Origin: Nonlabens sp. | GTDB lineage: Bacteria; Bacteroidota; Bacteroidia; Flavobacteriales; Flavobacteriaceae | NCBI GenBank assembly: GCA_020630715.1 | Contig: JAHDIQ010000010.1 | Span: 71,883-135,882, forward strand | Length of the DNA stretch: 64,000 nucleotides | Reading direction: 5' to 3' | Made by a program: the position numbers and the translations under genes | Part shown: positions 1 through 64,000 of the stretch, piece by piece | Layout of the letters: the number at the start of each line of letters is the position of its first letter | How positions within the stretch are numbered: the stretch's first letter is position 1 | Notes under the pieces: model-generated | Seen by the model: the letters and a program-made list of their open reading frames with translations, nothing else | Databases searched by the model: none | Told to the model about the DNA's origin: nothing

Positions 1-895
1 GACCTCTATAGTCAGGATGTGTACCTACTGTTTTTGCAAGAAGTGTAGGGTTTGTAATATTTTTAATGTCTATCTCGTAATTACCGCTACTAGATTTTAG
101 GTGAGCATAAATAGGCATGCATAAACTTAGTGCCGCTAGTTGATTTTTTTGATGATCTATTAAAAGACTGGAAGAATGAGGACATAGACCAGCAGCGTAT
201 GCTTCATTATATAATAACTTAAATTCTTCTGGTAATACGCCTTTATAATTTGAGTTATTAGAAAATATGGAGGTTGTTAAGTCATACAATTGCTGCTCAT
301 AATCTAACCATAGCCTAGTAGAAAGCGGCAGAATACTAATGTTTTCAGGATAATTTCCTTTATTAAAACTAGATGCTATTTGAAACATTTGTTCAATAAC
401 GTCATGAGCTAGACAATGACTTTCAAAAATTTGACTTACATGGTAGCCACATTTTTCAAGCAGTCGCGGATAATATTCAGGATTAACAGGTTCACGATCA
501 AACATCTTCCAGCTAGGAATAGGTCCTAATCGCAATCTATATCTATGATAGGTGTTAAAATGTAATGGACCTACCACAGTTTTGAATCCTTTTAATCGAG
601 CTTCTTCTTCAAATAAGCTAAAGACTTCCTGATTGATATCCAGATCTTCCACAGTTTCCCAATATCCGAAATAAGCTACTTTTTTATCTTTTGGAAAAAT
701 CCCTACTAAACTTAATTTGCCTTCAATTTCATAGATAACGATATTATTTGTCATAGAATAGTGGTTAAAAAGCCACTCTGTGATGTGTTCTTGTTCATCT
801 GGTATGAAACCCAAATATTTATAAACAGTAGGATAAAGTTCCTTCCATGGTTTGTTTAAAACCGCACCTTTAGTGTAGATCGTTTTTTTAATCAT
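1..895 (-). CDS. GNAT-family N-acetyltransferase-like protein, partial (C-terminus lies beyond the window start)
   Basis: Hand translation of the minus strand: ATG at 895-893, and the frame stays open to base 1 (MIKKTIYTKGAVLNKPWKELYP...NPTLLAKTVGTHPDYRG). The terminal V-G-T-H-P-D-Y-R-G resembles GNAT acetyl-CoA motif A. It is absent from the ORF track because it runs off the edge. It starts 8 nt after the stop of 904..3420 on the same strand. Confidence 0.55.
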   Translation of the reverse strand, partial: MIKKTIYTKGAVLNKPWKELYPTVYKYLGFIPDEQEHITEWLFNHYSMTNNIVIYEIEGKLSLVGIFPKDKKVAYFGYWETVEDLDINQEVFSLFEEEARLKGFKTVVGPLHFNTYHRYRLRLGPIPSWKMFDREPVNPEYYPRLLEKCGYHVSQIFESHCLAHDVIEQMFQIASSFNKGNYPENISILPLSTRLWLDYEQQLYDLTTSIFSNNSNYKGVLPEEFKLLYNEAYAAGLCPHSSSLLIDHQKNQLAALSLCMPIYAHLKSSSGNYEIDIKNITNPTLLAKTVGTHPDYRG

Positions 896-903
896 CTATG
901 ATA

Positions 904-3420
904 TTATTCTATAATTTGAATTAATCCAGTAGTACAATCCATGGTTATTTTTTGACCATTATTAAGCCTTTTACAGGCGTTCTTTACATTTATAATTGTT
1001 GGGATATTTAATTCGCGCAGTAGTATTACAGAATGTGATAGCATGGATCCTTTTTCTATAATAACGCCACGACACGCTGGAAATAAAGCGCACCATCCTG
1101 GATCTGTGCGCTGGGCTACGATGATTTTATCTTTCACATCTAGGTTATCTGTAGGATTTGTAATGATGATCACTTCTCCAGTTGCCTCGCCTGGATTACA
1201 GCCTTGACCATTAATGATATCATTTTCTTCCATATCATCACTATGGTGAACTGGTGGATAAGGTTCTATGATGCGTGATTGAGATGCTATAGATTCATAT
1301 CGTTCAAATCTCTTACGCCTAGCTGCAATAATTTCTCGATAGCTAGCATTAGTTCCTTGTACTATTTCCTTTTCTTCTAAATAGAAAATATCTTCTACAC
1401 TATCAATCATATTACTATCTACTAAATAGGAACCATAGCTGCGATATAAAGATCGATACATGCCAAATAATTTTGTGCGGTCCAGTCGTAGACTTTCCCT
1501 GCGTCGTATGCTTTCTTGTAATTTTTTTAATCTTTTGAAAATTAAATATTTAGTATGGAAATTCTTGCCAGATAATTTTTCATTTAATTCAGTTCTCGCT
1601 TTAGTTGATAGCACATTGTCCTGATTGCCTGTAGGTTGATAGCCTAGTAAATTTTTAAGATAACTATAAAAAATAGTTGGTTCCAGGCGCATTGTGATCG
1701 TTTCTAGTTTTAATTCTCCTATGGTACGATCACCGTAGTTTTGTATAAATGTTTCTACTTTTTTAAAAAACGCGGTATGTTGTTCCTTAATTTTTTGATG
1801 TACTGCTGGTTCCTGTTTTTCAATCATCATACATAAAGTACTATTCGCTTGAGCTTCTTGTGCTAGAGATATCATTTCTCTAGTAGGAAATGCGCTTTCA
1901 ATTTCATGATCTCCAGAAAGATAACCAGCGATAAATCCATCTACGTTTTTGATTCCTATACGATGTAGGCTTCTTTTTACCTTGCCATTATCCATCATAA
2001 CCTTAAAATCATTGATAATAGGAACTTCCCAGCGGTGAAGTAATGCATCTAATTGATCGAGTTGTTTCAATAAATCAGACTTTGAGCAACTGTGTTTTGA
2101 TTCCTTGTAAAAGGAATGGTACACCATATCAAATCGTTTTTTAAAACCTACTGTTAATCCATCTAGACGATTGAATTTATATAACAACCTTCCTAGATTA
2201 CGTGCAAGTCCAGGAATCATTTGAATTTTTTCTAGTATACTTTTCTTAGCATCAATTACAAAATCTACCGGTTCTTCCAGTCCCATCATCGCCTCCATAT
2301 CAGCTTTATTTTGTTGAAAGGAAGGAAGTAATTGTAGACCACGATACCAGTTATTGATATTGTAATATATACGTCCATTTTTAAGCGCTAGTAAGTTGTT
2401 AAGTACGTTGTCATAACTTTCAATGGTTCTAGAATTGATTCCTACAGATTTCATAGTCTGTCTATAAACGGTACTATAAGCTCGTGATGCAAATGAAAAC
2501 GTCAGTGGTGTGGTCACTCCACAATAGCTCTCTTGAATATTTGAATTATCGTACACAACGATATCAGGAATTGTGGTAGTGATAGGCCTACGTTGTAGAA
2601 AGTAGAAATGATCATTTTGAATACAGAATTCTATATCACTAGGACCGTAAATGGCTTCAATTTGTTTTGCTTTCGCGAAAGCGAAATCCAACACATCCTC
2701 TGTAATAGATGCTTCATTAATTAGTTTTTCAGGGACTTCTTGCGCTGCTATTTCACCATGATCTGATAGCACTAATTGATTCAGTTTTTCTGCAATAATA
2801 CTGCGATGCATTTTTCCTGAATCCTTCAAATAATAGAATTCATCTGGTGCGACCTCACCATTTACTAGGCTTTCTCCTAGACCGTAGACGCTATGAATTG
2901 CAGTCTCTTGTGGATAAATAGGTGACGTTGTGAAAATCACGCCACTTATAGCTGCGGGAATTTGTTGCTGTATAATAACAGCAGGACGCGCCATAGGGTT
3001 TAGATCATGTTGCTTGCGGTAACTTATAGAACGTTCAGAATAAGCACTCGCGGCGCATTTGATTACCATTTCCTTTAAGACATCATAGTTAGAAACGTTG
3101 AAAAAACTATCCATAAGTCCTGCAAATGAATTCTCAACACCATCTTCATCCATTATAGATGATCGTACAATTACGGGCTGGTTAGGGAAGTTTAAATCCT
3201 TTAAATCATCAAACAGACCTTGCCAGTATTGAGATGGAATTTTTAAATTGAATAAGCGTTCTTTAGCCAATTCTGGACTGTCTAATGATTTTATAGCTGG
3301 CTTAAAGATGTCATAAGGAATGACCTTGAAATCAGGAACCAGTAATCCCATTTCTTTTAATTCAAAAAGGCCACGGGCTTTACCACCCATATTATTATGA
3401 AAGGTGTTTTGATGAATCAT
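904..3420 (-). CDS. PEP-utilising enzyme family protein with an N-terminal PPDK-type ATP-grasp domain and a C-terminal swivelling phosphohistidine domain (rifampicin-phosphotransferase-like architecture, no PEP/pyruvate TIM-barrel domain)
   Basis: 838-aa ORF. N-terminus GGKARGLFELKEMGLLVPDF (PPDK_N-like). C-terminus VAQRTDPGWCALFPACRGVIIEKGSMLSHSVILLRELNIPTI (mobile His domain). Its start overlaps the stop of 3417..4265 in an ATGA overlap. Confidence 0.75.
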   Translation of the reverse strand: MIHQNTFHNNMGGKARGLFELKEMGLLVPDFKVIPYDIFKPAIKSLDSPELAKERLFNLKIPSQYWQGLFDDLKDLNFPNQPVIVRSSIMDEDGVENSFAGLMDSFFNVSNYDVLKEMVIKCAASAYSERSISYRKQHDLNPMARPAVIIQQQIPAAISGVIFTTSPIYPQETAIHSVYGLGESLVNGEVAPDEFYYLKDSGKMHRSIIAEKLNQLVLSDHGEIAAQEVPEKLINEASITEDVLDFAFAKAKQIEAIYGPSDIEFCIQNDHFYFLQRRPITTTIPDIVVYDNSNIQESYCGVTTPLTFSFASRAYSTVYRQTMKSVGINSRTIESYDNVLNNLLALKNGRIYYNINNWYRGLQLLPSFQQNKADMEAMMGLEEPVDFVIDAKKSILEKIQMIPGLARNLGRLLYKFNRLDGLTVGFKKRFDMVYHSFYKESKHSCSKSDLLKQLDQLDALLHRWEVPIINDFKVMMDNGKVKRSLHRIGIKNVDGFIAGYLSGDHEIESAFPTREMISLAQEAQANSTLCMMIEKQEPAVHQKIKEQHTAFFKKVETFIQNYGDRTIGELKLETITMRLEPTIFYSYLKNLLGYQPTGNQDNVLSTKARTELNEKLSGKNFHTKYLIFKRLKKLQESIRRRESLRLDRTKLFGMYRSLYRSYGSYLVDSNMIDSVEDIFYLEEKEIVQGTNASYREIIAARRKRFERYESIASQSRIIEPYPPVHHSDDMEENDIINGQGCNPGEATGEVIIITNPTDNLDVKDKIIVAQRTDPGWCALFPACRGVIIEKGSMLSHSVILLRELNIPTIINVKNACKRLNNGQKITMDCTTGLIQIIE
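2668..2683. repeat. Palindrome family copy 1 (15/16 match; perfect 14-bp core GCTTTCGCGAAAGC)
   Basis: Inside CDS 904..3420. Read on the minus strand as F-A-F-A-K-A. Confidence 0.9.
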
Positions 3421-4265
3421 TTAAGGTTTACTACTATAATGACACTTAAGTAACTCACGATCATAAAGACACTCACAAGTAATTCACCTATACGTAATCC
3501 TTTTTCTTGAGGAACTACTAGATTTCTTAGGTATTGAAAGGCGATACTTAAGTATATGATGCCTATAAAAGCAATCACGATCCAGTGAGCTTCCACTTTT
3601 TCTAACAATAAAAATTGTACAAATAATCCTGCGATTAGAATTACCAGTAGGGTAATAACTGCTGGTTTAAAACCCATAGATTTTGAGTAACTATCCACGC
3701 CATCTCTTTCATCACTAGGCGCATGGATTTTACGAGCGATTTCAAAACTAAAACCAGCCAGTAATGAAGCACCGCATAAATACCATAAAGCATTTGATAA
3801 TTCATAACCAGTGTGCGCTGCATATACCCATAAAATAATAAGTGGCATGATCATCATATGACTTACACCATACAGGATTAACCTACTTTTCAAAAAGGTA
3901 GGTACAAAAAATTCATAGCGCATTAATATGGAATAGGCTACCGCAATTATCCAGCATATCATAGCTGTTTCTCCAGATAGATAAGACCATATAAATTCTA
4001 ATGGGATTAGAGCATAACTAATAAGTTGCAACTGCTTAAGAGTCACACGACCACTTTGTAAAACCCTATGTGGATGGTTTTTACAATCTAAATCATAATC
4101 CTTTATTTCATCAAAGACCCTTAGTCTAAAGAAAAACAAAATCACAACAATAACACCCATAACGATCCACCATAGCGAGTTCACGTAAGAAATTGTTTCA
4201 AAATATGCTGTACCGTTAAGCGCTACTGCTCTTACCGTAAAAAATAGCACTATAAAAAGACCCAT
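3417..4265 (-). CDS. UbiA-superfamily prenyltransferase-like integral membrane protein
   Basis: 282-aa multi-pass hydrophobic ORF. FDEIKDYDLD matches the (N/D)(D/E)xxDxxxD Asp-rich motif and is followed by HRVLQSG (RPLxSG-like). A second acidic motif is SDERDGVDSYS. Confidence 0.6.
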   Translation of the reverse strand: MGLFIVLFFTVRAVALNGTAYFETISYVNSLWWIVMGVIVVILFFFRLRVFDEIKDYDLDCKNHPHRVLQSGRVTLKQLQLISYALIPLEFIWSYLSGETAMICWIIAVAYSILMRYEFFVPTFLKSRLILYGVSHMMIMPLIILWVYAAHTGYELSNALWYLCGASLLAGFSFEIARKIHAPSDERDGVDSYSKSMGFKPAVITLLVILIAGLFVQFLLLEKVEAHWIVIAFIGIIYLSIAFQYLRNLVVPQEKGLRIGELLVSVFMIVSYLSVIIVVNLK

Positions 4266-4467
4266 GTTTACTGGTGGGAATCGTTCTTTCAGGTATGCAA
4301 TAAAGTGGATAATAGCTTAAGTTTTTAAAGCAAGATAATAAAACAGATCGCTTCTTATTCAACTATCTTAATGTTCAACTATAAAGTTCTGTAGATATCT
4401 CAATAAAGCATTCCAGATTTTACAACCTTATCTACAGTGGATGGTCGTTAAAGCTGTAAAAGTGTTT

Positions 4468-4483
4468 CGCTTTCGCGAAAGCG
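4468..4483. repeat. Palindrome family copy 2 (CGCTTTCGCGAAAGCG, 16/16)
   Basis: Intergenic, 126 nt upstream of the typA ATG. Flanks TTT / TAA. Confidence 0.95.
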
Positions 4484-4571
4484 TAATTCATCAAAACCAC
4501 AACCACTATCCATTCCCGTTCAAGGTTTTATCATTTCTTTTAACAAATCCTTAAAAACCAATAATTAAGAG

Positions 4572-4579
4572 TATTTTTG
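4572..4579 (+). promoter_or_regulatory. Candidate Bacteroidota -7 box (TATTTTTG) upstream of typA
   Basis: Exact match to TAnnTTTG, 30 nt upstream of the ATG at 4609. I found no convincing -33 TTG. Confidence 0.3.
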
Positions 4580-4608
4580 CAGCCGCTTACAAGCATCAGT
4601 TTATTATT

Positions 4609-6417
4609 ATGAAAGACATTAGAAACATTGCCATTATTGCCCACGTAGATCACGGGAAAACCACACTAGTAGATAAGATTCTACACCATTGTGAGATATT
4701 TCGTGAGAATGAATCTACGGGAGAATTAATCCTAGATAACAACGATATAGAACGCGAGCGCGGTATTACCATTCTTGCAAAAAACGTATCTGTAAATTAT
4801 AAAGGAACTAAAATTAATATCATCGATACACCTGGTCACGCCGATTTTGGTGGTGAAGTAGAACGTGTATTAAACATGGCAGATGGTGTACTACTTTTAG
4901 TAGATGCATTTGAAGGTCCTATGCCACAAACGCGTTTTGTACTTCAAAAAGCGATCGATTTAGGATTAAAACCATGTGTGGTTGTTAATAAAGTAGATAA
5001 AGAAAACTGTACTCCAGATGAGGTACATGAGTCTGTTTTTGACCTGATGTTTGAACTAGGTGCCGAAGAATGGCAACTGGATTTCCCTACCGTTTATGGT
5101 AGTGCAAAAAATAACTGGATGAGCGATGACTGGAAAGATGAAACAGATAATATTGAGCCATTATTAGATATGGTGATTGAGCATGTTCCTGTTCCTAAAA
5201 TAGAAGAAGGAACTACTCAAATGTTGATCACTTCTTTAGATTTCTCAAACTATACGGGACGTATTGCGATAGGTCGTGTAAAGCGTGGATCACTTAAAGA
5301 AAACCAGCAGGTGACGTTGTGTAAGCGTGATGGATCAATGGAAAAAACACGTGTAAAAGAACTTTTCATTTTTGATGGAATGGGACGTGCAAAAGTGCAA
5401 GAAGTACACGCTGGTGATATTTGTGCCGTAGTAGGATTAGAAGGTTTTGAAATAGGCGATAGTGTCGCAGATTTTGAAAATCCAGAAGCAATGGAAACCA
5501 TCGCGATTGATGAGCCTACCATGAGTATGTTGTTTACGATTAATGATTCTCCATTCTTTGGAAAAGATGGAAAATTTGTGACCTCACGTCATATTAAAGA
5601 TCGTTTAACTAAAGAATTAGAGAAAAACCTAGCGCTACAGGTTCATGAAACAGATAGTGCAGATAAGTTCATGGTTTTTGGTCGTGGTGTATTACACTTA
5701 TCCGTTTTAATTGAAACGATGCGTCGTGAAGGTTATGAATTACAGATAGGTCAACCACAAGTAATCATAAAGGAAGTGGATGGCGTTAAATGTGAACCTA
5801 TTGAAGAATTAACGATTGATTTACCAGAAAGTGTAAGTGGTAAAGCAGTAGAAATGGTTACCATGCGTAAAGGTGAAATGACTAGTATGGCGCCTAAAGG
5901 TGACCGTATGGTTATTGAGTTTAAAATACCGTCACGTGGTATTATAGGATTACGTAATCAGTTAATCACAGCAACTGCTGGTGAGGCGATTATGAATCAC
6001 CGTTTTACAGCGTTTGAACCTTATAAAGGTGATATTCCTGGACGTATAAATGGATCTCTAATCTCTATGGAAAAAGGAACATCGATTCCTTATTCTATGG
6101 ATAAATTACAAGATCGTGGTAAATTCTTTATCTATCCAGGTGAAGAGATTTATGGTGGTCAGGTAGTAGGAGAAAATTCTAGACCAGATGATTTATCAAT
6201 CAATCTTACTAAAACTAAGAAACTTTCAAACGTACGTAGTGCTGGTAACGATGATAAAGTGAAAATCGCACCACCGGTGAAATTCACTCTAGAAGAAGCA
6301 TTAGAATACATTCAAAAAGATGAATACGTTGAAGTAACACCTAATTTCTTACGTCTACGTAAAGTATACTTAGATGAAAATGAACGTAAGCGTAAATCAA
6401 AAGAGTTGGGACAATAA
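4609..6417 (+). CDS. typA: Translational GTPase TypA/BipA
   Basis: 602 aa. N-terminus [40 protein letters not shown]. Full-length EF-G-like domain order typical of BipA. Confidence 0.95.
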
Positions 6418-6440
6418 TCCTTTTCAAAATTTATATTCAT

Positions 6441-6472
6441 AAACCGATTTGTCTCTACAAGTCGGTTTTTTT
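6441..6472 (+). terminator. Rho-independent terminator of typA
   Basis: AAACCGATTTG / CAAGTCGGTTT stem (one G-U pair), 6-nt loop, followed by a T-tract. Begins 24 nt after the typA stop. Confidence 0.75.
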
Positions 6473-6543
6473 ATTGTAATTATTCATGATCATAATGCTT
6501 AAATCAAAAAATCAACAGTTATTAATCTTTAGCTCGCTCACCG

Positions 6544-6551
6544 TACCTTTG
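6544..6551 (+). promoter_or_regulatory. Candidate -7 box (TACCTTTG) just upstream of 6558
   Basis: Exact TAnnTTTG match ending 7 nt before the ATG. This would imply a leaderless or very short-leader mRNA. Confidence 0.3.
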
Positions 6552-6557
6552 TAATTC

Positions 6558-7496
6558 ATGTATATCAAGCCATATCATAACGACTATAAAAACATATGGA
6601 ATTCATTTATAAAGGATTCTGTTAATGGTACCTTTCTATTTGATCGGGATTTTATGGAGTATCATAATGATAGGTTTCAGGATGCTAGTTTGATGGTTTT
6701 TAAGGAGCAAGAATTATTATGCTGTATTCCGGCAAATAAAAACGAAGATCATTTTTACAGTCATCAAGGATTAACCTATGGTGGATTTGTTTTTAAAAAA
6801 GATCTTTCTAAAACTCAGCTGGAAAAAGTAATCCATCTGGTGATCAATGATCTAAAAAATAATTATGCATCCATAGAATTCAGATGGCAACCGTATTTTT
6901 ACGATGACTATCAAGAACATATCATTAGCGCGATGGATCAGTTAGGGTTTCAAACCCGTAAAAAGTTTGATAATTTACATATTGATCTGAATCATAAAAT
7001 CAAGACTTCTTCAAAGAAAACTGCTGGTTACCGCAATGGTAAATTTGCTGGGTTGAGATTAGAGATCAACCATGATTTTAAATCTTTCTGGAATCAGATA
7101 TTAATTCCGCAACTAAAAGCAAGGCACGATGCGTCACCAGTTCACAGTCTGGAAGAAATAGAGTTATTAGCATCTCGTTTTCCGGATAGTATTAAACAGT
7201 ATACCATATATAAAGATCAGGAATTGTTATGCGGTGTGACCTTTTTTATAAAAAACAATATCGTAAAATCGCAATATGCATCTGCTAGTCCAGATGGTTT
7301 AAAAGTAGGTGCGCTAGATTTTTTATACCTAGAAGCGATTCAACAGTTTAAAAATGAAGGTTTAGAATATATCGACCTAGGACATGTCAATAATCCAGAT
7401 GGTACTATAAACAGAGGATTACAACGATTTAAAGAAGAATTAGGTGGTGTGAATACTGCTATTTATAAATCAGAATTTACAATTAATGAACAATAG
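6558..7496 (+). CDS. Acyltransferase-like protein (GNAT/FemAB-type fold suspected), function unassigned
   Basis: 312-aa ORF with no signal peptide, sitting directly upstream of the DegT aminotransferase and Wzx flippase. The fold assignment comes from general sequence appearance only. Confidence 0.45.
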   Translation: MYIKPYHNDYKNIWNSFIKDSVNGTFLFDRDFMEYHNDRFQDASLMVFKEQELLCCIPANKNEDHFYSHQGLTYGGFVFKKDLSKTQLEKVIHLVINDLKNNYASIEFRWQPYFYDDYQEHIISAMDQLGFQTRKKFDNLHIDLNHKIKTSSKKTAGYRNGKFAGLRLEINHDFKSFWNQILIPQLKARHDASPVHSLEEIELLASRFPDSIKQYTIYKDQELLCGVTFFIKNNIVKSQYASASPDGLKVGALDFLYLEAIQQFKNEGLEYIDLGHVNNPDGTINRGLQRFKEELGGVNTAIYKSEFTINEQ

Positions 7497-7776
7497 TAAA
7501 AGAGCGGTACATTTTTGTGTGATATCGATAGTGATCGCAACGGTATTTTTAATCATGTCACAAATAGAGCGCAGTGCATCGTGGAATGTAGATAGGTTTG
7601 TGGGATATTTAATTACCTTTCAATACATGAGTATTTTTATAGGATTTGCAGTGAGCATGGTAGCTATATCAGAAAAAGAAAAATCGCCAAAACAACGCTG
7701 GGCAATCGCTATCAACGTCCTATTGTTTCTAGCACTGGCGACCTATTTTATCTATCAGTATTTTTCTAATGCTTGA
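7486..7776 (+). CDS. Small membrane protein (3 predicted TM segments)
   Basis: 96-aa hydrophobic ORF. Its start overlaps the end of 6558..7496 by 11 nt. Confidence 0.4.
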   Translation: MNNSKRAVHFCVISIVIATVFLIMSQIERSASWNVDRFVGYLITFQYMSIFIGFAVSMVAISEKEKSPKQRWAIAINVLLFLALATYFIYQYFSNA

Positions 7777-7837
7777 TATGTGTAGGCTAGTTTATACTTT
7801 AGTATTTTTATAAACGTTACTTTAAAAAACCATCCAA

Positions 7838-8932
7838 TTGACCATTCCTTACTTACATTTGAAATCCTTGCAGGCTAGATTTAAAGATCAGGATGCGCAA
7901 TCATTACAAGCGATTCAGGAATCTGGACAGTTTATAGGTGGTGATTTTGTGACGACTTTTGAGAATTCTTTTGCCAGTTATTGTGGTGTTCATCATGCAG
8001 TAGGAACAGGAAACGGGCTGGACGCTTTAACCTTAATTCTACTGGCAGAAAAGCAACTGGGCAACTTAACAGAACATGCTAAAATACTTCTACCAGCGCA
8101 TACCTATATCGCAACGTTTTTAAGTGTTATTCACGCTGGTATGCAACCTATTCCTGTGGATGTTTCAGATCTTACGATTTCAGTTCCAGACCTAGAAAAT
8201 CATACAAATGGTATCGATGCTATAGTTGTCGTGGATATTTATGGAAAGCTGGTGGATGATGAGGTTTACGCTTTCGCGAAAGCGAAACAATTACCCATAT
8301 ATTGCGATACAGCACAATCTCACGGCGCAAGAAACTCTAGTGGAAAACGCTCTGGAAGTCTAGCACGAGCCAGTGCTTTTTCATTCTATCCTACAAAAAA
8401 TTTAGGAGCATTAGGCGATGGTGGCGCCGTAACTTCAGATGATTCTGAACTAGCAAGCATGGTGCGCAAACTGGCAAACTACGGCCGTGAAAGCAGATTT
8501 GTAAATAGCGTCATAGGAATGAACTCGCGTTTAGATCCATTACAAGCGTCGTTTTTATCCAGTAGACTACAACAATTAGATGCAGATTATCAATGTAGAT
8601 ACGACATCGCGAGAAGTTATGTAAATGGGATAAAAAATGAGTTAGTTACCGTTCCAGAACCATCGTTTTTTGAACACAACGCGATTCATGTATTTCCTGT
8701 ATTTGTAGAACATCGTGATAGATTTGTGACGTATATGAATCGTTGCGGTATAGGAACAAATTGTCATTATCCTGTCGCACCGCACTCGCAAGAAGCGTTG
8801 TCCTTTTTAAATCACCTATCGTTTTCTAATACAGAAAAATTCCATCGTACTGAGGTGAGTATTCCATGTCATCCATTACTATCTAGTGATGAGGTGCAGT
8901 ATGTTATCCATTCCATAAACAATTATGAATGA
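7838..8932 (+). CDS. DegT/DnrJ/EryC1/StrS-family PLP aminotransferase (WecE/RffA-like sugar 4-aminotransferase)
   Basis: 364 aa. FSFYPTKNLGALGDGGA (contains the PLP lysine), DTAQSHGA. TTG start in the track. Contains palindrome copy 8269..8284. Confidence 0.85.
   Translation: MTIPYLHLKSLQARFKDQDAQSLQAIQESGQFIGGDFVTTFENSFASYCGVHHAVGTGNGLDALTLILLAEKQLGNLTEHAKILLPAHTYIATFLSVIHAGMQPIPVDVSDLTISVPDLENHTNGIDAIVVVDIYGKLVDDEVYAFAKAKQLPIYCDTAQSHGARNSSGKRSGSLARASAFSFYPTKNLGALGDGGAVTSDDSELASMVRKLANYGRESRFVNSVIGMNSRLDPLQASFLSSRLQQLDADYQCRYDIARSYVNGIKNELVTVPEPSFFEHNAIHVFPVFVEHRDRFVTYMNRCGIGTNCHYPVAPHSQEALSFLNHLSFSNTEKFHRTEVSIPCHPLLSSDEVQYVIHSINNYE
8269..8284. repeat. Palindrome family copy 3 (16/16)
   Basis: Inside the DegT aminotransferase CDS. 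Read as Y-A-F-A-K-A-K. Confidence 0.95.
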
Positions 8933-10215
8933 AGCTGTTTGATCGATGGAATAACAACGTCATTTTAAAACTAGCTAGTTTTAATAGCATTCATATCGTT
9001 ATTAAATTAGTGTTAGGTGCCGTAATGTCTAAGGTTATTGCCATCTATGCTGGTACTGCCGGAATCGCGTTAATGGGGAATTTACAAAACGTTCTTCAAG
9101 GCACGCAAACCTTTGCTGTTTTAGGTCAACAACATGGGATTGTAACCTACACCTCGCAGTATCGAGATGATCATGGGAATTTGAAAATTCATTTATCCAC
9201 CGCATGGGTAATGGCACTGATCGCTGGAATTACGGTTGCGATTATAGTGTTTTTTACGGCTGGATGGATCTCACAATATTTATTTGATCAGGATTATAAT
9301 AATGTGATTAGACTGCTCGCTATATCATTACCATTTTTTATCATATACACCTTTATAAGTGGTCTTTTACAAGGATTTGAACGGTATAAAAAGTATGTGC
9401 TCTTACAGATTATAGTTTCTGTGATTGTGTTTTGTATCGCTACGTATTTATTAATTCAGTATGAGGTTTCTGGTGCTTTATATGGTATTGTAATAACACC
9501 TATTCTCCAGTCATTAATAGCTGTGGTGTTATTGAAAAACGCTTTGCCAGATGTGTCTTTACAAAACCTGATTAGCTTTAAATACGATCCTACAGTAGCT
9601 AGAAAGTTTTTAAAGTATAGTGCGATGGCATTAGTGAGTGCCTTACTATTACCAGCGGTAATGATTGTAGTAAGAACCTTTTTAATGGAGCAGTCTGGTG
9701 ATGATGATGCTGGTTGCTGGCAGGCGATGATGCGCATTTCTGGTTACTATATGATGTTTAGTACTACCTTAATTGCGATGTACGTATTGCCTAGTTTAAG
9801 CAGGGAATCTAGTTATAATAACTTTAGAAAAACCACATTCCAATTTTTAAAAACCATATTACCATTGATTTTAGTAGGAATGATTATGGTTTATCTATTT
9901 AGAGATTTCATTATATCATTTCTCTTTACAGCAGATTTTAAAGGAATGCATCCCTTATTTAAATGGCAATTACTAGGAGATTTTATAAAGGTGATCACTA
10001 CGGTGCTCGCCTTTGAATTTGTAGCGCGCAATGACATTAAAAGATACCTCATTGCAGAGTTGATTAGCATTGCAAGCTTCTACGCGTTAAGTCATTATTT
10101 AATCCCAGAAAATGGAGCGGTAGGAGCAGTGCAGGCTCACTTTATCACCTATATCATTTACTTAATAGTACTAGTAGTCTTACTACGTAAAGAATTGTTT
10201 AGTAAAACAGCTTAA
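8929..10215 (+). CDS. Wzx-type polysaccharide/O-antigen flippase (MOP superfamily)
   Basis: 428 aa with about 12 TM segments. ATGA start/stop overlap with the aminotransferase gene. Confidence 0.75.
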   Translation: MKLFDRWNNNVILKLASFNSIHIVIKLVLGAVMSKVIAIYAGTAGIALMGNLQNVLQGTQTFAVLGQQHGIVTYTSQYRDDHGNLKIHLSTAWVMALIAGITVAIIVFFTAGWISQYLFDQDYNNVIRLLAISLPFFIIYTFISGLLQGFERYKKYVLLQIIVSVIVFCIATYLLIQYEVSGALYGIVITPILQSLIAVVLLKNALPDVSLQNLISFKYDPTVARKFLKYSAMALVSALLLPAVMIVVRTFLMEQSGDDDAGCWQAMMRISGYYMMFSTTLIAMYVLPSLSRESSYNNFRKTTFQFLKTILPLILVGMIMVYLFRDFIISFLFTADFKGMHPLFKWQLLGDFIKVITTVLAFEFVARNDIKRYLIAELISIASFYALSHYLIPENGAVGAVQAHFITYIIYLIVLVVLLRKELFSKTA

Positions 10216-10595
10216 TTCTTTTTTACTGGATTCATGCGCATCACATCCTTAACGATGGTATCTGTTTTACGCATATCGATATTGTATTCCTTTTTAGTAA
10301 TTACGGCCATATAAGAATGAGTAGTATCTGCTCCTTTAAGAGGTATGAGCGTTAATAAATCTTTCTTGCTTTTTGCAGGTATGGTAGTAATTAAAGGGCG
10401 ATCTGCACTACGTCTAAAACCACTACTGGTTACTTTAAAGAATAGATCTAAATCTTTATCTGTTACATTCTCTGCAACGTAGGTAATTTTCTTATGACCG
10501 GTGCGCACCGTAATCTCGATGCCTTCTGGTTGTTGATTAGATCCTACGATAGATACAAAAAAGGTTAGTGGAATAAGAAATTTTAATAATTGCAT
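10212..10595 (-). CDS. Secreted hypothetical protein
   Basis: 127 aa. N-terminal signal peptide MQLLKFLIPLTFFVSIVGS. Convergent with wzx, with a 4-nt end overlap. Confidence 0.5.
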   Translation of the reverse strand: MQLLKFLIPLTFFVSIVGSNQQPEGIEITVRTGHKKITYVAENVTDKDLDLFFKVTSSGFRRSADRPLITTIPAKSKKDLLTLIPLKGADTTHSYMAVITKKEYNIDMRKTDTIVKDVMRMNPVKKN

Positions 10596-10597
10596 GG

Positions 10598-10993
10598 TTA
10601 TTCTTTAGAAAGGTTTGATTTAAAGGTATTGAATTCTTTCTCTACAAAATCATTGCCAAATTTTTTCTTCACCTCATTATTCATTGCAGTAGCATAACAA
10701 ATTTCTGACGGTAAAACAGCACATCCTTTAGTTTCAAATTTGATATTATAAGTAAGTAGCATGTGACGATGAAATGCTTGATTTACGGCAAATGGATTTT
10801 GAACCAGTCCATAACTTACTTGGATAAATTCTCCATTTGATGCCATATTTTCTGCTTTTGCTTTAATCACATCACAATCTTGATACTGTAGATGGTATTT
10901 TTCCATGGTCACTGCAACTATGGAATCATTAGATTGCTGGGCATAACTTTGGCTTGCAAGTAAAAGGCTAAAAAGCAGTGATATATTTTTCAT
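10598..10993 (-). CDS. Secreted hypothetical protein
   Basis: 131 aa. Signal peptide MKNISLLFSLLLASQSYAQ. 2 nt upstream of 10212..10595. Confidence 0.5.
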   Translation of the reverse strand: MKNISLLFSLLLASQSYAQQSNDSIVAVTMEKYHLQYQDCDVIKAKAENMASNGEFIQVSYGLVQNPFAVNQAFHRHMLLTYNIKFETKGCAVLPSEICYATAMNNEVKKKFGNDFVEKEFNTFKSNLSKE

Positions 10994-11096
10994 TTGGCTA
11001 TTTATTTATGAGTTGCAATTTTCATGCCTATCAGGTGACCATTATATTTGTAAAGTTACGTCATCTTGTTTTTATGAATTAGGTGATAAGGTATTT

Positions 11097-11112
11097 CGCT
11101 TTCGCGAAAGCG
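11097..11112. repeat. Palindrome family copy 4 (16/16)
   Basis: Intergenic, 24 nt upstream of the exonuclease ATG at 11136. Confidence 0.95.
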
Positions 11113-11135
11113 TAATTTTTAACAACACTACCATT

Positions 11136-11906
11136 ATGAAACTGAACCTACACAGACCCATTTGCTTTTTTGACCTAGAAACTACAGGTACCAACATTTC
11201 AAAAGATCGAATCGTAGAGATTTCCATTCATAAAGTGTTTCCTGATGGTGAGGAAAAAACATATACCTATAGAGTAAATCCTACCGTTCCTATTCCTGCG
11301 GTAACTACGGCTGTACATGGAATTAGCGATGATATGGTAAAGGATGAACTTACCTTTAAAGAGCGTGCTCACGAGATTCATAAGATCATTAAGGATAGTG
11401 ATCTGGCCGGATTTAATTCAAATCGTTTTGATATTCCATTACTTGCAGAAGAAATGTTACGTGCAGGCGTGGACTTTGATATGGGAAATAGAAATGCCAT
11501 AGATGTACAAAATATCTTTCATAAAATGGAGCAACGTACACTGGTTGCGGCATATAAATTTTATTGCGACAAAGATCTTACAGATGCTCACAGTGCAGAG
11601 GCTGATACTATCGCTACCTATGAAGTGCTTAAAGGACAACTGGATCGTTATCCAGAATTACAAAACGACATGAAATCCCTAGCCGAGTTTTCTACCAGAA
11701 GAAAACCAGTGGATTTTGCAGGAATGCTAGCCTTTAATGATAAAGGAGAAGAATGTTTCAACTTTGGTAAACATAAAGGGAAACGTATCGTTGATGTGTT
11801 AGAAAATGAACCTGGTTATTACAGCTGGATTCAAAATGCAGATTTCCCATTGTATACTAAGAAAGTTCTTACAGCGATTAAATTACGTGCACTTACTCAA
11901 CGATAA
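11136..11906 (+). CDS. DnaQ/DEDDh-family 3'-5' exonuclease
   Basis: FFDLETTG (Exo I), HGISD (Exo II region), HSAEADT (Exo III HxAxxD). I moved the start to the ATG at 11136 (MKLNLHRP...) because the track extension 11013-11135 runs through an intergenic palindrome copy. Confidence 0.8.
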   Translation: MKLNLHRPICFFDLETTGTNISKDRIVEISIHKVFPDGEEKTYTYRVNPTVPIPAVTTAVHGISDDMVKDELTFKERAHEIHKIIKDSDLAGFNSNRFDIPLLAEEMLRAGVDFDMGNRNAIDVQNIFHKMEQRTLVAAYKFYCDKDLTDAHSAEADTIATYEVLKGQLDRYPELQNDMKSLAEFSTRRKPVDFAGMLAFNDKGEECFNFGKHKGKRIVDVLENEPGYYSWIQNADFPLYTKKVLTAIKLRALTQR

Positions 11907-11982
11907 TTGTTGAGGTGTATTTTAGTTTATAATTACAGTAATAAGTTGATAAATAATGGTTTATAATTTTATCAAAACCTAA

Positions 11983-12016
11983 TTGATATATCATGTTGAG
12001 TTTTTAGTTACATTTG
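11983..12016 (+). promoter_or_regulatory. Candidate promoter of the regulator gene (TTG at 11983-11985, -7 box TACATTTG at 12009-12016)
   Basis: Exact TAnnTTTG match. The TTG lies 23 nt upstream, slightly wider than the usual spacing. Confidence 0.3.
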
Positions 12017-14824
12017 AGAAACTCAACGATCTTGAAAAACCTAAACTTTTTATTCATTCTTATAGGTTTCTTTTTTCATTGCCATGCGCAAGAGTTACCA
12101 CCTACACAGTATTTTAATCCATCAGTCTATGAGGCTGGTAATCAAAACTGGATGATCGCAGAATCTGATGATCATCAAATTTATATAGCTAATAATAAAG
12201 GATTGTTAGTCTACAATGGAGCTCAGTGGAATCTCTATAAAACTCCTAATGAAAGCATCATGCGATCTGTAAAAATTGATGGTGATCGTGTTTATACAGG
12301 ATGTTATATGGATTTTGGTTACTGGGAAGCAAATGCTACTGGTAGGTTGTCCTATACATCAATTCTGGAACAAACTGGGTTTAGTGTTGAGGAAGATGAA
12401 CAATTCTGGAACATATCTGTTCAGGAGGATTATGTGCTTTTCCAGTCGTTATCCCATATTTATCTGTATGATAAAGAGAAAAATACTATTTCTCCTATCG
12501 TTCAGGATGTGACTATTCATAAATTCTTTACCGTAGAAAGTTCTTTTTATTATCAGGTATTAGGTGAAGGTTTGTATCAAGTTTCAAACGGTAATTCCCA
12601 ATTACTTAGTAGTCAGTCAATTATTAAGGATAAGCCAGTAGTTCATATGTTTGAGCAAAATGGGATGATTTATGTCGTTACAGAGGATTCGGCAATTTAT
12701 GCTCTTAAAGATGATAATGTATCATTGACTAGTAAGTTACAGTTTGATAAACCGGTAACTCTATATAGTGCAGAAGCCTTAGATGATGGGTCTTTATTAT
12801 TAGGAACCATATCCAGTGGCGTCATATCTTCAAATTTAGACGGTAGTGTTAATTACAGCATTAATCAGAATAGTGGATTGGGCAATAATACCTGTCTTTC
12901 TGTTTTTCAGGACAGTAAGAATAATATTTGGTTAGGACTAGATAACGGTTTGAGTTGTGTGAATCAAGATTCATCGTATTTGTTCTATAGAGATCGAGAC
13001 GGTAGTTTAGGAACCGTTTACGCATCTGCAAAATTTGAAAACAAAGTCTTTATAGGAACAAACCAAGGGCTGTTTTCAAAAAATGTCAACGAGAAAGAGT
13101 TTAATTTTATAGAAGGAAGTGCTGGACAAGTATGGTCATTAGATGTGATTGATAATACATTATTTTGCAGTCATAACCTAGGTCTATTTGCACTAGTAAA
13201 TGATCGTTTAGAGTTAGTACATAATACAGGTTCATGGCAAGTTCAGTCTGTACCTGGTAAAATAAATAGTGTACTAGTAGGATCTTATAAAGGCCTTTAT
13301 TTAATAGAGAAAAGAAATAATAGGTGGCAGTTTGAAACTTATGTAGAAGGTTTTAATATCAGTTCAAAGGATGTGGTTATTGAAAGTGATCAAACGGTAT
13401 ATGTAAACCATGAATATAAAGGTGTATTTAAATTAATACTGAATGACTCTTTAAATAAAGTGGTTACGAGTTCTGTAGTTGCTGAATTGCATAAAGGAAT
13501 AGGAAGTGATATGGCCTTATATGACGATGTGTTGTTTTATGCAAAACGAGATACCGTTTTCACAAAAAGCCGTTCTTCTGCTACATTTAGTTATGACCCA
13601 TTACTGAGTGAGCTTTTTAAATCTTCAGAATATACCTCAGGAAGCCTTGAAGTTTCTGGTAATTATTTATGGTGTTTTAATACTAATTACATTCATAGAA
13701 TTGAGTTTGAGGATATCAACGGAGATTATAAGATTAAAAAAATTAAGTATCCTAAAGTAGTAAGAAAGGAAAATACAGGTTATGAGAATTTAACCATGAT
13801 GACTCCTAAAACCTACTTGATAGGATCGTCCTTTGGTTACTCACTATTTGACGACTCTAAGGGTAATTTTGAAGAAGATTTAAACGTTTTTATTTCTAGT
13901 GCTAGTCATATAAAAGAGAATGATTTAAAAACGCTATCCCTTACAGAACCCGTAACTATAGATTACGAGGGAAGTAATATTCAAATTTCATATGCTGTAA
14001 ATAATTATGACGCCACGCGTGTAGTAGAATATCAGCATCAATTATTGAAAAATGATAAAGTAGTTAGTGGCTGGAGCGATTTGACAACTAGCAATACTGT
14101 ATCCTTTGAAAGTTTGCGTTTTGGTGATTATGAATTTGAGGTGCGTTTTAAGAAAATAGATGAGTCACTAAGTGATCCGGCAAGCTATTCATTTACCATA
14201 GGAAGACCTTATTATCTTACTAATACTGCGATCGTTATTTATATTATTCTTACGATACTGCTAGTTGCATTATTGAATGGCTTTTACATCTGGTACTTTA
14301 AGCGACAAAAGAAAAGAGCCCTACAAAAACAGCAAAAAGAATTAGAGTTGCAAAACCTTACTAATGAAAAGAATATCATTGAACTGCGTAATGCAAAACT
14401 ACGCAGTGATATAGAACATAGAAACAGAGAACTTGCCGTTTCAACCATGGCAATGATTAGAAAGAATGAAACTTTAAATGAGTTGAAGAACGAGTTACAA
14501 AAACTCCCTAAAGACAATGCAACCTCTTCACTTAAGAAAATGCTGGATAAAAATTTAAACAGCAAGCAGGATTGGATCACTTTTGAGGAAGCATTTAATA
14601 ATGCAGACAAGGATTTCTTTAAAAAGATCAAGGAGAAACATCCGTCTCTTTCTTCTGGCGATCTCAGACTATGTGTTTATTTAAGATTGAACTTATCATC
14701 AAAAGAAATTGCACCGCTTCTTAATATTTCTCCTAGAAGTGTAGAGATAAAGCGATATCGTTTGCGTAAAAAACTAGGTTTAACGCGTAATGATAGCCTT
14801 ACCAGTTACATTGTTGAGATTTAA
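12014..14824 (+). CDS. One-component transmembrane regulator: periplasmic beta-propeller-type sensor repeats + Y_Y_Y region + TM helix + coiled coil + C-terminal LuxR-type HTH
   Basis: 936 aa. Signal peptide, long repeat-rich sensor, TM segment TAIVIYIILTILLVALLNGFYIWYF, C-terminal LSSGDLRLCVYLRLNLSSKEIAPLLNISPRSVEIKRYRLRKKLGL. No kinase or receiver motifs seen. The start is ambiguous: the TTG at 12014 overlaps the putative -7 box, and the TTG at 12032 would give MKNLNFLFIL... Confidence 0.8.
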   Translation: MRNSTILKNLNFLFILIGFFFHCHAQELPPTQYFNPSVYEAGNQNWMIAESDDHQIYIANNKGLLVYNGAQWNLYKTPNESIMRSVKIDGDRVYTGCYMDFGYWEANATGRLSYTSILEQTGFSVEEDEQFWNISVQEDYVLFQSLSHIYLYDKEKNTISPIVQDVTIHKFFTVESSFYYQVLGEGLYQVSNGNSQLLSSQSIIKDKPVVHMFEQNGMIYVVTEDSAIYALKDDNVSLTSKLQFDKPVTLYSAEALDDGSLLLGTISSGVISSNLDGSVNYSINQNSGLGNNTCLSVFQDSKNNIWLGLDNGLSCVNQDSSYLFYRDRDGSLGTVYASAKFENKVFIGTNQGLFSKNVNEKEFNFIEGSAGQVWSLDVIDNTLFCSHNLGLFALVNDRLELVHNTGSWQVQSVPGKINSVLVGSYKGLYLIEKRNNRWQFETYVEGFNISSKDVVIESDQTVYVNHEYKGVFKLILNDSLNKVVTSSVVAELHKGIGSDMALYDDVLFYAKRDTVFTKSRSSATFSYDPLLSELFKSSEYTSGSLEVSGNYLWCFNTNYIHRIEFEDINGDYKIKKIKYPKVVRKENTGYENLTMMTPKTYLIGSSFGYSLFDDSKGNFEEDLNVFISSASHIKENDLKTLSLTEPVTIDYEGSNIQISYAVNNYDATRVVEYQHQLLKNDKVVSGWSDLTTSNTVSFESLRFGDYEFEVRFKKIDESLSDPASYSFTIGRPYYLTNTAIVIYIILTILLVALLNGFYIWYFKRQKKRALQKQQKELELQNLTNEKNIIELRNAKLRSDIEHRNRELAVSTMAMIRKNETLNELKNELQKLPKDNATSSLKKMLDKNLNSKQDWITFEEAFNNADKDFFKKIKEKHPSLSSGDLRLCVYLRLNLSSKEIAPLLNISPRSVEIKRYRLRKKLGLTRNDSLTSYIVEI

Positions 14825-14944
14825 AGCCTATTTTTTACTTTAAAAAAACTTTACAATAACTATACAGATTGTTGATTTTGTTAAAGTTGAGATCTTGTTT
14901 AATTATGATTAAAATACTGTAAATTAAGTGTTTATGTTTTATTT

Positions 14945-14960
14945 CGCTTTTGCGAAAGCG
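14945..14960. repeat. Palindrome family copy 5 (15/16: CGCTTTTGCGAAAGCG)
   Basis: Intergenic, 146 nt upstream of the 15106 ATG. Confidence 0.85.
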
Positions 14961-15105
14961 TTATATCCAGAAATTTCACTTGTATAATTTGAGTATAGGT
15001 GAGCAAGTGTTGTATTTGTCATATTCTATTATACATTTACAAGTATGAAGTTGTTTAAACAAACAGCCTCAAATAGATTTCAACCAAATAACTAAAAATA
15101 TAGAT

Positions 15106-18100
15106 ATGAAGAAAATTCTTCTAACAGTTATTGTAACCTTGATTACATCGACGTTTGTCCTAGGACAATCGCAAAATGTTAAAGTGGTTCAAAATGCAAG
15201 TGGTCACACCTTAACCGTAGATGGTAAGCCGTTTATGATTAACGGTATGAACTGGGATTATATTCCGGTAGGTGCTAACTACTCTTATGATTTCTGGTCT
15301 AAATCAGATACATTCATTAAAGCTGCTTTAGATTCAGAAATGTCTCTTTTGCAGAATATGAACGTAAATGTTATCAGAGTTTATACGGGAATACAACCTA
15401 AATGGGTGGAGTATATTTATGAGAAATATGGTATTTATACGATGTTAAACCATTCTTTTGGTAGATATGGATTAACTCTAGATGGAGTATGGATACCTAA
15501 CACGGAATATTCAAATCCTGCTGCAAGAAAGTTTTTACTAGCTGAAGCTACAAAAATGGTAAACGATTTTAAGGATACACCAGGTCTTTTAATGTTTATG
15601 TTAGGTAATGAAAATAATTACGGACTTTCCTGGGGTGGTGCTGCTACAGAAGATATTCCTATTGAAACGGAAGGTACGGTCATCACTCGTGCCAGAGCGA
15701 TGTACAAAGTGATGAATGAGGCAACTCTTGCCATGAAAAAGATAGATAGTTCACATCCTATAGCCATATGTAATGGTGACTTGTTGTATTTAGATCTAGT
15801 AAAAGAGCATTGTCCTGATATTGATATTTATGCTACTAATATGTATCGTGGGGTATCTTTTGGTGATGCATTTCAACGCGTTGCAGATGAGTTAGAGAAA
15901 CCTATTATGTTTTCAGAATTTGGTTCAGATGCCTTTAATGCTTTAAGCATGAAAGAAGATCAAAAGATGCAATCTTACTATGTAGTAAATAACTGGAAAG
16001 AGATTTACGCAAACGCAGCTGGTCTAGGAAAAGCAAATAACTCTATTGGTGGTTTCACCTTCCAGTTTAGTGATGGATGGTGGAAAGTAGGACAAACGAA
16101 AGATTTAGATATTCATAATTCAGATGCGGTATGGACAAGTGGTGGATATACCTTAGATACTGAGAATGGTTCAAAAAACATGAATGAAGAGTATTTTGGA
16201 ATATGTGCAAAAGGAAAGTCAGACGCACGTGGTCTATATACTTTGTATCCTAGAGCAGCATATTATGCTCTAAAGGATGTTCACAGTTTAAATCCTTACG
16301 GTGCTGGAATTGATGCCGCATTTGTGGATAATTACTTTGATGGGATTAATCTCATGGAATATGTTTTACAAGCACGTGGTGATAAGGCAGCGGCGGGAAC
16401 TGGTGGTGATGGTGAAATGTTACGTATAAGTAATTTAAGCGCACGCTTTACAACCTTTAATACTGGCGGGACTCTTATAACGACTCCTGATAATCAAGAT
16501 CCTACAGCTAATATTACACCTAATCAATTAGGCTTTGATCATATGCAATCCTACTTTGTAGGAGTCGAGGGAAAACCTGCCGCAAATATGAGAGCAAAGG
16601 TGGATTTAAACATTACCGGAAATGTAGCTCAAAACCCTATCGACGAAATATTCTATGAAAATAGAGCAAGACCAGTAATAGTTGAAGGAGCAAATGGTGA
16701 AGATGTTACTCTAATTGATAATAACCGTTTACAAGTCTATCAAGCAGAATTTGAATGGAATGCAAAAGAGTTTGATCTAAGAGGTTTTTATAGAACCGGT
16801 CACTACCATTGGGGTTATGAAGGTGATTTCTTTAACCTTTATCCAGAAGCAAATTATGGTCCTAATCTGGACATCTATGGAGGAGAAATTTTAGGAGCTG
16901 AGATAGATGGAAAGGGTGTTTTCCAAGGTTTAAAAGCAGCCGTAGGTCCACAATTATGGTGGGGCGCAAATCCTACGATGTTATTTAAATATAGAAAACA
17001 AATAGGTAAATGGGATGTAGCCGGTATTTATCACCGTGATTTTGATCGTAATACAGAATTTGATCCTATTACTGGTGCTCGAGTTATTGATCCAGTGCAA
17101 GCTCGTAGTGGTATTATACCACCATGGGCTACAGAGCGTGCGACTCTTGCAATTCAGAGAGACTTCGGGAAATTTGGTATTATGGTTGGTGGAATTTGGG
17201 GTGGAAGTCCTTTAAATGGATTAGCTTATCAGGATTTTACTGGTGAATCAGGCAATTATACTGTTTTTGAGGATAGAATTAATTCTAATGATAATTGGGG
17301 TGGAAAGGTAAAATTAACTTATGAAGGAGGAAGATTTAACTGGTATGGTCAGGCATCTGCTATGGGATTAGTAGCAAACGGTGGTGCAGATCAAACTCAA
17401 ACTTTCACAGGATGGAGATTAAAAGATAGTGGTAGTGGTAACATGACTAATGTATTATCTGGTTTCACCTATTCAATGGGAGATCTTCAAATTGCTCCTA
17501 ATTTTATGTGGCAAAAACCACTAGTAGATGCGATTCCTAATGATATCGACGGACCAGGAAGATTACGTAATGTAATAGATGATCCATTTGCAGTGAGAAA
17601 TGGTAATCGTGAAATGACAGCAGGTGAGATACTTTTAACTTATGATCCTACACCAGGAACCTGGATGTATCAATGGGATAACGATAGAGCCGAGGATGCA
17701 AAATTTGCAATGAACCTAGGTTTTGTATACCGTCACTTGCCTACAAATATGGATGCACACATAGGTTTCCTAGCAGATCGTACATTCTTTGCATTTCCTA
17801 CCGCTGCACCAGCAGAGGATTTATGGGAGATTAATTCTAGAATGGTCTCAAAATTAAATCCTGAACTTGGTCTTATTGCTAATATGTATTACGGTAATGG
17901 TCAGGCAAATGGTGACTCTGATAGAACGATTACTAGATATGGTGGAGATGTGAGAGCGATTTACAAGAATTTTAAATTAGAAACTCACGCTAGGTTTAAC
18001 GATTGGGGTCCATTTGATTATCATAGAGATTTCAACCTTACGTTTCCTTATCAATTTATGCTAGATATTTCAACAAGTTTAGGAAAACCTGACTGGTTTA

Positions 18101-18288
18101 TTCTACCTAGCACTCGTATAGGTCTAAGAGGAACCTTTAGAGGTTTAAATGAGTTCTCTCCTAGATTTGCGCCTGCTTCAATTCCTGCAGGTACATTTCC
18201 AGCGATTAACCCAGGAAGTGCCGTAGGATTCCCTAACGGATCTGAATGGGAAATCAGAACCTATGTTCACATAAATATTGGTCAATAA
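15106..18288 (+). CDS. Secreted fusion protein: N-terminal clan GH-A (GH2-C / GH158 / GH72-like) TIM-barrel glycosidase-like domain + ~620-aa beta-barrel-like C-terminal region
   Basis: 1060 aa. Signal peptide MKKILLTVIVTLITSTFVLGQ. LTVDGKPFMINGMNW, NVNVIRVY, MLGNENNYG (acid/base-like NE, ~15604-15618), MFSEFGSDAF (nucleophile-like E, ~15910-15924), FQFSDGWW. The C-terminal part is rich in alternating-hydrophobic strands (AKFAMNLGFVYRH, FKLETHARF, EWEIRTYVHINIGQ at the terminus). Confidence 0.6.
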   Translation: MKKILLTVIVTLITSTFVLGQSQNVKVVQNASGHTLTVDGKPFMINGMNWDYIPVGANYSYDFWSKSDTFIKAALDSEMSLLQNMNVNVIRVYTGIQPKWVEYIYEKYGIYTMLNHSFGRYGLTLDGVWIPNTEYSNPAARKFLLAEATKMVNDFKDTPGLLMFMLGNENNYGLSWGGAATEDIPIETEGTVITRARAMYKVMNEATLAMKKIDSSHPIAICNGDLLYLDLVKEHCPDIDIYATNMYRGVSFGDAFQRVADELEKPIMFSEFGSDAFNALSMKEDQKMQSYYVVNNWKEIYANAAGLGKANNSIGGFTFQFSDGWWKVGQTKDLDIHNSDAVWTSGGYTLDTENGSKNMNEEYFGICAKGKSDARGLYTLYPRAAYYALKDVHSLNPYGAGIDAAFVDNYFDGINLMEYVLQARGDKAAAGTGGDGEMLRISNLSARFTTFNTGGTLITTPDNQDPTANITPNQLGFDHMQSYFVGVEGKPAANMRAKVDLNITGNVAQNPIDEIFYENRARPVIVEGANGEDVTLIDNNRLQVYQAEFEWNAKEFDLRGFYRTGHYHWGYEGDFFNLYPEANYGPNLDIYGGEILGAEIDGKGVFQGLKAAVGPQLWWGANPTMLFKYRKQIGKWDVAGIYHRDFDRNTEFDPITGARVIDPVQARSGIIPPWATERATLAIQRDFGKFGIMVGGIWGGSPLNGLAYQDFTGESGNYTVFEDRINSNDNWGGKVKLTYEGGRFNWYGQASAMGLVANGGADQTQTFTGWRLKDSGSGNMTNVLSGFTYSMGDLQIAPNFMWQKPLVDAIPNDIDGPGRLRNVIDDPFAVRNGNREMTAGEILLTYDPTPGTWMYQWDNDRAEDAKFAMNLGFVYRHLPTNMDAHIGFLADRTFFAFPTAAPAEDLWEINSRMVSKLNPELGLIANMYYGNGQANGDSDRTITRYGGDVRAIYKNFKLETHARFNDWGPFDYHRDFNLTFPYQFMLDISTSLGKPDWFILPSTRIGLRGTFRGLNEFSPRFAPASIPAGTFPAINPGSAVGFPNGSEWEIRTYVHINIGQ

Positions 18289-18291
18289 AAG

Positions 18292-19764
18292 ATGCAAAAG
18301 ATGAAAAATATAATAACAAAAAGCAATTTAATCTACCTAATAGCTCTTGTGCTAGTGGTAGGTTGTGAGAGAGAATTGTCTGACGATGCGGTTTTAGCCT
18401 CTTTTCCTAAAAAAGGAGAAATATTTACAGATAACTTTGTAAGTATGGGAAGTGATTTTTACTTTCCTTTTGCTGATGCAAAACCAGATGTATTTTCTGT
18501 AGATATGGAAGAAGGTTATGAAAGTGATGCTTCTATACGCATAGATGTTCCTAACGCTAATGATCCTACTGGTGGTTATGCTGGTGCAATTTTTAGAACA
18601 GATGCTGGCCCTAGGGATTTAAGCGGTTTTGACGCACTAACTTTTTGGGCCAAAGCGTCCCAAGGAGTATCTATTGGTGAATTTGGTTTTGGGTTAGATT
18701 TTGAAGGTGATGTTCATAGAGCTTCCAGGTCTAATGTAAGCTTAAGTACTAGCTGGCAAAAAATCACAATCCCTATTCCAGATGCGTCAAAATTAACTCA
18801 GGAAAGAGGTATGTTCTGGTTTGCTGCAGGTACTCAAGGTACTGGTGGTAATGCTTATACTTTTTGGGTTGATGAAATACAGTTTGAAACTTTAGGAACT
18901 TTAAGACTTGAGAATCCATTTATTTTTGATGGACAGGATTTGTCTAGAGATGTTTTTATAGGAGAAGCAATCGCTTTTGAAAATGTAGGTGTTGTTTTTA
19001 ATTTAGAAAATGGTCAAAATGTTTCTGTTGTTGCTGCACCTGCATACTTTGATTTTGAAACAACTGATGCAACAGTTACTGGACCTATTGTGATTAACAA
19101 CGCTGGTCAAGCAGTAGCACCTATAATATCTAGTAACGGAACGGCCGTTTTAACAGCAACACTAGCTAACACGCTCGCGATGGGTTCATTTACCGTTAAT
19201 GCGGTAGGTGCCTTTCCTCATGCACCAGTTCCTAATAGACCAGCAGCTAATGTGGTTTCATTATTTAGTGATGCTTATGCAAATGTACCCGTTAGACATT
19301 ATAATGGATTTTTTGCACCTTTTCAAACTACCCAAGGTGGTGCTGGTTCAGATCCTAACAACGTAGATATTCAAGCACCATTTGCAAATGGAACACTAGA
19401 TAATATCATTAACTATACGTCATTCAATTTTGTTAGTATAGGAATGTATGAGACGGTATCGCTAGTTGATGTGAGTAGCGCAACTCATTTACATGTTGAC
19501 ATAAACATTAGAGAAAACGTAGATCCAGGAGATTTTATTAGGTTAGAATTAGAAAGTGGAACAGGTGGAACTACATCTGGCGGTTCTTTTACCTTAACCT
19601 CTGCGATGCTCAATAACGTAGATGCAAATGGATGGTTTAGTATGGATATTCCACTATCTAACTTCCCTGGATTTAATGACCCAGCTAACCTAGGTCAGGT
19701 ATTCTTTGTGTCGGATAATACCATTACAGACATTTGGGTAGATAATGTGTATTTCTACAACTAA
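18292..19764 (+). CDS. Surface lipoprotein with two CBM-like beta-sandwich domains and an Ig-like linker (candidate glycan-binding protein)
   Basis: 490 aa. Lipobox LVVGC. Starts 3 nt after the 15106 gene. YTFWVDEIQFETLG and ANVVSLFSDAYANVPV...IWVDNVYFYN are typical ends of carbohydrate-binding jelly-roll domains. Confidence 0.6.
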   Translation: MQKMKNIITKSNLIYLIALVLVVGCERELSDDAVLASFPKKGEIFTDNFVSMGSDFYFPFADAKPDVFSVDMEEGYESDASIRIDVPNANDPTGGYAGAIFRTDAGPRDLSGFDALTFWAKASQGVSIGEFGFGLDFEGDVHRASRSNVSLSTSWQKITIPIPDASKLTQERGMFWFAAGTQGTGGNAYTFWVDEIQFETLGTLRLENPFIFDGQDLSRDVFIGEAIAFENVGVVFNLENGQNVSVVAAPAYFDFETTDATVTGPIVINNAGQAVAPIISSNGTAVLTATLANTLAMGSFTVNAVGAFPHAPVPNRPAANVVSLFSDAYANVPVRHYNGFFAPFQTTQGGAGSDPNNVDIQAPFANGTLDNIINYTSFNFVSIGMYETVSLVDVSSATHLHVDINIRENVDPGDFIRLELESGTGGTTSGGSFTLTSAMLNNVDANGWFSMDIPLSNFPGFNDPANLGQVFFVSDNTITDIWVDNVYFYN

Positions 19765-19790
19765 AAATAAAGATTTAAAAACGTATTAGA

Positions 19791-20648
19791 ATGATGAACA
19801 TAAAATCAATATATACAGCAGTTAAGGGTTTATTTATTTTGAGTGTTGCGGCACTTTTAAATAGCTGTGAGGTAGACACTACCCAAACGGTGACGACTTT
19901 TGACAATTTAGTAATGTCAGATGAATTTAATGTAGACGGTGCGCCAGATAGTAATTTGTGGACTTATGACTTAGGCGATGGAACTTCAAATGGATTGCCA
20001 GCTGGCTGGGGAAATAATGAATTACAATACTACACAGATAGACCTGAGAATGTAAGTGTAGAAAACGGTTATCTACTTATCACAGCTAGAGAAGAAAGTT
20101 TTCAAGGATCATCCTATACATCTGCTAGATTAAAGACCCAAGGGTTGTTTGAACAAGCTTATGGTCGTTATGAAGCGCGTATAAAAGTGCCTTATGGACA
20201 AGGTTACTGGCCAGCATTCTGGTTACTAGGTAATGATTGTGATGTAAATATCTGGCCAGCATGTGGCGAGATTGATGTAATGGAATTTGTAGGCGATCAA
20301 CCTACAAAGGTATTCGGATCTGCCCATGGACCAGGTTTTAGTGGTGGAGAATCTATTTCAAAGGATTACGTCTTAGAAAATGGAAGATTTGATACAGAGT
20401 TTCACGTTTTTGGGATTGAGTGGTCACCAGATTACATTAACTATTATGTTGATGATGTGTTATACCAGCAAATTACCAGAGAAACCATTGCCGAAGAGAC
20501 CGATGGTGAAGGAGAATGGGTTTTTGATGGTCCATTTTATATCATTCTTAATGTAGCCATAGGTGGAGAACTTCCAGGATCACCTAATGCAGATACCATC
20601 TTTCCACAAACTATGCTCGTGGATTACGTAAGAGTATATCAAGAATAA
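19791..20648 (+). CDS. GH16 endo-beta-1,3-glucanase (laminarinase-type) lipoprotein
   Basis: 285 aa. Lipobox LLNSC. Catalytic GH16 motif GEIDVMEF (ExDxxE). WPAFWLLG. Confidence 0.9.
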   Translation: MMNIKSIYTAVKGLFILSVAALLNSCEVDTTQTVTTFDNLVMSDEFNVDGAPDSNLWTYDLGDGTSNGLPAGWGNNELQYYTDRPENVSVENGYLLITAREESFQGSSYTSARLKTQGLFEQAYGRYEARIKVPYGQGYWPAFWLLGNDCDVNIWPACGEIDVMEFVGDQPTKVFGSAHGPGFSGGESISKDYVLENGRFDTEFHVFGIEWSPDYINYYVDDVLYQQITRETIAEETDGEGEWVFDGPFYIILNVAIGGELPGSPNADTIFPQTMLVDYVRVYQE

Positions 20649-20692
20649 CAACCACAATTGATGATTTCAATCATTTATTTAAAGAACTTATA

Positions 20693-21469
20693 ATGAAAAC
20701 AACTTTAAAAAACTTTATAAAATCAGCTTTTATAGTAACGGTTATCGTGATGACCTATTCCTGCGAAAGCGAGGAACAGCTCGAGGAAATTCCACAATTA
20801 AAAGCTGGATTTACGCAAACAGTAGATCAAGGTAATGCTACGGTAAGTTTTATCAATACTTCTACAAATGTGGAAAGTTATTCATGGGATTTTGGTGATG
20901 GAACTACATCGACCTTAATTAATCCAGTAAAACAATACGACCTAGGAGGAACTTATACAGTTATACTAACGGTAACAAATGGTGACGCAACAGATACTTT
21001 TCAAGATGATATTTTCATAGAAGATATTTTTGATGGTGGACTGGTTGTGAATGGTGATTTTGAAAACGGCGCTGCGCCATGGATACAAGGTGTGGATGAT
21101 ACTAATCCAGCACCAGTCGTTACAGACGACGGTAATACTTATTATCAGGTAAATGTTACTAATCCTAATCCAGCACAACCATTTCTAGTGAATATGAGTC
21201 AGAAATTAGAAATTGTAAACGGTACAACGTACGTATTAACCTTTGATGCATGGTCTGATGTAAATAGAACCTTAATCGCTGGCATAGGATTAAGCAGTGG
21301 AACATTTGCAAATGATGTAGACACTGTTAATCTAACCACAACACAGCAAACCTTTCAATTAACGTTAACGGCTGGTGGTTTTGGCGCACCAGATGCACGC
21401 GTGTTATTTGATTCTAACGGTGCAGCTGGTTTGGTGAACATTGATAATGTGTCCTTAGTCGTTCAATAG
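20693..21469 (+). CDS. Lipoprotein with a PKD domain and a CBM4/9-like carbohydrate-binding domain
   Basis: 258 aa. Lipobox TYSC. PKD signature YSWDFGDGTTS...GGTYTVILTVTNG. Then LVVNGDFENGAAPW, typical of a CBM4_9 N-terminus. Confidence 0.7.
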   Translation: MKTTLKNFIKSAFIVTVIVMTYSCESEEQLEEIPQLKAGFTQTVDQGNATVSFINTSTNVESYSWDFGDGTTSTLINPVKQYDLGGTYTVILTVTNGDATDTFQDDIFIEDIFDGGLVVNGDFENGAAPWIQGVDDTNPAPVVTDDGNTYYQVNVTNPNPAQPFLVNMSQKLEIVNGTTYVLTFDAWSDVNRTLIAGIGLSSGTFANDVDTVNLTTTQQTFQLTLTAGGFGAPDARVLFDSNGAAGLVNIDNVSLVVQ

Positions 21470-21583
21470 TAGCTCTTAACGGCTTGTTTATTACCGTGTC
21501 AATGATTATGTGTGACTACATCGTACTTGACATTACGTTGAAAAACTTGGCACATCCTATGGTAGATAGGCCTATTTTAATTA

Positions 21584-21599
21584 CGCTTTCGCGAAAGCG
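21584..21599. repeat. Palindrome family copy 6 (16/16)
   Basis: Intergenic, 70 nt upstream of the 21669 ATG. Confidence 0.95.
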
Positions 21600-21668
21600 A
21601 AACAACCACATCAATTAGGAAACCTACGTCCTTATTTTTTTATAAAAACAGAATTTATTTGACCTCTA

Positions 21669-24600
21669 ATGAGTATAACAAATCTCCATATAGGAACTCA
21701 AAAAGCCCGTTTTCATAACTCCGAAATCACTGGTGAAGTAGTAATGATCAATAACGAAAGTTATTATCATATTGAAAATTACGACATGATGCGTCCATTT
21801 TTTATGAGCATCGTAAGTAATTCTGATCACTGGATGTTTATCTCTAGCAACGGTGGCGTAAGTGCTGGTCGTAAGAATAGTGATAATGCTATTTTCCCTT
21901 ACTATACAGATGATAAAATTACAGAACTAGCGCATACGACTGGTAGCAAAACGATCATTAGAGTAAAAGATGGTGATACTTTAAAATTGTGGGAACCTTT
22001 TAGCGATCGTTATACAGGGATTTATAATATCTCACGTGATTTATATAAGAGTAATTTAGGGAATAAGATTATTTTCCAGGAACATAATAAGGACCTCAAT
22101 CTTACTTTTAAATATCAGTGGAATAGTAGTGATATCTACGGCTTTATAAAAAAATCAGAATTGATCAATCATAATGAGCATGACGTCCATTGTGAGATCC
22201 TAGATGGGATGCAGAACATACTACCATCTGGTGTAGGAGAAGATTTGCAAAAAGCATCTAGTAACCTAGTAGATGCATACAAGCGTACAGAATTACAAGA
22301 AAAATCAGGAATAGGAATTATAGCCTTAAGTGCTATCATCGTTGATAAAGCAGAACCTAGCGAGGCATTAAAAGCAAATTTAGCCTGGTCCATAGGTGTT
22401 GAAAATCCTATTCATTTAGTTTCTAGCTTACAATTAAATAATTTTAGAAAAGGATTATCAGTAGTTCAAGAAACAGATGTAAAGGCAGAAAAAGGAGCAT
22501 ATTTTACAGTTGAAGAAGCAACCATATCTTCAAATACATCTAAAAAATGGATGTATGCCATAAACGTTAACCAGTCTATGGTAGATGTAGCACAGCTAGC
22601 TCATGAATTAACAGATGCTCATTCTTTACAACAACGTGTAGAAGATGATATCAAAAAAGGCAGTTTAAACCTTAGAAACCTCACCGCAGCAGCAGATGGT
22701 TTACAAGTTACAGATGATGCTTTGACAAACAATAGGCATTTTGCAAACACCTTATTTAATATTATGCGAGGTGGTATTTTTGATGATAATTATCGCATTG
22801 AAAAAGACGATTTCTTAAAATATATAAAAGCAGCAAATAATACTGTATATAAGGATCAATTAACGGTTTTAGAATCTTTACCTAGTTTATTTAATTTAGA
22901 TCATTTACACACGGTTGCTGCTACTAATACTGATCTTGATTTTAAGAGACTGTGCATTGAATACCTACCGCTTAAATTTAGCCGCAGGCATGGTGATCCT
23001 AGTCGTCCATGGAATAAATTTTCTATAAATACACGTAGCGAAGTTGATGGATCTAAGATCTTAGACTATGAAGGAAACTGGCGTGATATTTTCCAAAATT
23101 GGGAAGCGCTAGCTCATTCTTATCCTGAATTTATGGAAGGAATGATTCATAAGTTTTTAAACGCTTCTACCTTTGATGGATATAATCCTTACCGTGTTAC
23201 AAAAGGTGGTTTTGACTGGGAAGTGATTGAAGAAGATGATCCATGGTCATACATAGGATATTGGGGTGATCATCAGATCATCTACCTATTGAAATTTCTA
23301 GAATTCATAAAAGAATCAGATCCGGTAAAACTTAAAGCACTAAGTGATCAGGAATTATTTGTCTACGCAAATGTTCCTTACACGATTAAACCGTATGAGC
23401 AGATTTTAGAAAATTCTAAGGACACCATAGATTTTAATCATGCACAACAGGAATTAATAGAACAACGTAGAGCAACGATAGGAGTAGATGGTGCTTTAGT
23501 TCAGGATGCTAATCATAACATTTATAGAGTAAACTTTATTGAAAAATTACTGGCTACTGTTCTCGCCAAAGTCTCTAACCTCATTCCAGAAGCAGGAATA
23601 TGGTTAAATACACAACGTCCAGAATGGAATGATGCAAATAATGCATTAGTAGGTAATGGCGTTTCTATGGTCACCTTATATTACTTAAGAAGATTCTTAA
23701 GTTTTATGCAGGATTACCTAGCACAGTTAGAACAATCAGAAGTTGCTATTTCTGCAGAATTACAGCAAATGTTCTCGGGAATGTTAGCAACATTACAACA
23801 ATACCACGGTTTACTTTCTGGAGCTATTAGTGATCAAGATCGTCGCACTATTTTAGACGGTTTATCACAACCAGCTAGTGATTATCGCGAGCGTATTTAC
23901 TCGCATTCTTTCTCTGGTGATAAAACTGCCATTTCTATAAGTGATATCTCATCATTTGTAGCTATTACCTTAGATTATTTAGATCATAGTATCGTTGCAA
24001 ACCGCAGGAATGATGGAATGTACCATGCTTACAATTTAATGACTGTAGAAGATAATGGTGAGGTAAGTATATCTTACTTACCAGAAATGCTAGAAGGTCA
24101 GGTTGCTGTTTTAAGTGCTGGTAGTTTAACACCTGAACAATCACTAGAAGTAATGGATGGATTGAAAGCCAGTGCGTTATTCCGACCAGATCAGTATAGT
24201 TATATCCTATATCCAGAGAAGCAGCTACTAGGTTTTGAAGAAAAGAACATCATACCGCAAGAGCTGGTGAGTGGTTCAAAACTATTGACGCAATTACTAG
24301 CAGATGGTAATCACAGTATAGTAGTTCAAAATAGAGATGGAGAATACCATTTTAATAGTAGTTTCAATAATGTAAAAAGCTTGAAAAAAGCCTTAAATGT
24401 TCTTGAAGGTACGAAGTATGAATCATTAGCAACGCAAGAACGCAAGCAGTTAGAACGCAGTTTTGAAACCGTTTTTAATCATAAAGCATTTACGGGTAGA
24501 TCAGGAACATTCTTTGGTTATGAAGGACTAGGATCTATTTACTGGCACATGGTTTCTAAATTAGTACTAGCGGTTCAAGAAAGTAGTTTAAGAGCGATGG

Positions 24601-25139
24601 ATCAAGGTGCTAGTGATGAAGTCATAGGTAGAATGTTAGATCATTACTATGAGATGCAAGCTGGAATAGGAGTTCATAAATCGCCAGAATTATACGGTGC
24701 CGTTCCTACAGATCCCTATTCACATACACCAGCCACAAAAGGTGCCCAGCAACCAGGAATGACTGGTCAGGTAAAGGAAGATATCCTAAGTCGCATAGGC
24801 GAATTAGGTGCTTTTATTAAGGATGGTAAGTTGACATTTAAGCCTAGATTGTTAAGAAAACAGGAGTTTTTAAGTAGCTCAAAAAACTTTACATATGTAG
24901 ATGTAAACGGTGAAACGCATACCATCGAATTATCTGTAGGATCACTGGCTTTTACCTATGCACAAGTGCCTGTTATCTATAAAATGTCTAGTCGTGCTGG
25001 AGTTACGATTCATTTGACAAATGGTGAAACGGTAGCATCTGATGATCACGCAATAGATACTTCTTTAAGTAAGGAGATTTTTAATCGCACGCATCAGGTA
25101 AAAATGATTGAAGTAAACATAAATGACGGGTTAAAGTAA
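21669..25139 (+). CDS. Large cytoplasmic GH94-clan-like glycoside phosphorylase candidate (beta-1,3-glucan phosphorylase, GH149-like)
   Basis: 1156 aa with no signal peptide. EGNWRDIFQNW (~23079-23102) and PEWNDANNALVG (23622-23633 encodes EWND) resemble the RDxxQD and DWND catalytic-centre motifs I recall from GH94 phosphorylases. FTGRSGTFFGYEGLGSIYWH resembles a phosphate-binding loop. The size and genomic context fit GH149. Needs an HMM check. Confidence 0.5.
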   Translation: MSITNLHIGTQKARFHNSEITGEVVMINNESYYHIENYDMMRPFFMSIVSNSDHWMFISSNGGVSAGRKNSDNAIFPYYTDDKITELAHTTGSKTIIRVKDGDTLKLWEPFSDRYTGIYNISRDLYKSNLGNKIIFQEHNKDLNLTFKYQWNSSDIYGFIKKSELINHNEHDVHCEILDGMQNILPSGVGEDLQKASSNLVDAYKRTELQEKSGIGIIALSAIIVDKAEPSEALKANLAWSIGVENPIHLVSSLQLNNFRKGLSVVQETDVKAEKGAYFTVEEATISSNTSKKWMYAINVNQSMVDVAQLAHELTDAHSLQQRVEDDIKKGSLNLRNLTAAADGLQVTDDALTNNRHFANTLFNIMRGGIFDDNYRIEKDDFLKYIKAANNTVYKDQLTVLESLPSLFNLDHLHTVAATNTDLDFKRLCIEYLPLKFSRRHGDPSRPWNKFSINTRSEVDGSKILDYEGNWRDIFQNWEALAHSYPEFMEGMIHKFLNASTFDGYNPYRVTKGGFDWEVIEEDDPWSYIGYWGDHQIIYLLKFLEFIKESDPVKLKALSDQELFVYANVPYTIKPYEQILENSKDTIDFNHAQQELIEQRRATIGVDGALVQDANHNIYRVNFIEKLLATVLAKVSNLIPEAGIWLNTQRPEWNDANNALVGNGVSMVTLYYLRRFLSFMQDYLAQLEQSEVAISAELQQMFSGMLATLQQYHGLLSGAISDQDRRTILDGLSQPASDYRERIYSHSFSGDKTAISISDISSFVAITLDYLDHSIVANRRNDGMYHAYNLMTVEDNGEVSISYLPEMLEGQVAVLSAGSLTPEQSLEVMDGLKASALFRPDQYSYILYPEKQLLGFEEKNIIPQELVSGSKLLTQLLADGNHSIVVQNRDGEYHFNSSFNNVKSLKKALNVLEGTKYESLATQERKQLERSFETVFNHKAFTGRSGTFFGYEGLGSIYWHMVSKLVLAVQESSLRAMDQGASDEVIGRMLDHYYEMQAGIGVHKSPELYGAVPTDPYSHTPATKGAQQPGMTGQVKEDILSRIGELGAFIKDGKLTFKPRLLRKQEFLSSSKNFTYVDVNGETHTIELSVGSLAFTYAQVPVIYKMSSRAGVTIHLTNGETVASDDHAIDTSLSKEIFNRTHQVKMIEVNINDGLK

Positions 25140-25151
25140 TCGGGTTGTAAT

Positions 25152-25177
25152 GATTACGCTTTCGCGAAAGCGTAATC
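25152..25177. repeat. Palindrome family copy 7 (perfect 26-bp palindrome GATTACGCTTTCGCGAAAGCGTAATC)
   Basis: It fills much of the 65-nt gap between the phosphorylase-like gene and the GH17 gene. Confidence 0.95.
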
Positions 25178-25204
25178 CACACAATCTCACAACACAATTA
25201 AACA

Positions 25205-26473
25205 ATGAGATACATAAGCAACATAGTGATTTTAATGCTATTACTAGTAGCATGTAAACCTGTTGCGCCAGATGCTCAAGAAACTAATAAAGAATTGCAA
25301 ATGAACGCAAGTGATATTTTATCTAATCCTGATTATGTAGCAATATCCTACGGTGGTTATAGAGGTGTTTCTAGAGATGAACAACCTACTATTAAAGAAT
25401 TGAAAGAAGATTTAAGAATCATGCACGCAATGGGAATACGAGTCTTGCGTACCTATAACATGCAGTTACCGCATGCTACAAATGTGGTTAAAGCGATATC
25501 CCAATTAAAAGAAAATGATGCCGAGTTTGAAATGTACGTGATGCTAGGCGCATGGATTGATTGTAAAAATGCATGGACCGGTTTACCGGTAGACCACTAT
25601 ATAGAAAGTGAACAAAATGCTGATGAGATCGCGAGAGCAGTTGCGTTAACTAATGAGTATCCTGATATTATTAAAATCATAGCCGTAGGAAATGAGGCTA
25701 TGGTTAAATGGGCAACTAGTTATTACGTCCAGCCAGATGTGATTTTAAAATGGGTGAACCATTTACAGGATTTAAAAAAGAACAACAAACTGGCAAAAGA
25801 TACCTGGATCACAAGTTCAGATAACTTTGCTTCATGGGGTGGAGGCGATTCATTGTATCACGTTCCAGCTTTAGAGGAGTTAATAAGAGCTGTGGACTAT
25901 CTATCGGTTCATACGTATCCCATGCACGATACGCATTACAATCCAGTTTTTTGGGGTGTGAATGAAGATGAAACTCAACTATCAAAGAAAAAGCAAATTG
26001 CCAAAGCCATGTCCAGATCCAGAGATTATGCGATGGCTCAATATGATAGTGTTGTGCGATACATGCACAGTCTAGGTGTTAAAAAACAAGTTCATATAGG
26101 AGAAACTGGATGGGCTAGTTATTCTAATGGACATTATGGTGATAACGGTTCTAAAGCAACAGATGAGTATAAGTTAGGATTATATTATCAATTGATGCGT
26201 GAGTGGACTAAGGACAAAAACATTGCTTGTTTCTATTTTGAAGCTTTTGATGAACAGTGGAAGGATGCGGGAAATCCGCAGGGATCTGAAAATCATTTTG
26301 GACTGATTAATCTTAAATCACAAGCAAAATATCCATTGTGGTCGCTAGTAGATCGTGGCGTTTTTGATAGTTTGAAACGCGATGGAAAACGTATTGCAAA
26401 AACCTATGGAGGGAATTTAAATAGCCTGCTTCAGGATGTGAAATTACCACCAGTTAAAATTATGGCTCACTAA
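25205..26473 (+). CDS. GH17 beta-1,3-glucanase lipoprotein
   Basis: 422 aa. Lipobox LLVAC. IAVGNEAMV (acid/base) and HIGETGWAS (nucleophile), typical of GH17. Confidence 0.75.
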   Translation: MRYISNIVILMLLLVACKPVAPDAQETNKELQMNASDILSNPDYVAISYGGYRGVSRDEQPTIKELKEDLRIMHAMGIRVLRTYNMQLPHATNVVKAISQLKENDAEFEMYVMLGAWIDCKNAWTGLPVDHYIESEQNADEIARAVALTNEYPDIIKIIAVGNEAMVKWATSYYVQPDVILKWVNHLQDLKKNNKLAKDTWITSSDNFASWGGGDSLYHVPALEELIRAVDYLSVHTYPMHDTHYNPVFWGVNEDETQLSKKKQIAKAMSRSRDYAMAQYDSVVRYMHSLGVKKQVHIGETGWASYSNGHYGDNGSKATDEYKLGLYYQLMREWTKDKNIACFYFEAFDEQWKDAGNPQGSENHFGLINLKSQAKYPLWSLVDRGVFDSLKRDGKRIAKTYGGNLNSLLQDVKLPPVKIMAH

Positions 26474-27969
26474 TGAAAAACTTGAATCCTTCTATTTATT
26501 TAATCATAGCTTCATTCCTTATGAGTTGCGAGAACAAATTACCAGAATTAGATACTACGATATATGAAACATCTGCCGCTGGTAACCAACTAACGGTAGT
26601 TTCAGATTTTGAACCTTTAGATTCTGTTACCGTAGTAAGCTTAAATGAAGAAAAAACATATCAAAAAATTACGGGTTTTGGCGGCGCATTTACAGAGTCT
26701 TCTGCCTATTTACTAAATCGATTAAGTAAAGAAAATCGCAATGAAATTTTAGAAGCCTATTTTTCTGAAGATGGAGCAAATTATTCTTTAACACGCACAC
26801 ACATGAATAGTTGTGATTTCTCATTATCACAATATTCTTATGCAGCTGTTCCAGATGATATGGAGTTGAGAAACTTTACGGTAGAAGAAGACCGTGAGGA
26901 TTTAATCCCTATGATTAAAGACGCTATGGCGATTTCAAAAGATGGTTTTAAACTATTTGCATCACCGTGGACAGCACCACCATGGATGAAAGATAATAAT
27001 GAATGGGTAGGCGGTAAATTATTACCAGAATATTACGACACATGGGCATTGTTCTTTTCAAAATACATCGAAGCTTACCGGGAAGAAGGAATTGAATTAT
27101 GGGGTTTTACTGTAGAGAATGAACCACACGGAAATGGGAACAACTGGGAAAGTATGCACTACACGCCAGAAGAGATGACCACTTTTGTGCAGCACCATCT
27201 AGGACCTCACTTAGAAGAAAAAGGTTACGGCGATAAAATCATTCTAGGATATGATCAGAATAGAGCAGGAATTAAAGAATGGGTAGATGTCATGTACGCC
27301 ACACCAGAATCTTCAAAATATTATGACGGTACCGCAATTCACTGGTATGAAAGCACCTATGAAATCTTTGCAGATGATCTACAATATGCACATGAAAAAG
27401 CACCAGATAAATATCTGATTGAAACAGAAGGTTGTGTGGATAGTGAAGTCCCAGCATGGAAAGATGATGCATGGTACTGGAAAAAAGAAGCTACAGATTG
27501 GGGCTGGGATTGGGCTCCAGAGGAACAAAAATATTTACATCCTAAATATGCGCCGGTAAATAGGTACGCACGTGATATCATAGGTTGCATGAATAATTGG
27601 GTAGACGGCTGGGTAGACTGGAATATGGTACTGGATAAACAAGGTGGACCTAACTGGTTTAAGAACTGGTGTGCTGCGCCAGTAATCGTAGATCCAGATA
27701 TTGATGAGGTGTATTACACACCATTATATTATGTGATGGCTCACTTTAGTAAGTTCATACGTCCTGATGCAACGGTTATAGATGTTCAATCTACAGATGA
27801 TGACCTACAAATTACGGCAGCCATAAATCCTGATGGTACTACCGCTGTTGTGGTTTTTAATGAAGGAATGGAAAAGAAGTCCTTTGAATTACGCTTTCGC
27901 GAAAGCGTAACTACCATCAACATCGATGCACAAGCGTTACAAACAATAATGATACCAACTAAAAAATAA
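26473..27969 (+). CDS. GH30 glycosidase (beta-1,6-glucanase / glucosylceramidase family) lipoprotein
   Basis: 498 aa. Lipobox FLMSC. GFGGAFTES, FTVENEPHG (acid/base), YLIETEGC (nucleophile). TAATG overlap with the upstream gene. Contains palindrome copy 27889..27910. Confidence 0.85.
   Translation: MKNLNPSIYLIIASFLMSCENKLPELDTTIYETSAAGNQLTVVSDFEPLDSVTVVSLNEEKTYQKITGFGGAFTESSAYLLNRLSKENRNEILEAYFSEDGANYSLTRTHMNSCDFSLSQYSYAAVPDDMELRNFTVEEDREDLIPMIKDAMAISKDGFKLFASPWTAPPWMKDNNEWVGGKLLPEYYDTWALFFSKYIEAYREEGIELWGFTVENEPHGNGNNWESMHYTPEEMTTFVQHHLGPHLEEKGYGDKIILGYDQNRAGIKEWVDVMYATPESSKYYDGTAIHWYESTYEIFADDLQYAHEKAPDKYLIETEGCVDSEVPAWKDDAWYWKKEATDWGWDWAPEEQKYLHPKYAPVNRYARDIIGCMNNWVDGWVDWNMVLDKQGGPNWFKNWCAAPVIVDPDIDEVYYTPLYYVMAHFSKFIRPDATVIDVQSTDDDLQITAAINPDGTTAVVVFNEGMEKKSFELRFRESVTTINIDAQALQTIMIPTKK
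27889..27910. repeat. Palindrome family copy 8 (perfect 22-bp palindrome TTACGCTTTCGCGAAAGCGTAA)
   Basis: Inside the GH30 CDS. Read as L-R-F-R-E-S-V. Confidence 0.95.
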
Positions 27970-27973
27970 GAAA

Positions 27974-30313
27974 ATGTCTACTACTGTAAATAAAGTTCCA
28001 TTCGGTCAGAAGTTAGCATTCGGCATAGGGATGTTTGCAAATCAGATGTTCCCAGCTATTTTGGGAATATTTATGGTAGTGCTAGTGGAAGATCTGAAAT
28101 TTTCAGGATTGATGTGGGCAATGATTTATTTGTTTCCTAGACTTTTAGATGCTGTTACAGATCCTATTATGGGCTTTGTATCTGATAATACAAAATCTAA
28201 ATGGGGAAGAAGGCGTGTTTATGTTATAATAGGTGCGGTAATTATGTGTGTCTCTTACATTTTTATGTGGCAACTGTTTAAGGAAAACTCTTTACAGTAT
28301 AATTTTTGGTACTTTTTTCTATGGTCAGTAGTTTTTTATATTGGGCTTACCTTTTTTAGTGTTCCTTATGTGGCGATGGGTTATGAAATGAGTGATGATT
28401 TTCATGAAAGAACTAATATTATGGCTATTGCTCAATGGATAGGTCAATGGGCATGGGTGATAGCACCTCTATTCTGGTTGATTATGTATGACCCAGAATG
28501 GTTCCCTAGTGCAGATGTTGCTGCCAGAGAGTTAGCAATTTGGGTCGCGATACCTTGTGCGGTCTGTGCTTTAATTCCAGCTTTATTTATTAAAGGAAAG
28601 TCTACCTTAGAAGAAGATTATGAACCTTTAAATCTGTCTAACATAGGCGGTAGTTTGACAAAAATTGCTGAAAGTTTTAGTGAGGCTTTTAGAATTAAAG
28701 AGTTTAGAAAATTATGTGGTGCAACGTTTTTTATATACAATGCCTTCATGGCGGTTTCATCACTTACATTTTTTGTAATTGTATATAAATTATTTAATGG
28801 TGATACAGAAGCAACTGGAATTTGGGTTTCTTTATTTGGCTGTTTAGGTGCTTTATCTACAACTTTTATCGTTATACCTATTGTTACAAGGCTATCTAGA
28901 AAGTTAGGTAAGAAGAAAGCCTTTATGGTATGTCAAAGTATTTCCATAACAGGATACATTGCGCTTTACTTTTTATTTATACCTGGAAAACCATGGATGT
29001 ACATATTTGCTTTACCGTTATTTTCATTTGGTATAGGTAGTTTATTTACGATTATGATGTCTATGACAGCAGATGTTATTGATATTGATGAATTGAATAC
29101 AGGTAAGCGTAGAGAAGGTACTTTTGGTGCTATTTACTGGTGGATGGTTAAGGTGGGATTTGCAATTGCTGGTGCTTTGAGCGGTGCGATTATTTGGATC
29201 GTAGGTTTTGATGCTGATTTGCCTACCTTAGAACAGCAAGGAGCCGTTGATGGATTGCATGCATTCTTTTGTTTTTTTCCTACTTTAGGGACTTTAGCAG
29301 CGATGTATATCATGCGTAGTTATGATGTTACAGAGGAACGCGCAAATGAAATTAGATCTCAACTTAACGAGCGTAAAAATGTTAAACAACCTGTAAGTTC
29401 ATCTTATTACGCTCTTGATAAATTGAATCAACTAGGGATTAATAATAATGTTGAACCTTTGAGTACTGACGTTCCACTTTCACTGGATAGTTCAGTTCTT
29501 AAAAAATCGTTTTATGATACGTTAAATACAGGGATGCATGGTATCTGTTTTAGTCCTTATAAAGAAGGACAAAACATAGGAGATTATTTATCACAAGGAC
29601 AAATAAAGCAACGTATGGCAGTGGTGCAACCTCATACGTCATGGGTTAGATCTTTTTCCTGTACAGATGGTAACGAGATTATACCTGTTGAAGCAAAAAA
29701 AGCTTCCTTAAACACAATGGTAGGTGCATGGATAGGTAGGGATAAAAAGACTAACGACAAAGAATTAGAATCCTTAATATCAATTTCTAAACAAGGTTAC
29801 ACAGATATTGCAGTAGTAGGAAATGAAGTTTTATTAAGAGGAGATCTGTCTCTTGAAGAATTATTAGCCTATATAAAAACCTTTAAAGAGCAAGTGCCAC
29901 AGGTTAAAGTCGGTTATGTAGACGCGTACTACAAATTTATAGATCATCCGGAGTTGATCGATGCTTGTGATTATGTATTAATTAATTGCTATCCTTTTTG
30001 GGAAGGTTATGAAATAGAAAAAGCAACAGCCTATTTAAACGAAATGTATAGCATCGTTAAAAGTAGAGCAAAAGGCAAAGAAGTTATTATTACTGAGACT
30101 GGATGGCCAGATAGAGGAGATGCAACTGCAAATGCGCTACCATCTAAAGATAATGCGATGCGTTATTTTATAAATACTCAAAAATGGTCACGCGCTAATA
30201 GCTTACCAGTATTTTATTTCTCTTCATTTGATGAATCGTGGAAGGTGCACCATGAAGGAGATGTGGGAGAACGCTGGGGAATTTGGAATCAAAATGAACA
30301 ATTGAAATATTAG
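27974..30313 (+). CDS. Fusion protein: GPH-family (MelB-like) sugar:cation symporter + C-terminal GH17 domain
   Basis: 779 aa. N-terminal RLLDAVTDPIMGFVSDNTKSKWGRRR (GPH signature) and about 12 TM segments. A ~40-aa linker. The GH17 domain starts at ~29500, with VVGNEVL and IITETGWPDRG. This domain is clearly paralogous to the next gene. Confidence 0.8.
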   Translation: MSTTVNKVPFGQKLAFGIGMFANQMFPAILGIFMVVLVEDLKFSGLMWAMIYLFPRLLDAVTDPIMGFVSDNTKSKWGRRRVYVIIGAVIMCVSYIFMWQLFKENSLQYNFWYFFLWSVVFYIGLTFFSVPYVAMGYEMSDDFHERTNIMAIAQWIGQWAWVIAPLFWLIMYDPEWFPSADVAARELAIWVAIPCAVCALIPALFIKGKSTLEEDYEPLNLSNIGGSLTKIAESFSEAFRIKEFRKLCGATFFIYNAFMAVSSLTFFVIVYKLFNGDTEATGIWVSLFGCLGALSTTFIVIPIVTRLSRKLGKKKAFMVCQSISITGYIALYFLFIPGKPWMYIFALPLFSFGIGSLFTIMMSMTADVIDIDELNTGKRREGTFGAIYWWMVKVGFAIAGALSGAIIWIVGFDADLPTLEQQGAVDGLHAFFCFFPTLGTLAAMYIMRSYDVTEERANEIRSQLNERKNVKQPVSSSYYALDKLNQLGINNNVEPLSTDVPLSLDSSVLKKSFYDTLNTGMHGICFSPYKEGQNIGDYLSQGQIKQRMAVVQPHTSWVRSFSCTDGNEIIPVEAKKASLNTMVGAWIGRDKKTNDKELESLISISKQGYTDIAVVGNEVLLRGDLSLEELLAYIKTFKEQVPQVKVGYVDAYYKFIDHPELIDACDYVLINCYPFWEGYEIEKATAYLNEMYSIVKSRAKGKEVIITETGWPDRGDATANALPSKDNAMRYFINTQKWSRANSLPVFYFSSFDESWKVHHEGDVGERWGIWNQNEQLKY

Positions 30314-30315
30314 TT

Positions 30316-31224
30316 ATGTCACATAGAAAAGACCATTATTTTAACCCATCTCAAATTGCTTCTATATCAGAAAAAGGACTGGACGTAAGTGCATATACTT
30401 CTGATGATTTAAAAGCATTATGGAGATCCACTATAGAAAAAGGTGTACATGGAATCTGTTTTAGTATGTATGAAGATGGTCAAGAACCAGGTGACCATAT
30501 CTCAAGAGAACAAGTAGAACGTCGCGTTAAGATTTTAAAACCATATACTAAATGGATACGTTCTTTCTCTTGTATTGAAGGTAATGAGTACGTACCTGAA
30601 TACGCCCATAAACATGGCATGAAAACATTAGTAGGTGCATGGTTAAGTGATGATAAGGAAAAGAATGAGCAGGAAATTGAAGCTTTAATTGAACTTGCTA
30701 AAAAGGGATATGTCAACATTGCAGCTGTAGGGAATGAAGTGATGTATAGAGATGAGCTTACAGAGCAAGAGCTTATTGATTATATTAATAAAGTAAAAAA
30801 AGCATTACCAGAAATTCCTGTAGGATATGTAGATGCATATTATGAATTTACCTCTAGGCCAGCAATTACTCAAGCTTGTGATGTGATTCTTACAAATTGT
30901 TATCCTTTCTGGGAAGGTTGTCCTATTGAATATGGTTTAAATCACATGAATGAAATGTTTCATCAGGCACTAAGCGCTGACTCATCTAAGAAAGTTATTA
31001 TAACAGAAACAGGATGGCCTAATCAAGGAGAAAGCTTTAAAGGCTCTCATCCATCTGATGTTAATGCGATGAAATATTTTATCGATACCCAAAAATGGTG
31101 CGAACACAATAACATAGACTGTTTTTACTTTTCATCTTTTGATGAATCCTGGAAAAAAGGAGATGAAGGTGAAGTAGGAGCTTTTTGGGGATTATGGGAT
31201 AAACATGAACAATTGAAGTTTTAA
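30316..31224 (+). CDS. Cytoplasmic GH17-family protein (no signal peptide)
   Basis: 302 aa. AAVGNEVM, IITETGWPNQG, FYFSSFDESWK. Collinear, roughly half-identical by eye, to residues ~510-779 of the upstream fusion. Starts 2 nt after it. Confidence 0.8.
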   Translation: MSHRKDHYFNPSQIASISEKGLDVSAYTSDDLKALWRSTIEKGVHGICFSMYEDGQEPGDHISREQVERRVKILKPYTKWIRSFSCIEGNEYVPEYAHKHGMKTLVGAWLSDDKEKNEQEIEALIELAKKGYVNIAAVGNEVMYRDELTEQELIDYINKVKKALPEIPVGYVDAYYEFTSRPAITQACDVILTNCYPFWEGCPIEYGLNHMNEMFHQALSADSSKKVIITETGWPNQGESFKGSHPSDVNAMKYFIDTQKWCEHNNIDCFYFSSFDESWKKGDEGEVGAFWGLWDKHEQLKF

Positions 31225-31495
31225 TCTCAGTCAAATTATAATAATAAATCACGAAAAGCATTTCGTAACTTAAATCAAACTGAATAATAACTCAACATAA
31301 ACTCAACATTAACACAAATTATCAATAAAGGTAACACTACATGTTTATTTATATCTAACTCATAATAAGAGTTTTATATGATTTTAAAAAGTATACATGT
31401 TAAAATTTGAATTGTATACGTATTGTAGTTGTGCATAAACTAGATTTTTAATAATCCAAACTTATATTTAACCATTAATAACTCAATCTATTACT

Positions 31496-32785
31496 ATGAA
31501 AAAAATTACTCTATTACTGATTTTATTCCTAACTACCTTAGGATATTCACAGTCTTTACCGCTTGACTTTTCAGATCCACTAGATGCTGGATTCTCTGGT
31601 TTCAACGGAACGACTACATCTGTTATTACAGACCCAACAGATGCTACAAACCAAGTTATTCAATTTGTAGGAGCTGGTGTCGATTTTGATGGTGCAGCAT
31701 TAGCTTTAGATACTTTTATTGATTTATCAGATGATGCTAACAATACCATCACGATGCGTATTAATGCTCCAGATGCAACAACTCGTACGCATCTATTAAA
31801 ATTAGAAGGTGGCTCCTCAGGTGCTACTGAATTATTTTTTGATACCACAATGATGGGCTGGCAAACTGTAAGTGTTGATTTCCCTGCTGGATTGGGTACA
31901 GAGTATCCAACACTCGTGATCTTTACAGATTCTGGTGCTGGTAATACTGCCACTGGTACATATTTAATTGATGATATAGATGGTCCTAATGGTGCGACAA
32001 TTGCTGTAGATCCTATACCTATGACTCCTGCTCCTATTCCATCTAATCCAGACGCTGAAGTTTACAGCATTTACAATGATACTAACGGATATACAAATAT
32101 TTTTCCTGTAGCCTACGATTTTGGTACACTAGCTGGTCAACCTGACTTAGATTCTGGTGCGGCAGTAAATAATGCCTTAAAATTTAATTTTTCAACTGCC
32201 GGCTGGGGACAAGGTGAAGCATTACAAGATTTATCTGCCTACTCATTCTTTTCTTTTCATTATTGGGCATCTGCAGGAACTACTGGATTTAATATTGAGT
32301 TAATCGCTAATACTGGTGGTACCGTAGCCGGAACAATTTACGAATATGGAGGAACTAATGCTACTGTAGTAACAGACTCATGGCAAACAGTTAATATCCC
32401 AATCTCGACATTCACATCTTTAGGTTTTGATTCTTCTAACTTCTTTCAGTGGAAATTCGATCCTTACCAGCAGTCAGTGACTAATGGAGGAATAGTTTAT
32501 GTTGATAACATAATGTTCACTCAAAATGTATTAAGTGTTCAGTCAAATGATAATCTGAATTTATCAATTTTCCCTAATCCATCAACAGATTCATGGAATA
32601 TTAATTCGCCTGATTCAACCATTAACAGCATTCAAGTGTATGATATGACTGGTAAATTGGTTATCTCGCAAGAAGCAAATGATACCAATTCTAGAATTGA
32701 TGGTGCTAATCTTAATAGTGGAATTTATATTGCTAGAATCATTTCTGGCGATGCTGTACAGAGTATTAAATTAATCAAAGAATAA
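31496..32785 (+). CDS. T9SS-secreted protein with CBM-like glycan-binding domains
   Basis: 429 aa. Signal peptide ...TTLGYSQ. Two jelly-roll-like domains. C-terminal type-A sorting domain (LSIFPNPSTDSWNI...GIYIARIISGDAVQSIKLIKE). Confidence 0.7.
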   Translation: MKKITLLLILFLTTLGYSQSLPLDFSDPLDAGFSGFNGTTTSVITDPTDATNQVIQFVGAGVDFDGAALALDTFIDLSDDANNTITMRINAPDATTRTHLLKLEGGSSGATELFFDTTMMGWQTVSVDFPAGLGTEYPTLVIFTDSGAGNTATGTYLIDDIDGPNGATIAVDPIPMTPAPIPSNPDAEVYSIYNDTNGYTNIFPVAYDFGTLAGQPDLDSGAAVNNALKFNFSTAGWGQGEALQDLSAYSFFSFHYWASAGTTGFNIELIANTGGTVAGTIYEYGGTNATVVTDSWQTVNIPISTFTSLGFDSSNFFQWKFDPYQQSVTNGGIVYVDNIMFTQNVLSVQSNDNLNLSIFPNPSTDSWNINSPDSTINSIQVYDMTGKLVISQEANDTNSRIDGANLNSGIYIARIISGDAVQSIKLIKE

Positions 32786-32807
32786 TAGTAGGAATTTTGA
32801 TTAAATG

Positions 32808-32836
32808 AAAGGCTGTCGATTAGACAGCCTTTTTTT
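32808..32836 (+). terminator. Rho-independent terminator closing the glucan locus
   Basis: AAAGGCTGTC / GACAGCCTTT stem, 5-nt loop, T-tract. 23 nt after the stop at 32785. Confidence 0.8.
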
Positions 32837-32943
32837 ATTTCTTAAATTCTAACTTTAGAATACTACAAATGATCAATTTGTAGGGCTATACGTGTATATT
32901 TTAAAACTGTCCTTATTAATCATTTGATTTTCAGTAGATTTTA

Positions 32944-33273
32944 TTGAGTGTTACTCTTTTATTTTTTATTAACGTAACTCTAGACTATATTCGGTACATG
33001 AAAGGAGTGTCTGGTATTATTGATGTGCTACTAAAAAAGCAGGTTTTATTGCTTGGGATGCTCTTGTTTGTTGTCAATATTTTTGCGTTTTTACCTTATA
33101 ATTTTGAGTGGTTCTTGTTAACAAGAATCTTGTCTACTTTTCTGGTTTTGCTTTTTTTTCTTTTTAAAGTTGGGCATTACAGTAAATGGATATACATCTT
33201 TCTGATTGTACAATTTTTATCTAGTATTGGTTACTATTACTATGATCATCACATAGGTCAATCTCCTTTCTAG
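32944..33273 (+). CDS. Hydrophobic membrane protein fragment (possibly the N-terminal half of a split gene)
   Basis: 109-aa ORF with a TTG start and 3 TM-like segments. It is followed 11 nt later, in another frame, by a second hydrophobic ORF. Confidence 0.35.
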   Translation: MSVTLLFFINVTLDYIRYMKGVSGIIDVLLKKQVLLLGMLLFVVNIFAFLPYNFEWFLLTRILSTFLVLLFFLFKVGHYSKWIYIFLIVQFLSSIGYYYYDHHIGQSPF

Positions 33274-33284
33274 TACTTTCGATT

Positions 33285-33758
33285 GTGAGCTATTTAATTA
33301 TTTCCTTAAGAGTTTTATTTAGTATTCAATGGAAGGAAATTAAGTTTTTTGAATACGTAGCATACTTAGCTCTATTCATTCCTAATATTATATTTCATTT
33401 TTATAATGTCTCAAATTTCGATCATAAAATAGATAGCTTCTGGGTTGAAGCACTGGTTTATGCGTTGGGATTTTCGGGAATGACGATGTGTTTAATCGTA
33501 GCGTTCTTTAATGTCACGAGCGTAAGCTCTAGATCATCCTATTATATATATGCTACATTCGCCTTCGTATTTGGAGATTTTTGCTCTATGATGGCGTATT
33601 ACTATGAGTTTTTCCCAGCACGCTTTTACTTTGTAGAAAGAACGTGTTACGTGTTTGCGTTGTGTGTCTTTGTTTCTTACGCTTATTATGATTACAAGTC
33701 GTTCCGAACTAAGAATAATACCATTAAAAAACCTTTCCAGGATTCAATGTTTTATTAG
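33285..33758 (+). CDS. Hydrophobic membrane protein (possibly the C-terminal half of a split gene)
   Basis: 157-aa ORF with a GTG start and 4-5 TM-like segments. Its 3' end overlaps the convergent 33724..35100 by 35 nt. Confidence 0.4.
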   Translation: MSYLIISLRVLFSIQWKEIKFFEYVAYLALFIPNIIFHFYNVSNFDHKIDSFWVEALVYALGFSGMTMCLIVAFFNVTSVSSRSSYYIYATFAFVFGDFCSMMAYYYEFFPARFYFVERTCYVFALCVFVSYAYYDYKSFRTKNNTIKKPFQDSMFY

Positions 33759-35100
33759 GATCTAATGTCTTTTTTAAAGTGCGCATTAGTGCGATTTCTT
33801 CTGGCGTCCTACATAGATTGAGATAATCTTTTTTGTGAGTTCCTATTCCATGTTCTGCGCTTACAGATCCGCCGATGGATTTTAGACCATCATAGATACA
33901 ATGATCTATTTCTTTTTTTAATGATCCACTATCGTTAGCTTTTCCTATCATAAAATGGATATTTCCATCTGCTACGTGACCAAATGCGTAGACTTGTTCA
34001 ACACCATTTATTTGCACAAGCGATTGATAACATTCTTCAATATAACTTCCTATTAATGGAATAGGCAGACTAATATCAAAATGTTGATCATAGGTCATGT
34101 GGTCCACTAGGTTGTTTACATCTTCACGTATTCTAAAAAACCATTCCACATCACTGGCAGATTGCGCGAGAACAGCATCTTCTATGATTTCTTGTTCTAA
34201 GGCTGTTTCTAACAAATCACTAAACTGCTCTAGATCCTTCATAGGATTACCACCTAACATTTCTACCAGTACGTAATAGTTGTAGTCATAAGGCAATGGT
34301 GGTCTTACAGCATCACTGGCACTAGTCATTTGCTCAAAGCTATTTTTCCACATAAGCTCATAACCGCTAAGACTGCCAGCCAGTCCAGCATCCATATGCT
34401 TTAAGAATTTCACCACATCACTGTAATCATTCATACAAGCATAGGCGGCGTTCCTGCTTTTAGGAGCTTCCTCTAATTTTAGAATGGCTCTGGTAACTAC
34501 ACCTAGCGTTCCTTCACTACCTATGAATAATTGTTTAATATCATAAGCGCTGTTATCCTTGATGATTTTTTTCATAGAAGATATGATCGTGCCATCTGCT
34601 AATACAACTTCTAATCCTAGAATCAGTTGTCGTGTCATACCATACTTTAAAACACGTAATCCACCAGCATTAGTCGATATAACGCCGCCTATTTGAGCAC
34701 TTCCTTTAGCGCCAAAATTTAGTGGAAATAACAAATCCTTTGCTGTAACTGCATTGTGGATATTCTCTAGAATGACACCTGCTTGTACAGTAGCGGTACG
34801 ACTAGCCGTGTCTATTTCTTCAATCTTATTCAGCCGTTCTGTAGAGATAACAACCTCGTCACCATTTGTTTCTGTACTACCTACAAGGTTTGTTAAACCA
34901 CCATGAACGACTACTGGAAGCTTCTTTAATGTACAAATTTTTAAAATATCACTTACCTGTTGGGTGTTTTCTGGTAGTAAGACACATAAAGCATTTAAGG
35001 ATTGATCCATATGCCATATGTGATGATAGCGTTCTTTTAATGCATCACCAGTTATAATTAACGAAGATGGTAAAACCGCAACAAATAGATCTGCGACCAT
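33724..35100 (-). CDS. FAD-linked oxidase (GlcD / D-lactate dehydrogenase family)
   Basis: 458 aa. LPVVVHGGLTNLVGS (FAD-binding PCMH domain). C-terminal SAEHGIGTHKK motif. Confidence 0.85.
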   Translation of the reverse strand: MVADLFVAVLPSSLIITGDALKERYHHIWHMDQSLNALCVLLPENTQQVSDILKICTLKKLPVVVHGGLTNLVGSTETNGDEVVISTERLNKIEEIDTASRTATVQAGVILENIHNAVTAKDLLFPLNFGAKGSAQIGGVISTNAGGLRVLKYGMTRQLILGLEVVLADGTIISSMKKIIKDNSAYDIKQLFIGSEGTLGVVTRAILKLEEAPKSRNAAYACMNDYSDVVKFLKHMDAGLAGSLSGYELMWKNSFEQMTSASDAVRPPLPYDYNYYVLVEMLGGNPMKDLEQFSDLLETALEQEIIEDAVLAQSASDVEWFFRIREDVNNLVDHMTYDQHFDISLPIPLIGSYIEECYQSLVQINGVEQVYAFGHVADGNIHFMIGKANDSGSLKKEIDHCIYDGLKSIGGSVSAEHGIGTHKKDYLNLCRTPEEIALMRTLKKTLDPNKTLNPGKVF

Positions 35101-35438
35101 TATCCTAAAATCGACTTTAAAACATTAAGCAAATGTTTTTCCATCTGATCATAATGACCGTCAATTTTAAATAATGCCTTCACTTCTTTAAAATGCTTGT
35201 CTAAGTCTTTATCACTTAATTTATGCTCTTTTGCATATTCCTGCAAGCGCGTCAGGCTTTGGTAATCAGTATCGTTATTAAAGACTTTTTGTATCTCTCT
35301 AAATTCAGATTTTTCTACACGTTCTTTAATGAAATGTAATTCTTCTGCACTTTGATTAATATCAGCATTTGCACAGTAAAGTAATAAGTAGGTCTGGAAT
35401 TCAGAGGTGTTCCAGTTCATGTGTTTTGATGCGCTCAT
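35100..35438 (-). CDS. Hypothetical helical cytoplasmic protein
   Basis: 112-aa ORF with a 1-nt overlap to the downstream oxidase gene. No motif recognised. Confidence 0.5.
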   Translation of the reverse strand: MSASKHMNWNTSEFQTYLLLYCANADINQSAEELHFIKERVEKSEFREIQKVFNNDTDYQSLTRLQEYAKEHKLSDKDLDKHFKEVKALFKIDGHYDQMEKHLLNVLKSILG

Positions 35439-35496
35439 AATAGGTTTAGGTTTTGTGTAGGCTTAAAAATAATTAAAAAACTAGTGCACTTTTAAA

Positions 35497-35736
35497 CTAA
35501 TCTATCCATAATTGTCCGCGATGCGGTTTTAAAGCGTCTCTTACTGGTGGCATGGCACTTTCTAAAATGCCTAGAAATGCAATATGATGCATATCGCTTA
35601 TTTGTTGCGTTCCCGTACCTAGTGAGTTTATGTGATCACGTTCTATAAATTCATTTAAATGAATCACGTGATGTGCCGCAGTTTGCGCCGCATTAGGACC
35701 TTTAAAATCCCAAATTAACTTTAGTTTACGTTCCAT
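35497..35736 (-). CDS. Hypothetical small protein
   Basis: 79-aa ORF. 16-nt overlap with the upstream SRPBCC-like gene. Confidence 0.4.
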   Translation of the reverse strand: MERKLKLIWDFKGPNAAQTAAHHVIHLNEFIERDHINSLGTGTQQISDMHHIAFLGILESAMPPVRDALKPHRGQLWID

Positions 35737-36203
35737 GTGTTTGTGTACATTGCTTCTGCAAAGGTCTTAAAATCTTCTATGTGTTGCCTATTCTGTCCTG
35801 TAAATAATTGAGGTTGTGCTTTTCCTATCAGTCGCATCATACCAGTAAATTTAAAACTGCTGTTACTTTCCCAGTGAGTGACTTTTTGAGTAGTGTTGTT
35901 TGTGGTGATTTCGCTTTCGCGAAAGCGGTTACTTTGCTTATTCAATACGCCACTTGTACGGTAGGTCGCTTCCCAAAGATGTGGTAAATCTAGAGCAGTG
36001 ATTTCCTCTGTCATTGTAATGACCGTTCCAGCGGCTTTGATTTTCATCAGGCGTTTACTTCCTACCTCACCTATCTGTTGTGACTGGTTTTTAAAACTCA
36101 CAAGACCGCGTTGCCAGTGCTTAAAATAATCTTGATTTTTAAAAAGCTCCATCACGTAATCAATAGGGCAGTGAATGGTGATTTTTTGATTGCTGGATAT
36201 CAT
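35721..36203 (-). CDS. SRPBCC-superfamily (START/Bet v1-like) protein
   Basis: 160 aa. The length and pattern (IHCPIDYVMELFKNQDYFKHWQRGL...) are typical of SRPBCC ligand-binding proteins. Contains palindrome copy 35912..35927. Confidence 0.55.
   Translation of the reverse strand: MISSNQKITIHCPIDYVMELFKNQDYFKHWQRGLVSFKNQSQQIGEVGSKRLMKIKAAGTVITMTEEITALDLPHLWEATYRTSGVLNKQSNRFRESEITTNNTTQKVTHWESNSSFKFTGMMRLIGKAQPQLFTGQNRQHIEDFKTFAEAMYTNTWNVN
35912..35927. repeat. Palindrome family copy 9 (16/16)
   Basis: Inside CDS 35721..36203. Read on the minus strand as N-R-F-R-E-S-E. Confidence 0.95.
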
Positions 36204-36273
36204 AATTGCAAGGTCGTAAAATGGGAGAATAACTTATGTAAATTCATCATAAGATTGAAGGATTTTTTACGTT

Positions 36274-36303
36274 TTGTAAGCCACGTCATAATGGTTATTT
36301 TTG
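36274..36303 (+). promoter_or_regulatory. Candidate Bacteroidota promoter (TTG at 36274-36276, TATTTTTG at 36296-36303)
   Basis: Exact TAnnTTTG match 24 nt upstream of the ATG at 36327, with a TTG 19 nt upstream of the -7 box. Confidence 0.4.
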
Positions 36304-36326
36304 CTAGCCTTGAAAAAATAAAAAAT

Positions 36327-38303
36327 ATGTGGATTACAAAACGATTACTACTAGTTATTGTATTGTTATTTAGTATTGCAGTAACTGCACAAGATTTAGA
36401 AGAAAGAACCTTACTTACCATAGATGGTAATGAATACGATGCTGGTACATTCATGCGTACCTATCTTAAAAACCTAGATATCGTACAGGATGAATCTCAA
36501 AAAGATCTTGATAATTATCTAGAATTGTATAAGGATTATAGACTTAAATTATTACAGGCTTATGAACTAGGTCTAGAGAATGATGAAGAGTATAAAAAAG
36601 AGCTTAATAATTATCGCAATACACTAGCGCAAGGATATCTTACAGATAGTGAAGTAAGTGAACGTTTATTGCGTGAAGCTTATGAGCGCAAAAAGACTGA
36701 AGTAAATGCCAGTCATATTCTGGTGAAAATAGGGCGTGGTGACGCGCCAGCAGACACCTTAAAAGCATGGAATAAAATCCAGCAAATTAGAAAAGAAGTG
36801 ATGGCTGGTGCAGATTTTGCTCAAACTGCGAGAACTAAAAGTGAAGGTCCTAGTGCAAAAACAAGTGGTGAATTAGGCTGGTTTAGCGTTTTTAGAATGG
36901 TGTATCCATTTGAGAATGCCGCTTATAACACTCCAGTAGGAGAGGTTTCTGATGTGTTTAGGTCAGATTTTGGGTATCATATACTTAAGGTAAATGATTC
37001 TAGACCTAATCCAGGAGAATTAACCGTTGCTCATATCATGACCGTAGATTCCAGAGAGGCAAAAGAAAAAACTGCCGAAGAAAGAATTAAGGAAGTTTAT
37101 AGCCAATTAGAAGAAACGGGAAAATTTGCAGAATTAGCTCGTGAGTTTTCTGATGATATGCAAACTGCGGCAAACGGTGGTGTATTGAGGAAATTTGGTA
37201 CAGGTGGTTTAAACGCGCCTACTTTTGAAGAAAAAGCATTTGCGCTTACAGATAAAGATCAATATACACAGCCTTTTAAATCTAAGTACGGCTGGCACAT
37301 TGTGAAGCTTATAGAAAAACATCCAGTCACAAGTTTTGAAGAGAATAAAAAAGCCTTAAAAGACCGTATTAAACGCACTCCAAGGGCACGTAAAATTACT
37401 GAGGCGTTTACTAATAACCTACGTGAAAAATATGGAGTTACTCACAATTCTAAAGCTCTAGACCATTTTAAGAACACCATCACAGATTCTATCTTAACTA
37501 ACAACTGGAAAGCGACAGAAGGAACAAAAAAAGAAGCTATTTTATTCACAATTAAAGGAGAAAGTTTCACCTACGGTGATTTCTATGATTACATCGAAAA
37601 ACAACAGCTTAAAGATTTTAAGGACTATAAAGATAAATCCACAAAGATTTTAAAAATGTATGATGGTTTTATAGACTCAAAAATATCTGATTATTATAAG
37701 GAACATCTAGAAGAAGAGAATAAAGACTTTGCATTTGTGTATAATGAATACAAGGAAGGTTTGTTACTCTTTGACCTTATGGAAAAAAACATCTGGGATA
37801 AAGCAAAAAATGATTCCATAGGACAACAACAGTTTTATGATGCTAATCGTTCAAAATATCAGTGGAAGCGTAGAATAGATATTACTATGACACAAAACAC
37901 AACAGAAGATGTGGCGCTAAAAGTGAAACAATTATTACTAGATGGAAAAGATGTTAGTGAGATTAAAGAACAATTTAATATTGATAACCGCACAAAGGTA
38001 TTAACATCTACTGGTGTTGTGGAAGAAACTTATAATAGACTTCCAGACAATTTTAAGATCGTAGAAGGCGTTTCTGATGTGTATCATGATGAGAAATCAG
38101 GTTTTTACAAGGTGATTGTAGTCCATGAGATTTTAGAACCTACTCAAAAAACACTAGATGAGGCTCGAGGATCTGTAATTAACGATTACCAGCAACAATT
38201 AGAAAAAGAGTGGCTGGAAAGTTTAAGAACGGGACGAGAAATCAAAGTAAATAAGAAAACCTTTAAAAAAGTAAAAAAACAAATTGCAGCGCAACGCTCT
38301 TAA
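36327..38303 (+). CDS. Periplasmic peptidyl-prolyl isomerase with two parvulin (PpiC) domains, SurA/PpiD-like
   Basis: The start is moved to MWITKRLLLVIVLLFSIAVTAQ (signal peptide). The track extension 36111-36326 overlaps the divergent gene. Parvulin motifs ASHILV...GELGWF...FGYHILKV, and a second TVAHIM...YGWHIVKL. Confidence 0.85.
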   Translation: MWITKRLLLVIVLLFSIAVTAQDLEERTLLTIDGNEYDAGTFMRTYLKNLDIVQDESQKDLDNYLELYKDYRLKLLQAYELGLENDEEYKKELNNYRNTLAQGYLTDSEVSERLLREAYERKKTEVNASHILVKIGRGDAPADTLKAWNKIQQIRKEVMAGADFAQTARTKSEGPSAKTSGELGWFSVFRMVYPFENAAYNTPVGEVSDVFRSDFGYHILKVNDSRPNPGELTVAHIMTVDSREAKEKTAEERIKEVYSQLEETGKFAELAREFSDDMQTAANGGVLRKFGTGGLNAPTFEEKAFALTDKDQYTQPFKSKYGWHIVKLIEKHPVTSFEENKKALKDRIKRTPRARKITEAFTNNLREKYGVTHNSKALDHFKNTITDSILTNNWKATEGTKKEAILFTIKGESFTYGDFYDYIEKQQLKDFKDYKDKSTKILKMYDGFIDSKISDYYKEHLEEENKDFAFVYNEYKEGLLLFDLMEKNIWDKAKNDSIGQQQFYDANRSKYQWKRRIDITMTQNTTEDVALKVKQLLLDGKDVSEIKEQFNIDNRTKVLTSTGVVEETYNRLPDNFKIVEGVSDVYHDEKSGFYKVIVVHEILEPTQKTLDEARGSVINDYQQQLEKEWLESLRTGREIKVNKKTFKKVKKQIAAQRS

Positions 38304-39141
38304 ATATATCTATACGGTTTTCATACTATGCTTCATAGTAAGTTGTGATTTTTTTAAATCACAACAGCCAGTAGATGCTGTTGTTTCTCTAGATGATCAT
38401 TATCTTACCAGTGAAGATATCGAGCAGTGGTTGCCTGATAACTATACCGCTGCAGATAGTACTCGTATTGTAAATGCACAAATAAATCAATGGGCCATTA
38501 ATCATTTATTAATGAAAAATGCGACTTTGAATATTTCAAAAGATGAACAAGAGCAATTAGATCAATTAGTAGCAAATTATAAACAGGAATTATACACACA
38601 GGTTTATAAAGAAAACCTAACAAAACAAAACCTAGATACCATCATACAGCATTCTGCGGTGCAAGATTATTATGCAACGCAATTAGAGAACTTAAAGCTT
38701 AATGAAGACCTGGTACAATTAAGTTTTGTTGAATTGGATCCATTATATTCAGAAATTGGGACGATTAAAAAGCTTTTGAAAAAACATGATTCTACGGCAG
38801 TTAGTCATCTAGATAGTTTGTCCTTAGGCTTTAAATCTTATTTTGTAAATGACAGTATCTGGGTAAAAAAGACTAGAGTTTATGATAAAATACCCTACAT
38901 AAACGTTGTAAATGAAAAGTCCTATATAAAAGATGGCACCTTTCATGAATTACAAGATAGCCTTAGCTTATATTTGGTGCGCTTTCACAAGGTCTTACGC
39001 CGTGGAGAAAAAGCACCTTTACAGTACGTAAAACCTACTATAAAACAAATATTATTGAATAAGCGCAAGCTTAATTATATAAAGAATTTAGAAAAAGAAT
39101 TACTAAATGATGCAATACAAAGTAATAAACTTAAGTCTTAG
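38284..39141 (+). CDS. Hypothetical lipoprotein within the PPIase cluster
   Basis: 285 aa. TTG start. Lipobox FIVSC. 20-nt overlap with the upstream gene, so the start is uncertain. Confidence 0.5.
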   Translation: MQRNALKYIYTVFILCFIVSCDFFKSQQPVDAVVSLDDHYLTSEDIEQWLPDNYTAADSTRIVNAQINQWAINHLLMKNATLNISKDEQEQLDQLVANYKQELYTQVYKENLTKQNLDTIIQHSAVQDYYATQLENLKLNEDLVQLSFVELDPLYSEIGTIKKLLKKHDSTAVSHLDSLSLGFKSYFVNDSIWVKKTRVYDKIPYINVVNEKSYIKDGTFHELQDSLSLYLVRFHKVLRRGEKAPLQYVKPTIKQILLNKRKLNYIKNLEKELLNDAIQSNKLKS

Positions 39142-40567
39142 TAGCTTGTTAATGTTGATGTGTTTCGCTTTCGCGAAAGCGATACCAGCACAAACAGATT
39201 CCATCGTAGCGGCAGATGAGCAAGTAAAGAATGAAGTGCTAGCAAGCATGCGTAAAATGGACAGCGTAAAACCTAAACAAGAACGTATATTAATCGATGG
39301 AGTAAGTGGAGTAGTAGGTGATTATTTAATCCTTAAATCTGATATTAAAAAAACTCTAGACGATCTTAAAAGAACACAATTCGGTGCAAATATTTCTAAT
39401 TGTGACTTAATAGAAAGTATGTTGCAAGAAAAAATGTATGCGCATCACGCCATACAGGATAGTATCGTAGTAGGTGATGCAGAGATTAATGGCCAGGTTG
39501 AACAGCGATTAGCCTATATAAGACAAGAGTTAAGAAGTAATGATGATAAAGTACTGTTAGAATTTTACAAGAAAAATAGTCTAGAAGAAATACGCGCAGA
39601 ACTATTCAAATTATCGCGCGATAAAATTCTATCAGACCGCATGAAAGAACGGCTTACAGAAAGTGTTGAAATCACACCAGAAGAAGTAAGAGAATTCTTT
39701 TACAGTTTACCAGAAGATAAAAGACCACTTTTTAATACAGAAGTGGAAGTTTCTCAAATCATCATTAAACCAGAACCTACAGAAGAAGCAGAACAAGAAG
39801 CGATAGACCAGCTTAATGAATATCGCAACGATGTGCTAGAAAATGGAGCAAGCTTTGCAGCAAAAGCAGCACTTTTTTCTGATGATTCTGTGACAGAGCA
39901 AAATGGTGGGATCATCTCACTAGAACGTAATGGACCATTTGTTAAGGAGTTTAAAGACGCAGCATTTTCGCTACAAGAAGGTGAAATTAGTAAACCATTT
40001 AGAACAGATTTTGGCTGGCATATACTTTTAGTAGATAAAGTACGAGGACAGGTTAGAGACGTACGTCATATTCTTCTTATTCCATACATTAGTGTAGCTC
40101 AAGTGCGCAAAGCAAAACAGGAACTTACAGATATTAGAGATAAAATTCTTTATAAGGAACTAACCTTTGAAGAAGCGGCAAAAAAGTTTAGCGAGGAGAA
40201 AGAAACGGCAAAAAATGGTGGTAAATTAATTAATCCGCGTACAGGTGAAGCTCGTTTTGAACTTAATAAACTACCAGAAGAATATACTGCGCAGGTACAA
40301 TTTTTACAAAAAGGTGACATTAGTGGTGTACTGGATCAAAGAGATCAGAGCGGTAATCAATACTTTAAAATCATCTTTGTAAAGAATAAAATTGAAGATC
40401 ATGAAGCAGATTATGCTTTAGATTTTTTAAAAATTAAAGAGTTAGCGCTCACTAATAAAAAGATTGAAGTAATTGATCAATGGCAAAAAGAAAAGCTAAA
40501 AGATACTTACATTAAACTAGGAGAAGATGTTCAAGGATGTGAATCTTTATTAAATTGGGCAAACTAA
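39107..40567 (+). CDS. SurA-like periplasmic chaperone / peptidyl-prolyl isomerase (two parvulin domains)
   Basis: 486 aa. Signal peptide ...LMLMCFAFAKA. SQIIIKP...FGWHILLV and VRHILLIP parvulin motifs. Palindrome copy 39166..39181 lies in the signal-peptide codons. Confidence 0.85.
   Translation: MMQYKVINLSLSSLLMLMCFAFAKAIPAQTDSIVAADEQVKNEVLASMRKMDSVKPKQERILIDGVSGVVGDYLILKSDIKKTLDDLKRTQFGANISNCDLIESMLQEKMYAHHAIQDSIVVGDAEINGQVEQRLAYIRQELRSNDDKVLLEFYKKNSLEEIRAELFKLSRDKILSDRMKERLTESVEITPEEVREFFYSLPEDKRPLFNTEVEVSQIIIKPEPTEEAEQEAIDQLNEYRNDVLENGASFAAKAALFSDDSVTEQNGGIISLERNGPFVKEFKDAAFSLQEGEISKPFRTDFGWHILLVDKVRGQVRDVRHILLIPYISVAQVRKAKQELTDIRDKILYKELTFEEAAKKFSEEKETAKNGGKLINPRTGEARFELNKLPEEYTAQVQFLQKGDISGVLDQRDQSGNQYFKIIFVKNKIEDHEADYALDFLKIKELALTNKKIEVIDQWQKEKLKDTYIKLGEDVQGCESLLNWAN
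39166..39181. repeat. Palindrome family copy 10 (16/16)
   Basis: Inside the signal-peptide codons of 39107..40567 (C-F-A-F-A-K-A). Confidence 0.95.
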
Positions 40568-40579
40568 AATAATCACTAC

Positions 40580-41533
40580 ATGTCAGACGTAGCAGCAATA
40601 GATCAATTAGTACAAAAGCACAAGCAATTAAAACAAGAAATTGCAAAAGTTATTATAGGTCAGGAAGAAGTGATAGACCAGATATTAATATCTGTTTTTG
40701 CCGGAGGTCATGCTTTATTAGTAGGTGTTCCTGGACTAGCAAAGACTTTAATGGTGAATACCATTTCGCAAGCTCTAGGGCTTAATTTCAAACGCATACA
40801 GTTTACACCAGATTTAATGCCTAGTGATATTTTAGGTAGTGAAATTCTAGATGAAAACCGTACGTTTAAATTTATCAAAGGACCTGTTTTTTCTAACATC
40901 ATCCTAGCAGATGAGATTAACCGTACACCACCTAAAACTCAAGCAGCACTTTTAGAAGCAATGCAAGAGCGTGCGGTTACAGTAGCGGGCCATCATTATA
41001 AACTTGACTTACCTTACTTTGTGTTAGCAACACAAAACCCTATTGAGCAGGAGGGAACCTATCCACTGCCAGAAGCGCAGTTAGACCGCTTTATGTTTGC
41101 TATTAATCTAGAGTACCCTAGCTTTGAAGAAGAGGTAAATGTGGTGAAAGCGACCACTAGTGATCATAAACCACAGGTGAATGCCTTATTTAATTCACAA
41201 GAGATTATAGACTTCCAGCAATTAGTACGTCGTATTCCTGTTGCAGATAATGTGATAGAATATGCCGTATCATTAGTAGGAAAGACCAGACCTAAGTCAG
41301 ACAGCGCACCAGCCATCGTTAAAGATTACATCGATTGGGGTGCAGGACCACGTGCATCACAAAATTTAATCCTAGCTGCAAAAACACATGCAGCCGTAAA
41401 CGGTAAATACAGTCCAGATATAGAAAATGTTCAAGCAGTAGCGACTGGAATCTTACGTCACCGCATCATTAAAAACTACAAAGCAGAGGCCGAAGGTTAT
41501 ACTGAGGACAGTATTATTAAGGAGTTGTTGTAA
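40580..41533 (+). CDS. MoxR-family AAA+ ATPase
   Basis: 317 aa. Walker A GVPGLAKT, Walker B ILADEINR, ATQNPIEQEGTYPLPEAQLDRF. Confidence 0.9.
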   Translation: MSDVAAIDQLVQKHKQLKQEIAKVIIGQEEVIDQILISVFAGGHALLVGVPGLAKTLMVNTISQALGLNFKRIQFTPDLMPSDILGSEILDENRTFKFIKGPVFSNIILADEINRTPPKTQAALLEAMQERAVTVAGHHYKLDLPYFVLATQNPIEQEGTYPLPEAQLDRFMFAINLEYPSFEEEVNVVKATTSDHKPQVNALFNSQEIIDFQQLVRRIPVADNVIEYAVSLVGKTRPKSDSAPAIVKDYIDWGAGPRASQNLILAAKTHAAVNGKYSPDIENVQAVATGILRHRIIKNYKAEAEGYTEDSIIKELL

Positions 41534-41559
41534 TTATTAAGTAAACCCATAAAATCAAT

Positions 41560-41597
41560 GCGTTGTTACGATCATGGATCCTAACAACGCATTTTTT
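41560..41597 (+). terminator. Rho-independent terminator between convergent genes
   Basis: GCGTTGTTA ... TAACAACGC stem with an internal GATC/GATC extension, followed by ATTTTTT. Confidence 0.7.
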
Positions 41598-41622
41598 ATT
41601 TTGGCTATTTCACTTAGAGTTA

Positions 41623-42711
41623 TTAAGGACAGTTTACAGTAGAAAGAGTCATTTCAATTACTGCATAATCATTAGTAGCGCCATCTGTGATTCCTACAAA
41701 AATTGTTTCTACTGGTAGCGTATTGTTATATACAACGCTGGCGTCCATAGGGTTCATTTGGTTTAACGCATCGTTTTCTGTCTCGTAATAAACTATGGTA
41801 TCTATATTCTCATCTAGTCGCATGATCTCACTAATACATGCATCGTATACATTTAAAATATAATCTGCGATTCCAGGAGTTAAATCATTTTCACAACCCT
41901 CAAAATCTAGATTAAAACAATCATTAGTATCCTCAGGAGTGCAGTATCTGTTAATAATTAATTCCTCACCAGTCTCAGTGGATAAGGTCATCGTTTCTGG
42001 TGACCAAAATTCTACACGCCAGTTTTTATTAAAACGCTGGCCGTAAATAGAAGTATTGTCTAGCAGGTAAATATTGATAAACAATTGATTATCTATAAAT
42101 AATGAATTCCAGGAACCTTCATCACTTACATCATCGTATTCAAAATAAGTTACACCACTGCCATCAAATTGTGCACCTAGAAAATCATTAGTATCATTAA
42201 AAGAATATCCTACCTTCCATACACAATTTATGCTATTATTTAACAAGGCATCACAGCTACTGATAATTTCTAATTGTTCCTCAATACATTTTTCAATACT
42301 TTCAAAAAGTTCATCATTGTTTGTGATAGAAACAATCGTACCATCATCTAGAGTAGTTGCTATAGGGTAACTAATAGATATATTTTCCGTAGGATCTAGA
42401 TTAGATAAAAAATCAACGAAAGATTGATTTCCAGTGATATTGTCTAGGCTAATTACGGCATCATTTTGATCTACTGTAAATATTCCTATTGGGTAAATAA
42501 ATTGAATACATGTTACATCATTAGGGCTATCGCCATCATTTTCATCTGCCATAGCTGTAACATAGTCATAAAGTTCAGACGATTGTTCGATTACCTCCAG
42601 GCGTTTTTGTTGATCGTCTAGATCCTCATATTCACATGAGGTCAAAATTAGAATAGTTAACAAACTCAATACTTTTAAAATATTTTTCATCACAGTTATT
42701 TTTGGGTTCAT
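41623..42711 (-). CDS. Acidic hypothetical lipoprotein
   Basis: 362 aa. Lipobox ILTSC (the start may be the internal MKNILKVL...). Asp/Glu/Asn-rich. No motif recognised. Confidence 0.5.
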   Translation of the reverse strand: MNPKITVMKNILKVLSLLTILILTSCEYEDLDDQQKRLEVIEQSSELYDYVTAMADENDGDSPNDVTCIQFIYPIGIFTVDQNDAVISLDNITGNQSFVDFLSNLDPTENISISYPIATTLDDGTIVSITNNDELFESIEKCIEEQLEIISSCDALLNNSINCVWKVGYSFNDTNDFLGAQFDGSGVTYFEYDDVSDEGSWNSLFIDNQLFINIYLLDNTSIYGQRFNKNWRVEFWSPETMTLSTETGEELIINRYCTPEDTNDCFNLDFEGCENDLTPGIADYILNVYDACISEIMRLDENIDTIVYYETENDALNQMNPMDASVVYNNTLPVETIFVGITDGATNDYAVIEMTLSTVNCP

Positions 42712-42764
42712 TTATTAGTGTGATAATTTTGAAAAGGTTGCGTGAGATAAATAGTTAAATCGGT

Positions 42765-42788
42765 ATTTCGCTTTCGCGAAAGCGAAAT
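42765..42788. repeat. Palindrome family copy 11 (perfect 24-bp palindrome ATTTCGCTTTCGCGAAAGCGAAAT)
   Basis: In the divergent intergenic region between 41623..42711 (-) and the aconitase gene (+). Confidence 0.95.
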
Positions 42789-43027
42789 TCATCTACATTC
42801 TGAATGTTACTCTTGCTATCTTAAAATGGCGCAGGTTTTAGCCTATTTAGATCGGTTTTACATTGCTAATTTGATAACAATAGCTTTAAAGAGTTATTGA
42901 ATTACTAGGCATATTTCCATGATCTATTGATTTTGATAAGAATATTTCAAAGAATTTGCAATATTGCTGTGTATTTTTAAAATTGATATCGATTTCGTAA
43001 ATTCGCACACCTTAAAAAACTAGCACT

Positions 43028-45301
43028 ATGGCATTTGATATAGAAATGATTAAAAAAGTGTACGAGCAAATTCCTGCACGTGTGAACAAAGCACGTGAGT
43101 TAACCGGAAAACCGCTAACACTTTCAGAAAAAATATTATACTCTCATTTATGGGACGGATCACCATCTACCGTTTTTACTCGTGGTAAAGATTACGTAGA
43201 TTTTGCACCAGATCGTGTAGCATGTCAGGATGCAACAGCACAAATGGCTTTATTGCAATTCATGCAAGCTGGAAAAGATAAAGTAGCAGTACCTACAACG
43301 GTACATTGTGATCACTTAATTCAAGCAAAAATAGGAGCAGATACAGATTTACAAAATGCGTTAAATACCAGTAACGAGGTATTCAACTTCTTAGAATCAG
43401 TATCAAATAAATATGGAATCGGATTCTGGAAACCAGGTGCTGGAATTATCCACCAGGTAGTTTTAGAAAACTATGCATTCCCAGGTGGAATGATGATAGG
43501 AACAGATTCTCATACCGTAAATGCTGGTGGACTAGGAATGGTTGCCATAGGTGTAGGTGGAGCAGATGCTGTAGATGTTATGGCAGGAATGGCCTGGGAA
43601 TTAAAATTTCCTAAGTTAATAGGTGTAAGATTAACTGGTAAGTTATCAGGATGGACAGCACCTAAGGATGTGATTCTTAAAGTAGCAGAGATTCTTACCG
43701 TAAAAGGTGGAACAGGCGCGATTGTAGAATACTTTGGTCCTGGAGCATTAAACCTTTCTTGTACTGGTAAAGGAACCATTTGTAACATGGGAGCAGAGAT
43801 AGGAGCGACGACTTCTACATTTGGGTACGATGATTCTATGGAACGTTATTTACGTGCTACAGATCGTGCAGACATTGCAGATGAGGCAAATAAAATTAAA
43901 GAATACCTAACAGGTGATGCAGAAGTTTATGCAAATCCAGAACAGTATTTTGATCAAGTAATTGACATTAATTTAGATGAGTTAATGCCTCATTTAAATG
44001 GTCCGTTTACTCCAGATCTTGCTACGGTAGTAGGAACTATGAAGCCTAAAGCTGAGAAGAACGACTGGCCATTAAAAGTAGAATGGGGACTTATAGGATC
44101 TTGTACTAACTCTTCTTATGAAGATTTATCGCGTGCTAGTTCTGTAGCGCAACAAGCTTTAGACAAAGGTTTAAAAACAAAAGCAGAATTTGGTATCAAT
44201 CCAGGATCAGAGCAAGTACGCTTTACCGCAGAGCGTGATGGAATCCTAAAGGTATTTGAAGATTTAGATGCAAAGATATTTACAAACGCTTGTGGTCCAT
44301 GTATAGGACAATGGGCGCGATATGAAGATCCTAAAAACGCACCTAAAAACTCTATCGTTCACTCATTCAATAGAAACTTTGCAAAACGTGCAGATGGGAA
44401 TCCTAACACACATGCCTTTGTAGCATCTCCAGAAATTACAGCTGCTATTGCTATTGCTGGTCGCTTAGATTTCAACCCGATTACTGATAAGTTAATCAAT
44501 GAGGATGGAGAAGAAGTAATGTTAGATGAACCTACAGGATGGGAATTACCACCTAAAGGTTTTGAGGTAGAAGATGATGGTTACCTAGCACCTATGGCAG
44601 ACGGTAGCGGTGTTCAAGTAAGCGTTGCCACAGATTCAGAACGTCTACAGTTACTAGAGCCATTTACTCCTATAGGAAATAGTATTACTGGAGCTAAATT
44701 GTTGATCAAAGCATTTGGTAAATGTACTACAGATCATATTTCTATGGCTGGTCCATGGTTACGTTACCGTGGTCACCTAGATAACATTGCAAATAATACC
44801 TTAATAGGTGCTGTAAACGCATTTGGTAAGAAAACAAATTTCGTTAAGAATCAACTGGATGGAGAATACGGTGGTGTGCCAGATACGGCTAGAGCTTATA
44901 AAGCAGCAGGCGTACCATCTATCGTAATAGGAGATCATAACTATGGAGAAGGTTCTTCTCGTGAACATGCAGCAATGCAACCACGTCACCTAGGAGTAGT
45001 TGCTGTGATTGTAAAATCATTTGCACGTATTCATGAAACAAACCTTAAGAAACAAGGTATGCTAGGATTAACCTTTGCAAATGAAGCAGACTATGATTTA
45101 ATTCAGGAAGATGATACGTTCAACTTCTTAGACCTAGATCAATTTGCACCAGACACGCCACTTACTATTGAAGTAGTGCATGCAGACGGTTCTAAAGATG
45201 TATTCAAGGCTAATCATACGTATAACGCAGCTCAAATCGAATGGTTTGAAAAAGGTAGTGCCTTAAACAAGATTAAAGAAGAAAGTGCTAAAAACGCATA
45301 A
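43028..45301 (+). CDS. Aconitate hydratase (750-aa mitochondrial-like type)
   Basis: 757 aa. [36 protein letters not shown] (Fe-S cysteines). C-terminal swivel domain GSSREHAA. Confidence 0.95.
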
Positions 45302-45322
45302 TCTACAGATCATATTAATTTT

Positions 45323-45354
45323 AAAATGCCTCTTGTTTTTCAAGAGGCATTTTT
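45323..45354 (+). terminator. Rho-independent terminator of the aconitase gene
   Basis: AAAATGCCTCTTG / CAAGAGGCATTTT stem, TTTTT loop, trailing T-run. Confidence 0.8.
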
Positions 45355-45425
45355 AGTAATAACCCAACCTATCGTTATTGGTCTTATGAAAAGTGCGGTT
45401 CTGTAATGTTATTAAATCTAATCTG

Positions 45426-46274
45426 TTATTGAACTTCAATAGAAAAATCATCTACAAATAGTTCTACATCGCTGGCAGTAGGATTTGCTGTGGCTCCTAT
45501 TTGAACGCGTTCATAAATAACCGGTTCTTGAAGTGTAAAGTCAATTCCTTGATTTTGAAATACTGTTCTAAAAATATTAGAATTCGGCATGTTCATACCA
45601 GTCTCGTTAATGACCTCAGTCCCGTTAATTGTTAATTGATTTAAACCATTTATATCTTGTGACATAGTCATCTTCCATTCAACAGTTACCCATTGGTTAC
45701 GCGGGAATGGTGTGCTGGTTTGTAATATGGTAGTTTGAGAAATTTTACCTCTTTCAATGGAAAGAAAATCATTTCCACCTGACATCATTAACCTCACTCC
45801 AGGACACTGATTTTCTGAACCATAGTTGCTTCCTACTGTAGGATCCCAGCAAGAGCAACATTCTAGATCTATTAATAATAAGTTTTCAATGGATGTATTA
45901 CCAGAGATATAGAATTTTGCACTTATAATTACTTGGTCACCTTGAACAATTGTAAGTCCGTTTTTTTCAATATCTATTTTAGATAATTCTGCGTCAGATT
46001 CGAGTGCAATAATTTTCAAAGCATTTTGACCTTCTATAAAATTAGTGTCTGATATTGATATGGAATTAGTGGCATTCGTTGGGTCTGTTTGTTGAATGGT
46101 AGACCATCTGCTACCATTTGAAGGAAACAACTCATTTAAAGATCCGTTTTGAGTTTCAAAACCATCTGTAAAAATAAAATTCTCGTTTGGTAAACTTCCT
46201 CTTTCCGTATCATCATTATCACATGACACCGTTGTTAAAATACTAATTAAAGCTATAAAAATGATTATCCTCAT
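45426..46274 (-). CDS. Hypothetical lipoprotein (jelly-roll/lectin-like appearance)
   Basis: 282 aa. Lipobox TTVSC. No catalytic motif recognised. Confidence 0.5.
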   Translation of the reverse strand: MRIIIFIALISILTTVSCDNDDTERGSLPNENFIFTDGFETQNGSLNELFPSNGSRWSTIQQTDPTNATNSISISDTNFIEGQNALKIIALESDAELSKIDIEKNGLTIVQGDQVIISAKFYISGNTSIENLLLIDLECCSCWDPTVGSNYGSENQCPGVRLMMSGGNDFLSIERGKISQTTILQTSTPFPRNQWVTVEWKMTMSQDINGLNQLTINGTEVINETGMNMPNSNIFRTVFQNQGIDFTLQEPVIYERVQIGATANPTASDVELFVDDFSIEVQ

Positions 46275-46456
46275 GGTAATGTAACGGTATTAAGAAGCAT
46301 TTGTTTTATAAAGTTGTTTTTTTTAACCTTAATTGTTAGGTTGATAACTCACAATTAGTCTGGTCAATCAACTGAGCTTAGACTTAGTCTTCCATAATGA
46401 AGCACATAGTTCTACAGCTTGAATATATTAATCATTTTAGTGAAATAACTAAAATT

Positions 46457-46568
46457 AAAAAAGCCCTAGATTTCTCTAAGGCTTTTCTGGGTGTAAGATC
46501 GGTTTCACTTCGACAGGCTCAGTATAAACTTCTCAACCTTTATTAGGAATTCCATAAATATAGAAATG
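46457..46568. repeat. tRNA-His-proximal repeat unit, copy A (112 nt, diverged)
   Basis: Aligns along its full length with 47701..47814. It contains a terminator-like hairpin, a 17-nt copy of the tRNA-His 3' end (GGGTGTAAGATCGGTTTC on the plus strand) and a 60-nt spacer. Confidence 0.85.
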
Positions 46569-46596
46569 AAAAAAGGCCTTATAAAAACTGAGACCT

Positions 46597-46621
46597 TCCC
46601 ACGTCGCGCGCGTCTGCGACA
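46597..46621. repeat. 25-nt GC-rich repeat TCCCACGTCGCGCGCGTCTGCGACA, copy 1
   Basis: Identical to 46976..47000. Contains a GTCGC...GCGAC inverted repeat. Strongly GC-rich compared with its AT-rich surroundings. Confidence 0.85.
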
Positions 46622-46975
46622 GTTTGACATCGCAAACGGAATTACTCAGACCAGTAATTTTATTCGACCCAAAAGCAAAAACCTATAAAACAAAAAAATT
46701 AAAGGATTCTAAACTGTTGGCAAGCGCATTGCTGCAATCTAATTATTATATCAAAACAGACATCATTCCTAAATCTGATTTTTACACAAAAGCAATTGTT
46801 GCTATAGAGCTGCCACTTGAAAAGCATAAGGTTTATACCAGAAATAAAACGCAAATTTTCAAGGATTCAAAATTGGTTTGTCGAATAAAGGTCATTCAAA
46901 GAGATTCATTGGGAAATCCCGTATTGTTATATCAATCTTCTCTCACTCCAATTGATACTGGTGAAAAAGAACTCC

Positions 46976-47000
46976 TCCCACGTCGCGCGCGTCTGCGACA
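46976..47000. repeat. 25-nt GC-rich repeat TCCCACGTCGCGCGCGTCTGCGACA, copy 2
   Basis: Identical to 46597..46621, in the same orientation, 77 nt upstream of the transposase ATG. Confidence 0.85.
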
Positions 47001-47076
47001 AGAGTGTATAAGTAAAGTGTTTGCAATGCGATGTTATTATTTCAATGTTGTTTTGATAATTTGCTATTTTTAAAAC

Positions 47077-47625
47077 ATGTCAGAAAGATATAAAGTTAGA
47101 GATCAAGAGGAGAACTATTTCATTACGATGACTATAGTTCAATGGGTTGATTTGTTCACTCGTGATAGGTATATGCATATAGCTGAAGATTCATTAAATT
47201 ATTGTATTAAGGAAAAGGGCTTAATAGTATTTGCCTATGTCATAATGCCTAGCCATATACACATGATTGTAGGAACTAGTGGTCAACCTATTAATAACAT
47301 TATAAGAGATTTTAAAAAATATACCTCAAAAGCATTTATTGAAGCCATTCAAGATTCTGGTGAAAGTAGGGCAGAATGGTTGCTTAACACTTTTTCATTC
47401 CATGCTCAAAAGTCTAAAAGACATAAAAGTTTTAAGGTTTGGAAAGATGGTTTTCACCCAAAAATTATGGATCGAGTGGAAAAACTAGAGGCTACCTTTA
47501 ATTACATACATTACAATCCTGTCGCTGCTGGTTACGTTAAAAATGAACAAGATTGGATTCATAGTAGCGCTAGTGCTTATTTAGAAAATGACAATTGCTC
47601 AGTTCAAATAACGAAATGGTACTAG
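47077..47625 (+). CDS. REP-associated tyrosine transposase (RAYT) / IS200-like Y1 HUH transposase
   Basis: 182 aa. HUH motif in VIMPSHIHMIV. Catalytic-Tyr motif FNYIHYNPVAAGYV. The size and motif spacing are typical of RAYT/TnpA(IS200). Confidence 0.8.
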   Translation: MSERYKVRDQEENYFITMTIVQWVDLFTRDRYMHIAEDSLNYCIKEKGLIVFAYVIMPSHIHMIVGTSGQPINNIIRDFKKYTSKAFIEAIQDSGESRAEWLLNTFSFHAQKSKRHKSFKVWKDGFHPKIMDRVEKLEATFNYIHYNPVAAGYVKNEQDWIHSSASAYLENDNCSVQITKWY

Positions 47626-47632
47626 TGTTAAG

Positions 47633-47678
47633 GCGCATTACAAATGCGCAACTTAATTGCACGCGTTGCAAACGCGCG
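47633..47678. repeat. Two GC-rich hairpins immediately 3' of the transposase gene
   Basis: GCGCATT-ACA-AATGCGC (47633-47649, perfect 7-bp stem) and CGCGTT-GCA-AACGCG (47662-47676). Confidence 0.8.
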
Positions 47679-47700
47679 CCACTTGGTAAACTTAGCATTA

Positions 47701-47814
47701 AAAAAAGGCCTTAGATTTCTCTAAGACCTTTTAAGGGTGGAAGATCGGTTTCACTTCGACAGGCTCAGTGTAAACTTCTCAACCTATATTAGGAATTCTA
47801 TAAATATAGAAATG
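47701..47814. repeat. tRNA-His-proximal repeat unit, copy B (114 nt)
   Basis: The first 52 nt (47701-47752) are identical to 47815-47866, which is the terminator hairpin plus the 3' 17 nt of tRNA-His. The rest is a 62-nt spacer shared with copy A. Confidence 0.9.
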
Positions 47815-47849
47815 AAAAAAGGCCTTAGATTTCTCTAAGACCTTTTAAG
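47815..47849 (-). terminator. Rho-independent terminator of tRNA-His
   Basis: On the minus strand: AAGGTCTTAGA-GAA-ATCTAAGGCCTT hairpin (one G-U pair) followed by TTTTTT, directly after the tRNA 3' end. Confidence 0.8.
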
Positions 47850-47924
47850 GGTGGAAGATCGGTTTCGAACCGACGACCTCCTGAACCACAATCAGGCGCT
47901 CTAACCAGCTGAGCTACAACCACC
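47850..47924 (-). tRNA. tRNA-His (anticodon GTG), with an encoded G-1
   Basis: Hand-folded cloverleaf. D arm GCTC-AGCTGGTTA-GAGC. Anticodon arm CCTGA-TTGTGGT-TCAGG. T arm GTCGG-TTCGAAA-CCGAT. G-1 lies opposite C73. No CCA is encoded. The acceptor stem as read has two T-T mismatches (5:68 and 6:67). Confidence 0.8.
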
Positions 47925-48030
47925 ATATCAATGTGGGTTTATTTTTAAGTGGACCCAAGATCATCAACCACTCGCTTAATGCGGATGCAAATTTAACACA
48001 TTCCGCAAATTTCAAAACCTTTTTAAGATT

Positions 48031-48747
48031 TTATTTCAAATCAAAAATACTTTCTACCGCAGGATAACGCTCTGCTATAAATCCTTCTCCATATTCCGTG
48101 CCTATATAACGTCCCATATTTGCAGCACGATACTTTATAGAATCAAAGAAATTTTTATTACTAATAGGTGTTTGAGGCTCATCAGAATCTGGATCAAAAA
48201 ACTGTGAGCTATAAGCTTTTACAGATTCTATTTTTAGGTCCATGTAACCTGTAATATCCACGATGAAATCTGGTTCCATATCCTGCCATTGTATATAGTG
48301 ATAGACATGCTTAGGTCTACAGGCTTCTTGTGGTTTACCGTCTAGGGTTGTTACTATCTTAGGTAAACCGGATAGAAAACATGCTTTACTGGTAAGTTTG
48401 CTGCCTTTTCCATGATCTGGATGGCGATCATACACTGCATTGCACAATACAATTTCTGGTCTGTATTTACGGATACGCTTAATGATTTCTAGCTGGTGCG
48501 CTTCATCATCTATAAAAAAACCATCCTTAAAAGATAGGTTTTCACGAACTGATAAATTTAAGATTGCAGCCGCCTTTGCAGCTTCTTGATCTCGAATTGT
48601 AGCACTGCCTCGTGTTCCTAATTCACCTCTGGTAAGATCTAAAACGCCTGTTTTTTTTCCTGCTGCTGCTTCTTTGGCCAGTACGCCACTACAACTTAAT
48701 TCTACATCATCAGGATGTGCGCCTATGGCTAGTATGTCTAATTTCAT
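48031..48747 (-). CDS. bshB1: Bacillithiol biosynthesis deacetylase BshB1 (LmbE/PIG-L family)
   Basis: 238 aa. ILAIGAHPDDVELSCSG, HPDHGK. Typical BshB1 length. Confidence 0.8.
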   Translation of the reverse strand: MKLDILAIGAHPDDVELSCSGVLAKEAAAGKKTGVLDLTRGELGTRGSATIRDQEAAKAAAILNLSVRENLSFKDGFFIDDEAHQLEIIKRIRKYRPEIVLCNAVYDRHPDHGKGSKLTSKACFLSGLPKIVTTLDGKPQEACRPKHVYHYIQWQDMEPDFIVDITGYMDLKIESVKAYSSQFFDPDSDEPQTPISNKNFFDSIKYRAANMGRYIGTEYGEGFIAERYPAVESIFDLK

Positions 48748-49907
48748 GAATCTAAAGTATTACTTTTTTTAATGGCGCGTTTGATATCTGCCTTTAAAAC
48801 ACTCACTTCTTCTATCCCTACTGAAAATCGTAACAGTCTGTCAGAGATTCCTTGATCTGTTCGTTGATCTGCGGTTAATAAACTGTGTGACGTTACTGCT
48901 GGTGCTAGAATGGTGCTTTCTACACCAGCAAGACTTAAGGCTACTTTTATGGTTTTTAAGTGACTTACAAATTGCTCATGATTGATACTCTTATCCAGTT
49001 CAAAGGATAACATTCCACCATAGTCATTCATCTGTTTTTTGGCCAGTTTGTGATCTGGATGTGATTTTAAACCTGGATAATTCACTTGTGTTACCTGTGG
49101 ATGTTTCTCAAGGAATTTAGCTAGTTTTTTAGCGTTTTTAGTTTGTCGCTGTACGCGCAATCCTAGTGTTTTTATACTGCGTTCCAGCATCCATGCAGTT
49201 TGGTCACTTATGCTTCCGCCGTAGTTTTTTGCTGTTTTCCAGATGTGATGGATGTAATCCTTACTAGCGCAAACTACACCAGCAGTGATGTCACTGTGAC
49301 CACCTAAATATTTTGTAGCACTATGAATGACTAGGTCTATGCCATGATCTGCAGGATTTTGATTGATAGGTGACGCAAATGTGTTGTCTATTGCGGTGAT
49401 GATGGATTTCGCTTTCGCGAAAGCGGAAACACCACCAATATCAGTAATTTTAAGCAACGGATTACTAGGAGTTTCTATGTAGATCATTTTGGTGTGATCC
49501 GTACAAGATTGAGCAAGCGTTTCTTCATTAATGTCTGAAAGAAAAGTGTAATTGATTCCGGTTTTTTCAAACTCGGCAGTTACAAAATGGCTGGTGCCGC
49601 CATAAATAGATTCTTGTAAAATGATATGATCGCCCGTTTTAAGGTAGGTCATAAAAACCGCGCTGATTGCGGCCATACCACTGGCAAAAATTAATCCAGC
49701 TTCCGTATGTTCTAGAGCAGCCATTTTTTGTGCTAGCGCTACCTGATTAGGCGTATTCATATATCGCGGATACAGGTTAGTTCCATCACTACGATAGTCA
49801 TAAGCTGTTGAGGTATAGATAGGTGCCGTCGCGCCACCGTAAATAGGATCTTTTAATTCGCCAGCATGAACACACGTGGTATGAATGGATCTTTTCTTTG
49901 AACTCAT
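48744..49907 (-). CDS. PLP-dependent trans-sulfuration enzyme (cystathionine gamma-synthase / beta-lyase / methionine gamma-lyase family)
   Basis: 387 aa. IHSATKYLGGHSD (PLP lysine), DNTFASP. 4-nt overlap with bshB1. Contains palindrome copy 49410..49425. Confidence 0.85.
   Translation of the reverse strand: MSSKKRSIHTTCVHAGELKDPIYGGATAPIYTSTAYDYRSDGTNLYPRYMNTPNQVALAQKMAALEHTEAGLIFASGMAAISAVFMTYLKTGDHIILQESIYGGTSHFVTAEFEKTGINYTFLSDINEETLAQSCTDHTKMIYIETPSNPLLKITDIGGVSAFAKAKSIITAIDNTFASPINQNPADHGIDLVIHSATKYLGGHSDITAGVVCASKDYIHHIWKTAKNYGGSISDQTAWMLERSIKTLGLRVQRQTKNAKKLAKFLEKHPQVTQVNYPGLKSHPDHKLAKKQMNDYGGMLSFELDKSINHEQFVSHLKTIKVALSLAGVESTILAPAVTSHSLLTADQRTDQGISDRLLRFSVGIEEVSVLKADIKRAIKKSNTLDS
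49410..49425. repeat. Palindrome family copy 12 (16/16)
   Basis: Inside the trans-sulfuration enzyme CDS. Read on the minus strand as S-A-F-A-K-A-K. Confidence 0.95.
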
Positions 49908-50012
49908 AAATGAAAGATTAAGCTACTAAATTACCGTATTCTTTGTTAAGTTTTTCTCAAACTCATTGCGTTGTCATTGTCTGGATTCTAGCTAAAATAG
50001 TATCTTCACGAC

Positions 50013-51251
50013 ATGTCATTACTTATTACTAATATCAAGGAATTATTGCAGGTAAGAGCCACCACCTCATTACCGCTAAGAGGTGAAGCAATGAATGAGG
50101 TTCCTAGTATCAAAAATGCTTTTTTACTGACTACAAATGGTCGTATTACAGCCTATGGTGCGATGGAAAATATACCAGAAAACTATCGTGATTATGAGAT
50201 TATCGATGGTTCAGACTATTTAATAGGTCCTGGATATGTGGATTCACATACACATCTGGTTTTTGCAGCGACGCGAGAAAAAGAGTTTCAAGATCGTATT
50301 AATGGTCTTACTTATGAAGAAATTGCTACTCGTGGCGGTGGAATTTTAAACAGCGCTGCAAAACTAGCAGGAATGAATGAGGATGAATTGTTTAAAGATG
50401 CGCTAACGCGATTAGAATTACTAAACTCATTAGGAACTACAACGGTTGAAATAAAAAGTGGTTATGGTCTTAGTCTACAAGCAGAGCTAAAAATGCTTAG
50501 AGTTATCAAAAGACTAAAGCAAGAAACTAATTTACATATTAAAGCTACTTTTTTAGGAGCGCATGCTATTCCTATGGCTTATAAAAATGATCGTAAGGTA
50601 TACATAGATTTGATTATTAATGAAATGCTTCCTGCGATTAACAAGGATCAATTAGCAGATTATATAGATGTCTTTTGTGAGAAAAATTACTTTACCGTTG
50701 ATGAAATGCTACAGATTATCACTGCAGGGAAATCGTATGGTCTAAAGGCAAAAGTTCACGTGAATCAGTTTAATGTTATAGGCGCGGTAACTGCTGCGGT
50801 AAAGGTGGATTCTGTGAGTGTAGATCATCTAGAAGTGATGAATCCAGAGGATTATAATGCTCTAGCTGGCAGTAACACCATAGCAACGGCATTGCCTAGT
50901 TGTAGTTTCTTTTTAGGGATTCCTTACGCGCCAGTTACAGATATGATTTCACGAAATATTGCTGTAGCGCTAGCTACAGATTTTAATCCAGGAAGTACAC
51001 CTAGCGGTAATATGAATTATGTGTTTTCTCTGGCGTGTATTAAAATGGGAATGACGGTAGAGCAGGCTTATAACGCCTTAACTATAAACGCATCACATGC
51101 AATAGAATTACAAGATGAGGTAGGAAGTATTACGGTAGGTAAACGCGCAGATTTGGTTTTTTATAAAGACATCGATTCTCTCGCTACGATTCCGTATCAT
51201 TTTGGTCATTCTACGATTCACAAAGTGATGATTAACGGTAAATTTAAATAG
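50013..51251 (+). CDS. hutI: Imidazolonepropionase
   Basis: 412 aa. GYVDSHTHLVFA, EIKSGYGL, ALATDFNPGS. Confidence 0.9.
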   Translation: MSLLITNIKELLQVRATTSLPLRGEAMNEVPSIKNAFLLTTNGRITAYGAMENIPENYRDYEIIDGSDYLIGPGYVDSHTHLVFAATREKEFQDRINGLTYEEIATRGGGILNSAAKLAGMNEDELFKDALTRLELLNSLGTTTVEIKSGYGLSLQAELKMLRVIKRLKQETNLHIKATFLGAHAIPMAYKNDRKVYIDLIINEMLPAINKDQLADYIDVFCEKNYFTVDEMLQIITAGKSYGLKAKVHVNQFNVIGAVTAAVKVDSVSVDHLEVMNPEDYNALAGSNTIATALPSCSFFLGIPYAPVTDMISRNIAVALATDFNPGSTPSGNMNYVFSLACIKMGMTVEQAYNALTINASHAIELQDEVGSITVGKRADLVFYKDIDSLATIPYHFGHSTIHKVMINGKFK

Positions 51252-51257
51252 TGTACA

Positions 51258-52256
51258 ATGACTTATTTTGACCACTTAACTAGAGATTCTTTACTTGCTT
51301 ATTGTGGCAAACGCTACAGGTTAAATGACGCACATTCACAATCACCTGAAGATGAAGCTCAAGTTTATGGACAGCAAATCGAAGTTGTTGAGAATTGGGA
51401 ACAACTAAAAAATCTCACCGCAGATTATGTCGTTTTAGGAATTCCAGAAGATATAGGTGTACGCGCTAATATGGGAAGACCTGGCGCAAATGAAGGCTGG
51501 GATGAATTTTTAGGATCGTTTCTAAATCTACAACATACTAGTATCAATGATGCTTCTCGTTTTTCAATTGCCGGATCTGTTCATGTAGCAGATTTATTAA
51601 AGAAAGCATCACTACTAGATGCTGGTATCCATAAGGATCGGATGGAGTTGAGTAGCATGGTAAATGAATTAGACTTTCGCGTAAGCAAAGCTATTTCAAC
51701 CATCATCCAGCACCATAAAATTCCGGTAGTTATAGGTGGTGGACATAACAATTGCTATCCTATTATTAATTCCTTTGATAACATCGATGTGATTAATATC
51801 GATGCGCACACAGATTTACGTACGCCATCTGGTAGACATAGTGGTAATGGTTTTAGTCATGCGTTAAAACATGGTTCATTGAATCGTTACTTTATTATCG
51901 GGTTACAGTCTAATTATTTAAGTCAACCTATGCTGGATCAATTAGAACATAATGATCAATTAGGTTATGGACAATTAGGAGATCCTATTAAAACGCAAAT
52001 TAATAATGCTATAGATCATATAGATCCTGCTAATTACGGATTAGAGATTGACATGGATGTAGTGCGAGATTTCCCTAGTAGTGCACAATCACCAGTAGGT
52101 TACAGTTTTAACGAATTGCGAGAGATGATTGTCGATATTATAGAGCAATCTGGAAGTAAGCCTAAATACATTCATATTAGTGAAGCGTCACCAAAATACG
52201 GTTACAAGAACCAAGTAGGAAAAGCGCTGGCAACGCTAGTAAATGATTTAAAATAA
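51258..52256 (+). CDS. hutG: Arginase-family ureohydrolase, probable formimidoylglutamase
   Basis: 332 aa. GGGHN, INIDAHTDLR, DMDVV (Mn-binding motifs). Adjacent to hutI. Confidence 0.7.
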   Translation: MTYFDHLTRDSLLAYCGKRYRLNDAHSQSPEDEAQVYGQQIEVVENWEQLKNLTADYVVLGIPEDIGVRANMGRPGANEGWDEFLGSFLNLQHTSINDASRFSIAGSVHVADLLKKASLLDAGIHKDRMELSSMVNELDFRVSKAISTIIQHHKIPVVIGGGHNNCYPIINSFDNIDVINIDAHTDLRTPSGRHSGNGFSHALKHGSLNRYFIIGLQSNYLSQPMLDQLEHNDQLGYGQLGDPIKTQINNAIDHIDPANYGLEIDMDVVRDFPSSAQSPVGYSFNELREMIVDIIEQSGSKPKYIHISEASPKYGYKNQVGKALATLVNDLK

Positions 52257-52263
52257 ATAAGTT

Positions 52264-53031
52264 ATGAGAAATTTATGGATTGTAGGATTAGTGTTTCTCG
52301 CACTATGGAGTTGTAAAGAGGAAAAGTCTACAGAGGCAGTACCAGATATCGTAGTTACTGGATCTTATGAACCAGATTTAAAAATCATTCCTATTTCCCA
52401 TGCGACTTTTGTAATGGAATGGGATGGAACCGTGTTTTATATCGATCCTACTGGTGGTGCTAGTGCTTTTAAGAATATGCCAGATGAAGATGTCATTCTA
52501 GTGACAGATATTCATGGCGATCACATGAGTAAGGAAACTTTAGGAATGGTAAGAGGTGAGCAGACTATTCTAATTGTTCCAGAAGCGGTAAATGAGAAAA
52601 TTAAAGATGAACAATCTGGCGCAGAAGTGTTACATAACGATCAGTCTACAGGATTTGATGGCTTTAAAGTAACAGCTGTACCCATGTATAATCTTACAGA
52701 AGATCGTTTGAAATTTCATAAAAAGGGTAGAGGTAACGGTTACATTATTGAAAAAAATGGATATCGAGTGTATATTTCTGGAGATACAGAAGACATTCCA
52801 GAGATGCGTGCTTTAGAAGATATAGACATCGCATTTGTGTGCATGAATTTACCTTATACCATGACCGTAGAGCAAGCGGCTAGTGCGGTGCTGGAATTTA
52901 CACCTAATAAGGTATATCCATATCATTATCGTGGTACTAACGGATTATCAGATGTGGTCGCCTTTAAAAACTTAATTACATCTTCTAATGATGCAATTGA
53001 AGTGGTTCAATTAGACTGGTATTCTAATTAG
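52264..53031 (+). CDS. MBL-fold metallo-hydrolase lipoprotein
   Basis: 255 aa. Lipobox LWSC. VTDIHGDH (HxHxDH-type motif). Confidence 0.7.
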   Translation: MRNLWIVGLVFLALWSCKEEKSTEAVPDIVVTGSYEPDLKIIPISHATFVMEWDGTVFYIDPTGGASAFKNMPDEDVILVTDIHGDHMSKETLGMVRGEQTILIVPEAVNEKIKDEQSGAEVLHNDQSTGFDGFKVTAVPMYNLTEDRLKFHKKGRGNGYIIEKNGYRVYISGDTEDIPEMRALEDIDIAFVCMNLPYTMTVEQAASAVLEFTPNKVYPYHYRGTNGLSDVVAFKNLITSSNDAIEVVQLDWYSN

Positions 53032-53117
53032 CTTTTTTGTTTCATATTTTTGTTAATTAGTTTAACATTAACAAGTCGATTTATGCTAAACTTTTAATTT
53101 TAAATAAATTAGAAGTT

Positions 53118-53354
53118 ATGAAATCAAAAGCGATAAGATGGTTATGGTATGCCACCATAATTTTAGTAATCCTAGCGGTGATGTCTTCTTACAACGTTTC
53201 CTTTAAATGGGTGTTTTCATTGACGGTAATAGGTCATGCTGTTTTGATTTACATGGTTTATGCAGTGCTAACAGATAACTACAAGACAGATCTTACCTTT
53301 AAAGATGGTTATCAAGATAGACCTCTTAAGGTAGAGCCAGAAGATTATAGATAG
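53118..53354 (+). CDS. Small membrane protein (2 TM)
   Basis: 78-aa ORF with two hydrophobic helices. Confidence 0.4.
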   Translation: MKSKAIRWLWYATIILVILAVMSSYNVSFKWVFSLTVIGHAVLIYMVYAVLTDNYKTDLTFKDGYQDRPLKVEPEDYR

Positions 53355-53416
53355 TATCTATCTAAATTTTATTCCCTAAATGAAAATTTTTTGATTGCAA
53401 TTAATTAACAGATCAG

Positions 53417-54931
53417 TTAGAATCTCATAAAGCCGTATTTATATTCTACGTTGCTGCGCGCTCTAATTAAATATCTTCCATCGCCTACATCGTAAATAGA
53501 ACTGGTGTCTAGGTCAAAAGCTTCATCTCTATCAACACCTATTCCAGCCGCCATTAAGGCTTCGTTTTTCACTAGTTTTCCATCTGCAGCTATAACGTCG
53601 TGAATAGGAAATCTTTTTAATAAAGGAACACGTACTTTACCTTTTCTTAAATCCCTTGTTTCATTATATAATAAATGTAATTGATCGTCTTTTACAAAAG
53701 AGAGGACTGAAAGGTACGCACCATTATCATTACGAGTGTTAGGTTCATTTGTATCAATAAGGTTTAAATACTGTAAATCACCATTTGCAGTATTAATTCT
53801 AGCGATAACAAAACCATTATTTAAATACGTGTAATCATAAGTAAATGCTGTCGCACCAGCCTGACCAGATTTTGATTTCTTATCAATTTGCGCGCGATCC
53901 ATTATTACCCAGTAAAAATCATCCATCACGTGAATATCTTTAATTGAAAGATTAGAAATATTCTGATCAAAGTCGTTGCGCATATCATAAACTAATTGAC
54001 CTGAACTGTCAAATTTCAATAACAGTAAACCCGTTGCCGTTACTCCAGAATTACGTCCAGAATAATCTAAACTAATGGAGAAAAAGGTAGAATTATCACT
54101 TGTTAGTATGCCAGTAAACACAAAGTTATCATCTTGAAAACTTCCATTAAATTGTGCAATTTGATAATTATCATCTTGTTTTAATTCAATGGTATTAATC
54201 TCATCATTTTCTGGATTCCAGTGATAGATGTTTTTAGTAGGTTTTTGCTTCTTTAAGTTGATGCTTTTAACAATGTAAACTTGACCAGAATCACTTACAA
54301 AGATTTCATTGTGCCTACTTCTCTTACCTACAAAAGGAAAGGTGAAACTTTTTGATTTCACCACATTCTTATCCTTATCTAGCAAGTATAGGTCGATTTT
54401 TTCTGCTTGTTTCTTAACATAAGGTTGCTCTACAATAACAGCATAATGGTTTTTTGAATCGCTTTGTGTGATTTCAAAATCACCAGATTTTGTCATACTT
54501 AAAGCTTGTAATGTCGCGATTTCACTATACTCACCTAAGGAACCATCTTTAACGTTAGTGCTTTGCCAGCTTAAGGTGTTTTTCTTAGTCTTTTTATCGT
54601 AATAAGATGAAAACAGTACAAAGTCCGTACTGTTTTCTTGAAATAGTGATTCATAATCTCTACGATAACCAAATTCCTTTACAGGTTCTACCTCAATAGA
54701 CATAGATCCCATTTGTTCTAGATCATTAGGATTTAAAAAATCAACATCTAGTTGTCTGTTGAATTTTTTAGAGTCGTAATATTCTGTGAGTTTGTAAACT
54801 TTATCATCTACTACATAGGATAATGTCGCATCCTGCTCATCTGTAATTCCATAAGGATAACCCCATGTAAAACTTTGTGCCATCGATAGCGATCCAGATA
54901 ATAAAATAAAGGTAGCTAGTAAATGTTTCAT
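53417..54931 (-). CDS. Secreted hypothetical protein
   Basis: The start is moved to MKHLLATFILLSGSLSMAQS (ATG at 54931). This removes the overlap with the upstream gene, leaving a 4-nt gap. No motif recognised. Confidence 0.55.
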   Translation of the reverse strand: MKHLLATFILLSGSLSMAQSFTWGYPYGITDEQDATLSYVVDDKVYKLTEYYDSKKFNRQLDVDFLNPNDLEQMGSMSIEVEPVKEFGYRRDYESLFQENSTDFVLFSSYYDKKTKKNTLSWQSTNVKDGSLGEYSEIATLQALSMTKSGDFEITQSDSKNHYAVIVEQPYVKKQAEKIDLYLLDKDKNVVKSKSFTFPFVGKRSRHNEIFVSDSGQVYIVKSINLKKQKPTKNIYHWNPENDEINTIELKQDDNYQIAQFNGSFQDDNFVFTGILTSDNSTFFSISLDYSGRNSGVTATGLLLLKFDSSGQLVYDMRNDFDQNISNLSIKDIHVMDDFYWVIMDRAQIDKKSKSGQAGATAFTYDYTYLNNGFVIARINTANGDLQYLNLIDTNEPNTRNDNGAYLSVLSFVKDDQLHLLYNETRDLRKGKVRVPLLKRFPIHDVIAADGKLVKNEALMAAGIGVDRDEAFDLDTSSIYDVGDGRYLIRARSNVEYKYGFMRF

Positions 54932-54935
54932 AGAA

Positions 54936-55505
54936 TTAACCTTCGCACTGTTCATTATACTCATCTACAATTTTCTCTAGAGATAGTAAACGATAACCTT
55001 TTTGCTTGTTTTTCACCTTATTGTAAAGCTCTTTATTGTCTTTAACAAGCGCACTCATTCTTTTTGCAAATCCCATTACAAATGTTTGAGCACTTACAGC
55101 TTCACCATTAACGCGCAGTACGATCTCACCTTCCCATGCGCGATCTTCATAATTATACTTGCGCCAGCTCATCATTTCCATACATCCATCTTTACCTACG
55201 GCTAGGAATTTAGTATCTCTCATAATGACTGCTTTAAAATTACAAGAACGATATTCTACGCCTGCAACTTTGTAACCTTTGATGTTTTTAGGTTTGAATT
55301 TAGATTTTTTAGCCTTTCTATCTTCTTTAAAGATCACTTTTTCATAGCGCTCAGATTCATCTAAATGCTGGATGTAGCCACGTACGCGTTCTCCGTCATT
55401 GTTAACGATATAGCCTTCGTAGTAATCTCCTATGCGATATTCTTGATCTTGTGCATAGCTTGTTGTAGCAGTAAATAATAAGGCTAATAGTAATATATAT
55501 TTCAT
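54936..55505 (-). CDS. Secreted hypothetical protein
   Basis: 189 aa. Signal peptide MKYILLLALLFTATTSYAQ. Confidence 0.55.
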   Translation of the reverse strand: MKYILLLALLFTATTSYAQDQEYRIGDYYEGYIVNNDGERVRGYIQHLDESERYEKVIFKEDRKAKKSKFKPKNIKGYKVAGVEYRSCNFKAVIMRDTKFLAVGKDGCMEMMSWRKYNYEDRAWEGEIVLRVNGEAVSAQTFVMGFAKRMSALVKDNKELYNKVKNKQKGYRLLSLEKIVDEYNEQCEG

Positions 55506-55590
55506 AATATAAAATTTGATTCATCATGGCTATTCAATCATAATGCCATGATTGCAAATGTAAGCTAATTAGGGAATTGTGGATGATGAG

Positions 55591-55612
55591 TTACGCTTTC
55601 GCGAAAGCGTAA
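55591..55612. repeat. Palindrome family copy 13 (perfect 22-bp palindrome)
   Basis: Intergenic, 3 nt downstream of the stop of 55615..56016 and 86 nt upstream of the start of 54936..55505. Confidence 0.95.
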
Positions 55613-55614
55613 TT

Positions 55615-56016
55615 CTAACCAAAAAACACTTCATGAAGATACCTACCAGGACTTAAGGTAAAACCACCGGCGATCATAATTGCGCCTACATAAAGCATGA
55701 TCATTTTAATCTTATGACGTCGTATTTGCCCTTTTTTAACAGCAATTAGCGCTGTAGGAATAGAATATAAAGTAAGGAAACTGAATAAATGAATCCATCC
55801 AAAGTGACCCAGAAATTGCGGTCCTACTAAGGCTGGTAAAAATAAAGATGCGATTGCGGTAAACATCATTAATGACATATAGATTTTACCTAATAGTTTA
55901 TGTATACGGTCACCTTTTCTAAATAGTAATAAATAAGCGCCTAGAAATATACATGGTACCACAGTTGCAAGATGTGAATACATGATGATGTTGTATGTGG
56001 AACTGTATAAGGCCAT
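55615..56016 (-). CDS. Four-TM membrane protein, family unassigned
   Basis: 133-aa hydrophobic ORF. Confidence 0.5.
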   Translation of the reverse strand: MALYSSTYNIIMYSHLATVVPCIFLGAYLLLFRKGDRIHKLLGKIYMSLMMFTAIASLFLPALVGPQFLGHFGWIHLFSFLTLYSIPTALIAVKKGQIRRHKIKMIMLYVGAIMIAGGFTLSPGRYLHEVFFG

Positions 56017-56116
56017 GATTTACTTTTTACTAAATATAATAGCTTTTAAGGATATACAAATAAATACTTTAACTCAACTGTCATAAATAATGACTTAATT
56101 GTTGAATGATGCACAC

Positions 56117-56151
56117 AAAAAAATCCTGATAGGTTTGCTATCAGGATTTTT
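56117..56151 (-). terminator. Rho-independent (bidirectional-looking) terminator of icd
   Basis: AAAAATCCTGATAG / CTATCAGGATTTTT stem, 5-nt loop, with an A-run on one side and a T-run on the other. 23 nt after the icd stop. Confidence 0.8.
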
Positions 56152-56173
56152 GTTGTTAGGTTGTATTTCTATG

Positions 56174-58405
<2,232 letters not shown>

Positions 58406-58535
58406 TTAGGTTAATCGAGGTAAAAACGTTGATTTTTTACCAGAAATACAAATATACGTTTCAATAAGGAGTCTTTAAAGTAAAAAGGTTGAAGAATCCT
58501 ACTTACTTTAACGATTTCGTTAATAATAATGTAAC

Positions 58536-58564
58536 AAAAAAAGACCGCTGAAAAAGCGGTCTTT
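58536..58564 (-). terminator. Rho-independent terminator of rplS
   Basis: On the minus strand: AAAGACCGCT-TTTTC-AGCGGTCTTT followed by a T-run. 23 nt after the rplS stop. Confidence 0.8.
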
Positions 58565-58586
58565 ATAATAACTATAAAAAGTAAGA

Positions 58587-58940
58587 TTACTTTCTACGAG
58601 CTTCTTTGATACGGGCTTTTTTACCAGTAAGTTCTCTGAAGTAGTAGATACGTTTTCTACGTACAGCACCTTTCTTGTTGATTTCAATTTTTTGAATCGC
58701 TGGTAAGTTTACAGGGAAGATTCTCTCTACACCTACGTTACCACTCATTTTTCTAATCGTGAATGTTTTAGTTGCTCCAGTACCACGTACTTGAATCACT
58801 ACACCGCGGAAAAACTGCGTACGGCTTTTTTCACCTTCTTTAATTTCGTAATAAACAGTAATCGTATCACCAGCACTGAATTCTGGAAGATCTTTTCTGG
58901 TTATAAATTCGTCTTGTACGAACTTTACTAAATCTGACAT
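58587..58940 (-). CDS. rplS: 50S ribosomal protein L19
   Basis: The start is moved to MSDLVKFVQDEF (ATG at 58940). FSAGDTITVYYEIKEGEKSRTQFFRGVVIQ is the classic L19 core. Confidence 0.95.
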   Translation of the reverse strand: MSDLVKFVQDEFITRKDLPEFSAGDTITVYYEIKEGEKSRTQFFRGVVIQVRGTGATKTFTIRKMSGNVGVERIFPVNLPAIQKIEINKKGAVRRKRIYYFRELTGKKARIKEARRK

Positions 58941-59065
58941 ATTATTATGACTTAATCTGTTATGTAAATAGCCAACGTTCACGATTCTCGCCAGAGGTTG
59001 AATTTTACGAGGTGCAAAAATACAAACTTATCAGTATGCTACAAAGATTTATAGAATAAAATATC

Positions 59066-59425
59066 CTACTGGACAATAAGCTTCTTTACTAGGTTAGAAG
59101 TAGTCGTATTTACTCTGATAAAATAAATACCGGATGCAAGGTCAGATATATCTAGGTTAATCGTTTTAGAAACAACGCTTGCTTTTCTAGCATATACCTG
59201 ATTACCTAAAGAATTAATAATAGAAATAGTCACGTTAGGATTACTAATATGATCAAAACGTAATTGCAACTTACCGTTCTTTACCGGATTAGTCACCACG
59301 GTAAAAGCATCATCATTATCTACTACTGGAGTTATCACTTCATACTGATCTACTACCATACCTGTTGCAAATGCAACTGGTGTGATTAAACAGGTAAATA
59401 GAAGTATAAGTAGTAGTTTTTTCAT
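59066..59425 (-). CDS. Very small T9SS substrate: signal peptide + ~25 aa + type-A C-terminal sorting domain
   Basis: 119 aa. Signal peptide MKKLLLILLFTCLITPVAFA. C-terminus ISIINSLGNQVY...LASGIYFIRVNTTTSNLVKKLIVQ. Confidence 0.7.
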   Translation of the reverse strand: MKKLLLILLFTCLITPVAFATGMVVDQYEVITPVVDNDDAFTVVTNPVKNGKLQLRFDHISNPNVTISIINSLGNQVYARKASVVSKTINLDISDLASGIYFIRVNTTTSNLVKKLIVQ

Positions 59426-59469
59426 AGTATTTCAATAGCAATTTAATACATTTTATCGATATATAAACG

Positions 59470-60156
59470 TTAATCTTCGTTTAAAAGATCAGGTCGTCGT
59501 GTTTTAGTGCGCTCATAAGCTTGATCTTCGCGCCATTGATCTATGGCTGGTGTGTTACCACTCAATAGAATTTCTGGCACTTTGTGTCCTTTATAATCAG
59601 ATGGTCTTGTGTAAACTGGTGGTGCTAATAAACCGTCTTGAAAACTATCTGTTAATGCACTAGTCTCATCACTAATCACGCCAGGAATTAATCTTATAAG
59701 TGCATCGCATAAAACTGCGGCGCCTAACTCGCCACCACTAAGAACATAATCGCCTATAGAGATTTCTTTTGTGACGTATAAATCTCTTACCCGTTGATCG
59801 ATACCTTTATAATGACCACAAATGATCATGATGTTTTCTTTCAGAGAAAGGTGATTTGCAATTCCTTGATTTAAAGTGTCACCATCTGGAGTCATGTAAA
59901 TGACTTCGTCATAAGTACGGTCTGCTTTTAACTCACTAATCAATTTATCTAGTGGTTCTATCATCATCACCATTCCTGCGCCACCACCATACTGGTAATC
60001 ATCTACTTGATTGTATTTGTTTAAACCATAACGGCGTAAATCATGCATGTGAACTTCTACTAGTCCTTTTTGTATAGCTCTTTTTAATATAGAGGCTTCA
60101 AATGGACTTTTAATAAGTTCTGGTAATAAAGTGATGATGTCAATGCGCACAATCAT
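59470..60156 (-). CDS. trmD: tRNA (guanine37-N1)-methyltransferase
   Basis: 228 aa. [35 protein letters not shown]. Confidence 0.95.
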
Positions 60157-60223
60157 GGATTTTAATTCCTACAAATATAGATGTTCAATCACTATGCCAA
60201 CTCATAACAATTGTAATACCTAC

Positions 60224-60622
60224 TTAAATAAGTACTTTTTTAAAAATGTATATTAAGGAGCGAATTAACAAAAGAAAAATAGCGACTATTGCTGAAAACC
60301 AAGCAGTATTGTAAACTCCGAAATAAAAACTTTCAATTGGGATGAAATTTGAAAATTCAGTTCCTAAAATTATTGCTACTAAGAAAAATCGTAGTGAGTT
60401 TTTAAACCAACTAGGTTTAGAAAACATTTCAAAAATTGCAATAATAGTAACGAAAAAGAATAAATATTCATAAGTAGTACCGTAACTAATTAGGTCTAGA
60501 CTATGAGGATCTTTTTCTATCATCTCACGTAACCAATTTAAATGCTCAAGATGCTCTTTTACAGATAATAACAGTTGTGTTAGTATTATTACTATTGAAA
60601 ACTTTGGATCATAAATTCTCAT
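60224..60622 (-). CDS. Membrane protein, unassigned
   Basis: 132-aa hydrophobic ORF. Confidence 0.45.
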   Translation of the reverse strand: MRIYDPKFSIVIILTQLLLSVKEHLEHLNWLREMIEKDPHSLDLISYGTTYEYLFFFVTIIAIFEMFSKPSWFKNSLRFFLVAIILGTEFSNFIPIESFYFGVYNTAWFSAIVAIFLLLIRSLIYIFKKVLI

Positions 60623-60682
60623 TCATTTCTTTTAAAATAAATCGCACAGTGATTAACGAGTCTACAAAAATGTCAGTTGCAA

Positions 60683-60820
60683 TTACCAGTCACGTTCTTC
60701 AAAACCTTCATTCCCTTTTTTCTCAATGCGCTGTACGATAAAGTAGATCAATGCAACGATGCAAACTAGAATACCTATTCCGTACAAGAACATAAAGAAA
60801 ATCGGGAATAACGCTTCCAT
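60683..60820 (-). CDS. Candidate 45-aa single-TM micro-protein
   Basis: Hand-found ORF below the track cutoff: MEALFPIFFMFLYGIGILVCIVALIYFIVQRIEKKGNEGFEERDW. Its ATG lies 2 nt after the ybjQ stop codon. Confidence 0.3.
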   Translation of the reverse strand: MEALFPIFFMFLYGIGILVCIVALIYFIVQRIEKKGNEGFEERDW

Positions 60821-60822
60821 AA

Positions 60823-61137
60823 TTAGGATAATTTTACGGCAGTACCGTATGCTAAAATCTCGCTGGCACCTTGCATCACCATAGAACTCGCTAGACGTAC
60901 GTTCACCACAGCATCTGCGCCCATAGCTCTAGCATCATCTACCATACGTTGCATCGCTTGATCTCTCGCATGAGCTTGTAGCTTAGTATATGCACTAATT
61001 TCTCCACCTACTAGGTTTTTTAATCCTGCAAAAATATCGCGCCCTACATTACGTGCTCTTACGGTACTACCTCTTGAAATTCCTAAAACTCCTGTGATTT
61101 CTTTTCCTGGAACGGTTTCAGTTGTTGTGACGATCAT
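60823..61137 (-). CDS. ybjQ: YbjQ/UPF0145-family protein
   Basis: 104 aa. MIVTTTETVPGKEI...GGEISAYTKLQAHARDQAMQRMVDDARAMGADAVVNVR. Confidence 0.8.
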   Translation of the reverse strand: MIVTTTETVPGKEITGVLGISRGSTVRARNVGRDIFAGLKNLVGGEISAYTKLQAHARDQAMQRMVDDARAMGADAVVNVRLASSMVMQGASEILAYGTAVKLS

Positions 61138-61182
61138 ATCTTAATTTTTTAGTTATTTTTAACAATTGTTAGTTCAATCTCT

Positions 61183-62172
61183 ATGAAGCTTAAAATTACA
61201 CTATTTTGTTGTTGTCTCGCTTTCGCGAAAGCGGAATTATCAACAGCCCAAGTCGGTTTAAACGAAGCATTAACAGATCTGGTCTTGATCTCTGATCGAT
61301 ATGTGGAAACTGCGGCCGAAGCATCTGTCATGCAATCCAGTGCTGGATGGTACAACAGCGCAAAAACACTCGATAAATTTAAGTATACACTAGCATTTCA
61401 TGCTAATGGATTAGCCTTTCCAGACAGCAAAATGTCATTTGATATTAGTAATGAGGAACTGAGTAATGTGACCATACGCGGTGCAGAGACTGCTACCGTT
61501 CCTACCGCTTTGGGTAATAGAGATGTGACTTTTTTTGACTTTATGATTGATGGCGATTCTTACGAGTTTCAAGCGTTTACAGGTATTGATACTGGTTTTT
61601 TAGCTTATCCTTTCTTGCAAGGTAAAGTAGGCTTATGGCAAGAGACAGAGCTTACCTTGCGTTACTCACCACGCATTAAAATAGACAAATCCAGATATGC
61701 GATTTATGGCGTAGGCTTACAACATAATCTATCGCAATACCTTTTTAAAGAGAAACGACCTGTAGAAATTGCAGTGCTAGGAAGTTATTCTTTATTTGAT
61801 CTAGACTTAGGATTTGATTCTTATGCCGTACGATCTGATGCTAACAGTGCACCGCTGGCAGTAATTGACAGCTCAGTGCTGGATGCGCATGCGATATTAT
61901 TACAATTAATCGCTAGTAAGGATTATGAGAACTGGACCTTTAGCACTGGAGTAGGTTATAACCGCAGTTGGATCGATTATGAATTAGGTGGTGAAGATGG
62001 TTTTTTTCTGGATGTTCTTAATGAATTCCTCACCGTATTAAGTGAACGTCAGGATAGTTATAAAGCAGATTTAGGTGCGACGTATCATTTTACAAATTGG
62101 GATTTAAACACACAATTAAGTGTAGGTAATTTTGTAAATCTAAACATAGGTGCTATTTACAGGCTCAACTAG
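61183..62172 (+). CDS. Secreted, probably outer-membrane beta-barrel protein, unassigned
   Basis: 329 aa. Signal peptide ...CCCLAFAKA, which holds palindrome copy 61218..61233. Alternating-hydrophobic strands. C-terminus NLNIGAIYRLN. Confidence 0.5.
   Translation: MKLKITLFCCCLAFAKAELSTAQVGLNEALTDLVLISDRYVETAAEASVMQSSAGWYNSAKTLDKFKYTLAFHANGLAFPDSKMSFDISNEELSNVTIRGAETATVPTALGNRDVTFFDFMIDGDSYEFQAFTGIDTGFLAYPFLQGKVGLWQETELTLRYSPRIKIDKSRYAIYGVGLQHNLSQYLFKEKRPVEIAVLGSYSLFDLDLGFDSYAVRSDANSAPLAVIDSSVLDAHAILLQLIASKDYENWTFSTGVGYNRSWIDYELGGEDGFFLDVLNEFLTVLSERQDSYKADLGATYHFTNWDLNTQLSVGNFVNLNIGAIYRLN
61218..61233. repeat. Palindrome family copy 14 (16/16)
   Basis: Inside the signal-peptide codons of 61183..62172 (L-A-F-A-K-A-E). 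Confidence 0.95.
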
Positions 62173-62533
62173 AAGCTCTGTTTTTTTCGATTATATAAAT
62201 TAGAATTCCAGCAAGTGTATAACACAATAAGTCCATCCATGAAAAATGGGTTCCTATAATAACACGTGCTAGTTTATAGTCTTCTAAACCTAAAAGGCTC
62301 ACTACTTTAAAACATTGAGCGATCTCTACTGTATAACAAAATATCATGGTAATCCATAAACTAATACGCCAGTTCCATATTCCAGTAGTCATCACTATCG
62401 CATAGATCAATATGGTTACGAGAAAATCACCTAGATAAGGTCTTATAAAACCATCATTGATCCACAATCCTATCGCTATTTCTACAACCAGTAATAGGAT
62501 GGCAATCCATAAATATCCTAATCTAATCTTCAT
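62165..62533 (-). CDS. Four-TM membrane protein, unassigned
   Basis: 122-aa hydrophobic ORF, last gene of a minus-strand membrane-protein operon. Confidence 0.5.
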   Translation of the reverse strand: MKIRLGYLWIAILLLVVEIAIGLWINDGFIRPYLGDFLVTILIYAIVMTTGIWNWRISLWITMIFCYTVEIAQCFKVVSLLGLEDYKLARVIIGTHFSWMDLLCYTLAGILIYIIEKNRASS

Positions 62534-62537
62534 GTAA

Positions 62538-63200
62538 TTACTTTTTATAACTAGTATAAACGTAATAACTAGTAGATAAAAATAAACTCATACTTAGCAT
62601 AAATAACCAAGCTTCTAGATGATCTTGCGGTGCCATAATGAGATCCATACAGTCATTCCACAATAGTAATGGGTTTTTTATAATATCCCAGCTGTTATAA
62701 CGCAATTCCCTACCTAGATAAATGCCAAAAGCACTAAGCATTACAAACACATAAGGCAATTTGTGAAGTAGTTTTTTCCAGCGATATTTAAATAGTTTTG
62801 ATATAGAACGACTCATATCATAAATACTTAATATACCTAGATAGGTGCCTAGAACAGCAAAACTAACTATAAGTAACGCATCAAAAACGCGCCAACTTCC
62901 ACTAGAGTTACTTATATGAATTAAGTCTGTAATGATATATGGTGCATTAGGTAAAAACAGCAACCAGATCATGAACAGTCCTACAAAACTAATTTTACTC
63001 CAGCGGTTGTTATAGTTTTCATGTCTCAAATAACTACTGATCACGTAAGGAATAAAGGCGAGTATTAAATTCCATACGAGGAATAATAAATAAAAGTCAT
63101 GCGTTAATTTAATACGCAATACCAGTAAACTGCTTGCTAGTAAAGTGAATACTGCGATACGACTCCATTCTGTATAGGTTTTTATAGATATAGTTTTCAT
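62538..63200 (-). CDS. Multi-pass membrane protein, unassigned
   Basis: The start is moved to MKTISIKTYTEWSRIAVF (ATG at 63200), giving an ATGA overlap with the upstream ORF. Confidence 0.55.
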   Translation of the reverse strand: MKTISIKTYTEWSRIAVFTLLASSLLVLRIKLTHDFYLLFLVWNLILAFIPYVISSYLRHENYNNRWSKISFVGLFMIWLLFLPNAPYIITDLIHISNSSGSWRVFDALLIVSFAVLGTYLGILSIYDMSRSISKLFKYRWKKLLHKLPYVFVMLSAFGIYLGRELRYNSWDIIKNPLLLWNDCMDLIMAPQDHLEAWLFMLSMSLFLSTSYYVYTSYKK

Positions 63201-63493
63201 GCGATGGTGGTGAATAGGTAAAAGTAAAAGCCAGCAATAGGTAGGTTCAATAATTGTATTCCTAAGACTTTTAAGGTTTGTAACTGGTGTTGTTTTTTTA
63301 TAAGAACATGAATAATACGTGCGATAAATGCAATGATGTTTACTGCAAATGCAATCCATAAGTAGAAATAACCAGCTACGGCAATTTCAAAATCTTGAAT
63401 AATGGCAAAGCTTGTTATAAATAGCGTTCCTATGACAAATGACACGATGGTCATGATCATAATAAGTCTGTTTAATTTTTCTAATGCTTTCAT
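63197..63493 (-). CDS. Three-TM membrane protein, unassigned
   Basis: 98-aa hydrophobic ORF. ATGA overlaps at both ends. Confidence 0.45.
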   Translation of the reverse strand: MKALEKLNRLIMIMTIVSFVIGTLFITSFAIIQDFEIAVAGYFYLWIAFAVNIIAFIARIIHVLIKKQHQLQTLKVLGIQLLNLPIAGFYFYLFTTIA

Positions 63494-63792
63494 AAGCTAA
63501 TGATGTAAAGCCATGCAGTAGCATGAGCTATGTTAAGTGAAATGAGATAAAGACTAAATAAATGCTCTTTGAACAAATGAGGTAGAAAACACAAACGCAT
63601 CAGATTAATAACGCCTAGAACAAAGTGACCTATCCCAGCAATAAGGATGATAAAACCACCTAATATCTCTAGATATAATATCCCAAATAGGCTTCCTAAA
63701 CCGGTAATCATTCCTAAAAGCGATGTGATGACTACAAATTTGGCAGTGAATTTCCCTACCAGTTCAAAACTATTGATCTGTTGTAGTATCAT
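63490..63792 (-). CDS. Three-TM membrane protein, unassigned
   Basis: 100-aa hydrophobic ORF. Confidence 0.45.
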   Translation of the reverse strand: MILQQINSFELVGKFTAKFVVITSLLGMITGLGSLFGILYLEILGGFIILIAGIGHFVLGVINLMRLCFLPHLFKEHLFSLYLISLNIAHATAWLYIISL

Positions 63793-64000
63793 CCTGCATA
63801 GGTTTTAATTGATAAGCAATCCAGTTAAAATCCTGCCAGTCGCGGTCATAAAATTTAGAATACTTTTTACGGCTATTGTAACGGTGATATTCTGGTAATT
63901 GCTGTTCATAGTTTTCCAGCAGATTGAATTCCTTTAAAACCACGGCATTTTGAGGCATTAAATCTGTCAGGTAATTCGTGTCGATATGCTCATGTTCTAG
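63770..64000 (-). CDS. Soluble protein, partial (N-terminus beyond the window end)
   Basis: The frame of track ORF 63770..63958 stays open upstream to base 64000 (LEHEHIDTNYLTDL-MPQNAVV...), so the true start is probably outside the window. Confidence 0.4.
   Translation of the reverse strand, partial: LEHEHIDTNYLTDLMPQNAVVLKEFNLLENYEQQLPEYHRYNSRKKYSKFYDRDWQDFNWIAYQLKPMQDDTTTDQ

Follow-up and report, generated by a model that had tools for sequence, protein, structure and literature searches.

Introduction

In published uptake sequences, 65%, 49%, and 34.5% of the copies lie in ORFs, where they show a reading-frame bias and fall at poorly conserved residues (PMC2817400). HIP1 (GCGATCGC), a highly iterated palindrome of cyanobacteria whose function was long unknown, is now linked to transformation (PMC4390886; 10.1101/2024.09.10.611283; 10.64898/2026.06.24.733823). 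It is the one other hyper-abundant palindrome besides that described here, is conserved and quasi-periodic, reportedly enhances natural transformation, and has been proposed to be an uptake or Chi-like signal (10.1101/2024.09.10.611283; 10.64898/2026.06.24.733823). Natural competence with a preference for own DNA occurs in Riemerella columbina, a member of the class Flavobacteriia (PMC7965970). For Nonlabens and Dokdonia, we found no competence or DNA-uptake data in the literature.

Here we analysed a window of 64,000 nt from Nonlabens sp. (GCA_020630715.1, contig JAHDIQ010000010.1, positions 71,883-135,882) that carries dispersed copies of CGCTTTCGCGAAAGCG, a perfect 16-bp palindrome of which no earlier description was found in the literature. 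Its recurrence about every 4 kb, in genes as well as between them, in the marine genera Nonlabens and Dokdonia, and its conservation at the DNA level give it the look of a "self-DNA" recognition word not described before, similar to HIP1 or to DNA uptake sequences.

Copies of the palindrome in the window

The window contained 12 exact copies and two copies with one mismatch (2668, TGCTTTCGCGAAAGCG; 14945, C7 to T), and all 14 positions reported in the preliminary description were correct. No copies with two or three mismatches were present in the window, so the family is sharp. In 100 dinucleotide-preserving shuffles of the window, there were no matches at ≤2 mismatches, compared with 14 in the real sequence. 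With a window G+C of 0.33-0.38, the earlier expected count of ~2e-6 for the 16-mer is of the right order. The presumed functional core of the 16-mer is GCTTTCGCGAAAGC.

Seven copies are coding. The one-mismatch copy at 2668-2683 lies within a PPDK_N-domain ORF (904-3420, minus strand; frame A-F-A-K-A-K), and exact copies at 8269-8284 and 49410-49425 lie within a DegT/DnrJ aminotransferase ORF (7838-8932, plus strand; A-F-A-K-A) and a Cys/Met-metabolism PLP enzyme ORF (48744-49907, minus strand; S-A-F-A-K-A), respectively. Two further exact copies encode the ends of signal peptides: 39166-39181 in a PPIase ORF (39107-40567, plus strand; ...CFAFAKA/IPAQ) and 61218-61233 in a DUF6588 ORF (61183-62172, plus strand; ...CCCLAFAKA/ELS). 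The frame R-F-R-E-S is used by the 22-bp palindrome at 27889-27910 (exact core 27892-27907), within the Glyco_hydro_30C domain of ORF 26473-27969 (plus strand), and by the exact copy at 35912-35927 in ORF 35721-36203 (minus strand), which has a weak SRPBCC/Polyketide_cyc2 match.

The other seven copies are intergenic. Divergent spacers hold the exact copy at 4468-4483, between ORF 3417-4265 (minus strand) and bipA/typA (4609-6417, plus strand), and the 24-bp palindrome at 42765-42788 (exact core 42769-42784), between ORF 41623-42711 (minus strand) and the aconitase gene (43028-45301, plus strand). Tandem spacers hold the exact copy at 21584-21599, 114 nt after a PKD-domain ORF and 69 nt before ORF 21669-25139, and the perfect 26-bp palindrome at 25152-25177 (exact core 25157-25172), with a stop codon 17 nt before it and the next ATG 32 nt after it. 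The exact copy at 11097-11112 is 23 nt upstream of the ATG at 11136, probably the true start of an RNase_T exonuclease gene; the one-mismatch copy at 14945-14960 lies between ORFs 12014-14824 and 15106-18288; and the 22-bp palindrome at 55591-55612 (exact core 55594-55609) is 5 nt downstream of the stop of a DUF2306 gene (55615-56016, minus strand). The four extended palindromes agree with those first described, and so does the even split between coding and intergenic copies.

Placement relative to genes

Intergenic DNA is indeed the small minority that it had been taken for, with 5.2 kb (8%) of the annotated span non-coding. The seven spacer copies therein, against seven in 57.7 kb of coding DNA, amount to a ~11-fold enrichment of the motif in spacers. 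In a larger set of 157 copies, 57-69% were located in ORFs, most often in the frames AFAKA (60), RFRES (20), and LSRKR (10). The spacers bearing the motif (47 tandem, 12 divergent, and 8 convergent) mirror the proportions among all spacers (307, 80, and 60), which shows that motif placement is independent of transcription-unit geometry. An operator reading was rejected.

Spacer enrichment, short palindromic form, and high copy number are shared with REP, BIME, REPIN, and MITE elements, and the palindrome can fold, with energies of -5 to -13 kcal/mol. It might thus be a structural hairpin: an intrinsic terminator, an mRNA stabiliser, a RAYT-mobilised REP/REPIN, a MITE, or an in-frame insert like the Rickettsia palindromic element. 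However, convergent or tandem spacers are not preferred, no U/T run follows the hairpin, where the flank is instead A/C-rich, and no Rfam family matches the motif. Copies do not form clusters or inverted pairs (2 of 78 gaps in tiles were <850 bp), have no conserved flanking tetranucleotide, and show neither terminal inverted repeats nor target-site duplications. Moreover, half of the copies lie within genes, where no indels set them apart from outgroup sequences. A hairpin element of any kind, be it a REP, a MITE, or a terminator, is therefore highly improbable and in effect already refuted.

Origin and conservation of copies

The gene of the Cys/Met enzyme illustrates how coding copies arise. 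About 58 orthologues from the Nonlabens clade have SAFAKA at the motif site, and outgroup enzymes have A[EK][LI]AK[EK]HG at this position with unchanged length. Because the coding copies show no indels relative to outgroup orthologues, they arise by point substitution and not by insertion. In a codon alignment of this gene from six genomes, only 25 of 200 codons for invariant residues were identical in all six and synonymous sites were nearly saturated, yet apart from the 14-nt core the gene had no invariant stretch of ≥8 nt.

Three syntenic sites are common to the window and a second locus (L188), and all three are kept at a flank identity of 72-74%. The sites at 8269 and 11097 retain 15 of 16 bases in L188 (at 13893 and 16713, respectively, the latter between diverged flanks), and the counterpart of the one-mismatch copy at 14945 is an exact 16-mer (20570). 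The intergenic site 3' of the DUF2306 gene was kept in four of four genomes compared, with an orthologous site in three Nonlabens genomes. Both coding and intergenic copies are thus maintained at orthologous positions despite the near-saturation of neutral sites.

Spacing and density

Copies are more evenly spaced than expected by chance. In five pooled loci (149 kb), the minimum gap between copies was 933 bp (P = 5e-5) and the spacing was even by a test of the coefficient of variation (CV; P = 0.006); in the window alone, the gap CV was 0.42 (P = 0.0007). The density was ~1 per 4 kb in every sample from the Nonlabens clade. The samples came from widely differing parts of the chromosome (0.11 Mb of 3.9 Mb, 1.64 Mb of 3.25 Mb, and 2.47 Mb of 2.87 Mb), and their density extrapolates to ~700-900 sites per genome.

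Even spacing with a minimum gap of ~0.9 kb would suit a chromosome-organising or nucleoid-associated dimeric protein that binds the sites and structures or partitions the chromosome, ordinary purifying selection keeping the sites. The arrays of Noc-NBS, SlmA-SBS, MatP-matS, and ParB-parS are comparable: they consist of 12-16-bp perfect palindromes implying a dimeric reader, and their sites are tolerated in genes and conserved between species. Some NBS, SBS, and parS sites likewise fall within genes. However, these systems have tens of sites within one chromosomal domain, whereas the motif, by extrapolation, is roughly ten times more numerous and is not limited to one domain in the available samples. 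Its TTTC/GAAA half-sites are 2 bp apart, in contrast to 4 bp in the parS and NBS consensus sequences. We consider such an array the chief alternative to the reading favoured below, possible albeit doubtful.

Distribution among clades and phages

A genome scan for the motif was dominated by Dokdonia, Nonlabens, and uncultured Flavobacteriaceae, and no copies were found in Christiangramia, Winogradskyella, Aquimarina aquimarini, Neptunitalea, or five other marine contigs. The motif is thus confined to one clade of Nonlabens, Dokdonia, and uncultured relatives; the possibility that related genera share it, raised at the outset, is borne out, and outgroups lack it.

The isolated Nonlabens phages P12024S and P12024L had no copies at ≤3 mismatches, compared with ~8 expected in each at host density. 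This absence is compatible with a site array as well as with a tag of resident DNA. However, at least one genuine phage contig (portal, terminase, and sheath) carried six copies in 37 kb. Such a host-like density in some phages speaks against a site array; a tag restricted to "self" DNA would not predict it either, except in a temperate phage that has resided in the host for long.

Flanking sequences

Each half-site is accompanied by an 18-nt flank that is C-poor and G/T-rich, with T at every third base. The signal is degenerate but highly significant over ~18 nt per side, and it follows the motif rather than the reading frame. The earlier statement that the flanks share nothing beyond about 26 bp was therefore wrong. 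The proposed extension of all seven intergenic copies to TTW-core-WAA applies to six; the exception is 14945, with TTA on its 3' side. The flanks form no stem, as complementarity between the two arms of a copy does not extend past -3. Together with the indel-free coding copies, the absence of clusters, and the clade-limited range, this bears out the first structural interpretation as a short genome-signature word rather than a REP, a MITE, or an IS end.

A flank preference of ~18 bp per half-site might reflect the large footprint or wrapped complex of an array-binding protein, but wrapping of double-stranded DNA would predict a helical repeat of ~10.5 bp, not 3-bp phasing. Keto-rich, C-poor tracts with 3-nt phasing lie 5' of the core on both strands, and RecA binds triplets and prefers GT-rich DNA. 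The motif could accordingly be a bidirectional Chi-like recombination hotspot or self-marker, read from either side by a RecBCD/AddAB-type enzyme, with the 5' flank as a RecA-loading tract. Its density is similar to that of E. coli Chi (~1 per 4.5 kb), and it is present in some phages, as if protecting against host nuclease, and missing from others. A Chi-like action has also been suggested for HIP1 (10.1101/2024.09.10.611283). However, a 16-bp palindrome is unprecedented for Chi and far beyond the needed length, and none of the present results connects the motif with a nuclease. The Chi sites known to us are all short (5-8 nt) and asymmetric, with a strand bias that follows replication. We regard this reading as improbable.

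Comparison with HIP1 and uptake sequences

Like HIP1, the motif is palindromic, centred on CpG, hyper-abundant in genes and spacers, conserved, and quasi-periodic (10.64898/2026.06.24.733823; PMC4390886). Unlike HIP1, it is twice as long (16 vs 8 bp), has extended asymmetric half-site flanks, is limited to a few genera rather than phylum-wide, and has no known cognate methyltransferase; it also appears much less dense. The shared traits raise the possibility of a HIP1-like palindrome with a link to DNA methylation or repair: its CGCG or TCGCGA centre would be the target of an orphan methyltransferase, and methylation-linked repair or gene-conversion bias would create and preserve copies with epigenetic or repair functions. 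Strong avoidance of another palindrome, TTCGAA (1 observed vs 18 expected), does point to active restriction-modification pressure on palindromes in this lineage. However, TCGCGA outside the motif occurs at expectation (7 vs 4.9), with no sign of special pressure on the hexamer. Methyltransferase targets of 4-8 bp alone would not keep 14-16 bp and 18-nt flanks invariant, and no methyltransferase was identified. This explanation is unlikely.

The motif resembles USS of Pasteurellaceae and DUS of Neisseriaceae in being a clade-specific word of very high copy number that lies in coding and spacer DNA, is enriched in spacers, has a strong reading-frame bias, and falls at poorly conserved residues (PMC2817400). 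It is likewise born by substitution, stable at orthologous positions, and missing from unrelated DNA. However, it is a perfect 14-16-bp palindrome in contrast to asymmetric 9-12-mers, its density is 3-4 times lower (~1 per 4 kb vs ~1 per kb), and its flank is triplet-phased and G/T-rich where USS and DUS have helically phased AT tracts. The host belongs to the Bacteroidota, and uptake is only a candidate role there, as is the binding of a dimeric global protein, proposed alongside it in the preliminary description; no competence genes were found among the annotated ORFs of the window. Several considerations count against uptake. To our knowledge, all proven uptake sequences are 9-12-nt words without symmetry; a perfect 16-bp palindrome classically points to a cytoplasmic helix-turn-helix protein that binds as a dimer; and in large marine populations, weak selection could suffice to keep hundreds of binding sites without any drive. 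The published behaviour of uptake sequences nevertheless fits the motif in several respects.

On balance, we tentatively favour a symmetric site that is recognised at the DNA level and labels resident DNA, with uptake or recombination as the most plausible setting. Its perfect two-fold symmetry suggests that it would be read by a dimeric sequence-specific DNA-binding protein, and, more speculatively, RecA or another ssDNA filament that reads triplets might load on the keto-rich, triplet-phased tract 5' of the core on both strands. Molecular drive through biased uptake or recombination, weak selection on individual sites, or the two together would maintain the copies. In its most likely role, the 16-mer would let resident DNA be recognised as "self" when these bacteria take up DNA or recombine it by homology, and may act much as uptake sequences do in Pasteurellaceae and Neisseriaceae and as is currently proposed for HIP1.

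Copy number and distribution of the motif

The window contained 12 exact copies of the 16-bp palindrome CGCTTTCGCGAAAGCG and two copies with one mismatch (2668 and 14945; copies are named by their start coordinates), in agreement with the 14 copies and coordinates of the preliminary description. The over-representation claimed there was also borne out, since no match with up to two mismatches occurred in 100 dinucleotide-preserving shuffles of the window, whose G+C content is 0.33-0.38. The motif family is very sharp, with no window copies at two or three mismatches and one at four, and the extended palindromes of 26, 24 and 22 bp exist as first described. ORF, Pfam and frame analysis upheld the reported split into seven coding copies (2668, 8269, 27892, 35912, 39166, 49410 and 61218) and seven intergenic copies. 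Non-coding sequence makes up 5.2 kb of the 62.9 kb annotated span, and the motif density was 1 per 0.74 kb in spacers versus 1 per 8.2 kb in genes, an approximately 11-fold enrichment of spacers.

The window's coding copies all lie in frame, encoding A-F-A-K-A in five of the seven and R-F-R-E-S in the other two, and copies 39166 and 61218 encode the A-x-A end of signal peptides. A combined set of 157 exact copies was drawn from the window and loci of Dokdonia, Nonlabens and uncultured Flavobacteriaceae. Long ORFs held 57-69% of these copies, and the leading frames were AFAKA (60 copies), RFRES (20) and LSRKR (10).

Taxonomic range

Scanning one genome from each species yielded at least 119 motif-bearing stretches. 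Among the matches listed, the great majority belonged to Dokdonia, Nonlabens and uncultured Flavobacteriaceae, at one to three copies per 8-kb tile, and a few singletons came from unrelated high-G+C taxa, consistent with chance. Samples from six genomes (171 kb) contained 44 copies with at most one mismatch, approximately 1 per 4 kb, at far-apart chromosome positions. The 21-kb samples retrieved via orthologous genes had three to eight such copies in every genome of the Nonlabens clade (L180, L181, L182, L187 and L188). Densities were similar at 0.11 of 3.9 Mb, 1.64 of 3.25 Mb, 2.47 of 2.87 Mb and 0.18 of 2.85 Mb, and motif-bearing tiles were scattered over the Dokdonia chromosomes (3.3-3.4 Mb). 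This distribution bears on the possibility that the motif forms the site array of a chromosome-organising protein. Arrays of the parS, NBS, SBS or matS type comprise tens of sites within one chromosomal domain (ori, Ter or non-Ter). The symmetry of the motif is compatible with a cognate dimeric protein, but the copies in the sampled loci are not restricted to such a domain. We rank this explanation second and consider it rather unlikely.

No copies with up to two mismatches were found in the sampled loci of Christiangramia, Winogradskyella, Aquimarina aquimarini and Neptunitalea or in five other marine contigs, and no alternative repeated 12-mer that could serve as a "dialect" was detected in Christiangramia, Winogradskyella or the five marine contigs. 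Sharing with related genera, a question raised in the preliminary description, thus extends to Nonlabens, Dokdonia and uncultured relatives, with zero copies in the four outgroup genera. A metagenome scan for loci orthologous to the gene of the Cys/Met PLP enzyme, which carries copy 49410, recovered only relatives of ~40% identity; these were motif-free and were used as negative controls.

The proteins of the window are nearest to those of Nonlabens, with BipA 94% identical to that of Nonlabens ponticola and an identity of about 73% for the Cys/Met enzyme. In N. ponticola (L182, CP034549), most copies retain the 14-nt core and carry A or T at position 1, position 16 or both (e.g., AGCTTTCGCGAAAGCT), which may reflect a "dialect" of this species or looser requirements at the outer positions. 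It should be noted that one contig labelled "uncultured Aquimarina sp." (L069) shows 100% identity to CP050461.1, a genome of the Nonlabens clade (cf. L187), in the sequence surrounding its motif copy. Because of this match, and because the genuine Aquimarina aquimarini lacks the motif, the label is probably a mis-assignment.

Origin and conservation of the copies

Copy 49410 encodes SAFAKA in about 58 Nonlabens-clade orthologues of the Cys/Met enzyme, and outgroup orthologues (60% identity) have A[EK][LI]AK[EK]HG at the same place with unchanged length. The lack of a length change indicates that this copy came about through substitution rather than insertion, in a helix with little sequence conservation. 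Synonymous sites were nearly saturated in a codon alignment of the gene from six genomes, where identical codons were used at only 25 of 200 invariant degenerate residues, and the 14-nt core GCTTTCGCGAAAGC was the sole invariant run of 8 nt or longer.

Similar conservation was seen between the window and L188, its closest relative found. All three syntenic sites (one coding and two intergenic) are kept with zero or one mismatch each in flanking DNA of 72-74% identity, and in the spacers the core forms an island of identity amid divergence and indels. The window shares with three Nonlabens genomes the spacer site that directly follows the DUF2306 gene. Downstream of rplS, three genomes have a conserved site that the window lacks, so copies undergo some turnover. 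The motif is thus a recognition word at the DNA level, made by substitution, kept against mutational saturation and restricted to one clade, in which its copies are evenly spaced.

BipA of L188 is 98% identical to that of the window. In L188, Bac_rhodopsin and carotenoid-cleavage (BCD) genes (8216-8968) lie directly upstream of bipA. The window carries different genes there, and synteny breaks exactly at the spacer of copy 4468.

Flanking sequences and secondary structure

The statement in the preliminary description that the flanks share nothing beyond about 26 bp proved wrong. Within the ~18 nt that precede the core on either strand (5' side), the C content drops to 6-7.5%, versus 16-18% at 30-60 nt (P = 6e-25 for intergenic and 6e-51 for coding copies), and G and T are enriched across the same stretch. 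Furthermore, T shows maxima at positions -3, -6, -9 and -12 (0.57 versus 0.36-0.39 elsewhere; P = 1e-8 and 2e-21, respectively). Spacers and all three reading frames show this 3-nt phasing, so it is anchored to the motif and not to codons, and a codon artefact was rejected as its source. Such a triplet-phased flank resembles the likely preference of triplet-reading ssDNA filaments such as RecA. Both the core and the flank preferences are almost identical between Dokdonia and Nonlabens. The E. coli Chi octamer GCTGGTGG lies inside the 5' flank of copy 8269 (window 8249-8256), probably by chance, given the preference of the flanks for G and T. That the motif as a whole acts as a Chi-like marker appears improbable.

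The flanks, G/T-rich on the left and A/C-rich on the right, had suggested a long imperfect stem or terminal inverted repeat. This candidate was dismissed by a permutation test, in which complementarity between the two arms of a copy did not exceed that between arms taken from different copies beyond position -3; the flank therefore represents a half-site preference, neither a stem nor a terminal inverted repeat. The palindrome itself folds at -5 to -13 kcal/mol and has no U run after it. An insert of the MITE or RPE-like type is contradicted by the lack of complementarity and by the length of the Cys/Met enzyme, which is the same as in the outgroups, and the earlier view of a short motif rather than a MITE or IS end is upheld on these grounds. 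We consider a hairpin or mobile element extremely unlikely. An Rfam scan of the window detected only a tRNA-His(GTG) gene (47849-47923, minus strand) and the L19-Flavobacteria ribosomal-protein leader upstream of rplS (58973-59000, minus strand), with no match at the motif.

Spacing and gene context

The window copies are more evenly spaced than expected by chance, with a gap CV of 0.42 (P = 0.0007) and a minimum gap of 1800 bp (P = 0.002). When five unbiased loci were pooled, the minimum gap was 933 bp (P = 5e-5). This gap and the coding position of 7 of the 14 copies argue against RAYT-associated REP/REPIN elements, which are strictly extragenic, occur in clusters or inverted pairs and consist of an imperfect palindrome with a conserved 5' tetranucleotide.

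Motif-bearing spacers were tandem, divergent and convergent in 47, 12 and 8 cases, the same proportions as among all spacers (307, 80 and 60), which argues against a terminator or operator role and rules out a terminator-like or promoter-like placement. An intrinsic terminator is further contradicted by the A/C-rich 3' flank and by the half of the copies that lie inside ORFs. The placement of the motif is indifferent to transcription geometry. Together, substitution origin, conservation, even spacing and transcription-blind placement exclude REP/REPIN elements, MITE or RPE-like inserts, intrinsic terminators and ordinary operators.

The gene content of the window is that of an ordinary chromosome, with housekeeping genes and a cluster for utilisation of beta-glucan (laminarin-type; 15106-31224), and no competence gene was found among the annotated ORFs. 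The cluster includes GH2-like, GH16, PKD-domain and GH30 genes, three GH17 domains and an MFS-GH17 fusion, with four motif copies inside or beside it. A SusC/SusD identity for the ORFs at 15106-19764 was wrong, as one encodes a GH2-like protein and the other is unassigned. No Pfam match was obtained for the ORFs at 21669-25139 (1156 aa) and 18292-19764.

Phages and other palindromes

Two isolated phages of Nonlabens, P12024S and P12024L, each 35.7 kb long, contained no copies with up to three mismatches, where ~8 per phage would be expected at host density, although their host strain may itself lack the motif. In IMG/VR, the motif was found in 42 stretches. Among them, IMGVR_UViG_3300040781_000495 (37 kb; L141, L158 and L161), with a G+C content of 0.42-0.48, is a genuine tailed-phage contig encoding portal, large terminase, major head, tail sheath and baseplate hub proteins, and it carries six exact copies. 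One of these sits at the 3' terminus of the portal ORF, where it overlaps the beginning of the following ORF, and another in the terminase gene; related contigs from other samples keep the same sites. In addition, a family of low-G+C viral contigs has three to four conserved motif sites in common. The motif is thus missing from some phages and near host density in others, and the motif-rich phages are perhaps long-resident temperate elements.

Other palindromes also deviated from expectation. TTCGAA occurred once in 64 kb (47864-47869, inside the tRNA-His gene), versus 18.2 ± 4.1 expected, and once per 35.7-kb Nonlabens phage, which looks like restriction-site avoidance (BstBI/AsuII-type) common to host and phage. 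GTCGAC was absent from the window, versus 4.3 expected. With the motif masked, CpG-rich palindromes were still in excess (CGCGCG 7 versus 1.5, CGTACG 10 versus 3.5 and GCGCGC 6 versus 2.2). TCGCGA outside the motif was at expectation in the window, and restriction avoidance of TCGCGA is accordingly unsupported.

Relation to known systems and possible roles

In the literature searched, no paper contained the 16-mer or described an iterated palindrome or uptake sequence in Nonlabens, Dokdonia or other Flavobacteriaceae. We classified the motif with iterated genome-signature words such as USS and DUS, the uptake sequences of Pasteurellaceae and Neisseriaceae, and the cyanobacterial palindrome HIP1, from which it is set apart by its length, symmetry, flank architecture and host phylum. 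It resembles uptake sequences in being enriched in spacers, biased in reading frame, placed at residues of low conservation, created by substitution, stable at orthologous sites and restricted to certain taxa (PMC2817400; PMC3630211). Like HIP-type palindromes, it is palindromic, conserved and far above expectation in both genes and spacers. That it is a methylation-linked element of the HIP kind seems unlikely. HIP1 is likewise conserved and quasi-periodic; recent work reports that it increases natural transformation, and an uptake or Chi-like function has been suggested for it (10.1101/2024.09.10.611283; 10.64898/2026.06.24.733823). The related Riemerella columbina, of the same class as Nonlabens, shows natural competence with a preference for self DNA, no recognition motif being reported (PMC7965970).

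Given these parallels, we rank first, tentatively, the reading of the motif as a self-DNA tag in uptake or recombination. Counted against it are the palindromic form, typical of cytoplasmic dimeric binders, a density below that of USS and DUS, the presence of the motif in some phages and a triplet-phased flank that this reading leaves without explanation; in addition, no report of natural competence in Nonlabens or Dokdonia was found in the literature searched.

From the two-fold symmetry, we infer that the motif would be read by a dimeric protein. Such a receptor would recognise the palindromic 14-16-bp word, and the triplet-phased G/T-rich tracts on both strands would link this recognition to the loading of a recombinase filament. 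Uptake specificity and Chi-like stimulation of recombination would then be combined in one symmetric element, which would be the first signal for sequence-specific DNA uptake or self-recognition outside Proteobacteria and a second, independent invention of the possible role of HIP1. We regard this combined mechanism as speculative and unlikely.

To our knowledge, hyper-abundant genome words with a proven function are limited to two proteobacterial families, and HIP1, the sole palindromic case, has been without explanation for three decades. The motif described here is a second, unrelated and much longer palindromic word with clear conservation at the DNA level, and it provides an independent and directly testable system. 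Dokdonia and Nonlabens are culturable and ecologically important marine Flavobacteriaceae that serve as model proteorhodopsin bacteria and polysaccharide degraders. The motif may be useful as a clade-diagnostic marker for binning and for host assignment of marine contigs and prophages, and as a candidate sequence in DNA constructs for better transformation of poorly tractable members of the clade. It would imply a novel sequence-specific protein machine in this clade that may act in uptake, recombination or chromosome organisation.

Follow-up and report, generated by a model that had tools for sequence, protein, structure and literature searches.

The 64-kb window, meaning the whole stretch of DNA that was analyzed, carries a perfect 16-bp palindrome, CGCTTTCGCGAAAGCG, in 12 exact copies and a further two with one mismatch, or about one per 4.5 kb; dinucleotide shuffles (n = 100) yielded 0 copies compared to these 14. 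All seven host genes of the window are matched by Pfam. The copies are listed below with their surroundings, the genic ones by the peptide encoded in the frame used.

2668-2683: 15/16 copy TGCTTTCGCGAAAGCG (TGC...) with the 14-mer core intact; PPDK_N/PEP-utilizers gene 904-3420 (minus strand), AFAKA frame
4468-4483: exact; divergent intergenic region between a UbiA-like gene, 3417-4265 (minus), and BipA/TypA, 4609-6417 (plus)
8269-8284: exact; DegT aminotransferase gene 7838-8932 (plus), AFAKA frame, codons 144-148, eight residues ahead of DTAQ
11097-11112: exact; some 25 nt before the probable ATG of an RNase_T exonuclease
14945-14960: 15/16 copy CGCTTTTGCGAAAGCG (...TTTTGCG...); intergenic, between tandem plus-strand genes 12014-14824 and 15106-18288
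21584-21599: exact; intergenic, upstream of a 1156-aa gene, 21669-25139
25157-25172: exact; intergenic, between the stop of the 1156-aa gene (18 nt before the copy) and a GH17-like gene at 25205 (33 nt after it); predicted DNA hairpin of -11.3 kcal/mol, z -5.6
27892-27907: exact; GH30 gene 26473-27969 (plus), RFRES frame, codons 474-478, in the C-terminal beta-sandwich
35912-35927: exact; SRPBCC-like gene 35721-36203 (minus, weak Pfam match), RFRES frame
39166-39181: exact; SurA-like PPIase (rotamase) gene 39107-40567 (plus), AFAKA frame, at the signal-peptide end (...LMLMCFAFAKAIPAQ)
42769-42784: exact; divergent intergenic region between genes 41623-42711 (minus) and 43028-45301 (plus)
49410-49425: exact; Cys/Met PLP enzyme (Cys_Met_Meta_PP) gene 48744-49907 (minus), AFAKA frame, codons 161-165, before DNTF
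55594-55609: exact; intergenic, between two minus-strand genes, 5 nt after the stop of 55615-56016 and 89 nt before the start of 54936-55505
61218-61233: exact; DUF6588 protein gene 61183-62172 (plus), AFAKA frame, in the signal-peptide cleavage region (MKLKITLFCCCLAFAKAELS)

A preliminary description of this DNA had placed all seven genic copies in frame as either AFAKA or RFRES, and this is confirmed, with five in the former frame (2668, 8269, 39166, 49410, and 61218, the first a 15/16 copy) and two in the latter (27892 and 35912). The GH30 copy begins at 27892 rather than at 27889, and the protein called OMP-like is the DUF6588 protein. The copy at 11097, which reads in the RFRES frame, would be genic only with a TTG start at 11013; as it lies 13 codons before the first ATG and precedes the RNase_T domain, it probably belongs to a divergent intergenic region.

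Across GTDB species representatives, abundance of the word is a feature of Dokdonia, Nonlabens, and allied Flavobacteriaceae, other taxa showing it only sporadically, and several hundred copies per genome can be expected if the density of the window holds genome-wide. Long ORFs contain 51 copies where codon usage predicts 5e-5. We found no literature on the word, which is apparently undescribed so far. Its hard core is the 14-mer GCTTTCGCGAAAGC, favored in the context TTW-core-WAA and flanked for ~15 nt by sequence that is C-poor on the 5' side and G-poor on the 3' side, where the consensus is WAA followed by A/C-rich DNA. Copies with 0, 1, 2, and 3 mismatches number 160, 41, 14, and 11, with the outermost base being the variant position in 30 of the 41 one-off copies and exact copies far more numerous than internal one-off variants, although exact-copy counts and some orthologous-pair statistics are inflated because the relatives' loci were chosen for holding an exact copy.

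The claim that only two frames are used holds for the window, where the third frame, LSRK, does not occur, but LSRK is found at 11 of 96 genic sites once the window is pooled with 109 loci from Dokdonia, Nonlabens, and related flavobacteria. The apparent restriction is thus a small-sample effect, as the seven window sites alone give no significance. Over the wider sample, usage is far from uniform (62 AFAKA, 23 RFRES, and 11 LSRK; P = 2e-10), and host ORFs in the LSRK(R) frame carry a Pfam domain in seven of eight cases tested. This frame (frame c) requires the rare codons TCG and CGA; TTC, GCG, and CGC are minor codons, yet they spell the AFAKA and RFRES peptides. Expectations from codon frequency (0.585, 0.405, and 0.0095 for RFRES, AFAKA, and LSRK) do not quantitatively match the observed proportions. 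ORFs hold roughly 59% of the exact copies, and ~41% are noncoding. Six or seven AFAKA copies fall at signal-peptide ends, and the window copies at 39166 and 61218 occupy AxA sites.

To judge from alignments, the proposal that genic copies arose by substitution and not by insertion is largely right. In DegT, YAFAKAK stands opposite WELAKKY of 7n63 with no gap at the motif, a single 1-residue gap lying about four residues upstream. The PEP-utilizing enzyme pairs DFAFAKAKQ with IIQLAKLGRK of 5fbs, GH30 pairs LRFRES with LQLAEK, LSLNGK, or LRLGDK of motif-less orthologs in a copy conserved across the Nonlabens-like clade, and the Cys/Met enzyme pairs SAFAKAK with STLAKEK (PDB), all without gaps. 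For the Cys/Met enzyme, the motif likewise sits without insertion against 120 orthologs (AELAKEH), with 0 gaps in 34 columns, and the orthologous Nonlabens locus (L115) has the motif at 15/16 amid flanks of 72% identity. AFAKA also stands gapless opposite LLAKA between loci L069 and L045. The word took over preadapted peptides such as xLAKx.

Some comparisons fit the proposal less well. N. tegetincola GH30 has five additional residues immediately ahead of RFRES. In the SRPBCC protein, where the copy lies in an indel-prone loop, NRFRES lines up with N[RY]F[ER]E of the family and is followed by a variable loop; there is a 7-residue insertion relative to outgroups, and comparison with the ortholog in locus L121 opens a 4-residue gap exactly at RESE. 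The pairs L039/L116 and L052/L112 also show indel differences. Because in-frame indels adjoin several sites, point substitution alone does not account for the full pattern. In L121, the SRPBCC intragenic copy is absent and an exact copy lies 65 nt beyond that gene's stop.

Evidence that the word is maintained as DNA comes from coding and noncoding copies alike. Third-codon positions are identical in 23 of 24 cases within the motif compared to 278 of 621 (45%) in the flanks, and the AFAKA and RFRES peptides are all spelled with the motif codons, with no synonymous spellings. The copies at 21584 and 25157 are exact at syntenic intergenic positions in L121, L122, and L125, that is, in four species including that of the window, while the surrounding DNA barely aligns or cannot be aligned; with up to four mismatches allowed, the word is still absent from outgroup loci L123 and L124. 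Synonymous-site conservation, exact syntenic intergenic copies, and uniform motif codons together support a DNA-level force apart from protein function, as the preliminary description had held.

The distribution of copies is over-regular. Gaps within the window have a coefficient of variation of 0.42 (P = 0.0007), and gaps below 1 kb number 3 compared to 20 expected over 61 independent loci, the spacing data consisting of one 64-kb window and 8-kb blocks. Intergenic DNA is ~6-fold denser in copies, which occur in divergent, tandem, and convergent regions without preference, and about half of the noncoding copies lie at most 20 nt from an upstream stop codon.

Which process accounts for this pattern is a matter of weighing several readings. 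Were the word a DNA uptake signal, competent cells would favor DNA carrying the palindrome, and uptake bias with recombination would spread it wherever proteins tolerate it. The word is hyperabundant, specific to a clade, evenly spaced, biased in frame, and placed by substitution at tolerant residues, all as in USS and DUS, and the share of exact copies in ORFs is comparable to the 65%, 49%, and 34.5% of three USS/DUS species (PMC2817400). Among Flavobacteriales, Riemerella columbina is naturally competent and prefers its own DNA, no USS being defined for it, but F. johnsoniae was not transformable (PMC7965970). A lytic Nonlabens phage has 0 copies, as an uptake signal would have it, whereas a prophage-like contig has at least six in 37 kb. 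We know of no report of competence in Nonlabens or Dokdonia, and the density of one per 4.5 kb is 4-5 times below that of USS or DUS. The analogy drawn in the preliminary description thus stands for frame bias, tolerant placement, and even spacing (PMC2817400) but not for symmetry, and we consider an uptake signal rather unlikely. Because the word is perfectly palindromic, unlike any known USS or DUS, an analog at least equally close is the cyanobacterial Highly Iterated Palindrome 1 (HIP1). For HIP1, Elhai has proposed methylation-linked biased repair of a word that is itself functionless; here, a methyltransferase would act at an internal sequence such as TCGCGA or CGCG, and repair resembling the very-short-patch (VSP) type would convert near-matches and restore decayed copies. 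The excess of one-offs at the first or last base parallels his report for HIP1 (PMC4390886), internal one-offs are few, and persistence at fixed positions is expected if decay is repaired, so that positional conservation is also explicable in this way. This model predicts neither over-regular spacing nor the apparent local turnover at SRPBCC in L121, where a nearby copy is retained, a specificity of 14-16 bp far exceeds any known VSP context, and Xu et al. favor selection over repair for HIP1 itself (PMC5861425). We regard it, too, as improbable.

The remaining readings fare worse. A stem-loop acting in RNA, as a transcription terminator or mRNA-end stabilizer, would suit the stable predicted hairpin and the copies close behind stop codons, but a T-run follows only one of five copies in 4-24 kb (11097), the 3' flank runs to WAA and then A/C, most copies are inside genes, others are in divergent promoter regions, and no Rfam family matches, making such a role very unlikely. 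Scarcely tenable is a miniature mobile element (REP/RAYT-, MITE-, or RPE-like) with genic copies as in-frame survivors. The density of intergenic copies, the in-frame indels adjoining some sites, the possible hairpin, and an intergenic gap after the 1156-aa gene of 59-123 nt in motif genomes compared to 14 nt in outgroup L124 all speak for mobility. Against it, four well-conserved genic sites and the 120 orthologs align gapless, no copy-specific similarity or complementarity extends past position -1, terminal repeats and target duplications are absent, and copies are fixed at identical positions across species; moreover, REPs lie outside genes, and the inserts made by RPEs far exceed 16 bp. 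Selection of AFAKA and RFRES as protein motifs, with the DNA word as by-product, would account for AFA-KA at signal-peptidase AxA sites, but with noncoding copies, three frames in use, invariant synonymous positions, no synonymous spellings, and mutually unrelated host proteins we consider it already refuted.

On balance, we lean toward the word being a DNA-level element of the HIP1 class, kept by selection or a homogenizing drive, with genic copies arising mainly by substitution. This preferred reading builds on features shown here, namely abundance, clade restriction, substitution in genes, conservation at synonymous and intergenic positions, and regular spacing. The window comes from a Nonlabens-like marine flavobacterium, whose genome, along with those of Nonlabens, Dokdonia, and close relatives, would be studded with the palindrome about every 4.5 kb, and selection or drive would hold the word in place, the encoded peptides not being the target. 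A homodimeric DNA-binding protein may read it as a symmetric site, or it may be read as a hairpin, and the cellular process served would run per unit length of chromosome, with nucleoid organization, recombination or repair, and self-DNA recognition as candidates. Genic copies would have arisen mainly via point substitution where the peptide was already close or tolerant, as in xLAKx helices of PLP and ATP-grasp enzymes, AxA signal-peptidase sites, beta-turns, and loops, and the frame order AFAKA > RFRES > LSRK would mirror tolerance of the encoded peptide and its codons. The palindrome would then be of the same class as HIP1 and functionally near uptake sequences.

Comparison with known systems places the word among several short repeats. 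HIP1, GCGATCGC, which with alternate HIPs is found in cyanobacteria and has no known function, is likewise a GC-rich perfect palindrome, hyperabundant genome-wide (PMC5861425, PMC4390886). The two share presence in noncoding DNA and in all frames of coding DNA, orthologous positions kept beyond codon conservation, outermost-base bias of one-off variants, and a nonrandom chromosomal distribution. They differ in length (16 bp with a 14-bp hard core compared to 8 bp), host (Bacteroidota of 35% GC compared to Cyanobacteria), and density, as HIP1 may exceed one per gene; the word also has a compositional flank signature of ~15 nt per side, and its copies repel at short range, whereas HIP1 is reported with 10-90 kb periodicity. 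The USS of Pasteurellaceae and DUS of Neisseriaceae are also clade specific, hyperabundant, and evenly spaced, lie at tolerant or poorly conserved residues with protein length unchanged, and show frame bias with their peptides inflated in the proteome (PMC2817400), but they are denser, asymmetric 9-12-mers read directionally. REP/BIME (RAYT transposases) and Rickettsia palindromic elements are short palindromic repeats in hundreds of copies, the latter occurring in frame within genes; however, REPs are extragenic and imperfect with a 5' GTAG, RPEs truly insert extra residues whereas the word's motif residues align one-to-one with homologs, and copies of the word share nothing past ~22 bp. The parS site, TGTTTCACGTGAAACA, and the Noc-binding site are 16-bp palindromes of the ParB family, read by a dimeric protein and present in from a few to ~70 copies per genome. 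The word resembles them as a 16-bp perfect palindrome with TTTC...GAAA arms, and it differs in an arm spacing of 2 bp rather than 4 bp and in the far larger number of copies that its density in the window would imply.

The repeated element is a 16-bp perfect palindrome, CGCTTTCGCGAAAGCG, identical to its own reverse complement; its preferred context is TTW on the 5' side and WAA on the 3' side, and with this context it is written as TTACGCTTTCGCGAAAGCGTAA. Twelve exact and two one-mismatch copies lie in the 64-kb window (~35% GC), compared with none at up to two mismatches in 100 dinucleotide-preserving shuffles of the window, and in long ORFs the word was seen 51 times against an expectation of 5e-5 from codon usage. 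When one genome per GTDB species was scanned, at least 119 stretches of 8 kb contained the word, and among the matches listed nearly all came from Dokdonia, Nonlabens, and allied Flavobacteriaceae, with single hits elsewhere. In 109 flavobacterial loci among these matches together with the window, copies with 0, 1, 2, and 3 mismatches number at least 160, 41, 14, and 11, respectively. The outermost base is altered in 30 of the 41 one-mismatch copies, so the hard core is the 14-mer.

Flanks of ~15-18 nt per side have a composition of their own, with little C and much T 5' of the word and little G and much A 3' of it, as at window positions 8239-8268 and 8285-8310 around the copy at 8269. This signature is common to genic copies of all frames and to intergenic copies, and it could be a halo used in recognition or the footprint of strand-specific C-to-T mutation. 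Beyond position -1, complementarity between the left and right flanks of a copy does not exceed that between flanks taken from different copies, so the unit is ~22 bp plus a compositional halo. A longer hairpin or longer repeat is thereby excluded, as beyond position -1 only the compositional signature is left. The word itself has a predicted hairpin of -11.3 kcal/mol.

Pfam domains confirm all seven host genes named for the window in the preliminary description. The frames claimed there also hold, with AFAKA encoded at 2668, 8269, 39166, 49410, and 61218 and RFRES at 27892 and 35912, the GH30 copy starting at 27892 and not at 27889 as first given. Copies 39166 (...CFAFAKAIPAQ) and 61218 (...CCCLAFAKAELS) are carried by signal-peptide ends, and the copy at 11097 is probably intergenic, belonging to an ORF only via an upstream TTG start. 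The preliminary description further held that such copies were substituted into genes rather than inserted, and the aligned sites largely agree.

Alignment of palindrome-encoded peptides with homologous proteins
DegT: YAFAKAK opposite WELAKKY (7n63), no gap at the motif
Cys/Met PLP enzyme: SAFAKAK opposite STLAKEK (7d7o), no gap at the motif
Cys/Met PLP enzyme, 120 orthologues: [SA]AFAKA (~57 of the Nonlabens clade) opposite A[EK][LI]AK[EK]H (Gramella, Gillisia, Winogradskyella group), 0 gaps in 34 columns
PEP-utilising enzyme: DFAFAKAKQ opposite IIQLAKLGRK (5fbs), no gap at the motif
GH30: ELRFRESV opposite KLQLAEKE, KLSLNGKL, and YLRLGDKK (Polaribacter, Winogradskyella, and others), no gap at the motif

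The GH30 site was judged on orthologues, the PDB alignment having ended before it. In an Aquimarina-labelled pair, AFAKA likewise stands opposite LLAKA without a gap. These gapless alignments indicate that the word overwrote peptides already close to a match (helices with xLAKx, beta-turns, and the AxA ends of signal peptides), and they fit an origin of most genic copies by substitution at positions tolerated by the protein.

Substitution does not account for every site, as indels adjoin some copies. In the SRPBCC protein, NRFRES aligns to N[RY]F[ER]E, a motif of the family, and the G-free flank encodes seven inserted residues after it. That this insertion marks the arrival of an element is weakened by the orthologue in a Nonlabens MAG (L121:19152-19553), in which the long loop is present, the palindrome is absent, and a gap of four residues falls precisely at RESE. 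This palindrome-less gene is followed, 65 nt past its stop, by an exact copy (L121:19072-19087), hinting at local turnover that keeps a copy nearby. The N. tegetincola GH30 (L125:11400-11430) has five extra residues, EGVRF, directly before RFRES, whereas no other sequence in the set of 120 orthologues has an indel there, and two further orthologous pairs have indels adjoining the site. The indel-bearing sites lie in variable loops, and in-frame indels thus accompany some copies. Between genes, the gap holding copy 25157 (window 25139-25205) spans 59-123 nt where genomes bear the motif, compared with just 14 nt in a motif-free outgroup (L124:8684-8698), and some intergenic copies may therefore have come with extra DNA.

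Evidence that the DNA word is kept independently of protein function, as had been proposed, comes from synonymous sites and from conserved syntenic intergenic copies. All five AFAKA and all three RFRES peptides in long ORFs of the window are spelled by the motif codons or a one-mismatch variant, as is AFAKA in 72 of 72 cases in loci among the matches listed; TTC, GCG, and CGC are minor codons, yet they are used in these peptides. Across six orthologous genic pairs, third codon positions are identical at 23 of 24 sites in the motif versus 278 of 621 (45%) in the flanks (binomial P ~1e-7), with locus sampling affecting some of the six and leaving the window/L115 and L106/L091 pairs unaffected. 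The cleanest test of conservation is provided by loci fetched independently via GH30 homologues. Exact copies occur at the positions of window copies 21584, 25157, and 27892 in the Nonlabens MAG, N. marinus (L122), and N. tegetincola, and a copy at the position of 35912 is present in the latter two species and in locus L120. Outgroup loci L123 (10 kb) and L124 (21.5 kb), in which GH30 is equally similar, have no site at up to four mismatches, and in two intergenic alignments conservation is limited to the 16-mer. Such patterns are consistent with DNA-level maintenance of a clade-specific word.

The use of only two reading frames, as seen in the window, is a small-sample effect. Our frame sample comprised 160 exact copies, from 109 flavobacterial loci among the matches listed plus 12 from the window. 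The 96 copies in long ORFs of these matches and the window encode AFAKA 62 times, RFRES 23 times, and LSRK(R) 11 times (chi-square P=2e-10), a genuine bias in which the third frame nonetheless has its share, and seven of eight LSRK host ORFs tested have Pfam domains in that frame. With only ~6 orthologous pairs among the sampled sites, pseudo-replication is minor. Codon usage alone predicts RFRES, AFAKA, and LSRK in proportions of 0.585, 0.405, and 0.0095. The rarity of LSRK can be explained, in qualitative terms only, by its need for TCG, CGA, and CGN codons. As a sole cause codon frequency fails, since it predicts RFRES above AFAKA, the reverse of the counts, and the AFAKA excess must therefore reflect peptide tolerance.

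Copies are also spaced more evenly than chance would have it. In every locus examined, copies occur about once per 4.5 kb. Neighbouring copies among the 14 of the window are 1.8-8.0 kb apart (coefficient of variation 0.42; P=0.0007 versus random placement), and 61 independent multi-copy loci among the matches listed show 3 gaps below 1 kb versus 20 expected (P<0.0002). Non-coding DNA, only ~10% of the total, holds ~41% of the 14-mer copies, and about half of its copies are preceded by a stop codon no more than 20 nt away. A preference for one intergenic type is rejected, as the distribution over tandem, divergent, and convergent regions equals the background.

The word lies among housekeeping genes and a cluster for beta-glucan utilisation, neither of which has an evident link to it. 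This laminarin-type cluster (window 15106-31224), syntenic in Nonlabens species, encodes GH2-like, GH16, PKD-domain, GH17-like, and GH30 proteins, a 1156-aa protein without a Pfam match, and a 779-aa fusion of an MFS sugar transporter with a C-terminal GH17 domain (window 27974-30313). The fusion is common to the Nonlabens MAG, N. marinus, and N. tegetincola, and a separate transporter of 472-518 aa is found in L120, L123, and L124. Elsewhere, a 730-aa rotamase ORF with a TTG start (window 36111-38303, plus strand) overlaps the start of the SRPBCC gene (35721-36203, minus strand) by ~90 nt, and translation of the rotamase probably begins at a later codon. No methyltransferase was found among the scanned ORFs of the window. 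Rfam returned two gathering hits and no family at the word:

window 47850-47923, minus strand, tRNA gene
window 58973-59000, minus strand, L19-Flavobacteria ribosomal protein leader (RF03130)

In IMG/VR, the word occurs in only 42 stretches (~30 contigs). A prophage-like 37-kb myovirus contig (IMGVR_UViG_3300040781_000495) has at least six exact copies, some of them within its portal and terminase genes; it also has genes for a head protease, sheath, and baseplate. No copy at up to three mismatches occurs in P12024S (JQ823122; 35.7 kb), a lytic phage of Nonlabens (Persicivirga), where host density would give ~8. The word may be a clade marker of use in binning or prophage host assignment.

Several known classes of short repeats were weighed against these observations. 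As an intrinsic terminator, the palindrome would be expected downstream of genes; most copies are genic or in any intergenic type, a T-run follows only one of five copies in 4-24 kb, and on the 3' side the consensus reads WAA and then becomes rich in A and C. The parS and Noc-binding sites of ParB-family proteins are TGTTTCACGTGAAACA-like, few in copy number, and origin-proximal; the word has another half-site register and its density recurs in every locus. REP, MITE, and RPE elements leave a length change relative to empty sites and similarity beyond the core. A few adjacent indels do exist, but the gapless alignments and the lack of copy-specific similarity or complementarity in the flanks speak against an inserted element of this kind.

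The data fit symmetric reading of the word, by a dimeric protein or as a hairpin, in a process that would scale with chromosome length; a reader protein, any methylation, and a cellular role are inferred. An unlikely reading is that the word tags self-DNA for a dimeric receptor in natural transformation; in a broader version, it could be an evenly spaced self-recognition array for a recombination or defence system. As a self-DNA tag of abundant marine Flavobacteriaceae, it would be the first uptake signal from beyond the Proteobacteria and also the first that is palindromic. Whatever its role, the word inflates AFAKA, RFRES, and LSRK peptides in the proteome and shapes signal-peptide ends.

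Nothing relevant came from full-text literature searches on the word or on palindromes in Dokdonia, Nonlabens, or Flavobacteri-, and we regard the word as an apparently undescribed hyperabundant word of the HIP/USS type, the closest described systems being cyanobacterial HIP1 and uptake sequences. With the latter it shares clade-specific hyperabundance, even spacing, genic copies at tolerant residues, and frame bias, the last three of which are documented for uptake sequences (PMC2817400). Uptake sequences are typically asymmetric and orientation dependent, unlike this palindrome, and within Flavobacteriales only Riemerella is known to be competent, with a preference for its own DNA (PMC7965970). 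With the HIP class it shares a perfect GC-rich palindrome far over-represented in a clade (14 in 64 kb versus 0 in shuffles), conservation in coding DNA of all frames and in non-coding DNA beyond that of codons, and one-nucleotide deviations biased to the first or last base (30/41). HIP1 is likewise conserved in all frames and in non-coding DNA, has one-mismatch variants at its end bases, and is non-randomly distributed, with its function unknown (PMC5861425, PMC4390886). Identity with HIP1 itself (GCGATCGC) is ruled out by sequence, length, and phylum. To our knowledge, HIP1 has gone decades without a functional explanation and is known essentially from one phylum. A word that behaves like HIP1 in unrelated bacteria with cultured strains (Nonlabens and Dokdonia), and that is far easier to track because it is longer, offers a second, independent system in which to ask which protein reads such words, whether selection or repair keeps them up, and what causes their even spacing.

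Follow-up and report, generated by a model that had tools for sequence, protein, structure and literature searches.

The laminarin gene cluster at positions 12014-32785 of the 64-kb stretch of Nonlabens sp. DNA analysed here (the window) raises the question of how oligosaccharides of laminarin, an algal beta-1,3/1,6-glucan, cross the outer membrane (OM) when no SusC/SusD pair is encoded beside the enzymes. The preliminary description had classed the region as a laminarin-type locus and had called its OM import step unexplained. The classification is borne out by Pfam and NCBIfam families and by synteny over 80 genomes; the second statement holds insofar as SusC and SusD are missing from the locus, but it is overstated because susCD-less laminarin loci are already in the literature and a distal susCD pair has been published for a congener.

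An intact laminarin cluster and its published relatives

The cluster is intact, with all 11 open reading frames (ORFs) complete (Table 1). The gene content first proposed, namely a regulator, GH16, PKD-CBM, GH17 and GH30 lipoproteins, a symporter, and in the cytoplasm two GH17 domains and a phosphorylase-like protein (here GH149), is confirmed by family assignments and by lipoboxes, which can be read directly in the LP490, GH16, PKD, GH17 and GH30 proteins. The two tightly packed gene blocks were likewise recovered, with gaps of 3, 26 and 44 nt in the first operon and of exactly 65 nt (25139 to 25205), -1 (26473/26473), 4 nt (27969 to 27974) and 2 nt (30313 to 30316) in the second.

Table 1 Features of the laminarin cluster, their positions in the window and the basis of each assignment
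Feature	Position	Strand	Basis
BguR-type membrane-spanning one-component regulator	12014..14824	+	Pfam Y_Y_Y and GerE; TM helix readable in translation
X1060 (1060 aa), GH158-like glucanase and predicted OM beta-barrel	15106..18288	+	AF2, Foldseek, profile vs PDB
LP490, SGBP-like lipoprotein	18292..19764	+	Lipobox Cys25; Big_2/CBM matches in orthologues; no SusD match
GH16 endo-beta-1,3(4)-glucanase lipoprotein	19791..20648	+	Pfam Glyco_hydro_16 1.3e-25; lipobox LLNSC
PKD-domain lipoprotein, CBM-like C-terminal domain	20693..21469	+	Pfam PKD_4 1.8e-15; lipobox
GH149 beta-1,3-glucan phosphorylase, cytoplasmic	21669..25139	+	NCBIfam NF058639; no signal peptide
GH17 lipoprotein	25205..26473	+	Pfam GH17 7.1e-9; lipobox LLLVAC
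GH30 lipoprotein, laminarin-debranching beta-1,6-glucosidase	26473..27969	+	Pfam GH30 9.7e-80 and GH30C; lipobox
GPH/MFS_2 symporter with C-terminal GH17 domain (FbGH17B type)	27974..30313	+	Pfam MFS_2, GH17; TIGR00792
GH17, cytoplasmic	30316..31224	+	Pfam GH17 1.3e-11; no signal peptide
T9SS-secreted protein, type A C-terminal sorting domain	31496..32785	+	Por_Secre_tail 6.5e-14; TIGR04183 5.8e-17
Intrinsic-terminator-like hairpin closing the locus	32807..32833	+	11-bp stem with 5 GC pairs, then T-run

The predicted locations run from the outside inwards: the GH16, PKD-CBM and LP490 lipoproteins and the T9SS-secreted protein at or beyond the surface, the GH17 endo-glucanase and debranching GH30 lipoproteins in the periplasm, the symporter-GH17 fusion in the inner membrane, and GH17 and the GH149 phosphorylase in the cytoplasm. 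The phosphorylase matches its NCBIfam equivalog over the full length (1749 bits; cut-off 1150), and the fusion matches MFS_2 over aa 16-454 (1.1e-62) and GH17 over aa 691-779 (1.5e-13) in Pfam. The GH17 lipoprotein is probably a periplasmic endo-beta-1,3-glucanase resembling FbGH17A; for the Formosa homologues FbGH30, FbGH17A and MFS-GH17B, biochemical work has been reported, and the fusion is described in Unfried 2018. In the PKD protein, the C-terminal domain shows a weak match (1gui, E 0.0023) to the CBM4 of T. maritima laminarinase 16A. Among the proteins proposed to bind glycans, the one said to be exported by the T9SS does carry the sorting tail, and its glycan-binding role is weakly indicated, by a CBM_11 match at E 0.0018 that lies under the cut-off.

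The regulator comprises a signal/TM segment, a beta-propeller sensor, Y_Y_Y, one TM helix, a helical linker and a GerE/LuxR HTH, and Pfam found no HisKA, HATPase or REC match that would indicate a kinase or receiver domain. The Y_Y_Y (24.8 bits) and GerE (22.8 bits) matches fall slightly under their gathering cut-offs, Pfam also returned a beta-propeller, and the architecture fits the definition given in the BguR preprint; BguR is essential for growth of F. agariphila on laminarin.

As the preliminary description had claimed, SusC and SusD are missing: neither Pfam nor NCBIfam returned a Plug, TonB_dep_Rec, CarboxypepD_reg or SusD match for any ORF of the locus, the two unassigned proteins being scanned further at E <= 10. 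The same Pfam scan readily detected CarboxypepD_reg and Plug (in one locus, L066, TonB_dep_Rec too) and SusD_RagB in sister loci, which served as a positive control. Neither SusC nor SusD, nor a TonB-dependent receptor of any other kind, was found anywhere in the 64-kb window; a six-frame tblastn search of its whole length with three Pfam-verified SusC/SusD pairs gave nothing better than E = 0.5, and all other ORFs of at least 600 aa encode housekeeping proteins (PPDK, BipA, PPIase, aconitase and IDH). This absence is not peculiar to the window locus: of 80 related loci from other genomes, 59 have an orthologue of the regulator directly adjoining X1060 and only 15 have a co-oriented susCD inside the cluster; some of these sister loci place susCD and an SGBP gene between bguR and X1060.

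The enzymes and their order (GH16, GH149, GH17, GH30, GPH-GH17, GH17) are shared with variant B laminarin PULs (Kappelmann 2018; Formosa PUL, Unfried 2018; PUL 276; Muricauda lutaonensis cluster, 2026), as are the PKD protein, the Por-CTD protein and the LuxR-type/BguR regulator. PUL 276 ('laminarin B') of Nonlabens sp. Hel1_33_55 has the same gene list as the window, and at the locus level nothing substantive differs; an extra GH3 takes the place of the window's two small hydrophobic ORFs (32944-33758). Local susCD is missing from PUL 276 and the Muricauda cluster as well. Kappelmann et al. 2018 note in their Supplementary Results that susCD is missing in some cases, for example from laminarin PUL variant B, and that in Hel1_33_55 a laminarin-type pair lies isolated elsewhere in the genome (PMC6298971); such a distal pair, a route that the preliminary description had itself named as contrary to its reading, is the published explanation for this congener. 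Bacteroidetes GH149 genes have also been reported in CAZyme clusters without susCD-like gene pairs (Kuhaudomlarp et al. 2018, PMC5827456). A SusCD-less laminarin cluster is already known for the genus Nonlabens, and is not new.

A predicted glucanase-barrel fusion and its lipoprotein partner

The locus is not devoid of OM components: its first structural gene, X1060, encodes a large predicted OM beta-barrel that the preliminary description had not recognised. Structural modelling predicts that this barrel is covalently joined to the GH158-like domain of a retaining glucanase. A signal peptide (aa 1-21) is followed by a GH158-like TIM barrel of clan GH-A (aa ~22-400, nt 15169-16305), two linker helices (aa 404-429) and a beta-barrel of about 24 strands (aa 439-1059, nt 16420-18282), with neither a Plug domain nor a TonB box. 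The sole Pfam match is Glyco_hydro_2_C over aa 36-290, and nothing in Pfam matches the C-terminal ~620 aa even at E = 10. The AF2 model (118 sequences; pLDDT 85.8, pTM 0.75) retrieved GH158 as the top Foldseek match (2.6e-14), with the OM barrels BtuB3, MOMP, OpdQ, OprC and PfeA at 1e-9 to 1e-7; in profile searches against the PDB, GH158 reached 7.5e-9 and GH2 ~0.015.

GH158 endo-beta-1,3-glucanases (BuGH158, 6pal; GH158(Pro), 9oro/9p26) give the best match to aa ~25-400 both by structure and by profile, come like X1060 from beta-1,3-glucan loci, and have acid/base (GNE) and nucleophile (TEFG/SEFG) motifs that align with it, although identity is only about 14-20%. The two catalytic glutamates, E169 and E271, are invariant in the 118 family sequences, which span two phyla. 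Characterised GH158 enzymes are soluble proteins or lipoproteins of ~400 aa that end in an Ig-like domain, whereas X1060 has a predicted 620-aa membrane barrel in that place. In the barrel model, turns of two to three residues alternate with loops of 20-37 residues, several of which hold residues invariant across phyla, and aromatic C-terminal beta-signals are present in distant homologues.

Type Va autotransporter enzymes such as EstA keep an N-terminal globular enzyme covalently on a C-terminal OM beta-barrel, with a helical linker before the first strand. The enzyme-linker-barrel order of X1060 is alike, but the autotransporter barrel has 12 strands and is recognised by Pfam Autotransporter, whereas that of X1060 has ~24 and no Pfam match. 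TonB-independent OM barrels that pass oligo- or polysaccharides include LamB/ScrY, ChiP and CymA, and AlgE, BcsC and PgaA; X1060 resembles the porins MOMP, OpdQ and Omp38 at the level of fold, without sequence similarity to sugar-specific porins or glycan-conducting barrels, and we know of none of these with a fused glycoside hydrolase. Published descriptions of variant B give the X1060 homologue no label other than 'GH2' or 'GH158' and leave the membrane barrel unmentioned; we found no paper describing it, and the fusion is apparently undescribed.

LP490 starts 3 nt after X1060, and 78 of the 80 loci have an LP490 orthologue after X1060. Behind Cys25 and its adjoining acidic residues lie, in a CBM-Ig-CBM layout, a beta-sandwich resembling CBM11/CBM30, an Ig-like domain (Big_2) and a second beta-sandwich at the C terminus; profile matches in the PDB are to Ig-like and CBM domains only, and among 29 orthologues Big_2 was found in 14, CBM30 in three and CBM_11 in two. 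Like SusC and SusD, X1060 and LP490 are a large OM barrel protein followed a few nucleotides on by a ~490-aa glycan-binding lipoprotein, stand as the first pair after the regulator, and differ in that the barrel protein is far more conserved. Unlike SusC, however, X1060 lacks the Plug, the CarboxypepD_reg extension, the TonB box and profile similarity (hhalign at most 1.7% between the barrels), and carries a catalytic TIM barrel ahead of the beta-barrel. LP490 as a SusD was ruled out: SusD is an alpha-helical TPR protein, whereas LP490 is an all-beta CBM/Ig protein with no SusD match in Pfam.

Distribution and conservation of X1060

Homologues of the fusion number in the thousands, in Bacteroidota, Spirochaetota and Myxococcota, and adjoin beta-1,3-glucan genes in every context examined. 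In four of four spirochaete loci the X1060 homologue is tightly linked, by abutting or overlapping genes, to a CBM9-like lipoprotein; three have ABC sugar-transporter genes, three have GH16, and no other OM protein was called in the four. To our knowledge, SusCD does not occur in Spirochaetota. The window's cytoplasmic GH17 shares 53% identity with the GH17 of the Thiospirochaeta locus.

Cluster proteins are 55-84% identical across genera. X1060 is well conserved (66-84%) and its partner LP490 poorly (35-58%); within Flavobacteriaceae X1060, the barrel (75%) is more conserved than the catalytic domain (69%). Identity to the window X1060 is about 67-69% in susCD-bearing loci and 66-71% in most others (70% in Hel1_33_55). 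Given this likeness, and the presence of susCD alongside X1060 in 15 of 80 loci, X1060 appears to do the same job either way. It occupies the promoter-proximal slot, first after bguR, that SusC holds in sister loci. Of 59 SusCD-less loci, 41 have a CCTATAC element 200-300 nt upstream of X1060, whereas in eight of 10 SusCD loci this element stands upstream of SusC.

Routes across the outer membrane

The explanation that we prefer for these results, and to which we give slightly better than an even chance, is that the locus is a BguR-regulated variant B laminarin cluster without susCD, that import proceeds through a distal susCD, and that X1060-LP490 is a separate OM module. Laminarin oligosaccharides would most likely cross the OM through a laminarin-type susCD encoded elsewhere in the chromosome, like the pair documented in Hel1_33_55; for the window strain, of which 64 kb are covered here, this pair is extrapolated from the congener, whose X1060 is only 70% identical. 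X1060-LP490 would then be a SusCD-independent module tethering a beta-1,3-glucanase to the membrane, and X1060 may itself pass oligosaccharides without TonB. Three observations sit poorly with a distal-susCD route: the spirochaete loci, with X1060 homologues and no other OM candidate by the ABC genes (four loci), favour a transport role for X1060; a barrel conserved above its catalytic domain, with invariant loop residues, is unexpected of a mere anchor; and some four-fifths of the related loci lack susCD within ±10 kb. One may postulate, as a tentative and rather unlikely alternative, that X1060 and LP490 are the import system: LP490 would capture laminarin, the GH158-like domain would cut it at the barrel mouth, and oligosaccharides would diffuse inwards without TonB down a gradient maintained by hydrolysis in the periplasm, by the MFS-GH17 symporter and by phosphorolysis in the cytoplasm, leaving susCD dispensable. 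The SusC slot, the SusC/SusD-like asymmetry in conservation, the constrained barrel, the reach of the family into Spirochaetota and Myxococcota and the spirochaete CBM9-like linkage all agree with this, and the locus already has one enzyme-transporter fusion, in the inner membrane. Against it, the 15 flavobacterial loci retain susCD beside X1060 (so that the two are not mutually exclusive), the congener has an orphan laminarin-type susCD (PMC6298971), a plug-less barrel of ~24 strands would require occluding loops to keep the membrane barrier, and the selfish FLA-laminarin uptake described so far has been ascribed to SusCD.

That X1060 serves only as a glucanase anchored in the membrane, or facing the periplasm, and has no part in transport seems to us improbable. 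On this reading uptake would need neither X1060 nor a dedicated susCD: extracellular GH16 would cut laminarin down to small oligosaccharides, which would enter by general porins or by a TonB-dependent transporter that is not linked to the locus. The GH16 lipoprotein, plausibly surface-exposed, and the T9SS-secreted protein could support external hydrolysis, and Maribacter species use laminarin for growth with genes that are dispersed rather than grouped in a PUL; however, marine Flavobacteriia with the same enzyme set show selfish uptake ascribed to SusCD, and conservation of the barrel and its loops would be left unaccounted for. Sister loci with susCD and an SGBP gene ahead of X1060 could suggest that the PUL is in decay or wrongly assembled and that susCD was recently deleted from it, but this is highly implausible and effectively refuted by the comparative data: every ORF is intact, the proteins keep their cross-genus identity, and the SusCD-less arrangement, with equally tight spacing, is shared by 59 of the 80 genomes and across many genera.

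Gene content of the laminarin locus

Profile searches bore out the laminarin-type identity that the preliminary description had assigned to this locus, and the ORF coordinates and spacing were likewise as claimed, with gaps of 3, 26, and 44 nt in the first block and 65, -1, 4, and 2 nt in the second. Kappelmann et al. (2018) define laminarin PUL variant B, with β-1,3/1,6-glucan as target, by a GH16, at least two GH17, and a GH30 (with GPH/MFS); the locus encodes one GH16, three GH17 domains, one GH30, and an MFS_2 protein, and is a laminarin utilization cluster of this variant B type. The GH149 ORF is a full-length equivalog in NCBIfam, scoring 1749 bits against NF058639 (cut-off 1150) with residues 17-1152 covered. 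Of the Formosa core enzymes characterized by Unfried et al. (2018), GH30 removes branches, GH17A acts as an endo-glucanase, and GH17B, which is fused to an MFS transporter, acts as an exo-glucosidase; the inner-membrane GPH/MFS-GH17 fusion of the window is of the same kind as this FbGH17B.

Features of the laminarin locus, palindrome copies in the window, and related spirochaete gene pairs
Feature	Coordinates	Strand or size	Basis
BguR-type regulator, Y_Y_Y/GerE	12014-14824	+	Pfam profile search
X1060, GH158-like TIM barrel and predicted outer-membrane barrel	15106-18288	+; 1060 aa	profiles, AF2
LP490 lipoprotein	18292-19764	+; 490 aa	
GH16	19791-20648		profile search
PKD-domain lipoprotein	20693-21469		profile search
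GH149 β-1,3-glucan phosphorylase	21669-25139		NCBIfam equivalog NF058639
GH17 lipoprotein	25205-26473		profile search
GH30	26473-27969		profile search
GPH/MFS_2 symporter with C-terminal GH17 domain	27974-30313		profile search
Second cytoplasmic GH17	30316-31224		profile search
T9SS-sorted protein	31496-32785		profile search
Strong terminator-like hairpin after T9SS-protein gene	32807-32833		
CGCTTTCGCGAAAGCG copies	2668, 4468, 8269, 11097, 14945, 21584, 25157, 27892, 35912, 39166, 42769, 49410, 55594, 61218		
Spirochaete CBM9_1-like gene and X1060 homolog, locus L081	9217-13141 (within L081)		
Same pair, locus L082	9060-13003 (within L082)		
Same pair, locus L083	3833-7647 (within L083)		
Same pair, locus L084	8172-12117 (within L084)		

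The 936-aa regulator matches Y_Y_Y (24.8 bits) and GerE (22.8 bits), both slightly under the Pfam cut-offs; a transmembrane helix is discernible in its translation, and Pfam returned no kinase or receiver domains. It thus agrees with the recent definition of the one-component system BguR in the BguR preprint, which comprises a length of 850-1050 aa, a periplasmic propeller followed by Y_Y_Y, one transmembrane helix, a C-terminal GerE domain, no HisKA, HATPase, or REC domain, and a position beside a β-glucan locus. F. agariphila needs BguR both to grow on laminarin and to induce its PUL. A low-complexity antisense ORF of 115 aa (14284-14631, minus strand) lies fully within the BguR gene and is almost certainly not a gene.

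Judged by their domains and by the presence of signal peptides and lipoboxes, the lipoprotein LP490, the GH16, the PKD-CBM protein, and the T9SS-sorted protein are predicted to lie at the exterior or surface, the GH17 and GH30 lipoproteins in the periplasm, the GPH-GH17 fusion in the inner membrane, and the second GH17 and GH149 in the cytoplasm; X1060, the first structural gene product, is placed in the outer membrane by its structural model. The GPH-GH17 fusion and X1060 taken together would mean that enzyme-membrane protein fusions for both membranes are encoded in one locus.

The absence of SusC and SusD from the locus held in every search. No ORF of the locus matched Plug, TonB_dep_Rec, CarboxypepD_reg, or SusD families in Pfam or NCBIfam, with two unassigned proteins also scanned at E ≤ 10, and when three verified SusC/SusD pairs were run by tblastn against all six frames of the 64 kb, nothing scored below E = 0.5. 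As a positive control, the identical Pfam scan recovered CarboxypepD_reg and Plug as well as SusD_RagB in related genome loci that carry an X1060-family gene (sister loci), and TonB_dep_Rec too in one of these, L066. The other ORFs of at least 600 aa across the window are all housekeeping genes. The locus therefore falls outside the strict canonical PUL definition, in which CAZymes surround an adjacent susC/susD pair, and is a "CAZyme cluster" in PULDB terms. Elsewhere in the window, a 515-aa ORF (53417-54964, minus strand) matches nothing in Pfam at E ≤ 0.1 and is not similar to SusD.

This arrangement is a new instance of a situation already known from the same genus. In their supplement, Kappelmann et al. 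2018 (PMC6298971) describe susCD as "sometimes absent, e.g. in laminarin PUL variant B", adding that the majority of strains with a susCD-less variant B own another laminarin PUL for import; in the congener Nonlabens sp. Hel1_33_55 they report an orphan susCD with 56% and 68% identity to the SusC and SusD of a Leeuwenhoekiella laminarin PUL. For PUL 276 ("laminarin B") of that strain, the same source gives the gene list of the window in opposite order: FAD dehydrogenase, GH3, Por-CTD, GH17, GH17-GPH, GH30, GH17, hypothetical, GH16, hypothetical, "G...". The hypothetical protein between GH17 and GH16 in this list is now GH149. Where PUL 276 has its GH3 β-glucosidase, the window has two small, strongly hydrophobic ORFs (109 and 157 aa; 32944-33758), without a Pfam family, between the T9SS gene and an FAD-linked oxidase gene. 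Bacteroidetes GH149 genes had also been described in "CAZyme clusters ... lacking susCD-like gene pairs" by Kuhaudomlarp et al. 2018 (PMC5827456), and a 2026 paper on Muricauda lutaonensis presents the same LuxR-"GH2"-GH16-GH149-GH17-GH30-MFS cluster, mentioning SusC solely in the title of a cited reference and SusD never. Although the preliminary description had identified the cluster correctly, its view that the import step was "unexplained" goes too far: the published account is a distal susCD, as in the congener, which it had itself named as a route to refutation. That reading was also incomplete, as it did not recognize X1060 and its predicted barrel.

Predicted architecture of X1060 and LP490

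Behind a type-I signal peptide, residues ~22-400 of X1060 form a clan GH-A TIM barrel in the AF2 model (pLDDT 80-97). The sole Pfam match of the protein is a weak one to Glyco_hydro_2_C (1.5e-8). The label GH2, under which databases currently list it, was rejected: a GH2 enzyme combines an N-terminal sugar-binding domain and an Ig-like domain with the TIM barrel, but Glyco_hydro_2_N and Glyco_hydro_2 are without match and the similarity covers the TIM barrel part only. When a 118-sequence profile was compared with the PDB, the GH158 entry 9oro (7.5e-9) and BuGH158 (3.4e-6) ranked above GH2 enzymes (~0.015), and GH158 was the top match by sequence, profile, and fold (Foldseek 2.6e-14), at an identity to characterized GH158 enzymes of just 14-20%. 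All 118 sequences, which come from two phyla, retain the acid/base E169 (GNENNYG) and the nucleophile E271 (SEFG), and their motifs align with the corresponding motifs in 9oro. The domain thus shares both the fold and the catalytic residues of GH158, which fits a GH158-like, putative β-1,3-glucanase. Marine papers on these PULs have labeled X1060-type proteins "GH158", and others, such as the Muricauda paper, "GH2".

For the C-terminal ~620 residues, Pfam offers no family even when the threshold is relaxed to E = 10, and PDB searches gave no relative by sequence. A first AF2 run on a shallow alignment of 35 close homologs (pLDDT 58) was dropped for claims about this region and superseded by a run that included a divergent clade (118 sequences, two phyla; pLDDT 85.8, pTM 0.75). 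In the resulting model, two linker helices (404-429) are followed by ~24 antiparallel strands of 7-17 residues each (439-1059, DSSP), with turns of 2-3 residues after even strands and loops of 20-37 residues after odd strands. As modeled, this pattern is the signature of a transmembrane β-barrel whose strand 1 begins on the periplasmic side. Foldseek retrieved outer-membrane barrels at probability 1.00 (Bacteroides BtuB3 at 1.8e-9, C. jejuni MOMP, OpdQ, OprC, PfeA, Omp38, and BenF); TM-scores to these are low (0.30-0.39), so X1060 has no close structural relative. Distant homologs carry classical aromatic C-terminal β-signals (...YYVLSF, ...YFQYFF, ...YLNIKW). Barrel-only homologs of ~600 aa were set aside as probably truncated gene calls, since they lack a signal peptide or start mid-sequence.

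With strand 1 starting on the periplasmic side, the TIM domain would by default be periplasmic. Surface display is nevertheless compatible with the helical linker ahead of strand 1 and with the existence of a CBM4_9-bearing variant; in autotransporters, a helical linker immediately precedes the first barrel strand.

The LP490 gene starts 3 nt after that of X1060, and the two resemble SusC/SusD in sizes and spacing. That they are a misread SusC/SusD pair was, however, ruled out by Pfam, NCBIfam, and PDB searches, hhalign, and the AF2 model. Whereas a SusC-like TBDT has an N-terminal Plug, a TonB box, and CarboxypepD_reg, X1060 has none of these in Pfam or NCBIfam, and its N-terminus is modeled as a GH-A TIM barrel. 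The 22-strand SusC barrel gave hhalign probabilities of at most 1.7% against the X1060 C-terminal profile (12 SusC proteins from sister loci), and TBDT barrels show a generic fold-level likeness only (TM-score ~0.32-0.35); by this comparison, the X1060 barrel is not a degenerate SusC. It also differs from type Va autotransporters, which have a 12-strand Autotransporter β-domain (PF03797), in having no such Pfam match and ~24 long strands in DSSP of the model. X1060 thus differs in every defining feature from SusC/TBDT, type Va autotransporters, and GH2, and its predicted barrel has no family. In LP490, acidic residues come after the lipobox cysteine (Cys25), and the protein is built from a CBM11/CBM30-like sandwich, an Ig-like domain of the Big_2 family, and one more β-sandwich; its PDB profile matches are Ig and CBM domains, and the families reported for it and 28 orthologs include Big_2, CBM30, and CBM_11 and no SusD family. 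LP490 is thus SGBP-like in architecture and does not have the α-helical TPR fold of SusD.

Distribution of the fusion and possible routes of import

The X1060 family has at least 4980 matches at E ≤ 1e-5, and the C-terminal module alone forms 487 clusters at 50% identity. Eighty genome loci, drawn from numerous genera of Flavobacteriaceae, keep the order BguR-X1060-LP490-GH16-(PKD/CBM)-GH149-GH17-GH30. Few proteins of the cluster are as well conserved as X1060, at 66-84% identity, whereas LP490 reaches 35-58% and BguR 37-57%; conservation in X1060 is higher for the barrel (75%) than for the catalytic domain (69%). A co-oriented SusC-SusD(-SGBP) set lies within the cluster in 15 of the 80 loci, so X1060 and SusCD are not mutually exclusive.

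The same fusion, at ~1000-1070 aa, also occurs in Spirochaetota (Treponema bryantii, Gracilinema caldarium, Thiospirochaeta perfilievii, and Spirochaeta dissipatitropha) and in Myxococcota (Myxococcales MAGs, the P0126 protein cluster). Architectural variants (entries P0233 and P0125) have an extra N-terminal CBM4_9 (1218 aa) or an N-terminal extension of ~300 aa (1351 aa). Four spirochaete contexts were examined, and in each of them the X1060 homolog begins right at, or within, the end of a CBM9_1-like gene (263-312 aa), whose product has a lipobox in no fewer than three cases. Homology of LP490 to this partner was rejected (hhalign 6% probability, nothing by BLAST), which leaves the two analogous at most. 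Three of these four loci contain GH16, and three contain an ABC sugar-transporter gene, for a solute-binding protein that is accompanied by permeases in two; the Thiospirochaeta locus has three GH17 and a GH149 sharing 43% full-length identity with that of the window. These contents link the fusion to β-1,3-glucan catabolism across phyla. To our knowledge, the phyla beyond Bacteroidota that carry the fusion include ones without SusCD.

How oligosaccharides cross the outer membrane may be explained in several ways. We lean toward a scenario in which laminarin oligosaccharides would cross via a laminarin-type susCD encoded elsewhere, as in Nonlabens sp. Hel1_33_55, and X1060-LP490 would form an additional, SusCD-independent module anchoring a β-1,3-glucanase to the membrane. 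One may postulate instead that X1060 is itself a TonB-independent channel supplied by its own hydrolase domain and LP490; its genomic position, the strong constraint acting on both barrel and loops, a conservation asymmetry between X1060 and LP490 like that of SusC and SusD, and the spirochaete loci where the X1060 homolog is the sole outer-membrane candidate all speak for this idea, the main rival, which we nonetheless regard as less likely given the SusCD sets that accompany X1060 in some loci and the orphan susCD of the congener. In its broadest form, also tentative, X1060 and LP490 would be an unrecognized TonB- and SusCD-independent β-1,3-glucan machine, a hydrolase fused to its own ~24-strand channel, conserved in Bacteroidota, Spirochaetota, and Myxococcota and serving as the true import route of the flavobacterial susCD-less majority; together with MFS-GH17, this would place enzyme-transporter fusions in both membranes. 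Uptake through general porins or an unlinked TBDT seems unlikely, and a decaying locus is highly improbable, as the ORFs are intact and the same arrangement recurs across genera. A barrel that serves only as an anchor would still be a new mode of glycosidase display on the diderm envelope; one that let oligosaccharides through would give Bacteroidota a second route of glycan import, independent of energy, and could account for spirochaete β-glucan uptake.

Laminarin is among the largest oceanic carbon fluxes, and SusC/SusD expression is a field proxy for the glycans that bacteria consume. As the SusCD-less form is the majority among the 80 loci with an X1060 gene, such clusters are missed by SusCD-based PUL detection and proteomic proxies, a point about detection already raised in the literature. 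What is added here is that these clusters are all headed by a conserved, predicted outer-membrane protein that in its model combines a GH158-like glucanase with a large β-barrel, an architecture masked by the annotation "GH2 TIM-barrel domain" and by the lack of a Pfam family for its 620-residue C-terminal module. We found no description of a membrane barrel on an X1060-type protein, or of a glycosidase-barrel fusion, in open-access full texts including a 2026 GH158 structural paper, a laminarin-CBM preprint, the Muricauda PUL paper, and a September 2026 review of bacterial glycoside transporters, an absence that is not proof of novelty. Novelty is thus low at the level of the locus, and the X1060 glucanase-barrel fusion is the undescribed part.

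Sequence elements in and around the cluster

The regulator gene bguR directly adjoins X1060 in 59 of the 80 loci, and a conserved CCTATAC(AA) element occurs immediately downstream of it. The element stands ahead of X1060 in 41 of 59 SusCD-less loci and ahead of SusC, not X1060, in 8 of 10 SusCD loci; upstream of GH149 it is rare (4 of 56), and its background frequency is 1 per 6 kb. This distribution implies that X1060 takes over the promoter-proximal slot, and the element is a candidate BguR or promoter element. The window has it in reverse copy only, at -113, and most Nonlabens loci lack it in forward orientation.

A perfect 16-bp palindrome, CGCTTTCGCGAAAGCG, occurs in 14 copies in the 64 kb versus 0 expected, with the extended consensus TT[T/A]-core-[A/T]AA. 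Its presence upstream of both operons made it a possible BguR operator, which was rejected because the copies in the window include some inside unrelated genes and because it is confined to Nonlabens loci (five among 82 loci, with 3-5 copies per 23 kb). Together with the closest homologs, this palindrome marks the window as part of a Nonlabens genome. The copies are both intergenic and intragenic, that in GH30 encoding LRFRESV, and have no larger flanks in common; the palindrome seems to be a dispersed signal specific to the genus, similar to REP elements or uptake signals.
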